This document shows positions 1-64,000 of a stretch of DNA of 64,000 nucleotides, in pieces. The notes beneath the pieces were generated by a model. The model saw only the letters and a list, made by a program, of their open reading frames with translations. It ran no database searches and had not been told where the DNA came from. Origin of the DNA: Auanema rhodensis (taxonomy: Eukaryota; Animalia; Nematoda); NCBI GenBank assembly GCA_964057225.1, contig OZ059899.1:16058001-16122000 (forward strand). Direction: 5' to 3'. The position numbers and the translations under genes were made by a program. How positions within the stretch are numbered: the first letter of the stretch is position 1; the number at the start of each line of letters is the position of its first letter.

Positions 1-115
1 CAGCGCCTTAGACCGCTCGGCCATCTCACCTTGATGTGGCAGTTTCAGTCGTATGTTATATTATAATTTGATCATCGCAGTAGGGTAAAAACAATTTTAG
101 CTACGTTGGAATGTC

Positions 116-121
116 AAAAAA
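116..121 (-). terminator. RNA polymerase III oligo-T terminator (repeated in each intact unit)
   Basis: Minus strand ...CTCATCA-GATA-TTTTTT: T6 (T5 in some units) four bases after the discriminator. Confidence 0.85.
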
Positions 122-125
122 TATC

Positions 126-207
126 TGATGAGAGTGGGATTCGAACCCACGCCTCCGAAGAGACTGGTGCCTAAAACCAGCGCCTTAGACCGCTCGGCCA
201 TCTCACC
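126..207 (-). tRNA. tRNA-Leu-TAG: tRNA-Leu(TAG), representative unit
   Basis: Reverse complement is GGTGAGATGGCCGAGCGGTCTAAGGCGCTGGT-TTTAGGC-ACCAGTCTCTTCGGAGGCGTGGGTTCGAATCCCACTCTCATCA. It folds with a 7-bp acceptor stem (one G.U), D arm GCC/GGC, anticodon stem CTGGT/ACCAG, long variable arm CTC-TTCG-GAG, T arm GTGGG-TTCGAAT-CCCAC and discriminator A. CCA is not encoded. Confidence 0.96.
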
Positions 208-302
208 ATGATGTGACTATTTCAGTCGTATGTTATATTTCAATTTGATCATCGCAATAGGGTAAAAACAATTTTAGCTACGTTGGAATGTCAAAAAATA
301 TC

Positions 303-384
303 TGATGAGAGTGGGATTCGAACCCACGCCTCCGAAGAGACTGGTGCCTTAAACCAGCGCCTTAGACCGCTCGGCCATCTCACC
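303..384 (-). tRNA. tRNA-Leu-AAG: tRNA-Leu(AAG), representative unit (majority type)
   Basis: Same body as 126-207; anticodon loop TTAAGGC (plus strand GCCTTAA). Confidence 0.96.
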
Positions 385-409
385 TTGATGTGGCAGTTTC
401 AGTCGTATG

Positions 410-414
410 TTATA
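410..414 (-). promoter_or_regulatory. TATA-like element at -30..-26 of the tRNA gene (repeated in most units)
   Basis: Plus-strand TTATA reads TATAA on the minus strand, 26-30 nt upstream of tRNA nt 1, where TFIIIB/TBP is expected. Some units have TATAG. Confidence 0.55.
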
Positions 415-2014
415 TTATAATTTGATCATCGCAGTAGGGTAAAAACAATTTTAGCTACGTTGGAATGTCAAAAAATATCTGATGAGAGTGGGATTCGAAC
501 CCACGCCTCCGAAGAGACTGGTGCCTTAAACCAGCGCCTTAGACCGCTCGGCCATCACACCTTGATGTGACTATTTCAGTCGTATGTTATATTTCAATTT
601 GATCATCGCAATAGGGTAAAAACAATTTTAGCTACGTTGGAATGTCAAAAAATATCTGATGAGAGTGGGATTCGAACCCACGCCTCCGAAGAGACTGGTG
701 CCTTAAACCAGCGCCTTAGACCGCTCGGCCATCTCACCTTGATGTGGCATTTTCAGTCGTATGTTATATTTCAATTTGATCTTCGCAGTAGGGTAAAAAC
801 AATTTTAGCTACGTTGGAATGTCAAAAAATATCTGATGAGAGTGGGATTCGAACCCACGCCTCCGAAGAGACTGGTGCCTAAAACCAGCGCCTTAGACCG
901 CTCGGCCATCTCACCTTGATGTGACTATTTCATGTCGTATGTTATATTCGAATTTGATCATCGCAGTAGGGTAAAAACAATTTTAGCTACGTTGGAATGT
1001 CAAAAAATATCTGATGAGAGTGGGATTCGAACCCACGCCTCCGAAGAGACTGGTGCCTAAAACCAGCGCCTTAGACCGCTCGGCCATCTCACCTTGATGT
1101 GACTATTTCAGTCGTATGTTATATTTCAATTTGATCATCGCAATAGGGTAAAAACAATTTTAGCTAAGTTGAAATGTCAAAAAATATCTGATGAGAGTGG
1201 GATTCGAACCCACGCCTCCGAAGAGACTGGTGCCTTAAACCAGCGCCTTAGACCGCTCGGCCATCTCACCTTGATGTGACTATTTCAGTCGTATGTTATA
1301 TTCGAATTTGATTATCGTAGTAGGGTAAAAACAATTTTAGCTACGTTGGAATGTCAAAAAATATCTGATGAGAGTGGGATTCGATCCCACGCCTCCGAAG
1401 AGACTGGTGCCTTAAACCAGCGCCTTAGACCGCTCGGCCATCTCACCTTGATGTGACTATTTCAGTCGTATGTTATATTCGAATTTGATCATCGCAGTAG
1501 GGTAAAAACAATTTTAGCTAAGTTGAAATGTCAAAAAATATCTGATGAGAGTGGGATTCGAACCCACGCCTCCGAAGAGACTGGTGCCTTAAACCAGCGC
1601 CTTAGACCGCTCGGCCATCTCACCTTGATATGACTATTTCAGTCGTATGTTATATTCGAATTTGATCATCGCAGTAGGGTAAAAACAATTTTAGCTACGT
1701 TGGAATGTCAAAAAATATCTGATGAGAGTGGGATTCGAACCCACGCCTCCGAAGAGACTGGTGCCTAAAACCAACGCCTTAGACCGCTCGGCCATCTCAC
1801 CTTGATGTGACTATTTCAGTCGTATGTTATATTTGAATTTGATCATAACAGTAGGGTAAAAACAATTTTAGCTACGTTGGAATGTCAAAAAATATCTGAT
1901 GAGAGTGGGATTCGAACCCACGCCTCCGAAGAGACTGGTGCCTTAAACCAGCGCCTTAGACCGCTCGGCCATCTCACCTTGATGTGGCATTTTCAGTCCT
2001 ATGTTATATTTCAA

Positions 2015-3586
2015 AAAACCTTCTGTTTCGCATGTTTTCTTTTTGTGGAGCTGTTGCATACATGAAAAGTGTTCATTAAAGATGTTAAGTAATCGTTCTA
2101 ACTGATCTTTTGATAATGATTTTCAAATTGCTGAGAGTGTGTGATGGATCAATATTGTAAATGAAATGAAATATTAAATTTTAAATATGCTAGTTTACTG
2201 ACCTTATTAATGCTCTTGTTGTTTGATTTTTGTAGCTACGGCACTTTATGAAAGTGAGTAGTAGCGTTCCTGTTGTCCCCCTGGCCCTGGTATCAGAATC
2301 TCGTCATCTGAATCGGCTGTTGAGCTATAATGAAAATTGATTACAAATCGAGGTATTTGAAACCTATTCCATGTCGTAGTAGTTTCTCTTACGGTTCGTT
2401 TTCGAAAATTGAGAACCAAATCTTCTGTGATCAAACTTTGATCCGTCAGCTGGTCTCAATTGCTCAGCTTGTACATCTCGCACTGTTCTCTCATTTCTTT
2501 TTCGTTCCAGATTTTCCACGATCGCTCTTTTGTTCGTTTCGTTTTCTAACGATATGAAGACAGCTAGCCTGGAACAAAAATATAATATTTTGTTTCTCAA
2601 ACTTAAGAAACCTGTGTTGGCATAGAGCATGCTTAGGGCAATTTCGTTGCGTGCATCCCGGACTGGAGCATACAAGCTCATTATTGGTCTCATTGACACA
2701 TCCCAATCTGGAATAACAATGATAAACTCAAAATAAAAAATCTTAGCTTATGCTCCCGTACTGTCCTTGGTGAAATATATGCCTGCCTTTGCAGCAGGAA
2801 ATACTTCCAAACGCTGAACAGTTTCAAAAAACATGTCCGCATTGCTGGTCCCGACTGGCTCACTCATCCATGATGGATAGCTTGACAACGAATTTTCAAA
2901 AATGAAATCACTCAAACCGAAAAGTTTGAGCTTATTCATTTTTTCAATGCGTGTCATTACTAACCACTCATGGTTTTCAACATGAAAATGAGTGACCAGT
3001 TTGTCGGATTTCTGATGAACGGCTCCAATTCGTTCTTTAATTTCTTCTATAAAAAAATTACTAGTTATTTTCATTATGTTTTGATTACCTTCATGTAGTT
3101 GTAGCATTTTTTCTAGAACTTGATGAGCCGGAATAGGGTGAGGTATTCTAGCGTTCAATTGAGAATTCTTCGACTCCAACAAGCTTGTTGAAAAAAATTG
3201 TTGGCTTTGCCCAGCTCTCAATTTTTGAATCAAACTATTGGTTTGATATAAATCGTCCTTGTTGGTAAGAAGCCTAAATTAAAAAAAAATAAAAGAATTC
3301 AAAAAAAACCAACCATTGTCGAGTTCTTTCTCCACAATTCCTTACAATATCTTGGATTTTCCTTTCATATTCATCACGGTTTTGTGATGATAGAGCCCCT
3401 TTCCTCATGATCGTTCCATATTCAGTCTTAAAACATAAAAATAGTGTTTAAAAACAATATCAAGTATACCTCTTTTTTTCTTCCAAATATTTTATGGAGG
3501 ATGTGTTCCTTTCTCTCAGCATCATCGTCCTTGCCGAATGTGCTTTTGATATTCTCCATTCGGTGCACGGAACATCTTAGCGGTAC
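2015..3586 (-). mobile_element. Truncated duplicate of the MULE (3' part of the transposase only)
   Basis: Nearly identical to 19200-20770 (offset 17185, a handful of SNPs) with the same left junction. It breaks just upstream of the LRCSVH codons, so both catalytic Asp exons are missing. Confidence 0.9.
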
Positions 3587-3599
3587 GGTACGGTACGAG

Positions 3600-6500
3600 T
3601 TCAGTCGTATGTTATATTTCAATTTGATTTTCGCAAAAGGGTAAAAACAATTTTAGCTACGTTGGAATGTCAAAAAATATCTGATGAGAGTGGGATTCGA
3701 ACCCACGCCTCCGAAGAGACTGGTGCCTTAAACCAGCGCCTTAGACCGCTCGGCCATCTCACCTTGATGTGACTATTTCAGTCGTATGTTATATTTCAAT
3801 TTGATCATCGCAATAGGGTAAAAACAATTTTAGCTACGTTGGAATGTCAAAAAATATCTGATGAGAGTGGGATTCGAACCCACGCCTCCGAAGAGACTGG
3901 TGCCTTAAACCAGCGCCTTAGACCGCTCGGCCATCTCACCTTGATGTGACTATTTCAGTCGTATGTTATATTTCAATTTGATCATCGCAATAGGGTAAAA
4001 ACAATTTTAGCTACGTTGGAATGTCAAAAAATATCTGATGAGAGTGGGATTCAAACCCACGCCTCCGAAGAGACTGGTGCCTTAAACCAGCGCCTTAGAC
4101 TGCTCGGCCATCTCACCTTGATGTGACTATTTCAGTCGTATGTTATATTTCAATTTGATCATCGCAGTAGGGTAAAAACAATTTTAGCTACGTTGGAATG
4201 TCAAAAAATATCTGATGAGAGTGGGATTCGATCCCACGCCTCCGAAGAGACTGGTGCCTTAAACCAGCGCCTTAGACCGCTCGGCCATCTCACCTTGATG
4301 TGACTATTTCAGTCGTATGTTATATTTGAATTTGATCATCGCAGTAGGGTAAAAACAATGTTAGCAACGTTGGAATGCCAAAAAATATCTGATGAGAGTG
4401 GGATTCGAACCCACGCCTCCGAAGAGACTGGTGCCTTAAACCAGCGCCTTAGACCGCTCGGCCATCTCACCTTGATGTGACTATTTCAGTCGTATGTTAT
4501 ATTCGAATTTGATCATCGCAGTAGGGTAAAAACAATTTTAGCTACGTTGGAATGTCAAAAAATATCTGATGAGAGTGGGATTCGAACCCACGCCTCCGAA
4601 GAGACTGGTGCCTTAAACCAGCGCCTTAGACCGCTCGGCCATCTCACCTTGATGTGACTATTTCAGTCGTATGTTATATTTCAATTTGATCATCGCAATA
4701 GGGTAAAAACAATTTTAGCTACGTTGGAATGTCAAAAAATATCTGATGAGAGTGGGATTCAAACCCACGCCTCCGAAGAGACTGGTGCCTTAAACCAGCG
4801 CCTTAGACTGCTCGGCCATCTCACCTTGATGTGACTATTTCAGTCGTATGTTATATTTCAATTTGATCATCGCAATAGGGTAAAAACAATTTTAGCTACG
4901 TTGGAATGTCAAAAAATATCTGATGAGAGTGGGATTCGAACCCACGCCTCCGAAGAGACTGGTGCCTTAAACCAGCGCCTTAGACCGCTCGGCCATCTCA
5001 CCTTGATGTGGCAGTTTCAGTCGTATGTTATATTATAATTTGATCATCGCAGTAGGGTAAAAACAATTTTAGCTACGTTGGAATGTCAAAAAACATCTGA
5101 TGAGAGTGGGATTCGAACCCACTCCTCCGAAGAGACTGGTGCCTAAAACCAGCGCCTTAGACCGCTCGGCCATCTCACCATGATGTGACTATTTCAGTCG
5201 TATGTTATATTTCAATTTGATCATCGCAGTAGGGTAAAAACAATTTTAGCTACGTTGGAATGTCAAAAAATATCTGATGAGAGTGGGATTCAAACCCACG
5301 CCTCCGAAGAGACTGGTGCCTTAAACCAGCGCCTTAGACCGCTCGGCCATCTCACCTTGATGTGACTATTTCAGTCGTATGTTATATTTCAATTTGATCA
5401 TCGCAATAGGGTAAAAACAATTTTAGCTACGTTGGAATGTCAAAAAATATCTGATGAGAGTGGGATTCGAACCCACGCCTCCGAAGAGACTGGTGCCTAA
5501 AACCAGCGCCTTAGACCGCTCGGCCATCTCAACTTGATGTGGCATTTTCAGTCGTATGTTATATTTCAATTTGATTATCGCAATAGGGTAAAAACAATTT
5601 TAGCTACGTTGCAATGTCAAAAAATATCTGATGAGAGTGGGATTCGAACCCACGCCTCCGAAGAGACTGGTGCCTTAAACCAGCGCCTTAGACCGCTCGT
5701 CCATCTCACCTTGATGTGACTATTTCAGTCGTATGTTATATTTCAATTTGATCATCGCAATAGGGTAAAAACAATTTTAGCTACGTTGGAATGTCAAAAA
5801 ATATCTGATGAGAGTGGGATTCAAACCCACGCCTCCGAAGAGACTGGTGCCTTAAACCAGCGCCTTAGACTGCTCGGCCATCTCACCTTGATGTGACTAT
5901 TTCAGTCGTATGTTATATTTCAATTTGATCATCGCAATAGGGTAAAAACAATTTTAGCTACGTTGGAATGTCAAAAAATATCTGATGAGAGTGGGATTCG
6001 AACCCACGCCTCCGAAGAGACTGGTGCCTTAAACCAGCGCCTTAGACCGCTCGACCATCTCAGCTTGATGTGACATTTTCAGTCGTATGTTATATTTCAA
6101 TTTGATCATCGCAGTAGGGTAAAAACAATTTTAGCTACGTTGGAATGTCAAAAAATATCTGATGAGAGTGGGATTCGAACCCACGCCTCCGAAGAGACTG
6201 GTGCCTAAAACCAGCGCCTTAGACCGCTCGGCCATCTCACCATGATGTGACTATTTCAGTCGTATGTTATATTTCAATTTGATCATCGCAGTAGGGTAAA
6301 AACAATTTTAGCTACGTTGGAATGTCAAAAAATATCTGATGAGAGTGGGATTCAAACCCACGCCTCCGAAGAGACTGGTGCCTTAAACCAGCGCCTTAGA
6401 CCGCTCGGCCATCTCACCTTGATGTGACTATTTCAGTCGTATGTTATATTTCAATTTGATCATCGCAATAGGGTAAAAACAATTTTAGCTACGTTGGAAT

Positions 6501-9500
6501 GTCAAAAAATATCTGATGAGAGTGGGATTCGAACCCACGCCTCCGAAGAGACTGGTGCCTTAAACCAGCGCCTTAGACCGCTCTGCCATCTCACCTTGAT
6601 GTTGCATTTTCAGTCGTATGTTATATTTCAATTTGATCTTCGCAGTAGGGTAAAAACAATTTTAGCTACGTTGGAATGTCAAAAAATATCTGATGAGAGT
6701 GGGATTCGAACCCACGCCTCCGAAGAGACTGTTGCCTAAAACCAGCGCCTTAGACCGCTCGGCCATCTCACCTTGATGTGACTATTTCAGTCGTATGTTA
6801 TATTCGAATTTGATCATCGCAGTAGGGTAAAAACAATTTTAGCTACGTTGGAATGTCAAAAAATATCTGATGAGAGTGGGATTCGAACCCACGCCTCCGA
6901 AGAGACTGGTGCCTTAAACCAGCGCCTTAGACCGCTCGGCCATCTCACCTTGATGTGACTATTTCAGTCGTATGTTATATTTCAATTTGATCATCGCAAT
7001 AGGGTAAAAACAATTTTAGCTACGTTGGAATGTCAAAAAATATCTGATGAGAGTGGGATTCGAACCCACGCCTCCGAAGAGACTGGTGCCTTAAACCAGC
7101 GCCTTAGACCGCTCGGCCATCTCACCTTGATGTGACTATTTCAGTCGTATGTTATATTCGAATTTGATCATCGCAGTAGGGTAAAAACAATTTTAGCTAA
7201 GTTGGAATGTCAAAAAATATCTGATGAGAGTGGGATTCGAACCCACGCCTCCGAAGAGACTGGTGCCTAAAACCAGCGCCTTAGACCGCTCGGCCATCTC
7301 ACCATGATGTGACTATTTCAGTCGTATGTTATATTTCAATTTGATCATCGCAGTGGGGTAAAAACAATTTTAGCTAAGTTGGAATGTCAAAAAATATCTC
7401 ATGAGAGTGGGATTCGAACCCACGCCTCCGAAGAGACTAGTGCCTAAAACCAGCGCCTTAGACCGCTCGGCCATCTCACCTTGATGTGGCATTTTCAGTC
7501 GTATGTTATATTTCAATTTGATCATCGCAGTAGGGTGAAAACAATTTTAGCTACGTTGGAATGTCAAAAAATATCTGATGAGAGTGGGATTCGAACCCAC
7601 GCCTCCGAAGAGACTGGTGCCTTAAACCAGCGCCTTAGACCGCTCGGCCATCTCACCTTGATGTGACTATTTCAGTCGTATGTTATATTTCAATTTGATC
7701 ATCGCAATAGGGTAAAAACAATTTTAGCTACGTTGGAATGTCAAAAAATATCTGATGAGAGTGGGATTCGAACCCACGCCTCCGAAGAGACTGGTGCCTT
7801 AAACCAGCGCCTTAGACCGCTCGGCCATCTCACCTTGATGTGACTATTTCGGTTGTATGTTATATTTGAATTTGATCATAACAGTAGGGTAAAAACAATT
7901 TTAGCAACGTTGGAATGTCAAAAAATATCTGATGAGAGTGGGATTCGAACCCACGCCTCCGAAGAGACTGGTGCCTTAAACCAGCGCCTTAGACCGCTCG
8001 GCCATCTCACCTTGATGTGACTATTTCAGTCGTATGTTATATTTCAATTTGATCATCGCAATAGGGTAAAAACAATTTTAGCTACGTTGGAATGTCAAAA
8101 AATATCTGATGAGAGTGGGATTCGAACCCACGCCTCCGAAGAGACTGGTGCCTAAAACCAGCGCCTTAGACCGCTCGGCCATCTCACCATGATGTGACTA
8201 TTTCAGTCGTATGTTATATTTCAATTTGATCATCGCAGTAGGGTAAAAACAATTTTAGCTACGTTGGAATGTCAAAAAATATCTGATGAGAGTGGGATTC
8301 AAACCCACGCCTCCGAAGAGACTGGTGCCTTAAACCAGCGCCTTAGACCGCTCGGCCATCTCACCTTGATGTGACTATTTCAGTCGTATGTTATATTTCA
8401 ATTTGATCATCGCAATAGGGTAAAAACAATTTTAGCTACGTTGGAATGTCAAAAAATATCTGATGAGAGTGGGATTCGAACCCACGCCTCCGAAGAGACT
8501 GGTGCCTTAAACCAGCGCCTTAGACCGCTCTGCCATCTCACCTTGATGTTGCATTTTCAGTCGTATGTTATATTTCAATTTGATCTTCGCAGTAGGGTAA
8601 AAACAATTTTAGCTACGTTGGAATGTCAAAAAATATCTGATGAGAGTGGGATTCGAACCCACGCCTCCGAAGAGACTGTTGCCTAAAACCAGCGCCTTAG
8701 ACCGCTCGGCCATCTCACCTTGATGTGACTATTTCAGTCGTATGTTATATTCGAATTTGATCATCGCAGTAGGGTAAAAACAATTTTAGCTACGTTGGAA
8801 TGTCAAAAAATATCTGATGAGAGTGGGATTCGAACCCACGCCTCCGAAGAGACTGGTGCCTTAAACCAGCGCCTTAGACCGCTCGGCCATCTCACCTTGA
8901 TGTGACTATTTCAGTCGTATGTTATATTTCAATTTGATCATCGCAATAGGGTAAAAACAATTTTAGCTACGTTGGAATGTCAAAAAATATCTGATGAGAG
9001 TGGGATTCGAACCCACGCCTCCGAAGAGACTGGTGCCTTAAACCAGCGCCTTAGACCGCTCGGCCATCTCACCTTGATGTGACTATTTCAGTCGTATGTT
9101 ATATTCGAATTTGATCATCGCAGTAGGGTAAAAACAATTTTAGCTAAGTTGGAATGTCAAAAAATATCTGATGAGAGTGGGATTCGAACCCACGCCTCCG
9201 AAGAGACTGGTGCCTAAAACCAGCGCCTTAGACCGCTCGGCCATCTCACCATGATGTGACTATTTCAGTCGTATGTTATATTTCAATTTGATCATCGCAG
9301 TGGGGTAAAAACAATTTTAGCTAAGTTGGAATGTCAAAAAATATCTCATGAGAGTGGGATTCGAACCCACGCCTCCGAAGAGACTAGTGCCTAAAACCAG
9401 CGCCTTAGACCGCTCGGCCATCTCACCTTGATGTGGCATTTTCAGTCGTATGTTATATTTCAATTTGATCATCGCAGTAGGGTGAAAACAATTTTAGCTA

Positions 9501-12500
9501 CGTTGGAATGTCAAAAAATATCTGATGAGAGTGGGATTCGAACCCACGCCTCCGAAGAGACTGGTGCCTTAAACCAGCGCCTTAGACCGCTCGGCCATCT
9601 CACCTTGATGTGACTATTTCGGTTGTATGTTATATTTGAATTTGATCATAACAGTAGGGTAAAAACAATTTTAGCAACGTTGGAATGTCAAAAAATATCT
9701 GATGAGAGTGGGATTCGAACCCACGCCTCCGAAGAGACTGGTGCCTTAAACCAGCGCCTTAGACCGCTCGGCCATCTCACCTTGATGTGACTATTTCAGT
9801 CGTATGTTATATTTCAATTTGATCATCGCAATAGGGTAAAAACAATTTTAGCTACGTTGGAATGTCAAAAAATATCTGATGAGAGTGGGATTCGAACCCA
9901 CGCCTCCGAAGAGACTGGTGCCTAAAACCAGCGCCTTAGACCGCTCGGCCATCTCACCATGATGTGACTATTTCAGTCGTATGTTATATTTCAATTTGAT
10001 CATCGCAGTAGGGTAAAAACAATTTTAGCTACGTTGGAATGTCAAAAAATATCTGATGAGAGTGGGATTCAAACCCACGCCTCCGAAGAGACTGGTGCCT
10101 TAAACCAGCGCCTTAGACCGCTCGGCCATCTCACCTTGATGTGACTATTTCAGTCGTATGTTATATTTCAATTTGATCATCGCAATAGGGTAAAAACAAT
10201 TTTAGCTACGTTGGAATGTCAAAAAATATCTGATGAGAGTGGGATTCGAACCCACGCCTCCGAAGAGACTGGTGCCTTAAACCAGCGCCTTAGACCGCTC
10301 TGCCATCTCACCTTGATGTTGCATTTTCAGTCGTATGTTATATTTCAATTTGATCTTCGCAGTAGGGTAAAAACAATTTTAGCTACGTTGGAATGTCAAA
10401 AAATATCTGATGAGAGTGGGATTCGAACCCACGCCTCCGAAGAGACTGTTGCCTAAAACCAGCGCCTTAGACCGCTCGGCCATCTCACCTTGATGTGACT
10501 ATTTCAGTCGTATGTTATATTCGAATTTGATCATCGCAGTAGGGTAAAAACAATTTTAGCTACGTTGGAATGTCAAAAAATATCTGATGAGAGTGGGATT
10601 CGAACCCACGCCTCCGAAGAGACTGGTGCCTTAAACCAGCGCCTTAGACCGCTCGGCCATCTCACCTTGATGTGACTATTTCAGTCGTATGTTATATTTC
10701 AATTTGATCATCGCAATAGGGTAAAAACAATTTTAGCTACGTTGGAATGTCAAAAAATATCTGATGAGAGTGGGATTCGAACCCACGCCTCCGAAGAGAC
10801 TGGTGCCTTAAACCAGCGCCTTAGACCGCTCGGCCATCTCACCTTGATGTGACTATTTCAGTCGTATGTTATATTCGAATTTGATCATCGCAGTAGGGTA
10901 AAAACAATTTTAGCTAAGTTGGAATGTCAAAAAATATCTGATGAGAGTGGGATTCGAACCCACGCCTCCGAAGAGACTGGTGCCTAAAACCAGCGCCTTA
11001 GACCGCTCGGCCATCTCACCATGATGTGACTATTTCAGTCGTATGTTATATTTCAATTTGATCATCGCAGTGGGGTAAAAACAATTTTAGCTAAGTTGGA
11101 ATGTCAAAAAATATCTCATGAGAGTGGGATTCGAACCCACGCCTCCGAAGAGACTAGTGCCTAAAACCAGCGCCTTAGACCGCTCGGCCATCTCACCTTG
11201 ATGTGGCATTTTCAGTCGTATGTTATATTTCAATTTGATCATCGCAGTAGGGTGAAAACAATTTTAGCTACGTTGGAATGTCAAAAAATATCTGATGAGA
11301 GTGGGATTCGAACCCACGCCTCCGAAGAGACTGGTGCCTTAAACCAGCGCCTTAGACCGCTCGGCCATCTCACCTTGATGTGACTATTTCAGTCGTATGT
11401 TATATTTCAATTTGATCATCGCAATAGGGTAAAAACAATTTTAGCTACGTTGGAATGTCAAAAAATATCTGATGAGAGTGGGATTCGAACCCACGCCTCC
11501 GAAGAGACTGGTGCCTTAAACCAGCGCCTTAGACCGCTCGGCCATCTCACCTTGATGTGACTATTTCGGTTGTATGTTATATTTGAATTTGATCATAACA
11601 GTAGGGTAAAAACAATTTTAGCAACGTTGGAATGTCAAAAAATATCTGATGAGAGTGGGATTCGAACCCACGCCTCCGAAGAGACTGGTGCCTTAAACCA
11701 GCGCCTTAGACCGCTCGGCCATCTCACCTTGATGTGGCATTTTCAGTCGTATGTTATATTTCAATTTGATCATCGCAATAGGGTAAAAACAATTTTAGCT
11801 ACGTTGGAATGTCAAAAAATATCTGATGAGAGTGGGATTCGAACCCACGCCTCCGAAGAGACTGGTGCCTTAAACCAGCGCCTTAGACCGCTCGGCCATC
11901 TCACCTTGATGTGACTATTTCAGTCGTATGTTATATTTCAATTTGATCATCGCAATAGGGTAAAAACAATTTTAGCTACGTTGGAATGTCAAAAAATATC
12001 TGATGAGAGTGGGATTCGAACCCACGCCTCCGAAGAGACTGGTGCCTTAAACCAGCGCCTTAGACTGCTCGGCCATCTCACCTTGATGTGACTATTTCGG
12101 TTGTATGTTATATTTGAATTTGATCATAACAGTAGGGTAAAAACAATTTTAGCAACGTTGGAATGTCAAAAAATATCTGATGAGAGTGGGATTCGAACCC
12201 ACGCCTCCGAAGAGACTGGTGCCTTAAACCAGCGCCTTAGACCGCTCGGCCATCTCACCTTGATGTGACTATTTCAGTCGTATGTTATATTTGAATTTGA
12301 TCATCGCAGTAGGGTAAAAACAATGTTAGCAACGTTGGAATGTCAAAAAATATCTGATGAGAGTGGGATTCGAACCCACGCCTCCGAAGAGACTGGTGCC
12401 TTAAACCAGCGCCTTAGACCGCTCGGCCATCTCACCTTGATGTGACTATTTCAGTCGTATGTTATATTTCAATTTGATCATCGCAATAGGGTAAAAACAA

Positions 12501-15500
12501 TTTTAGCTACGTTGGAATGTCAAAAAATATCTGATGAGAGTGGGATTCGAACCCACGCCTCCGAAGAGACTGGTGCCTTAAACCAGCGCCTTAGACCGCT
12601 CGGCCATCTCACCTTGATGTGACTATTTCAGTCGTATGTTATATTTCAATTTGATCATCGCAATAGGGTAAAAACAATTTTAGCTACGTTGGAATGTCAA
12701 AAAATATCTGATGAGAGTGGGATTCGAACCCACGCCTCCGAAGAGACTGGTGCCTTAAACCAGCGCCTTAGACCGCTCGGCCATCTCAACTTGATGTGAC
12801 TATTTCTGTCGTATGTTATATTTGAATTTGATCATCGCAGTAGGGTAAAAACAATTCTAGCTACGTTGGAATGTCAAAAACTATCTGATGAGAGTGGGAT
12901 TCGAACCCACGCCTCCGAAGAGACTGGTGCCTTAAACCAGCGCCTTAGACCGCTCGGCCATCTCACCTTGATGTGACTATTTCAGTCGTATGTTATATTT
13001 CAATTTGATCATCGCAATAGGGTAAAAACAATTTTAGCTACGTTGGAATGTCAAAAAATATCTGATGAGAGTGGGATTCGAACCCACGCCTCCGAAGAGA
13101 CTGGTGCCTTAAACCAGCGCCTTAGACCGCTCGGCCATCTCACCTTGATGTGACTATTTCGGTTGTATGTTATATTTGAATTTGATCATAACAGTAGGGT
13201 AAAAACAATTTTAGCAACGTTGGAATGTCAAAAAATATCTGATGAGAGTGGGATTCGAACCCACGCCTCCGAAGAGACTGGTGCCTTAAACCAGCGCCTT
13301 AGACCGCTCGGCCATCTCACCTTGATGTGGCATTTTCAGTCGTATGTTATATTTCAATTTGATCATCGCAATAGGGTAAAAACAATTTTAGCTACGTTGG
13401 AATGTCAAAAAATATCTGATGAGAGTGGGATTCGAACCCACGCCTCCGAAGAGACTGGTGCCTTAAACCAGCGCCTTAGACCGCTCGGCCATCTCACCTT
13501 GATGTGACTATTTCAGTCGTATGTTATATTTCAATTTGATCATCGCAATAGGGTAAAAACAATTTTAGCTACGTTGGAATGTCAAAAAATATCTGATGAG
13601 AGTGGGATTCGAACCCACGCCTCCGAAGAGACTGGTGCCTTAAACCAGCGCCTTACACTGCTCGGCCATCTCACCTTGATGTGACTATTTCGGTTGTATG
13701 TTATATTTGAATTTGATCATAACAGTAGGGTAAAAACAATTTTAGCAACGTTGGAATGTCAAAAAATATCTGATGAGAGTGGGATTCGAACCCACGCCTC
13801 CGAAGAGACTGGTGCCTTAAACCAGCGCCTTAGACCGCTCGGCCATCTCACCTTGATGTGGCATTTTCAGTCGTATGTTATATTTCAATTTGATCATCGC
13901 AATAGGGTAAAAACAATTTTAGCTACGTTGGAATGTCAAAAAATATCTGATGAGAGTGGGATTCGAACCCACGCCTCCGAAGAGACTGGTGCCTTAAACC
14001 AGCGCCTTAGACCGCTCGGCCGTGTCACCATGATGTGACTATTTCTGTCGTATGTTATATTTGAATTTGATCATCGCAGTAGGGTAAAAACAATTCTAGC
14101 TACGTTGGAATGTCAAAAACTATCTGATGAGAGTGGGATTCGAACCCACGCCTCCGAAGAGACTGGTGCCTTAAACCAGCGCCTTAGACCGCTCGGCCAT
14201 CTCACCTTGATGTGACTATTTCAGTCGTATGTTATATTTCAATTTGATCATCGCAATAGGGTAAAAACAATTTTAGCTACGTTGGAATGTCAAAAAATAT
14301 CTGATGAGAGTGGGATTCGAACCCACGCCTCCGAAGAGACTGGTGCCTTAAACCAGCGCCTTAGACCGCTCGGCCGTGTCACCATGATGTGACTATTTCT
14401 GTCGTATGTTATATTTGAATTTGATCATCGCAGTAGGGTAAAAACAATTCTAGCTACGTTGGAATGTCAAAAACTATCTGATGAGAGTGGGATTCGAACC
14501 CACGCCTCCGAAGAGACTGGTGCCTAAAACCAGCGCCTTACACCGCTCGGCCATCTCACCATGATGTGACTATTTCAGTCGTATGTTATATTTCAATTTG
14601 ATCATCGCATTGGGGTAAAAACAATTTTAGCTAAGTCGGAATGTCAAAAAATATCTCATGAGAGTGGGATTCGAACCCACGCCTCCGAAGAGACTGGTGC
14701 CTTAAACCAGCGCCTTAGACCGCTCGGCCGTGTCACCATGATGTGACTATTTCTGTCGTATGTTATATTTGAATTTGATCATCGCAGTAGGGTAAAAACA
14801 ATTCTAGCTACGTTGGAATGTCAAAAACTATCTGATGAGAGTGGGATTCGAACCCACGCCTCCGAAGAGACTGGTGCCTAAAACCAGCGCCTTAGACCGC
14901 TCGGCCATCTCACCTTGATGTGGCATTTTCAGTCGTATGTTATATTTCAATTTGATCATCGCAATAGGGTAAAAACAATTTTAGCTACGTTGGAATGTCA
15001 AAAAATATCTGATGAGAGTGGGATTCGAACCCACGCCTCCGAAGAGACTGGTGCCTTAAACCAGCGCCTTAGACCGCTCGGCCATCTCACCTTGATGTGA
15101 CTATTTCATGTCGTATGTTATATTCGAATTTGATCATCGCAGTAGGGTAAAAACAATTTTAGCTACGTTGGAATGTCAAAAAATATCTGATGAGAGTGGG
15201 ATTCGAACCCACGCCTCCGAAGAGACTGGTGCCTAAAACCAGCGCCTTAGACCGCTCGGCCATCTCACCTTGATGTGACTATTTCAGTCGTATGTTATAT
15301 TTCAATTTGATCATCGCAATAGGGTAAAAACAATTTTAGCTAAGTTGAAATGTCAAAAAATATCTGATGAGAGTGGGATTCGAACCCACGCCTCCGAAGA
15401 GACTGGTGCCTTAAACCAGCGCCTTAGACTGCTCGGCCATCTCACCTTGATGTGACTATTTCGGTTGTATGTTATATTTGAATTTGATCATAACAGTAGG

Positions 15501-18500
15501 GTAAAAACAATTTTAGCAACGTTGGAATGTCAAAAAATATCTGATGAGAGTGGGATTCGAACCCACGCCTCCGAAGAGACTGGTGCCTTAAACCAGCGCC
15601 TTAGACCGCTCGGCCATCTCACCTTGATGTGGCATTTTCAGTCGTATGTTATATTTCAATTTGATCATCGCAATAGGGTAAAAACAATTTTAGCTACGTT
15701 GGAATGTCAAAAAATATCTGATGAGAGTGGGATTCGAACCCACGCCTCCGAAGAGACTGGTGCCTTAAACCAGCGCCTTAGACCGCTCGGCCGTGTCACC
15801 ATGATGTGACTATTTCTGTCGTATGTTATATTTGAATTTGATCATCGCAGTAGGGTAAAAACAATTCTAGCTACGTTGGAATGTCAAAAACTATCTGATG
15901 AGAGTGGGATTCGAACCCACGCCTCCGAAGAGACTGGTGCCTTAAACCAGCGCCTTAGACCGCTCGGCCATCTCACCTTGATGTGACTATTTCAGTCGTA
16001 TGTTATATTTCAATTTGATCATCGCAATAGGGTAAAAACAATTTTAGCTACGTTGGAATGTCAAAAAATATCTGATGAGAGTGGGATTCGAACCCACGCC
16101 TCCGAAGAGACTGGTGCCTTAAACCAGCGCCTTAGACAGCTCGGCCATCTCACCTTGATGTGACTATTTCGGTTGTATGTTATATTTGAATTTGATCATA
16201 ACAGTAGGGTAAAAACAATTTTAGCAACGTTGGAATGTCAAAAAATATCTGATGAGAGTGGGATTCGAACCCACGCCTCCGAAGAGACTGGTGCCTTAAA
16301 CCAGCGCCTTAGACCGCTCGGCCATCTCACCTTGATGTGGCATTTTCAGTCGTATGTTATATTTCAATTTGATCATCGCAATAGGGTAAAAACAATTTTA
16401 GCTACGTTGGAATGTCAAAAAATATCTGATGAGAGTGGGATTCGAACCCACGCCTCCGAAGAGACTGGTGCCTTAAACCAGCGCCTTAGACCGCTCGGCC
16501 ATCTCACCTTGATGTGACTATTTCAGTCGTATGTTATATTTCAATTTGATCATCGCAATAGGGTAAAAACAATTTTAGCTACGTTGGAATGTCAAAAAAT
16601 ATCTGATGAGAGTGGGATTCGAACCCACGCCTCCGAAGAGACTGGTGCCTTAAACCAGCGCCTTAGACTGCTCGGCCATCTCACCTTGATGTGACTATTT
16701 CGGTTGTATGTTATATTTGAATTTGATCATAACAGTAGGGTAAAAACAATTTTAGCAACGTTGGAATGTCAAAAAATATCTGATGAGAGTGGGATTCGAA
16801 CCCACGCCTCCGAAGAGACTGGTGCCTTAAACCAGCGCCTTAGACCGCTCGGCCATCTCACCTTGATGTGGCATTTTCAGTCGTATGTTATATTTCAATT
16901 TGATCATCGCAATAGGGTAAAAACAATTTTAGCTACGTTGGAATGTCAAAAAATATCTGATGAGAGTGGGATTCGAACCCACGCCTCCGAAGAGACTGGT
17001 GCCTTAAACCAGCGCCTTAGACCGCTCGGCCGTGTCACCATGATGTGACTATTTCTGTCGTATGTTATATTTGAATTTGATCATCGCAGTAGGGTAAAAA
17101 CAATTCTAGCTACGTTGGAATGTCAAAAACTATCTGATGAGAGTGGGATTCGAACCCACGCCTCCGAAGAGACTGGTGCCTTAAACCAGCGCCTTAGACC
17201 GCTCGGCCATCTCACCTTGATGTGACTATTTCAGTCGTATGTTATATTTCAATTTGATCATCGCAATAGGGTAAAAACAATTTTAGCTACGTTGGAATGT
17301 CAAAAAATATCTGATGAGAGTGGGATTCGAACCCACGCCTCCGAAGAGACTGGTGCCTTAAACCAGCGCCTTAGACCGCTCGGCCGTGTCACCATGATGT
17401 GACTATTTCTGTCGTATGTTATATTTGAATTTGATCATCGCAGTAGGGTAAAAACAATTCTAGCTACGTTGGAATGTCAAAAACTATCTGATGAGAGTGG
17501 GATTCGAACCCACGCCTCCGAAGAGACTGGTGCCTAAAACCAGCGCCTTACACCGCTCGGCCATCTCACCATGATGTGACTATTTCAGTCGTATGTTATA
17601 TTTCAATTTGATCATCGCATTGGGGTAAAAACAATTTTAGCTAAGTCGGAATGTCAAAAAATATCTCATGAGAGTGGGATTCGAACCCACGCCTCCGAAG
17701 AGACTGGTGCCTTAAACCAGCGCCTTAGACCGCTCGGCCATCTCACCTTGATGTGACTATTTCAGTCGTATGTTATATTCGAATTTGATCATCGGAGTAG
17801 GGTAAAAACAATTTTAGCTAAGTTGGAATGTCAAAAAATATCTGATGAGAGTGGGATTCGAACCCACGCCTCCGAAGAGACTGGTGCCTTAAACCAGCGC
17901 CTTAGACCGCTCGGCCATCTCACCTTGATGTGACTATTTCAGTCGTATGTTATATTTCAATTTGATCATCGCAATAGGGTAAAAACAATTTTAGCTACGT
18001 TGGAATGTCAAAAAATATCTGATGAGAGTGGGATTCGAACCCACGCCTCCGAAGAGACTGGTGCCTTAAACCAGCGCCTTAGACCGCTCGGCCATCTCAC
18101 CTTGATGTGACTATTTCAGTCGTATGTTATATTTCAATTTGATCATCGCAATAGGGTAAAAACAATTTTAGCTACGTTGGAATGTCAAAAAATATCTGAT
18201 GAGAGTGGGATTCGAACCCACGCCTCCGAAGAGACTGGTGCCTTAAACCAGCGCCTTAGACCGCTCGGCCATCTCACCTTGATGTGACTATTTCAGTCGT
18301 ATGTTATATTTCAATTTGATCATCGCAATAGGGTAAAAACAATTCTAGCTACGTTGGAATGTCAAAAACTATCTGATGAGAGTGGGATTCGAACCCACGC
18401 CTCCGAAGAGACTGGTGCCTAAAACCAGCGCCTTACACCGCTCGGCCATCTCACCATGATGTGACTATTTCAGTCGTATGTTATATTTCAATTTGATCAT

Positions 18501-19199
18501 CGCATTGGGGTAAAAACAATTTTAGCTAAGTCGGAATGTCAAAAAATATCTCATGAGAGTGGGATTCGAACCCACGCCTCCGAAGAGACTGGTGCCTTAA
18601 ACCAGCGCCTTAGACCGCTCGGCCATCTCACCTTGATGTGACTATTTCAGTCGTATGTTATATTCGAATTTGATCATCGGAGTAGGGTAAAAACAATTTT
18701 AGCTAAGTTGGAATGTCAAAAAATATCTGATGAGAGTGGGATTCGAACCCACGCCTCCGAAGAGACTGGTGCCTTAAACCAGCGCCTTAGACCGCTCGGC
18801 CATCTCACCTTGATGTGGCATTTTCAGTCGTATGTTATATTTCAATTTGATCATCGCAATAGGGTAAAAAAATTTTTAACTACGTTGGAATGTCAAAAAA
18901 TATCTGATGAGAGTGGGATTCGAACCCACGCCTCCGAAGAGACTGGTGCCTTAAACCAGCGCCTTAGACCGCTCGGCCATCTCACCTTGATGTGACTATT
19001 TCAGTCGTATGTTATATTCGAATTTGATCATCGCAGTAGGGTAAAAACAATTTTAGCTAAGTTGGAATGTCAAAAAATATCTGATGAGAGTGGGATTCGA
19101 ACCCACGCCTCCGAAGAGACTGGTGCCTTAAACCAGCGCCTTAGACCGCTCGGCCATCTCACCTTGATGTGGCATTTTCAGTCCTATGTTATATTTCAA
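3600..19199 (-). tRNA. tRNA-Leu cluster, segment 2 (~88 units, AAG-dominated)
   Basis: Uninterrupted 15.6-kb run of units, including 18 consecutive AAG units between ~11290 and ~14390. Confidence 0.93.
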
Positions 19200-19548
19200 A
19201 AAACCTTCTGTTTCGCATGTTTTCTTTTTGTGGAGCTGTTGCATACATGAAAAGTGTTCATTAAAGATGTTAAGTAATCGTTCTAACTGATCTTTTGATA
19301 ATGATTTTCAAATTGCTGAGAGTGTGTGATGGATCAATATTGTAAATGAAATGAAATATTAAATTTTAAATATGCTAGTTTACTGACCTTATTAATGCTC
19401 TTGTTGTTTGATTTTTGTAGCTACGGCACTTTATGAAAGTGAGTAGTAGCGTTCCTGTTGTCCCCCTGGCCCTGGTATCAGAATCTCGTCATCTGAATCG
19501 GCTGTTGAGCTATAATGAAAATTGATTACAAATCGAGGTATTTGAAAC

Positions 19549-22283
19549 CTATTCCATGTCGTAGTAGTTTCTCTTACGGTTCGTTTTCGAAAATTGAGAA
19601 CCAAATCTTCTGTGATCAAACTTTGATCCGTCAGCTGGTCTCAATTGCTCAGCTTGTACATCTCGCACTGTTCTCTCATTTCTTTTTCGTTCCAGATTTT
19701 CCACGATCGCTCTTTTCTTCGTTTCGTTTTCTAACGATATGAAGACAGCTAGCCTGGAACAAAAATATAATATTTTGTTTCTCAAACTTAAGAAACCTGT
19801 GTTGGCAGAGAGCATGCTTAGGGCAATTTCGTTGCGTGCATCCCGGACTGGAGCATACAAGCTCATTATTGGTATCATTGACACATCCCAATCTGGAATA
19901 ACAATGATAAACTCAAAATAAAAAATCTTAGCTTACGCTCCCGTACTGTCCTTGGTGAAATATATGCCTGCCTTTGCAGCAGGAAATACTTCCAAACGCT
20001 GAACAGTTTCAAAAAACATGTCCGCATTGCTGGTCCCGACTGGCTCACTCATCCATGATGGATAGCTTGACAACGCATTTTCAAAAATGAAATCACTCAA
20101 ACCGAAAAGTTTGAGCTTATTCATTTTTTCAATGCGTGTCATTACTAACCACTCATGGTTTTCAACATGAAAATGAGTGGCCAGTTTGTCGGATTTCTGA
20201 TGAACGGCTCCAATTCGTTCTTTAATTTCTTCTATAAAAAAATTACTAGTTATTTTCATTATGTTTTGATTACCTTCATGTAGTTGTAGCATTTTTTCTA
20301 GAACTTGATGAGCCGGAATAGGGTGAGGTATTCTAGCGTTCAATTGAGAATTCTTCGACTCCAACAAGCTTGTTGAAAAAAATTGTTGGCTTTGCCCAGC
20401 TCTCAATTTTTGAATCAAACTATTGGTTTGATATAAATCGTCCTTGTTGGTAAGAAGCCTAAATTAAAAAAAATAAAAGAATTCAAAAAAAACCAACCAT
20501 TGTCGAGTTCTTTCTCCACAATTCCTTACAATATCTTGGATTTTCCTTTCATATTCATCACGGTTTTGTGATGATAGAGCCCCTTTCCTCATGATCGTTC
20601 CATATTCAGTCTTAAAACATAAAAATAGTGTTTAAAAACAATATCAAGTATACCTCTTTTTTTCTTCCAAATATTTTATGGAGGATGTGTTCCTTTCTCT
20701 CAGCATCATCGTCCTTGCCGAATGTGCTTTTGATATTCTCCATTCGGTGCACGGAACATCTTAGCGGTACAGCATCTTTTAAAAATGATCCCTAAAATAA
20801 AGAACAATTAAACCTTATGTAAAAAAATTTCTTACAGTATTGTATGCTTTAAAAGCATCTTCTCCATCATGACACAAACCAGCGATTTTTTTGTGTTTTC
20901 CATATTGTGAGAGCATCTTATTTAAAAATGCTGAGAAAGCTTCATGGTTGGAAGCATGTTTGGTACTATGTACCATACATGCAAGCATTATGCCTGCATT
21001 TTTTCCAGATTTTTTCGACCTCAATATACAAAATTTTAAAAAAAGATATGATTAATGAAAACTTACGTAAACATGTCGGATACACCAAGAGCTAACGTTA
21101 TGTACTCACCACTACTGATTGAGAACGTCGTATCAATCATTATAATGCTGCCTATTGTTGGGAGGGCTCCAGAATCATTTACTTGGTTTAAAATCCTCAG
21201 TGAAATATGAAAAAAATTAAGTTTCAATGATAAAATACTCACCAAAAGCTTCCTTTGCCTCTTGTTTTGGCAAATATTGAATGCTTTCAACAAAGCGGAG
21301 GTGGTCATCCATGTCTTCAACCGTTGGCAATGACGCACAAAAATGTTTAAAAGCTGCTGGGTATCCAACAATCTGACAGAACGCTACACCACGATCTAGA
21401 ATGTAAATTATTACTATTAAAACAAATAAAAATAAAATTTAACCTGTTCTTTCTACTTTAATTGGCTCCATATGCTCTACCTTCATGCTGCCATTCGCGA
21501 ATCTATCAACAAGCTTGTTGATATCGCTGGGTGATCGCTTATCAGTGCCCGACTTAATGTGGGTGCTAACACTGCGAGCAAGACTGGTCAGCTAAAAATG
21601 AAAATTTAGAAAAAACATGAAACTTTCACACTTGCCTGACTAGAGCTGATCTCAGAATCCTTGAGCATTTCCTTAGCAGCAGCTGTTGTTCTGTTTTCCA
21701 GAACATTTTTGACATCTTGGCTAACGGAAGGCAATATTATCTGCTTCGCGGGCACGAAGTTTTGCAGAGATTCCTAAATATAGTACATAGAGCAAAAAGC
21801 AAAATAAGAGAACTTGCCTGTACGTTGTAAATTATTAAAACGGGTTCAATAATTTTTTCCTTGCCTTGTACGATCATATGAATCTAAAACAAAAATTAAT
21901 TGTAAATATTAAATAAACAAAACACCTCTTTGGTGATATCCATATCGGGACTTACAGCGGATGGTTCTGTAAGTAAATTCGGCACAATCATCCTTGGAGC
22001 AAAGGATGTATTGCCCGTCAACCAGTTTACAACCTCTGGGAGAGGTCTTGTTGTTAATAGCAGGCAGACCATTGCCTCCTGAAACAAACTATATATAGAA
22101 ACTTGAAAATATAAAACTAACCTTTTCTGTTCCATGAAGTGAAGATATCCCGAGTAATATCCTTGTAGACAATGAATTGTCTTTTTGAAATTCTACAAAA
22201 ATTTTTAACCTGATGCATGCCCAATAAATCAGGCATGCAATCAAGAACAGCAATGCTGTTATCGAAAAGGAGTTCGAAAGCAT
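19549..22283 (-). CDS. Multi-exon MULE-family DDE transposase (5' and 3' limits uncertain; possible frameshift in 5' exons)
   Basis: Joining exons across short introns gives IMIDTTFSI (first Asp, ~21133), LACMVHSTK, LCHDGEDAF (second Asp, ~20867), LRCSVH (CxxH, ~20750) and STSLLESKNSQLN (catalytic Glu, ~20360), in the canonical MULE order. Confidence 0.8.
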
Positions 22284-22899
22284 TCATAGTTAAAAGGTTT
22301 AGGTAAGCGTTAAACGTGAAGTTTAAAATTGGTTTGATTAAATCAAATTATTTTTTGTGTTCATGATGATGTTCACAATTTTTGTTTTTTTATGAACTAT
22401 ATATGACGCTCAATTGTCATCCAATTGATGGTAGGTGTCATTAATATAGTATACCGGAGGGTTCAACACGCGTAATAATGAACTTATGTTACATTTTTCT
22501 TAGATATGAACAATATTTCTAACACTTATAAGACAATCTTGTCAAATATTAATATTTACTTTTATTAATAAGTTCCATATCAGTCTAGATAAAACATTTT
22601 AGAAACTTCATATGCATTAAGGTTCTTTGATAATAGATTTTATTTCAGTTTACAAAAATTTTGAGATTAGGATGATTTAGATTTTGACTTTTCTTACTAT
22701 ATCTTTTTAAAACTTATACTTTTAAATTTAATCATCAATCATTTGAAAAAAAACTTACATTTTCACATCTTTATCATATTTGTTTGTTATACCTGAAAAC
22801 TTCTTCAAAATACTCAAAACTCCAAAATTCAAAATTTTGTTTAATTTGGTTTTTTTTTAAATTTTTTTTTTAAAAAAACAAAATTTTGTTTAATTTGGT

Positions 22900-23056
22900 A
22901 TACTTGGTAAACCTTGCGAAGTGTTCACAAATTAATATTGGGTATACTTTGGTAAACCTGGTAAACCTGGTATACCATATAACTATGGTAAACTTGTCTA
23001 TTTCTTGGTAAACCTAGTTTGGTAAACCTGAAGTTTGGTAAACTTGTCAGTTTACC
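22900..23056. repeat. MULE terminal region with repeated GGTAAAC motifs and a terminal palindrome
   Basis: TGGTAAAC occurs 7 times; the end is GGTAAAC-TTGTCA-GTTTACC. Confidence 0.8.
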
Positions 23057-26000
23057 CACGCCTCCGAAGAGACTGGTGCCTTAAACCAGCGCCTTAGACC
23101 GCTCGGCCATCTCACCTTGATGTGACTATTTCTGTCGTATGTTATATTTGAATTCGATCATCGCAGTAGGGTGAAAACAATTTTAGCTACGTTGGAATAT
23201 CAAAAAATAATCTGATGAGAGTGGGATTCGAACCCACGCCTCCGAAGAGACTGGTGCCTAAAACCAGCGCCTTAGACCGCTCGGCCATCTCACCTTGACG
23301 TGACTATTTCAGTCGTATGTTATATTTGAATTTCATCATAGCAGTAGGGTAAAAACAAATTTAGCAACATTGGAATGTCAAAAAATATCTGATGAGAGTG
23401 GGATTCGAACCCACGCCTCCGAAGAGACTGGTGCCTAAAACCAGCGCCTTAGACCGCTCGGCCATCTCACCTTGATGTGACTATTTCTGTCGTATGTTAT
23501 ATTTGAATTCGATCATCGCAGTAGGGTGAAAACAATTTTAGCTACGTTGGAATATCAAAAAATAATCTGATGAGAGTGGGATTCGAACCCACGCCTCCGA
23601 AGAGACTGGTGCCTAAAACCAGCGCCTTAGACCGCTCGGCCATCTCACCATGATGTGACTACTTCTGTTGTATGCTATATTCGAATTTGATCATCGCAGT
23701 AGGGTAAAAACAATTTTAGCTAAGTTGGAATGCCAAAAAATATCTGATGAGAGTGGGATTCGAACCCACGCCTCCGAAGAGACTGGTGCCTTAAACCAGC
23801 GCCTTAGACCACTCGGCCATCTCACCATGATGTGACTACTTCTGTTGTATGCTATATTCGAATTTGATCATAGCAGTGGGGTAAAAACAATTTTAGCAAC
23901 GTTGGAATGTCAAAAAATATTTGATGAGAGTGGGATTCGAACCCAGGCCTCCGAAGAGACTGGTGCCTAAAACCAGCGCCTTAGACCGCTCGGCCATCTC
24001 ACCATGATGTGACTACTTCTGTTGTATGCTATATTCGAATTTGATCATAGCAGTAGGGTAAAAACAATTTTAGCAACGTTGGAATGTCAAAAAATATCTG
24101 ATGAGAGTGGGATTCGAACCCACGCCTCCGAAGAGACTGGTGCCTAAAACCAGCGCCTTAGACCGCTCGGCCATCTCACCTTGATGTGACTATTTCAGTC
24201 GTATGTTATATTTGAATTTCATCATCGCAGTAGGGTAAAAACAATTTTAGCAACGTTGGAATGTCAAAAAATGATCTGATGAGAGTGGGATTCGAACCCA
24301 CGCCTCCGAAGAGACTGGTGCCTTAAACCAGCGCCTTAGACCGCTCGGCCATCTCACCTTGATGTGACTATTTCAGTCGTATCTTATATTTGAATTTCAT
24401 CATAGCAGTAGGGTAAAAACAATTTTAGCAACGTTGGTATGTCAAAAAATGATCTGATGAGAGTGGGATTCGAACCCACGCCTCCGAAGAGACTGGTGCC
24501 TTAAACCAGCGCCTTAGACCGCTCGGCCATCTCACCATGATGTGACTACTTCTGTTGTATGCTATATTCGAATTTGATCATAGCAGTAGGGTAAAAACAA
24601 TTTTAGCAACGTTGGAATGTCAAAAAATATCTGATGAGAGTGGGATTCGAACCCACGCCTCCGAAGAGACTGGTGCCTAAAACCAGCGCCTTAGACCGCT
24701 CGGCCATCTCACCTTGATGTGACTATTTCAGTCGTATGTTATATTTGAATTTGATCATCGCAGTGGGGTAAAAACAATTTTAGCTAAGTTGGAATGTCAA
24801 AAAATATCTGATGAGAGTGGGATTCGAACCCACGCCTCCGAAGAGACTGGTGCCTAAAACCAGCGCCTTAGACCACTCGGCCATCTCACCATGTTGTGAC
24901 TATTTCTGTCGTATGTTATATTCGAATTTGATCATCGCAGTAGGGTAAAAACAATTTTAGCTAAGTTGGAATGCCAAAAAATATCTGATGAGAGTGGGAT
25001 TCGAACCCACGCCTCCGAAGAGACTGGTGCCTTAAACCAGCGCCTTAGACCACTCGGCCATCTCACCATGTTGTGACTATTTCTGTCGTATGTTATATTT
25101 GAATTTCATCATAGCAGTAGGGTAAAAACAATTTTAGCTAAGTCGGAATGTCAAAAAATATCTCATGAGAGTGGGATTCGAACCCACGCCTCCGAAGAGA
25201 CTGGTGCCTAAAACCAGCGCCTTAGACCGCTCGGCCATCTCACCATGATGTGACTACTTCTGTTGTATGCTATATTCGAATTTGATCATCGCAGTAGGGT
25301 AAAAACAATTTTAGCTACGTTGGAATATCAAAAAATAATCTGATGAGAGTGGGATTCGAACCCACGCCTCCGAAGAGACTGGTGCCTAAAACCTGCGCCT
25401 TAGACCGCTCGGCCATCTCACCTTGACGTGACTATTTCAGTCGTATGTTATATTTGAATTTGATCATCGCAGTGGGGTAAAAACAATTTTAGCTAAGTTG
25501 GAATGTCAAAAAATATCTGATGAGAGTGGGATTCGAACCCACGCCTCCGAAGAGACTGGTGCCTAAAACCAGCGCCTTAGACCACTCGGCCATCTCACCA
25601 TGTTGTGACTATTTCTGTCGTATGTTATATTTGAATTTCATCATAGCAGTAGGGTAAAAACAATTTTAGCTACGTTGGAATATCAAAAAATAATCTGATG
25701 AGAGTGGGATTCGAACCCACGCCTCCGAAGAGACTGGTGCTTAAAACCAGCGCCTTAGACCGCTCGGCCATCTCACCATGATTTGACTACTTCTGTTGTA
25801 TGCTATATTCGAATTTGATCATCGCAGTAGGGTAAAAACAATTTTAGCTAAGTTGGAATGCCAAAAAATATCTGATGAGAGTGGGATTCGAACCCACGCC
25901 TCCGAAGAGACTGGTGCCTAAAACCAGCGCCTTAGACCGCTCGGCCATCTCACCATGATGTGACTACTTCTGTTGTATGCTATATTCAAATTTGATCATC

Positions 26001-27009
26001 GCAGTAGGGTAAAAACAATTTTAGCTAAGTTGGAATGCCAAAAAATATCTGATGAGAGTGGAATTCGAACCCACGCCTCCGAAGAGACTGGTGCCTTAAA
26101 CCAGCGCCTTAGACCACTCGGCCATCTCACCATGTTGTGACTATTTCTGTCGTATGTTATAATTGAATTTCATCATAGCAGTAGGGTAAAAACAATTTTA
26201 GCTACGTTGGAATATCAAAAAATAATCTGATGAGAGTGGGATTCGAACCCACGCCTCCGAAGAGACTGGTGCCTAAAACCTGCGCCTTAGACCGCTCGGC
26301 CATCTCACCTTGACGTGACTATTTCAGTCGTATGTTATATTTGAATTCGATCATCGCAGTGGGGTAAAAACAATTTTAGCTAAGTTGGAATGTCAAAAAA
26401 TATCTGATGAGAGTGGGATTCGAACCCACGCCTCCGAAGAGACTGGTGCCTAAAACCAGCGCCTTAGACCACTCGGCCATCTCACCATGTTGTGACTATT
26501 TCTGTCGTATGTTATATTTGAATTTCATCATAGCAGTAGGGTAAAAACAATTTTAGCTACGTTGGAATATCAAAAAATAATCTGATGAGAGTGGGATTCG
26601 AACCCACGCCTCCGAAGAGACTGGTGCCTAAAACCAGCGCCTTAGACCGCTCGGCCATCTCACCATGATTTGACTACTTCTGTTGTATGCTATATTCGAA
26701 TTTGATCATCGCAGTAGGGTAAAAACAATTTTAGCTAAGTTGGAATGCCAAAAAATATCTGATGAGAGTGGGATTCGAACCCACGCCTCCGAAGAGACTG
26801 GTGCCTAAAACCAGCGCCTTAGACCGCTCGGCCATCTCACCATGATGTGACTACTTCTGTTGTATGCTATATTCGAATTTGATCATCGCAGTAGGGTAAA
26901 AACAATTTTAGCTAAGTTGGAATGCCAAAAAATATCTGATGAGAGTGGGATTCGAACCCACGCCTCCGAAGAGACTGGTGCCTAAAACCAGCGCCTTAGA
27001 CCGCTCGGC
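23057..27009 (-). tRNA. tRNA-Leu cluster, segment 3 (23 anticodon loops, TAG-dominated)
   Basis: Manual count: 16 TAG, 6 AAG, 1 TAA. Several units are 178 bp (AAAAAATAATCTG or AAAAAATGATCTG). Confidence 0.9.
25696..25777 (-). tRNA. tRNA-Leu-TAA: tRNA-Leu(TAA) variant unit
   Basis: Plus strand CTGGTGC-TTA-AAACCAG at 25741-25743 gives loop TTTAAGC; the rest of the body is consensus. Only copy I noticed. Confidence 0.7.
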
Positions 27010-27649
27010 CACTATGGAGCTCATTTTAGTGCAAAAAATTATATCTATCGTCGTATAGGATTACGGTAGCCTTCTATTTCTATTTTATTTCTACTTATTC
27101 CTTGTTTTTTGTTGTTTATTCACCTAATTTCTCTGTTTGTCATGAATATTTTTCTAATTCATCGTTACTTTTATCTTACAATGTGGAAAAAATAATTATA
27201 TTTGAAGTTATTTCTGTCGTCGGCTATGATAAAGTCCGAATCTTTGTCAGTGTTGTCAAAAACTGAATATATGTTTTCTCGAGGAGTATAGAACTTGCCG
27301 ACTTCCAGCTTCGGCTTCATGTCTGTTTTCTGCAGTTCTCCTCTTTGAACACTGAGAAGACTTGTACGGCTTCTTGTGCGGCTGCCGACACAAGCGTCAC
27401 TGCTGGTATCGGACGGGTAAAAATCTGGGCAAGCCAATGAGAATTTTTTGGCCACCTTTGTAGGACTCTTGGTTTCGAAAAACCGAGAGTGGTGAACTAC
27501 GTGTGGCATGTTGACGTAAGGTGCGTAAGATTGTTTAAGATGTGTGTTAGGGAGAGAGAGAGTTTCAAGAGCAAAAGGACAGGCGTGCTTCGCTGGGCGA
27601 TGCGGAGGGTATATGAGAAGGATTTTTTTCCAACAGTCTCTTCGGAGCA
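27010..27649 (-). mobile_element. 640-bp one-ended DNA transposon fragment (terminus CACTATG; Transib-like or CACTA/CMC-like), copy 1, most divergent
   Basis: Starts CACTATGGAGCTCATTTTAGTGCAAAAAA inside the tRNA A-box region. Contains an AT-rich trailer and the 3' end of a minus-strand ORF. No second terminus. Confidence 0.6.
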
Positions 27650-29706
27650 GCCTCAGATCGCTCGGCCATCTCACTATGATGTGACTATTTCTGTCGTATG
27701 TTATATTTGAATTTGATCATCGCAGTAGGGTAAAAACAATGTTAGCAACGTTGGAATGCCAAAAAATATCTGATGAGAGTGGGATTCGAACCCACGCCTC
27801 CGAAGAGACTGGTGCCTTAAACCAGCGCCTTAGACCGCTCGGCCGTGTCACCATGATGTGACTATTTCTGTCGTATGTTATATTTGAATTTGATCATCGC
27901 AGTAGGGTAAAAACAATTCTAGCTACGTTGGAATGTCAAAAAATATCTGATGAGAGTGGGATTCGAACCCACGCCTCCGAAGAGACTGGTGCCTTAAACC
28001 AGCGCCTTAGACCGCTCGGCCATCTCACCATGATGTGACTATTTCTGTCGTATGTTATATTTGAATTTGATCATCGCAGTAGGGTAAAAACAATTTTAGC
28101 TAAGTTGGAATGCCAAAAAATATCTGATGAGAGTGGGATTCGAACCCACGCCTCCGAAGAGACTGGTGCCTTAAACCAGCGCCTTAGACCGCTCGGTCAT
28201 CTCACCATGATGTGACTATTTCTGTCGTATGTTATATTTAAATTTGATCATAGTAGTAGGGTAAAAACAATTTTAGCTAAGTTGGAATGCCAAAAAATAT
28301 CTGATGAGAGTGGGATTTTAACCCACGCCTCCGAAGAGACTGGTGCCTTAAACCAGCGCCTTAGACCGCTCGGCCGTGTCACCATGATGTGACTATTTCT
28401 GTCGTATGTTATATTTGAATTTGATCATCGCAGTAGGGTAAAAACAATTCTAGCTACGTTGGAATGTCAAAAAATATCTGATGAGAGTGGGATTCGAACC
28501 CACGCCTCCGAAGAGACTGGTGCCTAAAACCAGCGCCTTAGACCGCCCGGCCATCTCACCATGATGTGACTATTTCTGTCGTATGTTATATTTGAATTTG
28601 ATCATCGCAGTAGGGTAAAAACAATGTTAGCAACGTTGGAATGCCAAAAAATATCTGATGAGAGTGGGATTCGAACCCACGCCTCCGAAGAGACTGGTGC
28701 CTTAAACCAGCGCCTTAGACCGCTCGGCCGTGTCACCATGATGTGACTATTTCTGTCGTATGTTATATTTGAATTTGATCATCGCAGTAGGGTAAAAACA
28801 ATTCTAGCTACGTTGGAATGTCAAAAAATATCTGATGAGAGTGGGATTCGAACCCACGCCTCCGAAGAGACTGGTGCCTTAAACCAGCGCCTTAGACCGC
28901 TCGGCCGTGTCACCATGATGTGACTATTTCTGTCGTATGTTATATTTGAATTTGATCATCGCAGTAGGGTAAAAACAATGTTAGCAACGTTGGAATGCCA
29001 AAAAATATCTGATGAGAGTGGGATTCGAACCCACGCCTCCGAAGAGACTGGTGCCTTAAACCAGCGCCTTAGACCGCTCGGCCGTGTCACCATGATGTGA
29101 CTATTTCTGTCGTATGTTATATTTGAATTTGATCATCGCAGTAGGGTAAAAACAATTCTAGCTACGTTGGAATGTCAAAAAATATCTGATGAGAGTGGGA
29201 TTCGAACCCACGCCTCCGAAGAGACTGGTGCCTTAAACCAGCGCCTTAGACCGCTCGGCCATCTCACCATGATGTGACTACTTCTGTTGTATGCTATATT
29301 CGAATTTGATCATCGCAGTAGGGTAAAAACAATTTTAGCTAAGTTGGAATGCCAAAAAATATCTGATGAGAGTGGGATTCGAACCCACGCCTCCGAAGAG
29401 ACTGGTGCCTAAAACCAGCGCCTTAGACCGCTCGGCCATCTCACCATGATGTGACTACTTCTGTTGTATGCTATATTCGAATTTCATCATCGCAGTAGGG
29501 TAAAAACAATTTTAGCTAAGTTGGAATGCCAAAAAATATCTGATGAGAGTGGGATTCGAACCCACGCCTCCGAAGAGACTGGTGCCTAAAACCAGCGCCT
29601 TAGACCGCTCGGCCATCTCACCATGATGTGACTACTTCTGTTTTATGTTCCAACCCACGCCTCCGAAGAGACTGGTGCTTTTAACCAGCGCCTTAGACCG
29701 CTCGGC

Positions 29707-30346
29707 CACTATGGAGCTCATTTTAGTGCAAAAAATTATCTCTATCGTCGTATAGGATTACGGTAGCCTTCTATTTCTATTATATTTCTACTTATTCCTT
29801 GTTTTTTGTTGTTTATTCACCTAATTTCTCTGTTTCTCATGAATATTTTTCTAATTCATCGTTACTTTTATCTTACAATATGGAAAAAATAATTATATTT
29901 GAAGTTATTTCTGTCGTCGGCTATGATAAAGTCCGAATCTTTATCAGTGTTGTCAAAAACTGAATATATGTTTTCTCGAGGAGTATAGAACTTGCCGACT
30001 TCCAGCTTCGGCTTCATGTCTGTTTTCTGCAGTTCTCCTCTTTGAACACTGAGAAGACTTGTACGGCTTCTTGTGCGGCTGCCGACACAAGCGTCACTGC
30101 TGGTATCGGACGGGTAAAAATCTGGGCAAGCCAATGAGAATTTTTTGGCCACCTTTGTAGGACTCTTGGTTTCGAAAAACCGAGAGTGGTGAACTACGTG
30201 TGGCCCGTTGACGTAAGGTGCGTAAGATTGTTTTAGATGTGTGTTAGGAAGAGAGAGAGTTTCAAGAGCAAAAGGACAGGCGTGCTTCGCTGGGCGATGC
30301 GGAGGGTATATGAAAGGGATTTTTTTCCAACAGTCTCTTCGGAGCA
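29707..30346 (-). mobile_element. 640-bp CACTATG fragment, copy 2
   Basis: Same junctions and near-identical sequence. Confidence 0.6.
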
Positions 30347-31872
30347 GCCTCAGACCGCTCGGCCATCTCACCATGATGTGACTATTTCTGTCGTATGTTA
30401 TATTTAAATTTGATCATAGTAGTAGGGTAAAAACAATGTTAGCAACGTTGGAATGCCAAAAAATATCTGATGAGAGTGGGATTCGAACCCACGCCTCCGA
30501 AGAGACTGGTGCCTTAAACCAGCGCCTTAGACCGCTCGGCCATCTCACCATGATGTGACTATTTCTGTCGTATGTTATATTTGAATTTGATCATCGCAGT
30601 AGTGTAAAAACAATTCTAGCTACGTTGGAATATCAAAAATAATCTGATGAGAGTGGGATTCCAACCCACGCCTACGAAGAGACTGGTGCCTAAAACCAGC
30701 GCCTTAGACCGCCCGGCCATCTCACCATGATGTGACTATTTCTGTCGTATGTTATATTTGAATTTGATCATCGCAGTAGGGTAAAAACAATGTTAGCAAC
30801 GTTGGAATGCCAAAAAATATCTGATGAGAGTGGGATTCGAACCCACGCCTCCGAAGAGACTGGTGCCTTAAACCAGCGCCTTAGACCGCTCGGCCGTGTC
30901 ACCATGATGTGACTATTTCTGTCGTATGTTATATTTGAATTTGATCATCGCAGTAGGGTAAAAACAATGTTAGCAACGTTGGAATGCCAAAAAATATCTG
31001 ATGAGAGTGGGATTCGAACCCACGCCTCCGAAGAGACTGGTGCCTTAAACCAGCGCCTTAGACCGCTCGGCCGTGTCACCATGATGTGACTATTTCTGTC
31101 GTATGTTATATTTGAATTTGATCATCGCAGTAGGGTAAAAACAATGTTAGCAACGTTGGAATGCCAAAAAATATCTGATGAGAGTGGGATTCGAACCCAC
31201 GCCTCCGAAGAGACTGGTGCCTTAAACCAGCGCCTTAGACCGCTCGGCCGTGTCACCATGATGTGACTATTTCTGTCGTATGTTATATTTGAATTTGATC
31301 ATCGCAGTAGGGTAAAAACAATTCTAGCTACGTTGGAATGTCAAAAAATATCTGATGAGAGTGGGATTCGAACCCACGCCTCCGAAGAGACTGGTGCCTT
31401 AAACCAGCGCCTTAGACCGCTCGGCCATCTCACCATGATGTGACTACTTCTGTTGTATGCTATATTCGAATTTGATCATCGCAGTAGGGTAAAAACAATT
31501 TTAGCTAAGTTGGAATGCCAAAAAATATCTGATGAGAGTGGGATTCGAACCCACGCCTCCGAAGAGACTGGTGCCTAAAACCAGCGCCTTAGACCGCTCG
31601 GCCATCTCACCATGATGTGACTACTTCTGTTGTATGCTATATTCGAATTTCATCATCGCAGTAGGGTAAAAACAATTTTAGCTAAGTTGGAATGCCAAAA
31701 AATATCTGATGAGAGTGGGATTCGAACCCACGCCTCCGAAGAGACTGGTGCCTAAAACCAGCGCCTTAGACCGCTCGGCCATCTCACCATGATGTGACTA
31801 CTTCTGTTTTATGTTCCAACCCACGCCTCCGAAGAGACTGGTGCTTTTAACCAGCGCCTTAGACCGCTCGGC

Positions 31873-32512
31873 CACTATGGAGCTCATTTTAGTGCAAAAA
31901 ATTATCTCTATCGTCGTATAGGATTACGGTAGCCTTCTATTTCTATTATATTTCTACTTATTCCTTGTTTTTTGTTGTTTATTCACCTAATTTCTCTGTT
32001 TCTCATGAATATTTTTCTAATTCATCGTTACTTTTATCTTACAATATGGAAAAAATAATTATATTTGAAGTTATTTCTGTCGTCGGCTATGATAAAGTCC
32101 GAATCTTTATCAGTGTTGTCAAAAACTGAATATATGTTTTCTCGAGGAGTATAGAACTTGCCGACTTCCAGCTTCGGCTTCATGTCTGTTTTCTGCAGTT
32201 CTCCTCTTTGAACACTGAGAAGACTTGTACGGCTTCTTGTGCGGCTGCCGACACAAGCGTCACTGCTGGTATCGGACGGGTAAAAATCTGGGCAAGCCAA
32301 TGAGAATTTTTTGGCCACCTTTGTAGGACTCTTGGTTTCGAAAAACCGAGAGTGGTGAACTACGTGTGGCCCGTTGACGTAAGGTGCGTAAGATTGTTTT
32401 AGATGTGTGTTAGGAAGAGAGAGAGTTTCAAGAGCAAAAGGACAGGCGTGCTTCGCTGGGCGATGCGGAGCGTATATGAAAGGGATTTTTTTCCAACAGT
32501 CTCTTCGGAGCA
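31873..32512 (-). mobile_element. 640-bp CACTATG fragment, copy 3
   Basis: Same junctions and near-identical sequence. Confidence 0.6.
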
Positions 32513-32883
32513 GCCTCAGACCGCTCGGCCATCTCACCATGATGTGACTATTTCTGTCGTATGTTATATTTGAATTTGATCATCGCAGTAGTGTAAAAAC
32601 AATTCTAGCTACGTTGGAATATCAAAAATAATCTGATGAGAGTGGGATTCGAACCCACGCCTCCGAAGAGACTGGTGCCTTAAACCAGCGCCTTAGACCG
32701 CTCGGCCGTGTCACCATGATGTGACTATTTCTGTCGTATCTTATATTTGAATTTGATCATCGCAGTAGGGTAAAAACAATTCTAGCTACGTTGGAATGTC
32801 AAAAAATATCTGATGAGAGTGGGATTCGAACCCACGCCTCCGAAGAGACTGGTGCTTTTAACCAGCGCCTTAGACCGCTCGGC

Positions 32884-33521
32884 CACTATGGAGCTTATTT
32901 TAGTGCAAAAAATTATCTCTATCGTCGTATAGGATTACGGTAGCCTTCTATTTCTATTATATTTCTACTTATTCCTTGTTTTTCGTTGTTTATTCACCTA
33001 ATTTCTCTGTTTCTCATGAATATTTTTCTAATTCATCGTTACTTTTATCTTACAATATGGAAAAAATAATTATATTTGAAGTTATTTCTGTCGTCGGCTA
33101 TGATAAAGTCCGAATCTTTATCAGTGTTGTCAAAAACTGAATATGTTTTCTCGAGGAGTATAGAACTTGCCGACTTCCAGCTTCGGCTTCATGTCTGTTT
33201 TCTGCAGTTCTCCTCTTTGAACACTGAGAAGACTTGTACGGCTTCTTGTGCGGCTGCCGACACAAGCGTCACTGCTGGTATCGGACGGGTAAAAATCTGG
33301 GCAAGCCAATGAGAATTTTTTGGCCATCTTTGTAGGACTCTTGGTTTCGAAAAACCGAGAGTGGTGAACTACGTGTGGCCCGTTGACGTAAGGTGCGTAA
33401 GATTGTTTTAGATGTGTGTTAGGAAGAGAGAGAGTTTCAAGAGCAAAAGGACAGGCGTGCTTCGCTGGGCGATGCGGAGGGTATATGAAAGGGATTTTTT
33501 TCCAACAGTCTCTTCGGAGCA
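32884..33521 (-). mobile_element. CACTATG fragment, copy 4 (2-bp deletion)
   Basis: Same junctions; GAATATG replaces GAATATATG and frameshifts the ORF. Confidence 0.6.
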
Positions 33522-34516
33522 GCCTCAGACCGCTCGGCCATCTCACCATGACGTGACTATTTCTGTCGTATGTTATATTTGAATTTCATCATAGTAGTAG
33601 GGTAAAAACAATGTTAGCAACGTTGGAATGCCAAAAAATATCTGATGAGAGTGGGATTCGAACCCACGCCTCCGAAGAGACTGGTGCCTAAAACCAGCGC
33701 CTTAGACCGCCCGGCCATCTCACCATGATGTGACTATTTCTGTCGTATGTTATATTTGAATTTGATCATCGCAGTAGGGTAAAAACAATGTTAGCAACGT
33801 TGGAATGCCAAAAAATATCTGATGAGAGTGGGATTCGAACCCACGCCTCCGAAGAGACTGGTGCCTTAAACCAGCGCCTTAGACCGCTCGGCCGTGTCAC
33901 CATGATGTGACTATTTCTGTCGTATGTTATATTTGAATTTGATCATCGCAGTAGGGTAAAAACAATTCTAGCTACGTTGGAATGTCAAAAAATATCTGAT
34001 GAGAGTGGGATTCGAACCCACGCCTCCGAAGAGACTGGTGCCTTAAACCAGCGCCTTAGACCGCTCGGCCATCTCACCATGATGTGACTACTTCTGTTGT
34101 ATGCTATATTCGAATTTGATCATCGCAGTAGGGTAAAAACAATTTTAGCTAAGTTGGAATGCCAAAAAATATCTGATGAGAGTGGGATTCGAACCCACGC
34201 CTCCGAAGAGACTGGTGCCTAAAACCAGCGCCTTAGACCGCTCGGCCATCTCACCATGATGTGACTACTTCTGTTGTATGCTATATTCGAATTTCATCAT
34301 CGCAGTAGGGTAAAAACAATTTTAGCTAAGTTGGAATGCCAAAAAATATCTGATGAGAGTGGGATTCGAACCCACGCCTCCGAAGAGACTGGTGCCTAAA
34401 ACCAGCGCCTTAGACCGTTCGGCCATCTCACCATGATGTGACTACTTCTGTTTTATGTTCCAACCCACGCCTCCGAAGAGACTAGTGCTTTTAACCAGCG
34501 CCTTAGACCGCTCGGC

Positions 34517-35156
34517 CACTATGGAGCTCATTTTAGTGCAAAAAATTATCTCTATCGTCGTATAGGATTACGGTAGCCTTCTATTTCTATTATATTTCTA
34601 CTTATTCCTTGTTTTTTGTTGTTTATTCACCTAATTTCTCTGTTTCTCATGAATATTTTTCTAATTCATCGTTACTTTTATCTTACAATGTGGAAAAAAT
34701 AATTATATTTGAAGTTATTTCTGTCGTCGGCTATGATAAAGTCGGAATCTTTATCAGTGTTGTCAAAAACTGAATATATGTTTTCTCGAGGAGTATAGAA
34801 CTTGCCGACTTCCAGCTTCGGCTTCATGTCTGTTTTCTGCAGTTCTCCTCTTTGAACACTGAGAAGACTTGTACGGCTTCTTGTGCGGCTGCCGACACAA
34901 GCGTCACTGCTGGTATCGGACGGGTAAAAATCTGGGCAAGCCAATGAGAATTTTTTGGCCATCTTTGTAGGACTCTTGGTTTCGAAAAACCGAGAGTGGT
35001 GAACTACGTGTGGCCCGTTGACGTAAGGTGCGTAAGATTGTTTTAGATGTGTGTTAGGAAGAGAGAGAGTTTCAAGAGCAAAAGGACAGGCGTGCTTCGC
35101 TGGGCGATGCGGAGGGTATATGAAAGGGATTTTTTTCCAACAGTCTCTTCGGAGCA
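34517..35156 (-). mobile_element. 640-bp CACTATG fragment, copy 5
   Basis: Same junctions and near-identical sequence. Confidence 0.6.
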
Positions 35157-37036
35157 GCCTCAGACCGCTCGGCCATCTCACCATGACGTGACTATTTCTG
35201 TCGTATGTTATATTTGAATTTCATCATAGTAGTAGGGTAAAAACAATGTTAGCAACGTTGGAATGCCAAAAAATATCTGATGAGAGTGGGATTCGAACCC
35301 ACGCCTCCGAAGAGACTGGTGCCTTAAACCAGCGCCTTAGACCGCTCGGCCGTGTCACCATGATGTGACTATTTCTGTCGTATGTTATATTTGAATTTGA
35401 TCATCGCAGTAGGGTAAAAACAATGTTAGCAACGTTGGAATGCCAAAAAATATCTGATGAGAGTGGGATTCGAACCCACGCCTCCGAAGAGACTGGTGCC
35501 TTAAACCAGCGCCTTAGACCGCTCGGCCATCTCACCATGATGTGACTATTTCTGTCGTATGCTATATTCGAATTTGATCATCGCAGTAGGGTAAAAACAA
35601 TTCTAGCTACGTTGGAATGTCAAAAAATATCTGAGGAGAGTGGGATTCGAACCCACGCCTCCGAAGAGACTGGTGCCTTAAACCAGCGCCTTAGACCGCT
35701 CGGCCATCTCACCATGATGTGACTATTTCTGTCGTATGTTATATTTGAATTTGATCATCGAAGTAGTGTAAAAACAATTCTAGCTACGTTGGAATGTCAA
35801 AAAATATCTGATGAGAGTGGGATTCGAACCCACGCCTCCGAAGAGACTGGTGCCTTAAACCAGCGCCTTAGACCGCTCGGCCATCTCACCATGATGTGAC
35901 TATTTCTGTCGTATGCTATATTCGAATTTGATCATCGCAGTAGGGTAAAAACAATTCTAGCTACGTTGGAATGTCAAAAAATATCTGATGAGAGTGGGAT
36001 TCGAACCCACGCCTCCGAAGAGACTGGTGCCTTAAACCAGCGCCTTAGACCGCTCGGCCATCTCACCATGATGTGACTATTTCTGTCGTATGCTATATTC
36101 GAATTTGATCATCGCAGTAGGGTAAAAACAATTTCAGCTAAGTTGGAATGCCAAAAAATATCTGATGAGAGTGGGATTTTAACCCACGCCTCCGAAGAGA
36201 CTGGTGCCTTAAACCAGCGCCTTAGACCGCTCGGCCGTGTCACCATGATGTGACTATTTCTGTCGTATGTTATATTTGAATTTGATCATCGCAGTAGGGT
36301 AAAAACAATGTTAGCAACGTTGGAATGCCAAAAAATATCTGATGAGAGTGGGATTCGAACCCACGCCTCCGAAGAGACTGGTGCCTTAAACCAGCGCCTT
36401 AGACCGCTCGGCCGTGTCACCATGATGTGACTATTTCTGTCGTATGTTATATTTGAATTTGATCATCGCAGTAGGGTAAAAACAATTCTAGCTACGTTGG
36501 AATGTCAAAAAATATCTGATGAGAGTGGGATTCGAACCCACGCCTCCGAAGAGACTGGTGCCTTAAACCAGCGCCTTAGACCGCTCGGCCATCTCACCAT
36601 GATGTGACTACTTCTGTTGTATGCTATATTCGAATTTGATCATCGCAGTAGGGTAAAAACAATTTTAGCTAAGTTGGAATGCCAAAAAATATCTGATGAG
36701 AGTGGGATTCGAACCCACGCCTCCGAAGAGACTGGTGCCTAAAACCAGCGCCTTAGACCGCTCGGCCATCTCACCATGATGTGACTACTTCTGTTGTATG
36801 CTATATTCGAATTTCATCATCGCAGTAGGGTAAAAACAATTTTAGCTAAGTTGGAATGCCAAAAAATATCTGATGAGAGTGGGATTCGAACCCACGCCTC
36901 CGAAGAGACTGGTGCCTAAAACCAGCGCCTTAGACCGTTCGGCCATCTCACCATGATGTGACTACTTCTGTTTTATGTTCCAACCCACGCCTCCGAAGAG
37001 ACTAGTGCTTTTAACCAGCGCCTTAGACCGCTCGGC

Positions 37037-37676
37037 CACTATGGAGCTCATTTTAGTGCAAAAAATTATCTCTATCGTCGTATAGGATTACGGTAGCCTT
37101 CTATTTCTATTATATTTCTACTTATTCCTTGTTTTTTGTTGTTTATTCACCTAATTTCTCTGTTTCTCATGAATATTTTTCTAATTCATCGTTACTTTTA
37201 TCTTACAATGTGGAAAAAATAATTATATTTGAAGTTATTTCTGTCGTCGGCTATGATAAAGTCGGAATCTTTATCAGTGTTGTCAAAAACTGAATATATG
37301 TTTTCTCGAGGAGTATAGAACTTGCCGACTTCCAGCTTCGGCTTCATGTCTGTTTTCTGCAGTTCTCCTCTTTGAACACTGAGAAGACTTGTACGGCTTC
37401 TTGTGCGGCTGCCGACACAAGCGTCACTGCTGGTATCGGACGGGTAAAAATCTGGGCAAGCCAATGAGAATTTTTTGGCCACCTTTGTAGGACTCTTGGT
37501 TTCGAAAAACCGAGAGTGGTGAACTACGTGTGGCCCGTTGACGTAAGGTGCGTAAGATTGTTTTAGATGTGTGTTAGGAAGAGAGAGAGTTTCAAGAGCA
37601 AAAGGACAGGCGTGCTTCGCTGGGCGATGCGGAGGGTATATGAAAGGGATTTTTTTCCAACAGTCTCTTCGGAGCA
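37037..37676 (-). mobile_element. 640-bp CACTATG fragment, copy 6
   Basis: 2520 bp after copy 5. Confidence 0.6.
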
Positions 37677-39556
37677 GCCTCAGACCGCTCGGCCATCTCA
37701 CCATGATGTGACTATTTCTGTCGTATGTTATATTTAAATTTGATCATAGTAGTAGGGTAAAAACAATGTTAGCAACGTTGGAATGCCAAAAAATATCTGA
37801 TGAGAGTGGGATTCGAACCCACGCCTCCGAAGAGACTGGTGCCTTAAACCAGCGCCTTAGACCGCTCGGCCATCTCACCATGATGTGACTATTTCTGTCG
37901 TATGTTATATTTGAATTTGATCATCGCAGTAGTGTAAAAATAATTCTAGCTACGTTGGAATATCAAAAATAATCTGATGAGAGTGGGATTCCAACCCACG
38001 CCTACGAAGAGACTGGTGCCTAAAACCAGCGCCTTAGACCGCCCGGCCATCTCACCATGATGTGACTATTTCTGTCGTATGTTATATTTGAATTTGATCA
38101 TCGCAGTAGGGTAAAAACAATGTTAGCAACGTTGGAATGCCAAAAAATATCTGATGAGAGTGGGATTCGAACCCACGCCTCCGAAGAGACTGGTGCCTTA
38201 AACCAGCGCCTTAGACCGCTCGGCCGTGTCACCATGATGTGACTATTTCTGTCGTATGTTATATTTGAATTTGATCATCGCAGTAGGGTAAAAACAATTC
38301 TAGCTACGTTGGAATGTCAAAAAATATCTGATGAGAGTGGGATTCGAACCCACGCCTCCGAAGAGACTGGTGCCTTAAACCAGCGCCTTAGACCGCTCGG
38401 CCATCTCACCATGATGTGACTATTTCTGTCGTATGCTATATTCGAATTTGATCATCGCAGTAGGGTAAAAACAATTTTAGCTAAGTTGGAATGCCAAAAA
38501 ATATCTGATGAGAGTGGGATTTTAACACACGCCTCCGAAGAGACTGGTGCCTTAAACCAGCGCCTTAGACCGCTCGGCCGTGTCACCATGATGTGACTAT
38601 TTCTGTCGTATGTTATATTTGAATTTGATCATCGCAGTAGGGTAAAAACAATTCTAGCTACGTTGGAATGTCAAAAACTATCTGATGAGAGTGGGATTCG
38701 AACCCACGCCTCCGAAGAGACTGGTGCCTAAAACCAGCGCCTTAGACCGCCCGGCCATCTCACCATGATGTGACTATTTCTGTCGTATGTTATATTTGAA
38801 TTTGATCATCGCAGTAGGGTAAAAACAATGTTAGCAACGTTGGAATGCCAAAAAATATCTGATGAGAGTGGGATTCGAACCCACGCCTCCGAAGAGACTG
38901 GTGCCTTAAACCAGCGCCTTAGACCGCTCGGCCGTGTCACCATGATGTGACTATTTCTGTCGTATGTTATATTTGAATTTGATCATCGCAGTAGGGTAAA
39001 AACAATTCTAGCTACGTTGGAATGTCAAAAAATATCTGATGAGAGTGGGATTCGAACCCACGCCTCCGAAGAGACTGGTGCCTTAAACCAGCGCCTTAGA
39101 CCGCTCGGCCATCTCACCATGATGTGACTACTTCTGTTGTATGCTATATTCGAATTTGATCATCGCAGTAGGGTAAAAACAATTTTAGCTAAGTTGGAAT
39201 GCCAAAAAATATCTGATGAGAGTGGGATTCGAACCCACGCCTCCGAAGAGACTGGTGCCTAAAACCAGCGCCTTAGACCGCTCGGCCATCTCACCATGAT
39301 GTGACTACTTCTGTTGTATGCTATATTCGAATTTCATCATCGCAGTAGGGTAAAAACAATTTTAGCTAAGTTGGAATGCCAAAAAATATCTGATGAGAGT
39401 GGGATTCGAACCCACGCCTCCGAAGAGACTGGTGCCTAAAACCAGCGCCTTAGACCGTTCGGCCATCTCACCATGATGTGACTACTTCTGTTTTATGTTC
39501 CAACCCACGCCTCCGAAGAGACTAGTGCTTTTAACCAGCGCCTTAGACCGCTCGGC

Positions 39557-40196
39557 CACTATGGAGCTCATTTTAGTGCAAAAAATTATCTCTATCGTCG
39601 TATAGGATTACGGTAGCCTTCTATTTCTATTATATTTCTACTTATTCCTTGTTTTTTGTTGTTTATTCACCTAATTTCTCTGTTTCTCATGAATATTTTT
39701 CTAATTCATCGTTACTTTTATCTTACAATGTGGAAAAAATAATTATATTTGAAGTTATTTCTGTCGTCGGCTATGATAAAGTCGGAATCTTTATCAGTGT
39801 TGTCAAAAACTGAATATATGTTTTCTCGAGGAGTATAGAACTTGCCGACTTCCAGCTTCGGCTTCATGTCTGTTTTCTGCAGTTCTCCTCTTTGAACACT
39901 GAGAAGACTTGTACGGCTTCTTGTGCGGCTGCCGACACAAGCGTCACTGCTGGTATCGGACGGGTAAAAATCTGGGCAAGCCAATGAGAATTTTTTGGCC
40001 ACCTTTGTAGGACTCTTGGTTTCGAAAAACCGAGAGTGGTGAACTACGTGTGGCCCGTTGACGTAAGGTGCGTAAGATTGTTTTAGATGTGTGTTAGGAA
40101 GAGAGAGAGTTTCAAGAGCAAAAGGACAGGCGTGCTTCGCTGGGCGATGCGGAGGGTATATGAAAGGGATTTTTTTCCAACAGTCTCTTCGGAGCA
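39557..40196 (-). mobile_element. 640-bp CACTATG fragment, copy 7
   Basis: 2520 bp after copy 6. Confidence 0.6.
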
Positions 40197-42253
40197 GCCT
40201 CAGACCGCTCGGCCATCTCACCATGATGTGACTATTTCTGTCGTATGTTATATTTAAATTTGATCATAGTAGTAGGGTAAAAACAATGTTAGCAACGTTG
40301 GAATGCCAAAAAATATCTGATGAGAGTGGGATTCGAACCCACGCCTCCGAAGAGACTGGTGCCTTAAACCAGCGCCTTAGACCGCTCGGCCATCTCACCA
40401 TGATGTGACTATTTCTGTCGTATGTTATATTTGAATTTGATCTTCGCAGTAGTGTAAAAACAATTCTAGCTACGTTGGAATATCAAAAATAATCTGATGA
40501 GAGTGGGATTCCAACCCACGCCTACGAAGAGACTGGTGACTAAAACCAGCGCCTTAGACCGCCCGGCCATCTTACCATGATGTGACTATTTCTGTCGTAT
40601 GTTATATTTGAATTTCATCATAGTAGTAGGGTAAAAACAATGTTAGCAACGTTGGAATGCCAAAAAATATCTGATGAGAGTGGGATTCGAACCCACGCCT
40701 CCGAAGAGACTGGTGCCTTAAACCAGCGCCTTAGACCGCTCGGCCATCTCACCATGATGTGACTATTTCTGTCGTATGTTATATTTGAATTTGATCATAG
40801 CAGTAGGGTAAAAACAATTCTAGCTACGTTGGAATGTCAAAAAATATCTGATGAGAGTGGGATTCGAACCCACGCCTCCGAAGAGACTGGTGCCTTAAAC
40901 CAGCGCCTTAGACCGCTCGGCCATCTCACCATGATGTGACTATTTCTGTCGTATGTTATATTTGAATTTGATCATAGCAGTAGGGTAAAAACAATTCTAG
41001 CTACGTTGGAATGTCAAAAAATATCTGATGAGAGTGGGATTCGAACCCACGCCTCCGAAGAGACTGGTGCCTTAAACCAGCGCCTTAGACCGCTCGGCCA
41101 TCTCACCATGATGTGACTATTTCTGTCGTATGTTATATTTGAATTTGATCATCGCAGTAGGGTAAAAACAATTCTAGCTACGTTGGAATGTCAAAAAATA
41201 TCTGATGAGAGTGGGATTCGAACCCACGCCTACGAAGAGACTGGTGACTAAAACCAGCGCCTTAGACCGCTCGGCCATCTCACCATGATGTGACTACTTC
41301 TGTTGTATGCTATATTCGAATTTCATCATCGCAGTAGGGTAAAAACAATTTTAGCTAAGTTGGAATGCCAAAAACTATCTGATGAGAGTGGGATTCGAAC
41401 CCACGCCTCCGAAGAGACTGGTGCCTAAAACCAGCGCCTTAGACCGCCCGGCCATCTCACCATGATGTGACTATTTCTGTCGTATGTTATATTTGAATTT
41501 GATCATCGCAGTAGGGTAAAAACAATGTTAGCAACGTTGGAATGCCAAAAAATATCTGATGAGAGTGGGATTCGAACCCACGCCTCCGAAGAGACTGGTG
41601 CCTTAAACCAGCGCCTTAGACCGCTCGGCCGTGTCACCATGATGTGACTATTTCTGTCGTATGTTATATTTGAATTTGATCATCGCAGTAGGGTAAAAAC
41701 AATTCTAGCTACGTTGGAATGTCAAAAAATATCTGATGAGAGTGGGATTCGAACCCACGCCTCCGAAGAGACTGGTGCCTTAAACCAGCGCCTTAGACCG
41801 CTCGGCCATCTCACCATGATGTGACTACTTCTGTTGTATGCTATATTCGAATTTGATCATCGCAGTAGGGTAAAAACAATTTTAGCTAAGTTGGAATGCC
41901 AAAAAATATCTGATGAGAGTGGGATTCGAACCCACGCCTCCGAAGAGACTGGTGCCTAAAACCAGCGCCTTAGACCGCTCGGCCATCTCACCATGATCTG
42001 ACTACTTCTGTTGTATGCTATATTCGAATTTCATCATCGCAGTAGGGTAAAAACAATTTTAGCTAAGTTGGAATGCCAAAAAATATCTGATGAGAGTGGG
42101 ATTCGAACCCACGCCTCCGAAGAGACTGGTGCCTAAAACCAGCGCCTTAGACCGTTCGGCCATCTCACCATGATGTGACTACTTCTGTTTTATGTTCCAA
42201 CCCACGCCTCCGAAGAGACTAGTGCTTTTAACCAGCGCCTTAGACCGCTCGGC

Positions 42254-42893
42254 CACTATGGAGCTCATTTTAGTGCAAAAAATTATCTCTATCGTCGTAT
42301 AGGATTACGGTAGCCTTCTATTTCTATTATATTTCTACTTATTCCTTGTTTTTTGTTGTTTATTCACCTAATTTCTCTGTTTCTCATGAATATTTTTCTA
42401 ATTCATCGTTACTTTTATCTTACAATGTGGAAAAAATAATTATATTTGAAGTTATTTCTGTCGTCGGCTATGATAAAGTCGGAATCTTTATCAGTGTTGT
42501 CAAAAACTGAATATATGTTTTCTCGAGGAGTATAGAACTTGCCGACTTCCAGCTTCGGCTTCATGTCTGTTTTCTGCAGTTCTCCTCTTTGAACACTGAG
42601 AAGACTTGTACGGCTTCTTGTGCGGCTGCCGACACAAGCGTCACTGCTGGTATCGGACGGGTAAAAATCTGGGCAAGCCAATGAGAATTTTTTGGCCACC
42701 TTTGTAGGACTCTTGGTTTCGAAAAACCGAGAGTGGTGAACTACGTGTGGCCCGTTGACGTAAGGTGCGTAAGATCGTTTTAGATGTGTGTTAGGAAGAG
42801 AGAGAGTTTCAAGAGCAAAAGGACAGGCGTGCTTCGCTGGGCGATGCGGAGGGTATATGAAAGGGATTTTTTTCCAACAGTCTCTTCGGAGCA
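42254..42893 (-). mobile_element. 640-bp CACTATG fragment, copy 8
   Basis: 2697 bp after copy 7. Confidence 0.6.
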
Positions 42894-45800
42894 GCCTCAG
42901 ACCGCTCGGCCATCTCACCATGATGTGACTATTTCTGTCGTATGTTATATTTAAATTTGATCATAGTAGTAGGGTAAAAACAATGTTAGCAACGTTGGAA
43001 TGCCAAAAAATATCTGATGAGAGTGGGATTCGAACCCACGCCTCCGAAGAGACTGGTGCCTTAAACCAGCGCCTTAGACCGCTCGGCCATCTCACCATGA
43101 TGTGACTATTTCTGTCGTATGTTATATTTGAATTTGATCTTCGCAGTAGTGTAAAAACAATTCTAGCTACGTTGGAATATCAAAAATAATCTGATGAGAG
43201 TGGGATTCCAACCCACGCCTACGAAGAGACTGGTGACTAAAACCAGCGCCTTAGACCGCCCGGCCATCTTACCATGATGTGACTATTTCTGTCGTATGTT
43301 ATATTTGAATTTCATCATAGTAGTAGGGTAAAAACAATGTTAGCAACGTTGGAATGCCAAAAAATATCTGATGAGAGTGGGATTCGAACCCACGCCTCCG
43401 AAGAGACTGGTGCCTTAAACCAGCGCCTTAGACCGCTCGGCCATCTCACCATGATGTGACTATTTCTGTCGTATGTTATATTTGAATTTGATCATAGCAG
43501 TAGGGTAAAAACAATTCTAGCTACGTTGGAATGTCAAAAAATATCTGATGAGAGTGGGATTCGAACCCACGCCTCCGAAGAGACTGGTGCCTTAAACCAG
43601 CGCCTTAGACCGCTCGGCCATCTCACCATGATGTGACTATTTCTGTCGTATGTTATATTTGAATTTGATCATAGCAGTAGGGTAAAAACAATTCTAGCTA
43701 CGTTGGAATGTCAAAAAATATCTGATGAGAGTGGGATTCGAACCCACGCCTCCGAAGAGACTGGTGCCTTAAACCAGCGCCTTAGACCGCTCGGCCATCT
43801 CACCATGATGTGACTATTTCTGTCGTATGTTATATTTGAATTTGATCATCGCAGTAGGGTAAAAACAATTTTAGCTAAGTTGGAATGTCAAAAAATATCT
43901 GATGAGAGTGGGATTCGAACCCACGCCTACGAAGAGACTGGTGACTAAAACCAGCGCCTTAGACCGCCCGGCCATCTTACCATGATGTGACTATTTCTGT
44001 CGTATGTTATATTTGAATTTCATCATAGTAGTAGGGTAAAAACAATGTTAGCAACGTTGGAATGCCAAAAAATATCTGATGAGAGTGGGATTCGAACCCA
44101 CGCCTCCGAAGAGACTGGTGCCTAAAACCAGCGCCTTAGACCGCTCGGCCGTGTCACCATGATGTGACTACTTCTGTTGTATGCTATATTCGAATTTGAT
44201 CATCGCAGTAGGGTAAAAACAATTTTAGCTAAGTTGGAATGTCAAAAAATATCTGATGAGAGTGGGATTCGAACCCACGCCTCCGAAGAGACTGGTGCCT
44301 TAAACCAGCGCCTTAGACCGCTCGGCCATCTCACCATGATGTGACTATTTCTGTCGTATGTTATATTTGAATTTGATCATCGCAGTAGGGTAAAAACAAT
44401 TTTAGCTAAGTTGGAATGCCAAAAAATATCTGATGAGAGTGGGATTCGAACCCACGCCTCCGAAGAGACTGGTGCCTTAAACCAGCGCCTTAGACCGCTC
44501 GGTCATCTCACCATGATGTGACTATTTCTGTCGTATGTTATATTTAAATTTGATCATAGTAGTAGGGTAAAAACAATTTTAGCTAAGTTGGAATGCCAAA
44601 AAATATCTGATGAGAGTGGGATTTTAACCCACGCCTCCGAAGAGACTGGTGCCTTAAACCAGCGCCTTAGACCGCTCGGCCGTGTCACCATGATGTGACT
44701 ATTTCTGTCGTATGTTATATTTGAATTTGATCATCGCAGTAGGGTAAAAACAATTCTAGCTACGTTGGAATGTCAAAAAATATCTGATGAGAGTGGGATT
44801 CGAACCCACGCCTCCGAAGAGACTGGTGCCTAAAACCAGCGCCTTAGACCGCCCGGCCATCTCACCATGATGTGACTATTTCTGTCGTATGTTATATTTG
44901 AATTTGATCATCGCAGTAGGGTAAAAACAATGTTAGCAACGTTGGAATGCCAAAAAATATCTGATGAGAGTGGGATTCGAACCCACGCCTCCGAAGAGAC
45001 TGGTGCCTTAAACCAGCGCCTTAGACCGCTCGGCCGTGTCACCATGATGTGACTATTTCAGTCGTATGTTATATTTGAATTTGATCATCGCAGTAGGGTA
45101 AAAACAATTCTAGCTACGTTGGAATGTCAAAAAATATCTGATGAGAGTGGGATTCGAACCCACGCCTCCGAAGAGACTGGTGCCTTAAACCAGCGCCTTA
45201 GACCGCTCGGCCATCTCACCATGATGTGACTACTTCTGTTGTATGCTATATTCGAATTTGATCATCGCAGTGGGGTAAAAACAATTCTAGCTACGTTGGA
45301 ATGTCAAAAAATATCTGATGAGAGTGGGATTCGAACCCACGCCTCCGAAGAGACTGGTGCCTAAAACCAGCGCCTTAGACCGCTCGGCCGTGTCACCATG
45401 ATGTGACTATTTCTGTCGTATGTTATATTTGAATTTGATCATCGCAGTAGGGTAAAAACAATTCTAGCTACGTTGGAATGTCAAAAAATATCTGATGAGA
45501 GTGGGATTCGAACCCACGCCTCCGAAGAGACTGGTGCCTTAAACCAGCGCCTTAGACCGCTCGGCCATCTCACCATGATGTGACTACTTCTGTTGTATGC
45601 TATATTCGAATTTGATCATCGCAGTGGGGTAAAAACAATTCTAGCTACGTTGGAATGTCAAAAAATATCTGATGAGAGTGGGATTCGAACCCACGCCTCC
45701 GAAGAGACTGGTGCCTAAAACCAGCGCCTTAGACCGCTCGGCCGTGTCACCATGATGTGACTATTTCTGTCGTATGTTATATTTGAATTTGATCATCGCA

Positions 45801-46263
45801 GTAGGGTAAAAACAATTCTAGCTACGTTGGAATGTCAAAAAATATCTGATGAGAGTGGGATTCGAACCCACGCCTCCGAAGAGACTGGTGCCTTAAACCA
45901 GCGCCTTAGACCGCTCGGCCATCTCACCATGATGTGACTACTTCTGTTGTATGCTATATTCGAATTTGATCATCGCAGTGGGGTAAAAACAATTCTAGCT
46001 ACGTTGGAATGTCAAAAAATATCTGATGAGAGTGGGATTCGAACCCACGCCTCCGAAGAGACTGGTGCCTAAAACCAGCGCCTTAGACCGCTCGGCCGTG
46101 TCACCATGATGTGACTATTTCTGTCGTATGTTATATTTGAATTTGATCATCGCAGTAGGGTAAAAACAATTCTAGCTACGTTGGAATGTCAAAAAATATC
46201 TGATGAGAGTGGGATTCGAACCCACGCCTCCGAAGAGACTGGTGCCTTAAACCAGCGCCTTAG

Positions 46264-46644
46264 TGTCACATCTGCAAGCACATGGTAAACATGTGCGCGC
46301 TATTCAAATAGCGGGAGCCTGAACAAGCCCCGCCCACAACATGGGACACACATGGCACTCTTGCTTCTGGCCTAACCCAGATAGGTTGTCTTATAGCCAT
46401 GTGAGTCTCATCTCTATATCATCTATATATATACTCTATTTAATACTTTATTATATCTCTTTATATTCTTTCTTAATGTAATTCTTATATTGTATTTTCT
46501 TGTTATCTGATAATGAATCCTTTTCTCTTTGAGTATTTGTCTTAATAAGGAAATCGGAGCGTTCGGGTCTGCCTACCTAAGGAACAAGGTAGAAGTACAT
46601 ATATCTTCCGACCATGAAAAGACGGGAAGAAACAATATGTAACG
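46264..46644 (+). repeat. 5' LTR (381 bp)
   Basis: Begins TG; imperfect terminal inverted repeat TGTCACAT/ATGTAACG; TATATATA near 46425. The 3' end is defined by the PBS and by the 23-bp copy at 48197-48219. Confidence 0.8.
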
Positions 46645-46657
46645 TGGAGGTTCCACC
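46645..46657 (+). promoter_or_regulatory. Primer-binding site complementary to the tRNA-Gln 3' end
   Basis: TGGAGGTTCCACC is the reverse complement of GGTGGAACCT-CCA, the 3' end of animal tRNA-Gln. Confidence 0.85.
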
Positions 46658-47796
46658 TTGCTTACTTTACTGTTAATTTATTGACAGCAAGTTTACGAGA
46701 CTTTTGGACTTAATTACCCAACAGTGAGGAGTAACCGAGCCGTGCACCATGATTTCCCCAAAAATTATTTTGGCTACCACTTCTCCTCCGCTCAACGAAA
46801 ACTGGGAGGTGTCTGAGACGTTTGGGGAAACTATCAGACAATAGTTTTGACGAGCGTTACCTTTTTGTTATGCACGCGCGTGCTATTTTGATTCATTACT
46901 TTATGATGTGAATGTCCAGTGTGGCAACAGAGCTCACTTTTTAGCTGAGTTGTTTGGAAGCTGGAGGCTGTTGGGATAATTTTATTTACGATTTTTGATT
47001 TTGATTCACATCCAAGGGTTCATCAGGGTTCTACTCCTGTTAACTCTTTTCTTATTAGTTCAGAGATAATAAGAATATTTAAATTCCTACCCACCCAAGT
47101 CCACTCTACGTCTGCCAACGTTTCCTTTTTCCTATATTATTGACAGATTACTGAATTTAAATTCCTATATCAATCTTAAATTACCTTCTAAATCTTTTGA
47201 AATTAAATTAAAAATTATCTTAATTAAGATTTATTTTGGAATTCTTTCTACAAATCTTAATAAACTTTATAAAATTGAACTTAATATACGAGATGAGACA
47301 TTTTTGTTTACTTTAAGCTTACTCACATTCAAATAGTTGGCCCACGCGTACCAGCTGTTCGGCATGTGTAGGCAATAACAGCTGTTAAAATTCAAAAGTT
47401 TTCAAACAGGCTTAAGGCACCATCTGTGATTCCTTATTTGTCTCTAAGCTGACATAAGTGATTATAATATTCAAATATCACGACAGACGGTCAATGGTTG
47501 TTTACCATAAGCGCTAACATCTGGTGTCGTGACACATGGCTGGAGGCGGAGCTTGAAGCTTCAACGATCCTCCTTCATCAGACGCCATTGTCACAAACGT
47601 TTTTACTGGAGTCTAGTTGCTTCCAGTACGCGCTCTTATATTCATCTAACTGTATTCACCAGCCACCCTGTCGGACTCGGACATCAGCGAGGAAAACAAA
47701 GATCAGGAACAAGGATCACCAGAGGTACGCCAAGTTTTTGAATTTAATTCTAAAAACTTAAATACTCCATCCACCTACCTCTCTCCTTTTGAATTT

Positions 47797-48196
47797 TTGA
47801 GAGAAGAAGGTGATTCCTCTTCTTCTTCTCATTCTTCTTCTCTAACAATTAGAACGAGAAGTAAAAGCAGAAAGGCCATCACTGAGGAAACACCTCGGGC
47901 ACCTACTGAAGTACGAAATAGATCACCAAGTCGGTGGGCCGCTGCTATAACTAAAGCTTTTGAAAGAAAAATGACTCCTACCTCTCCATCTCCTAATTCT
48001 AATGTTGCTCCACCCTCTAGAAATATGGCAACTATTTTAAATTGCCATCTCTGTCCCAGGTATGACGGCTCTCGTAGCTTTCGTTCTTTTGTTGAATCTT
48101 TAAATAGATTTTTTAATGTTATGAATCTAAGCTTACCTGAGAGACTATTAATTTTGCCTCTTCTTTTGGAATCAAATGAAACAGCTCTCTCCTTGT
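47797..48196 (+). pseudogene. gag: Truncated gag-like ORF
   Basis: Ser/Pro/Arg-rich leader, then PRYDGSRSFRSFVESLNRFF...LPLLL...ALSLY, resembling the N-terminal capsid pattern of retrotransposon Gag. Cut by the deletion into the 3' LTR. Confidence 0.65.
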
Positions 48197-50981
48197 ACGG
48201 GAAGAAACAATATGTAACGTTAGACCGCTCGGCCATCTCACCATGATGTGACTACTTCTGTTGTATGCTATATTCGAATTTGATCATCGCAGTAGGGTAA
48301 AAACAATTTTAGCTAAGTTGGAATGCCAAAAAATATCTGATGAGAGTGGGATTCGAACCCACGCCTCCGAAGAGACTGGTGCCTAAAACCAGCGCCTTAG
48401 ACCGCTCGGCCATCTCACCATGATGTGACTACTTCTGTTGTATGCTATATTCGAATTTCATCATCGCAGTAGGGTAAAAACAATTTTAGCTAAGTTGGAA
48501 TGCCAAAAAATATCTGATGAGAGTGGGATTCGAACCCACGCCTCCGAAGAGACTGGTGCCTAAAACCAGCGCCTTAGACCGCTCGGCCATCTCACCATGA
48601 TGTGACTACTTCTGTTGTATGCTATATTCGAATTTCATCATCGCAGTAGGGTAAAAACAATTCTAGCTACGTTGGAATGTCAAAAAATATCTGATGAGAG
48701 TGGGATTCGAACCCACGCCTCCGAAGAGACTGGTGCCTTAAACCAGCGCCTTAGACCGCTCGGCCATCTCACCATGATGTGACTACTTCTGTTGTATGCT
48801 ATATTCGAATTTGATCATCGCAGTGGGGTAAAAACAATTCTAGCTACGTTGGAATGTCAAAAAATATCTGATGAGAGTGGGATTCGAACCCACGCCTCCG
48901 AAGAGACTGGTGCCTTAAACCAGCGCCTTAGACCGCTCGGCCATCTCACCATGATGTGACTATTTCTGTCGTATGTTATATTTAAATTTGATCATAGTAG
49001 TAGGGTAAAAACAATGTTAGCAACGTTGGAATGCCAAAAAATATCTGATGAGAGTGGGATTCGAACCCACGCCTCCGAAGAGACTGGTGCCTTAAACCAG
49101 CGCCTTAGACCGCTCGGCCATCTCACCATGATGTGACTATTTCTGTCGTATGTTATATTTGAATTTGATCTTCGCAGTAGTGTAAAAACAATTCTAGCTA
49201 CGTTGGAATATCAAAAATAATCTGATGAGAGTGGGATTCCAACCCACGCCTACGAAGAGACTGGTGACTAAAACCAGCGCCTTAGACCGCCCGGCCATCT
49301 TACCATGATGTGACTATTTCTGTCGTATGTTATATTTGAATTTCATCATAGTAGTAGGGTAAAAACAATGTTAGCAACGTTGGAATGCCAAAAAATATCT
49401 GATGAGAGTGGGATTCGAACCCACGCCTCCGAAGAGACTGGTGCCTTAAACCAGCGCCTTAGACCGCTCGGCCATCTCACCATGATGTGACTATTTCTGT
49501 CGTATGTTATATTTGAATTTGATCATAGCAGTAGGGTAAAAACAATTCTAGCTACGTTGGAATGTCAAAAAATATCTGATGAGAGTGGGATTCGAACCCA
49601 CGCCTCCGAAGAGACTGGTGCCTTAAACCAGCGCCTTAGACCGCTCGGCCATCTCACCATGATGTGACTATTTCTGTCGTATGTTATATTTGAATTTGAT
49701 CATAGCAGTAGGGTAAAAACAATTCTAGCTACGTTGGAATGTCAAAAAATATCTGATGAGAGTGGGATTCGAACCCACGCCTCCGAAGAGACTGGTGCCT
49801 TAAACCAGCGCCTTAGACCGCTCGGCCATCTCACCATGATGTGACTATTTCTGTCGTATGTTATATTTGAATTTGATCATCGCAGTAGGGTAAAAACAAT
49901 TCTAGCTACGTTGGAATGTCAAAAAATATCTGATGAGAGTGGGATTCGAACCCACGCCTACGAAGAGACTGGTGACTAAAACCAGCGCCTTAGACCGCTC
50001 GGCCATCTCACCATGATGTGACTACTTCTGTTGTATGCTATATTCGAATTTCATCATCGCAGTAGGGTAAAAACAATTTTAGCTAAGTTGGAATGCCAAA
50101 AACTATCTGATGAGAGTGGGATTCGAACCCACGCCTCCGAAGAGACTGGTGCCTAAAACCAGCGCCTTAGACCGCCCGGCCATCTCACCATGATGTGACT
50201 ATTTCTGTCGTATGTTATATTTGAATTTGATCATCGCAGTAGGGTAAAAACAATGTTAGCAACGTTGGAATGCCAAAAAATATCTGATGAGAGTGGGATT
50301 CGAACCCACGCCTCCGAAGAGACTGGTGCCTTAAACCAGCGCCTTAGACCGCTCGGCCGTGTCACCATGATGTGACTATTTCTGTCGTATGTTATATTTG
50401 AATTTGATCATCGCAGTAGGGTAAAAACAATTCTAGCTACGTTGGAATGTCAAAAAATATCTGATGAGAGTGGGATTCGAACCCACGCCTCCGAAGAGAC
50501 TGGTGCCTTAAACCAGCGCCTTAGACCGCTCGGCCATCTCACCATGATGTGACTACTTCTGTTGTATGCTATATTCGAATTTGATCATCGCAGTAGGGTA
50601 AAAACAATTTTAGCTAAGTTGGAATGCCAAAAAATATCTGATGAGAGTGGGATTCGAACCCACGCCTCCGAAGAGACTGGTGCCTAAAACCAGCGCCTTA
50701 GACCGCTCGGCCATCTCACCATGATCTGACTACTTCTGTTGTATGCTATATTCGAATTTCATCATCGCAGTAGGGTAAAAACAATTTTAGCTAAGTTGGA
50801 ATGCCAAAAAATATCTGATGAGAGTGGGATTCGAACCCACGCCTCCGAAGAGACTGGTGCCTAAAACCAGCGCCTTAGACCGTTCGGCCATCTCACCATG
50901 ATGTGACTACTTCTGTTTTATGTTCCAACCCACGCCTCCGAAGAGACTAGTGCTTTTAACCAGCGCCTTAGACCGCTCGGC

Positions 50982-51621
50982 CACTATGGAGCTCATTTTA
51001 GTGCAAAAAATTATCTCTATCGTCGTATAGGATTACGGTAGCCTTCTATTTCTATTATATTTCTACTTATTCCTTGTTTTTTGTTGTTTATTCACCTAAT
51101 TTCTCTGTTTCTCATGAATATTTTTCTAATTCATCGTTACTTTTATCTTACAATGTGGAAAAAATAATTATATTTGAAGTTATTTCTGTCGTCGGCTATG
51201 ATAAAGTCGGAATCTTTATCAGTGTTGTCAAAAACTGAATATATGTTTTCTCGAGGAGTATAGAACTTGCCGACTTCCAGCTTCGGCTTCATGTCTGTTT
51301 TCTGCAGTTCTCCTCTTTGAACACTGAGAAGACTTGTACGGCTTCTTGTGCGGCTGCCGACACAAGCGTCACTGCTGGTATCGGACGGGTAAAAATCTGG
51401 GCAAGCCAATGAGAATTTTTTGGCCACCTTTGTAGGACTCTTGGTTTCGAAAAACCGAGAGTGGTGAACTACGTGTGGCCCGTTGACGTAAGGTGCGTAA
51501 GATCGTTTTAGATGTGTGTTAGGAAGAGAGAGAGTTTCAAGAGCAAAAGGACAGGCGTGCTTCGCTGGGCGATGCGGAGGGTATATGAAAGGGATTTTTT
51601 TCCAACAGTCTCTTCGGAGCA
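50982..51621 (-). mobile_element. 640-bp CACTATG fragment, copy 9
   Basis: Duplicate of copy 8 (offset 8728; shares the LKRSY variant). Confidence 0.6.
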
Positions 51622-54600
51622 GCCTCAGACCGCTCGGCCATCTCACCATGATGTGACTATTTCTGTCGTATGTTATATTTAAATTTGATCATAGTAGTAG
51701 GGTAAAAACAATGTTAGCAACGTTGGAATGCCAAAAAATATCTGATGAGAGTGGGATTCGAACCCACGCCTCCGAAGAGACTGGTGCCTTAAACCAGCGC
51801 CTTAGACCGCTCGGCCATCTCACCATGATGTGACTATTTCTGTCGTATGTTATATTTGAATTTGATCTTCGCAGTAGTGTAAAAACAATTCTAGCTACGT
51901 TGGAATATCAAAAATAATCTGATGAGAGTGGGATTCCAACCCACGCCTACGAAGAGACTGGTGACTAAAACCAGCGCCTTAGACCGCCCGGCCATCTTAC
52001 CATGATGTGACTATTTCTGTCGTATGTTATATTTGAATTTCATCATAGTAGTAGGGTAAAAACAATGTTAGCAACGTTGGAATGCCAAAAAATATCTGAT
52101 GAGAGTGGGATTCGAACCCACGCCTCCGAAGAGACTGGTGCCTTAAACCAGCGCCTTAGACCGCTCGGCCATCTCACCATGATGTGACTATTTCTGTCGT
52201 ATGTTATATTTGAATTTGATCATAGCAGTAGGGTAAAAACAATTCTAGCTACGTTGGAATGTCAAAAAATATCTGATGAGAGTGGGATTCGAACCCACGC
52301 CTCCGAAGAGACTGGTGCCTTAAACCAGCGCCTTAGACCGCTCGGCCATCTCACCATGATGTGACTATTTCTGTCGTATGTTATATTTGAATTTGATCAT
52401 AGCAGTAGGGTAAAAACAATTCTAGCTACGTTGGAATGTCAAAAAATATCTGATGAGAGTGGGATTCGAACCCACGCCTCCGAAGAGACTGGTGCCTTAA
52501 ACCAGCGCCTTAGACCGCTCGGCCATCTCACCATGATGTGACTATTTCTGTCGTATGTTATATTTGAATTTGATCATCGCAGTAGGGTAAAAACAATTTT
52601 AGCTAAGTTGGAATGTCAAAAAATATCTGATGAGAGTGGGATTCGAACCCACGCCTACGAAGAGACTGGTGACTAAAACCAGCGCCTTAGACCGCCCGGC
52701 CATCTTACCATGATGTGACTATTTCTGTCGTATGTTATATTTGAATTTCATCATAGTAGTAGGGTAAAAACAATGTTAGCAACGTTGGAATGCCAAAAAA
52801 TATCTGATGAGAGTGGGATTCGAACCCACGCCTCCGAAGAGACTGGTGCCTAAAACCAGCGCCTTAGACCGCTCGGCCGTGTCACCATGATGTGACTACT
52901 TCTGTTGTATGCTATATTCGAATTTGATCATCGCAGTAGGGTAAAAACAATTTTAGCTAAGTTGGAATGTCAAAAAATATCTGATGAGAGTGGGATTCGA
53001 ACCCACGCCTCCGAAGAGACTGGTGCCTTAAACCAGCGCCTTAGACCGCTCGGCCATCTCACCATGATGTGACTATTTCTGTCGTATGTTATATTTGAAT
53101 TTGATCATCGCAGTAGGGTAAAAACAATTTTAGCTAAGTTGGAATGCCAAAAAATATCTGATGAGAGTGGGATTCGAACCCACGCCTCCGAAGAGACTGG
53201 TGCCTTAAACCAGCGCCTTAGACCGCTCGGTCATCTCACCATGATGTGACTATTTCTGTCGTATGTTATATTTAAATTTGATCATAGTAGTAGGGTAAAA
53301 ACAATTTTAGCTAAGTTGGAATGCCAAAAAATATCTGATGAGAGTGGGATTTTAACCCACGCCTCCGAAGAGACTGGTGCCTTAAACCAGCGCCTTAGAC
53401 CGCTCGGCCGTGTCACCATGATGTGACTATTTCTGTCGTATGTTATATTTGAATTTGATCATCGCAGTAGGGTAAAAACAATTCTAGCTACGTTGGAATG
53501 TCAAAAAATATCTGATGAGAGTGGGATTCGAACCCACGCCTCCGAAGAGACTGGTGCCTAAAACCAGCGCCTTAGACCGCCCGGCCATCTCACCATGATG
53601 TGACTATTTCTGTCGTATGTTATATTTGAATTTGATCATCGCAGTAGGGTAAAAACAATGTTAGCAACGTTGGAATGCCAAAAAATATCTGATGAGAGTG
53701 GGATTCGAACCCACGCCTCCGAAGAGACTGGTGCCTTAAACCAGCGCCTTAGACCGCTCGGCCGTGTCACCATGATGTGACTATTTCAGTCGTATGTTAT
53801 ATTTGAATTTGATCATCGCAGTAGGGTAAAAACAATTCTAGCTACGTTGGAATGTCAAAAAATATCTGATGAGAGTGGGATTCGAACCCACGCCTCCGAA
53901 GAGACTGGTGCCTTAAACCAGCGCCTTAGACCGCTCGGCCATCTCACCATGATGTGACTACTTCTGTTGTATGCTATATTCGAATTTGATCATCGCAGTG
54001 GGGTAAAAACAATTCTAGCTACGTTGGAATGTCAAAAAATATCTGATGAGAGTGGGATTCGAACCCACGCCTCCGAAGAGACTGGTGCCTAAAACCAGCG
54101 CCTTAGACCGCTCGGCCGTGTCACCATGATGTGACTATTTCTGTCGTATGTTATATTTGAATTTGATCATCGCAGTAGGGTAAAAACAATTCTAGCTACG
54201 TTGGAATGTCAAAAAATATCTGATGAGAGTGGGATTCGAACCCACGCCTCCGAAGAGACTGGTGCCTTAAACCAGCGCCTTAGACCGCTCGGCCATCTCA
54301 CCATGATGTGACTACTTCTGTTGTATGCTATATTCGAATTTGATCATCGCAGTGGGGTAAAAACAATTCTAGCTACGTTGGAATGTCAAAAAATATCTGA
54401 TGAGAGTGGGATTCGAACCCACGCCTCCGAAGAGACTGGTGCCTAAAACCAGCGCCTTAGACCGCTCGGCCGTGTCACCATGATGTGACTATTTCTGTCG
54501 TATGTTATATTTGAATTTGATCATCGCAGTAGGGTAAAAACAATTCTAGCTACGTTGGAATGTCAAAAAATATCTGATGAGAGTGGGATTCGAACCCACG

Positions 54601-54991
54601 CCTCCGAAGAGACTGGTGCCTTAAACCAGCGCCTTAGACCGCTCGGCCATCTCACCATGATGTGACTACTTCTGTTGTATGCTATATTCGAATTTGATCA
54701 TCGCAGTGGGGTAAAAACAATTCTAGCTACGTTGGAATGTCAAAAAATATCTGATGAGAGTGGGATTCGAACCCACGCCTCCGAAGAGACTGGTGCCTAA
54801 AACCAGCGCCTTAGACCGCTCGGCCGTGTCACCATGATGTGACTATTTCTGTCGTATGTTATATTTGAATTTGATCATCGCAGTAGGGTAAAAACAATTC
54901 TAGCTACGTTGGAATGTCAAAAAATATCTGATGAGAGTGGGATTCGAACCCACGCCTCCGAAGAGACTGGTGCCTTAAACCAGCGCCTTAG

Positions 54992-56947
54992 TGTCACATC
55001 TGCAAGCACATGGTAAACATGTGCGCGCTATTCAAATAGCGGGAGCCTGAACAAGCCCCGCCCACAACATGGGACACACATGGCACTCTTGCTTCTGGCC
55101 TAACCCAGATAGGTTGTCTTATAGCCATGTGAGTCTCATCTCTATATCATCTATATATATACTCTATTTAATACTTTATTATATCTCTTTATATTCTTTC
55201 TTAATGTAATTCTTATATTGTATTTTCTTGTTATCTGATAATGAATCCTTTTCTCTTTGAGTATTTGTCTTAATAAGGAAATCGGAGCGTTCGGGTCTGC
55301 CTACCTAAGGAACAAGGTAGAAGTACATATATCTTCCGACCATGAAAAGACGGGAAGAAACAATATGTAACGTGGAGGTTCCACCTTGCTTACTTTACTG
55401 TTAATTTATTGACAGCAAGTTTACGAGACTTTTGGACTTAATTACCCAACAGTGAGGAGTAACCGAGCCGTGCACCATGATTTCCCCAAAAATTATTTTG
55501 GCTACCACTTCTCCTCCGCTCAACGAAAACTGGGAGGTGTCTGAGACGTTTGGGGAAACTATCAGACAATAGTTTTGACGAGCGTTACCTTTTTGTTATG
55601 CACGCGCGTGCTATTTTGATTCATTACTTTATGATGTGAATGTCCAGTGTGGCAACAGAGCTCACTTTTTAGCTGAGTTGTTTGGAAGCTGGAGGCTGTT
55701 GGGATAATTTTATTTACGATTTTTGATTTTGATTCACATCCAAGGGTTCATCAGGGTTCTACTCCTGTTAACTCTTTTCTTATTAGTTCAGAGATAATAA
55801 GAATATTTAAATTCCTACCCACCCAAGTCCACTCTACGTCTGCCAACGTTTCCTTTTTCCTATATTATTGACAGATTACTGAATTTAAATTCCTATATCA
55901 ATCTTAAATTACCTTCTAAATCTTTTGAAATTAAATTAAAAATTATCTTAATTAAGATTTATTTTGGAATTCTTTCTACAAATCTTAATAAACTTTATAA
56001 AATTGAACTTAATATACGAGATGAGACATTTTTGTTTACTTTAAGCTTACTCACATTCAAATAGTTGGCCCACGCGTACCAGCTGTTCGGCATGTGTAGG
56101 CAATAACAGCTGTTAAAATTCAAAAGTTTTCAAACAGGCTTAAGGCACCATCTGTGATTCCTTATTTGTCTCTAAGCTGACATAAGTGATTATAATATTC
56201 AAATATCACGACAGACGGTCAATGGTTGTTTACCATAAGCGCTAACATCTGGTGTCGTGACACATGGCTGGAGGCGGAGCTTGAAGCTTCAACGATCCTC
56301 CTTCATCAGACGCCATTGTCACAAACGTTTTTACTGGAGTCTAGTTGCTTCCAGTACGCGCTCTTATATTCATCTAACTGTATTCACCAGCCACCCTGTC
56401 GGACTCGGACATCAGCGAGGAAAACAAAGATCAGGAACAAGGATCACCAGAGGTACGCCAAGTTTTTGAATTTAATTCTAAAAACTTAAATACTCCATCC
56501 ACCTACCTCTCTCCTTTTGAATTTTTGAGAGAAGAAGGTGATTCCTCTTCTTCTTCTCATTCTTCTTCTCTAACAATTAGAACGAGAAGTAAAAGCAGAA
56601 AGGCCATCACTGAGGAAACACCTCGGGCACCTACTGAAGTACGAAATAGATCACCAAGTCGGTGGGCCGCTGCTATAACTAAAGCTTTTGAAAGAAAAAT
56701 GACTCCTACCTCTCCATCTCCTAATTCTAATGTTGCTCCACCCTCTAGAAATATGGCAACTATTTTAAATTGCCATCTCTGTCCCAGGTATGACGGCTCT
56801 CGTAGCTTTCGTTCTTTTGTTGAATCTTTAAATAGATTTTTTAATGTTATGAATCTAAGCTTACCTGAGAGACTATTAATTTTGCCTCTTCTTTTGGAAT
56901 CAAATGAAACAGCTCTCTCCTTGTACGGGAAGAAACAATATGTAACG
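54992..56947 (+). mobile_element. Internally deleted LTR retrotransposon, copy 2
   Basis: Same junctions and ORFs as copy 1 at offset 8728 (LTR 54992-55372, PBS 55373-55385). Confidence 0.88.
56525..56924 (+). pseudogene. gag: Truncated gag-like ORF, copy 2
   Basis: Translation identical to that of copy 1. Confidence 0.65.
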
Positions 56948-59355
56948 TTAGACCGCTCGGCCATCTCACCATGATGTGACTACTTCTGTTGTATGCTATA
57001 TTCGAATTTGATCATCGCAGTAGGGTAAAAACAATTTTAGCTAAGTTGGAATGCCAAAAAATATCTGATGAGAGTGGGATTCGAACCCACGCCTCCGAAG
57101 AGACTGGTGCCTAAAACCAGCGCCTTAGACCGCTCGGCCATCTCACCATGATGTGACTACTTCTGTTGTATGCTATATTCGAATTTCATCATCGCAGTAG
57201 GGTAAAAACAATTTTAGCTAAGTTGGAATGCCAAAAAATATCTGATGAGAGTGGGATTCGAACCCACGCCTCCGAAGAGACTGGTGCCTAAAACCAGCGC
57301 CTTAGACCGCTCGGCCATCTCACCATGATGTGACTACTTCTGTTGTATGCTATATTCGAATTTCATCATCGCAGTAGGGTAAAAACAATTCTAGCTACGT
57401 TGGAATGTCAAAAAATATCTGATGAGAGTGGGATTCGAACCCACGCCTCCGAAGAGACTGGTGCCTTAAACCAGCGCCTTAGACCGCTCGGCCATCTCAC
57501 CATGATGTGACTACTTCTGTTGTATGCTATATTCGAATTTGATCATCGCAGTGGGGTAAAAACAATTCTAGCTACGTTGGAATGTCAAAAAATATCTGAT
57601 GAGAGTGGGATTCGAACCCACGCCTCCGAAGAGACTGGTGCCTTAAACCAGCGCCTTAGACCGCTCGGCCATCTCACCATGATGTGACTATTTCTGTCGT
57701 ATGTTATATTTGAATTTGATCATCGCAGTAGGGTAAAAACAATGTTAGCAACGTTGGAATGCCAAAAAATATCTGATGAGAGTGGGATTCGAACCCACGC
57801 CTCCGAAGAGACTGGTGCCTTAAACCAGCGCCTTAGACCGCTCGGCCGTGTCACCATGATGTGACTATTTCAGTCGTATGTTATATTTGAATTTGATCAT
57901 CGCAGTAGGGTAAAAACAATTCTAGCTACGTTGGAATGTCAAAAAATATCTGATGAGAGTGGGATTCGAACCCACGCCTCCGAAGAGACTGGTGCCTAAA
58001 ACCAGCGCCTTAGACCGCTCGGCCATCTCACCATGATGTGACTACTTCTGTTGTATGCTATATTCGAATTTCATCATCGCAGTAGGGTAAAAACAATTTT
58101 AGCTAAGTTGGAATGCCAAAAAATATCTGATGAGAGTGGGATTCGAACCCACGCCTCCGAAGAGACTGTTGCCTAAAACCAGCGCCTTAGACCGCTCGGC
58201 CGTGTCACCATGATGTGACTATTTCTGTCGTATGTTATATTTGAATTTGATCATCGCAGTAGTGTAAAAACAATTCTAGCTACGTTGGAATGTCAAAAAA
58301 TATCTGATGAGAGTGGGATTCGAACCCACGCCTCCGAAGAGACTGGTGCCTTAAACCAGCGCCTTAGACCGCTCGGTCATCTCACCATGATGTGACTATT
58401 TCTGTCGTATGTTATATTTAAATTTGATCATAGTAGTAGGGTAAAAACAATTTTAGCTAAGTTGGAATGCCAAAAAATATCTGATGAGAGTGGGATTTTA
58501 ACCCACGCCTCCGAAGAGACTGGTGCCTTAAACCAGCGCCTTAGACCGCTCGGCCGTGTCACCATGATGTGACTATTTCAGTCGTATGTTATATTTGAAT
58601 TTGATCATCGCAGTAGGGTAAAAACAATTCTAGCTACGTTGGAATGCCAAAAAATATCTGATGAGAGTGGGATTCGAACCCACGCCTCCGAAGAGACTGG
58701 TGCCTTAAACCAGCGCCTTAGACCGCTCGGCCGTGTCACCATGATGTGACTATTTCAGTCGTATGTTATATTTGAATTTGATCATCGCAGTAGGGTAAAT
58801 ACAATTCTAGCTACGTTGGAATGTCAAAAAATATCTGATGAGAGTGGGATTCGAACCCACGCCTCCGAAGAGACTGGTGCCTTAAACCAGCGCCTTAGAC
58901 CGCTCGGCCATCTCACCATGATGTGACTACTTCTGTTGTATGCTATATTCGAATTTGATCATCGCAGTGGGGTAAAAACAATTTTAGCTAAGTTGGAATG
59001 CCAAAAAATATCTGATGAGAGTGGGATTCGAACCCACGCCTCCGAAGAGACTGGTGCCTAAAACCAGCGCCTTAGACCGCTCGGCCATCTCACCATGATG
59101 TGACTACTTCTGTTGTATGCTATATTCGAATTTCATCATCGCAGTAGGGTAAAAACAATTTTAGCTAAGTTGGAATGCCAAAAAATATCTGATGAGAGTG
59201 GGATTCGAACCCACGCCTCCGAAGAGACTGGTGCCTAAAACCAGCGCCTTAGACCGCTCGGCCATCTCACCATGATGTGACTACTTCTGTTTTATGTTCC
59301 AACCCACGCCTCCGAAGAGACTGGTGCTTTTAACCAGCGCCTTAGACCGCTCGGC

Positions 59356-59995
59356 CACTATGGAGCTCATTTTAGTGCAAAAAATTATCTCTATCGTCGT
59401 ATAGGATTACGGTAGCCTTCTATTTCTATTATATTTCTACTTATTCCTTGTTTTTTGTTGTTTATTCACCTAATTTCTCTGTTTCTCATGAATATTTTTC
59501 TAATTCATCGTTACTTTTATCTTACAATATGGAAAAAATAATTATATTTGAAGTTATTTCTGTCGTCGGCTATGATAAAGTCGGAATCTTTATCAGTGTT
59601 GTCAAAAACTGAATATATGTTTTCTCGAGGAGTATAGAACTTGCCGACTTCCAGCTTCGGCTTCATGTCTGTTTTCTGCAGTTCTCTTCTTTGAACACTG
59701 AGAAGACTTGTACGGCTTCTTGTGCGGCTGCCGACACAAGCGTCACTGCTGGTACCGGACGGGTAAAAATCTGGGCAAGCCAATGAGAATTTTTTGGCCA
59801 CCTTTGTAGGACTCTTGGTTTCGAAAAACCGAGAGTGGTGAGCTACGTGTGGCCCGTTGACGTAAGGTGCGTAAGATTGTTTTAGATGTGTGTTAGGAAG
59901 AGAGAGAGTTTCAAGAGCAAAAGGACAGGCGTGCTTCGCTGGGCGACGCGGAGGGTATATGAAAGGGATTTTTTTCCAACAGTCTCTTCGGAGCA
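59356..59995 (-). mobile_element. 640-bp CACTATG fragment, copy 10
   Basis: Same junctions; shares the PSGT and QRRE variants with copy 11. Confidence 0.6.
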
Positions 59996-61167
59996 GCCTC
60001 AGACCGCTCGGCCATCTCACCATGATGTGACTATTTCTGTCGTATGTTATATTTAAATTTGATCATAGTAGTAGGGTAAAAACAATGTTAGCAACGTTGG
60101 AATGCCAAAAAATATCTGATGAGAGTGGAATTCGAACCCACGCCTACGAAGAGACTGGTGACTAAAACCAGCGCCTTAGACCGCCCGGCCATCTTACCAT
60201 GATGTGACTATTTCTGTCGTATGTTATATTTGAATTTGATCATCGCAGTAGGGTAAAAACAATGTTAGCAACGTTGGAATGCCAAAAAATATCTGATGAG
60301 AGTGGGATTCGAACCCACGCCTCCGAAGAGACTGGTGCCTTAAACCAGCGCCTTAGACCGCTCGGCCGTGTCACCATGATGTGACTATTTCAGTCGTATG
60401 TTATATTTGAATTTGATCATCGCAGTAGGGTAAAAACAATTCTAGCTACGTTGGAATGCCAAAAAATATCTGATGAGAGTGGGATTCGAACCCACGCCTC
60501 CGAAGAGACTGGTGCCTTAAACCAGCGCCTTAGACCGCTCGGCCGTGTCACCATGATGTGACTATTTCAGTCGTATGTTATATTTGAATTTGATCATCGC
60601 AGTAGGGTAAAAACAATTCTAGCTACGTTGGAATGTCAAAAAATATCTGATGAGAGTGGGATTCGAACCCACGCCTCCGAAGAGACTGGTGCCTTAAACC
60701 AGCGCCTTAGACCGCTCGGCCATCTCACCATGATGTGACTACTTCTGTTGTATGCTATATTCGAATTTGATCATCGCAGTGGGGTAAAAACAATTTTAGC
60801 TAAGTTGGAATGCCAAAAAATATCTGATGAGAGTGGGATTCGAACCCACGCCTCCGAAGAGACTGGTGCCTAAAACCAGCGCCTTAGACCGCTCGGCCAT
60901 CTCACCATGATGTGACTACTTCTGTTGTATGCTATATTCGAATTTCATCATCGCAGTAGGGTAAAAACAATTTTAGCTAAGTTGGAATGCCAAAAAATAT
61001 CTGATGAGAGTGGGATTCGAACCCACGCCTCCGAAGAGACTGGTGCCTAAAACCAGCGCCTTAGACCGCTCGGCCATCTCACCATGATGTGACTACTTCT
61101 GTTTTATGTTCCAACCCACGCCTCCGAAGAGACTGGTGCTTTTAACCAGCGCCTTAGACCGCTCGGC

Positions 61168-61807
61168 CACTATGGAGCTCATTTTAGTGCAAAAAATTAT
61201 CTCTATCGTCGTATAGGATTACGGTAGCCTTCTATTTCTATTATATTTCTACTTATTCCTTGTTTTTTGTTGTTTATTCACCTAATTTCTCTGTTTCTCA
61301 TGAATATTTTTCTAATTCATCGTTACTTTTATCTTACAATATGGAAAAAATAATTATATTTGAAGTTATTTCTGTCGTCGGCTATGATAAAGTCGGAATC
61401 TTTATCAGTGTTGTCAAAAACTGAATATATGTTTTCTCGAGGAGTATAGAACTTGCCGACTTCCAGCTTCGGCTTCATGTCTGTTTTCTGCAGTTCTCTT
61501 CTTTGAACACTGAGAAGACTTGTACGGCTTCTTGTGCGGCTGCCGACACAAGCGTCACTGCTGGTACCGGACGGGTAAAAATCTGGGCAAGCCAATGAGA
61601 ATTTTTTGGCCACCTTTGTAGGACTCTTGGTTTCGAAAAACCGAGAGTGGTGAACTACGTGTGGCCCGTTGACGTAAGGTGCGTAAGATTGTTTTAGATG
61701 TGTGTTAGGAAGAGAGAGAGTTTCAAGGGCAAAAGGACAGGCGTGCTTCGCTGGGCGATGCGGAGGGTATATGAAAGGGATTTTTTTCCAACAGTCTCTT
61801 CGGAGCA
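61168..61807 (-). mobile_element. 640-bp CACTATG fragment, copy 11
   Basis: 1812 bp after copy 10. Confidence 0.6.
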
Positions 61808-62532
61808 GCCTCAGACCGCTCGGCCATCTCACCATGATGTGACTATTTCTGTCGTATGTTATATTCAAATTTGATCATAGTAGTAGGGTAAAAACAATGT
61901 TAGCAACGTTGGAATGCCAAAAAATATCTGATGAGAGTGGGATTCGAACCCACGCCTCCGAAGAGACTGGTGCCTTAAACCAGCGCCTTAGACCGCTCGG
62001 CCATCTCACCATGATGTGACTATTTCTGTCGTATGTTATATTTGAATTTGATCATCGCAGTAGTGTAAAAACAATTCTAGCTACGTTGGAATATCAAAAA
62101 TAATCTGATGAGAGTGGGATTCCAACCCACGCCTACGAAGAGACTGGTGACTAAAACCAGCGCCTTAGACCGCCCGGCCATCTTACCATGATGTGACTAT
62201 TTCTGTCGTATGTTATATTTGAATTTCATCATAGTAGTAGGGTAAAAACAATGTTAGCAACGTTGGAATGCCAAAAAATATCTGATGAGAGTGGGATTCG
62301 AACCCACGCCTCCGAAGAGACTGGTGCCTTAAACCAGCGCCTTAGACCGCTCGGCCATCTCACCATGATGTGACTATTTCTGTCGTATGTTATATTTGAA
62401 TTTGATCATCGCAGTAGGGTAAAAACAATTCTAGCTACGTTGGAATGTCAAAAAATATCTGATGAGAGTGGGATTCGAACCCACGCCTCCGAAGAGACTG
62501 GTGCCTTAAACCAGCGCCTTAGACCGCTCGGC

Positions 62533-62690
62533 AGTAGAGAGCCGTGCAAAATTTACTAACCACGCCCCCAAACAGCTGTCAAAAACATACTTTTGGGGGC
62601 GTCAGCTGCTAAAAACATACTTTTGGGGCGCGTCAGCTGTCAAAAACATATTTTTGAGCGTCAGCTGTTAAAATCATATTTTAGGATCAT
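62533..62690. mobile_element. Probable terminus of another DNA transposon bounding the array
   Basis: The tRNA breaks at GCTCGGC|AGTAGAGAGCCGTG, followed by four ~30-bp repeats (CAGCTGTCAAAAACATACTTTTGGGGGCGT) and an inverted pair ACGCCCCCAAA/TTTGGGGGCGT. Confidence 0.45.
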
Positions 62691-63185
62691 GGTTCATGGA
62701 TTTTCCTTTTTTAAATATAAAAGTCATGATTTAAAGCATGATTTTTTTTTTTTTGATTTTTTTTTTTTTTAATTTTTTTTTTTTTTAAAATCAAATTTAA
62801 ATATGCTTTTTCAAATGTATGTATATATTTTCAATTATTTTTAAATATATTAAGTAAAAATAAAAATCTTAATTTTAAATATTTAAATTATATTTAAATT
62901 TTATATATATTTAAATTTTATTTAAACTTTAATTATTTAAATTATATTTAAATTTTATATATATAAATTATATTTAAACTTTAAATTTTATATATAAATT
63001 ATATTTAAATTTTAAATATATAAATTTGTTTTTAAATTTTATTTATTTCTTTATTATATTTATTAATAATGTTTGTTTACTTATTTTGTTTATTTTTTAT
63101 TGTATTGTGTTTGTATTGTTTTTATTTTAAAGATCAATAAAATTTTTGCATGTAGATAATTTTGTTCACCGTACTTGTTATGGGT

Positions 63186-63394
63186 AATTCAATGGAACAC
63201 ATATCAAAAGTTAATTCGATAAGAACGATATGAAATACAAAATTCAATGGAACACATATCGAAGGTTAATTCGATAAGAACGATATGAAATACAAAATTC
63301 AATGGAACACATATCGAAGGTTAATTCGATAAGAACGATATGAAATACCAAAATTTAATGGAACACATATCGAAAGTTAATTCGATAAGAACGA
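63186..63394. repeat. 55-bp minisatellite, about 4 copies
   Basis: AATTCAATGGAACACATATCGAAGGTTAATTCGATAAGAACGATATGAAATACAA at 63186, 63241, 63296 and ~63352. Confidence 0.9.
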
Positions 63395-63742
63395 CATTAA
63401 ATTATTAATTTTTGAAATTACAAATTGTTATTAATTATATTTATTCTAACAAGTAAAAGTTTCAAATTATAATAAAAGATTAGTTTTAAACTTTATTTTA
63501 CTAATATAACAATACAATAACTAAATAGAGCACACATTGAAGGTAAATACAATAAGATTAACAAACAGTTGCGCTGACCTCAATGAAACGCATAAAGTTA
63601 ATTTAATAAGAACTAATAACAAAAATTAATCCGACGGGGACAATAAAAACAGATGTATTCAATAAGCTTATTTATTTTAAAGTTTATCGCAACTGCTAGT
63701 TTTGACAGCTGTACCCAAATCCATGTTACATAACAAATTACA

Positions 63743-64000
63743 ATGCCAACAGCAATGTGTAGACTGATGTATTCATTATATCAAGGTACAATGGCTGCTA
63801 ATAGGTTGTGTCTTTTTGATTATTTGTTTGTAAACTTTTTCTTTTTTTAGTTATAAACGTTTATGTGAAGAGCTAGGATTTGATTATGAAGAAATCAATC
63901 AGCTCAGGTAATTTAACAATATTTTGAATCTTTATATATATTTTGTTTTTTAGTAAACGTATAAAGTTTACCGAGGCTGGTGGGATCGAGCTCTGTGAGC
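63743..64000 (+). CDS. 5' part of a spliced gene of unknown product (exons 63743-63804, 63851-63907, 63954->64000)
   Basis: Two 46-nt GT..TTTTTAG introns in matching phase 2 give an open frame MPTAMCRLMYSLYQGTMAANSYKRLCEELGFDYEEINQLSKRIKFTEAGGIELCE. The start codon is uncertain. Confidence 0.5.

Follow-up and report, generated by a model that had tools for sequence, protein, structure and literature searches.

The window, that is, the whole 64,000-nt stretch of DNA analysed here, is occupied over positions 1-62532 by tRNA-Leu genes arranged head-to-tail on the minus strand with a 177-bp period. A unit scan gave 253 matches, 249 of them full length, and ARAGORN found 247 tRNA-Leu genes from 125 to 62365, all on the minus strand, with which Rfam RF00005 was concordant over 19-35 kb. 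The spacing between units is 177 bp in 227 cases and 178 bp in 10. Array DNA totals 46,157 bp (~261 unit equivalents) and inserts 16,375 bp, and the tRNA density over the array is 26-43%. The roughly 250-260 head-to-tail 177-bp units over at least 62 kb described in an earlier, sequence-only reading are therefore confirmed. As in a tandem tRNA gene array, each unit contains a full tRNA gene; it is a single gene, the spacer is free of short tandem repeats (STR), and the A box, B box and terminator are present in most units. Open reading frames running across the units were rejected as by-products of the repeat. The features are listed in Table 1.

Table 1. Features of the tRNA-Leu array and of its inserts (window positions; MULE, Mutator transposon)
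Feature	Position	Strand	Details
Left domain	1..19195	-	99 full-length genes, 24% TAG; 7-, 9-, 10-, 11-, 17- and 21-unit higher-order repeats; continues past the left edge of the window
Representative tRNA-Leu(AAG) gene	303..384	-	82 nt, long variable arm; oligo-T terminator of at least 5 T starts 4-5 nt downstream; spacer 95 bp
Truncated MULE copy	2011..3599	-	99.6% identical to left 1,576 bp of the remnant; left junction shared; short repeated filler rejoins spacer
MULE remnant, transposase gene with introns	19196..23053	-	tblastn of best homologue E 8e-48; one terminus at ~23056, in tRNA T arm; opposite end lost
Middle domain	23054..27011	-	21 full-length genes, 76% TAG-type including one TAA
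638-bp insert, unclassified, first of 11 copies	27012..27649	.	copies 97.5-100% identical
638-bp insert, other copies	starts 29709, 31875, 32886, 34519, 37039, 39559, 42256, 50984, 59358, 61170		
Right domain	27650..62532	-	129 full-length genes, ~40% TAG, 60 damaged; insert-bearing higher-order repeats of 1.8-2.7 kb
Exact tandem duplication	40202..57711	.	period 8,728 bp; 0 mismatches over 8,782 bp
Internally deleted LTR retrotransposon	46264..48219	+	381-bp LTR, primer-binding site 46645, start of a probable gag frame, last 23 bp of LTR
Second deleted LTR copy, identical	54992..56947	+	product of the 8,728-bp duplication
Left end of large element	62533..64000	.	inserted between tRNA positions 10 and 9; only this terminus in window

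The array is divided into three regional sub-families, which correspond to the left, middle and right domains. Unit identity is 96.4% within the left domain and 95.4% within the right one, against 94.2% between the two, and multi-unit repeats of 2, 7, 9, 10, 11, 17 and 21 units are found, with an alternating dimer at 45061-46263 in the right domain. The regional sub-families, higher-order repeats and multi-kb duplications of the sequence-only reading thus hold up on measurement, the last in the form of the exact 8,728-bp duplication. There are 111 distinct monomers, in ordered and nested patterns. In its length, sub-families and multi-unit repeats the array behaves as a satellite; it departs from a satellite with a non-coding monomer and no gene-shaped constraint in that diversity falls over the cloverleaf.

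Four kinds of insert were located (the MULE remnant, the 638-bp element in 11 copies, the deleted LTR element in two, and the element starting at 62533), which bears out the earlier mention of trapped transposons; together they interrupt the 177-bp phase at least 15 times. The best homologue of the MULE remnant comes from Auanema sp. JU1783 and its Atlas matches are MULE families, while a Pfam search of the MULE exons, exon by exon, gave no match. The joint of the truncated MULE copy to the spacer is found in run X5, and X1 has it as a loose end. The 638-bp insert is bordered by two tRNA-derived stretches, a 19-bp repeat of positions 8-26 and a short piece in inverted orientation, and is now built into the higher-order unit of the right domain; its reading frame has no relative in Pfam, in the Atlas or in a protein search, the latter a weak blank as it was limited to similar lengths. 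The deleted LTR element has a 4-bp target duplication at tRNA positions 20-23. Three of the four element ends lie in tRNA positions 8-23, yet p is 0.08 when any 16-bp window is allowed, and an insertion hot spot was not retained.

Among the 253 matches, 161 carry the anticodon AAG (~64%) and 90 carry TAG (~36%), and every full-length copy retains a leucine anticodon, which is AAG, TAG or, in one copy, TAA. What is new here is that two leucine anticodons sit on a single tRNA body and are mixed within one array. The two are interleaved and have been recombined onto all spacer backgrounds: all four gametes occur between the anticodon site and each common site, with r2 of at most 0.2, and in 120 of 153 site pairs overall. 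Recombination between units is pervasive, and the units are mosaics. An ancestral AAG-TAG dimer is ruled out by the weak association of either anticodon with any spacer type and by runs of up to 18 units. The TAG share varies from 15 to 65% per 20 units (anticodon Fst 0.09); several spacer sites are equally weakly regional (Fst 0.04-0.08), and balancing selection on the anticodon is not shown by this mixing. A single anticodon change that preserves the amino acid is the commonest nuclear tRNA remolding (PMC4981973, PMC7919458); however, the known cases differ between orthologous loci, whereas this array holds both states in hundreds of recombining tandem copies.

Such an array permits selection on a multicopy RNA gene to be measured inside a satellite-like repeat, because gene and spacer share their history and their diversity is directly comparable. 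Nucleotide diversity (pi) was 0.020 in the tRNA, wobble position excluded, and 0.074 in the spacer (permutation p 0.0002, optimistic like the other p values given here because block duplications make variants non-independent). As in a tandem tRNA array, the gene is thus more conserved than the spacer, being ~3.7x less variable. Variants at a frequency of 5% or more were found at 4 of 81 tRNA sites and 21 of 95 spacer sites (p 0.001), while rare alleles were similar in frequency (29 in the 81 tRNA sites, 42 in the 95 spacer sites); a deficit in the tRNA is seen for common alleles (p 0.03). The oligo-T terminator is retained in 249/249 full-length copies, with pi 0.021. Within the gene, pi was 0.051 in the A box, 0.023 in the B box and 0.013 at the remaining tRNA sites (the latter versus spacer, p 0.0001). 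Conservation is highest outside the boxes, and this points to a constraint on the tRNA product, or to conversion from other leucine genes, rather than to a TFIIIC platform.

The earlier statement that most units have an intact cloverleaf proved generous. It stands for 148 of the 249 full-length copies (59%), 132 of them perfect and 16 with tolerated changes, which have no stem or invariant-base damage; the other 101 (41%) have a potentially damaging change, either a broken stem pair or an altered invariant base. A single allele that breaks both U8 and an acceptor-stem pair is present in 42/238 units, and damaged alleles have been carried along by recent duplications. The array shows neither the strand bias typical of transcription-associated mutation nor an excess near the gene, in a comparison of low power, and none of the sequencing runs listed as sharing window sequence is on record as RNA, ChIP or MNase. 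Over its first 46 nt the gene matches, without a difference, single-copy tRNA-Leu(AAG) genes dispersed over seven other contigs, where the flanks are unrelated, and a scan of metagenomes returned dispersed single genes only, with no second array.

Taking these observations together, we consider it probable (roughly 0.6) that this is an over-amplified tandem array of complete Pol III tRNA-Leu units, part of them transcribed, whose pooled output is under purifying selection while selection on each copy is weak. Each unit, with its internal A and B boxes and oligo-T terminator, would be a complete Pol III gene, multiplied by unequal exchange and replication slippage. Purifying selection on the summed output of the transcribed fraction would, in the long term, keep damaging variants from becoming common, while each copy by itself would be under too little selection to prevent damaged alleles and pieces of transposon from spreading with recent duplications. 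Either A or T would be tolerated at the wobble base, since each yields a leucine tRNA, and recombination between units would keep the two versions mixed, so that one array would supply two isoacceptors. The array resembles a set of working genes amplified in excess; it evolves like satellite DNA and does not look like a centromere. The share of potentially damaged copies and the frequency of the U8/acceptor-stem allele weigh against this explanation, as do the absence of RNA among the listed runs, the absence of a strand bias and the possibility that conversion by other leucine tRNA genes produced the same diversity pattern.

The genome context matches the tRNA gene figures of an A. rhodense preprint, which speaks for the over-amplified array: 19,554 tRNA genes, of which 215 alone are called pseudogenes, with mention of tandem blocks of several tRNA loci (bioRxiv 10.64898/2026.08.27.747507). 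That work, of August 2026, probably concerns the same genome, and its report of a genome-wide tRNA expansion, in outline only, limits the surprise; its main text describes neither this array nor its unit, anticodon mix or evolution. The germline-restricted blocks of A. rhodense always have a non-coding RNA density below 20% per 10 kb (bioRxiv 10.64898/2026.08.27.747507), and the higher tRNA density here means that the array may not be one of these eliminated blocks. If its copies are active, the array shows how this worm holds ~30x the tRNA genes of C. elegans, with two anticodons in one array.

The literature on tRNA-derived satellites and large animal tRNA arrays yielded nothing close. The Entamoeba arrays are also made of intact head-to-tail tRNA genes far beyond translational need, for which structural roles are proposed and unproven, but a unit there can contain as many as five different genes, separated by STR spacers, and the units do not vary within an isolate and include no clear pseudogenes (PMC2652664). 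In contrast, the array in the window is heterogeneous, with its damaged copies, higher-order repeats and transposons, and has one gene per unit, no STR and no telomeric context.

An unlikely alternative is that the array is a silent, neutral satellite whose tRNA part looks conserved, and carries both anticodons, solely through repeated conversion by the genome's numerous other leucine tRNA genes, with which it has the body but not the spacer in common. Rare tRNA variants do arise near the spacer rate, inserts and damaged alleles amplify freely, tRNA genes are known to convert one another (PMC4981973), and weak surveillance has been proposed for eliminated DNA (bioRxiv 10.64898/2026.08.27.747507). 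However, the terminators lie outside the tRNA body and are kept in all full-length copies, and conversion tracts limited to 82 bp would need to outpace local homogenization. If the copies were silent, the array would be a snapshot of a satellite forming out of a gene. The earlier suggestion of a satellite born from a live tRNA gene survives as to its mode of evolution, which fits in the higher-order repeats, the mosaic units and the amplified damaged alleles.

It seems rather improbable that the array persists because it forms a dense TFIIIC platform loading condensin and cohesin, or a boundary or pairing landmark, with tRNA output incidental. At C. elegans tRNA genes, the binding of condensin and cohesin requires TFIIIC in a way that does not depend on Pol III (PMC13142402), the copy number is far above the C. 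elegans total of 615 tRNA genes (PMC13010820), and the A. rhodense preprint speculates on repeat blocks as pairing centres (bioRxiv 10.64898/2026.08.27.747507). A boundary or extra-TFIIIC-type platform would have its boxes preferentially conserved; here, the remaining tRNA sites are better conserved than the A and B boxes, contrary to expectation for a platform that binds protein, and the 177-bp phase is repeatedly broken by inserts. Given the TFIIIC-dependent loading in C. elegans, a side effect of the array on condensin loading or chromatin is nevertheless possible and plausible.

Equally doubtful is an extension of the over-amplified array into a germline tRNA factory, where a single recombining satellite would give two leucine isoacceptors, selection would hold the wobble A/T ratio and turnover would tune anticodon supply, the dense Pol III sites also offering several unrelated mobile elements a favoured landing zone at the A-box/D-loop. 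It is very unlikely that assembly error has exaggerated the length of a real array or created the exact 8.7-kb duplication: the duplicated 8,782 bp are free of mismatches, but the 111 monomers are nested and ordered, 48-78% of the words of 27000-30400 are present in sequencing runs of three studies, and the junction of the MULE copy with the array spacer is present in runs from two studies.

Rhabditid nematodes are holocentric and would not be expected to have a localized centromeric satellite. A centromere-like or chromosome-end satellite with a nucleosome-positioning 177-bp unit, as the sequence-only reading had proposed among structural elements, is hardly credible: human alpha satellite and Arabidopsis CEN178 resemble the array in monomer length, regional sub-families and higher-order repeats, but here the monomer is a gene with a conserved cloverleaf in a holocentric clade, conservation tracks the tRNA and not a box in the spacer, and the TFIIIC boxes vary more than other tRNA sites. 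As to a chromosome-end domain, no telomeric repeat is found within the window, and the A. rhodense preprint reports telomere addition at break sites (bioRxiv 10.64898/2026.08.27.747507), which makes a telomere substitute unnecessary.

The 177-bp head-to-tail repeat spans the window from base 1 to 62532, where ARAGORN called 247 tRNA-Leu genes, every one on the minus strand; the tRNA fold is supported by Rfam in the part of the array that was tested. A direct scan of the window gave 253 tRNA matches, 249 of them full length, spaced at 177 bp in 227 cases and at 178 bp in 10, in agreement with the 250-260 units estimated in the sequence-only reading. In each unit an 82-nt gene, whose variable arm is long, is joined to a 95-bp spacer, and at least five consecutive T stand shortly downstream of the gene. 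Array DNA amounts to 46,157 bp and inserts to 16,375 bp, and a chance product is not a candidate. The claim that most units keep an intact cloverleaf holds in part, as strict scoring of the full-length copies gave 132 perfect and 16 tolerated genes but 101 damaged ones. One allele, present in 42 of 238 aligned units, breaks both U8 and an acceptor-stem pair.

The regional sub-families, higher-order repeats and multi-kb duplications described earlier were all recovered. Spacer variants differ among the three insert-separated domains (Fst up to 0.66), and unit identity is 96.4% within the left domain and 95.4% within the right, versus 94.2% between them. Exact repeats are offset by 2, 7, 9, 10, 11, 17 and 21 units, and positions 40202-57711 are, as assembled, an exact tandem duplication with a period of 8,728 bp. 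All four combinations are found for 120 of the 153 site pairs formed by common variants, and a 638-bp insert has been absorbed into the higher-order unit of the right domain (11 copies). These results show that the array evolves as a satellite does, although its monomer is not the non-coding one of a satellite. Runs from three studies contain 48-78% of the words of 27000-30400, and the Mutator-type (MULE) insert is covered by contigs of three DNA runs, several of them free of differences. Two runs from different studies contain the junction at which the truncated MULE copy passes into array spacer.

Diversity is 0.020 in the tRNA (wobble base excluded) and 0.074 in the spacer, with a permutation p of 0.0002 that is optimistic because block duplications make variants non-independent; the direction is nevertheless consistent, and the gap holds among 111 distinct monomers, within GC sites and within AT sites. 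Rare alleles per site are about equally frequent in tRNA and spacer, whereas the tRNA has fewer common alleles (at least 5%), with 4 against 21 in the spacer. From this anatomy and diversity we infer transcription and selection, and give a probability of roughly 0.6 to amplified complete Pol III units under selection on the pooled tRNA product. Unequal exchange and slippage would amplify blocks of such units, and selection on the pool would keep damaging variants rare over long times; it would be weak per single copy, so that damaged alleles and transposon scraps could ride recent duplications. The main rival holds that the satellite is silent and that conversion from other leucine genes keeps renewing its tRNA part; it invokes a known process between tRNA genes (PMC4981973) and is unlikely by comparison.

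A chromatin role through TFIIIC and SMC complexes, for which work in C. elegans provides a mechanism (PMC13142402), appears more doubtful still. It does not match the conservation pattern, since the least variable gene sites lie outside the boxes (0.013, versus 0.051 in the A box and 0.023 in the B box), and a pure TFIIIC platform does not fit this. A centromere-like role, with unit length as the single point in its favour, is very improbable in a holocentric clade such as that of Auanema, and the suggestion of a structural chromosomal element is thus left unsupported.

Two main anticodons share one tRNA body, AAG in 161 of the 253 matches and TAG in 90; TAA, likewise leucine, occurs in one full-length copy, and the sole non-leucine anticodon is confined to truncated fragments beside the 638-bp insert. 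AAG and TAG units are interleaved along the whole array (15-65% TAG per 20 units) and no common spacer background lacks either anticodon (r2 at most 0.2); the two forms have therefore been shuffled by exchange between units. The same observations rule out two separate lineages, and the interleaving and shared backgrounds rule out a fixed AAG-TAG dimer as the basis of the array. In all three domains the wobble base, alone among the tRNA positions, is polymorphic with common variants, as would follow if the A and T states both yield usable leucine tRNA; the anticodon is not read by leucyl-tRNA synthetase (PMC13010820). In a strict two-unit repeat, at 45061-46263 and 53789-54991, intact AAG genes take turns with damaged TAG genes in which U8 and the acceptor pair are broken.

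The A. rhodense germline genome measures 181 Mb, of which 61% is eliminated from the soma, and has 19,554 tRNA genes alongside just 215 pseudogenes, with several tRNA loci arranged in tandem blocks (10.64898/2026.08.27.747507); the array is probably among those counted there. Eliminated blocks always have an ncRNA density below 20% per 10 kb (10.64898/2026.08.27.747507), against a tRNA density of 26-43% here, a weak hint that the array is not one of them. The array belongs to a known class, tandem tRNA gene arrays, those of Entamoeba being closest in kind. Its distinctive feature is two isoacceptors interleaved on one recombining monomer, of which our literature search found no published description. 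The first 46 nt of the array tRNA match dispersed genes on AT-rich metagenome contigs. At two loci from other organisms (L001 1489-1732 and L005 306-549), the tRNA-Leu(AAG) that matches is 2 nt shorter in its variable arm and stands beside a tRNA-Asn gene instead of in an array.

The trapped transposons of the sequence-only reading proved to be a MULE remnant with a truncated copy and two deleted LTR elements, all within the array. Auanema sp. JU1783 supplies the best homologue of the MULE gene (32% identity), which suggests Auanema as the host genus, and the fit to the preprint cited above points to A. rhodense.

Domains and inserted elements of the array (window positions)
Feature	Positions	Remarks
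Left, middle and right domains	1-19195; 23054-27011; 27650-62532	
Mutator (MULE) remnant	19196-23053	best homologue aligned over several exons; Atlas (protein reference) placement among MULE transposases
Truncated MULE copy	2011-3599	left junction same as in the 19196-23053 remnant
Internally deleted LTR elements, identical	46264-48219 and 54992-56947	4-bp target duplication
638-bp insert	11 copies, right domain	unclassified
Further element	begins at 62533	

The LTR at 46264-46660 starts with TG and ends with CG instead of CA, and the primer-binding site of its element is presumably complementary to the 3' end of tRNA-Gln. Three unrelated inserts (27011/27012, 46260-46263 and 62532/62533) each have one end at tRNA positions 8-23, in the A-box/D-loop, the 638-bp insert and the last element breaking the tRNA within 2 bp of each other; this clustering is no more than suggestive, as the corrected p is 0.08. 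Junctions 3582-3599 and 30330-30346 carry short templated fillers, one a repeated 5-mer and one a stretch of the tRNA variable arm in inverted orientation; such fillers are typical of polymerase-theta end joining.

The 638-bp insert is bordered by a 19-bp repeat and may represent the 3' end of a non-LTR element that was truncated. Most copies keep a 158-codon open frame (29871-30344, minus strand) oriented as the tRNA, for which Pfam, Atlas and a protein search limited to proteins of similar length gave no relative. A low-complexity 52-bp match (81%), probably due to chance, exists between the AT-rich subterminal part of the MULE (22804-22886) and the left-hand end of the element starting at 62533 (62747-62798). 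The terminus of this large element carries 28-30-bp and 55-bp tandem repeats, at 62573-62686 and 63186-63402.
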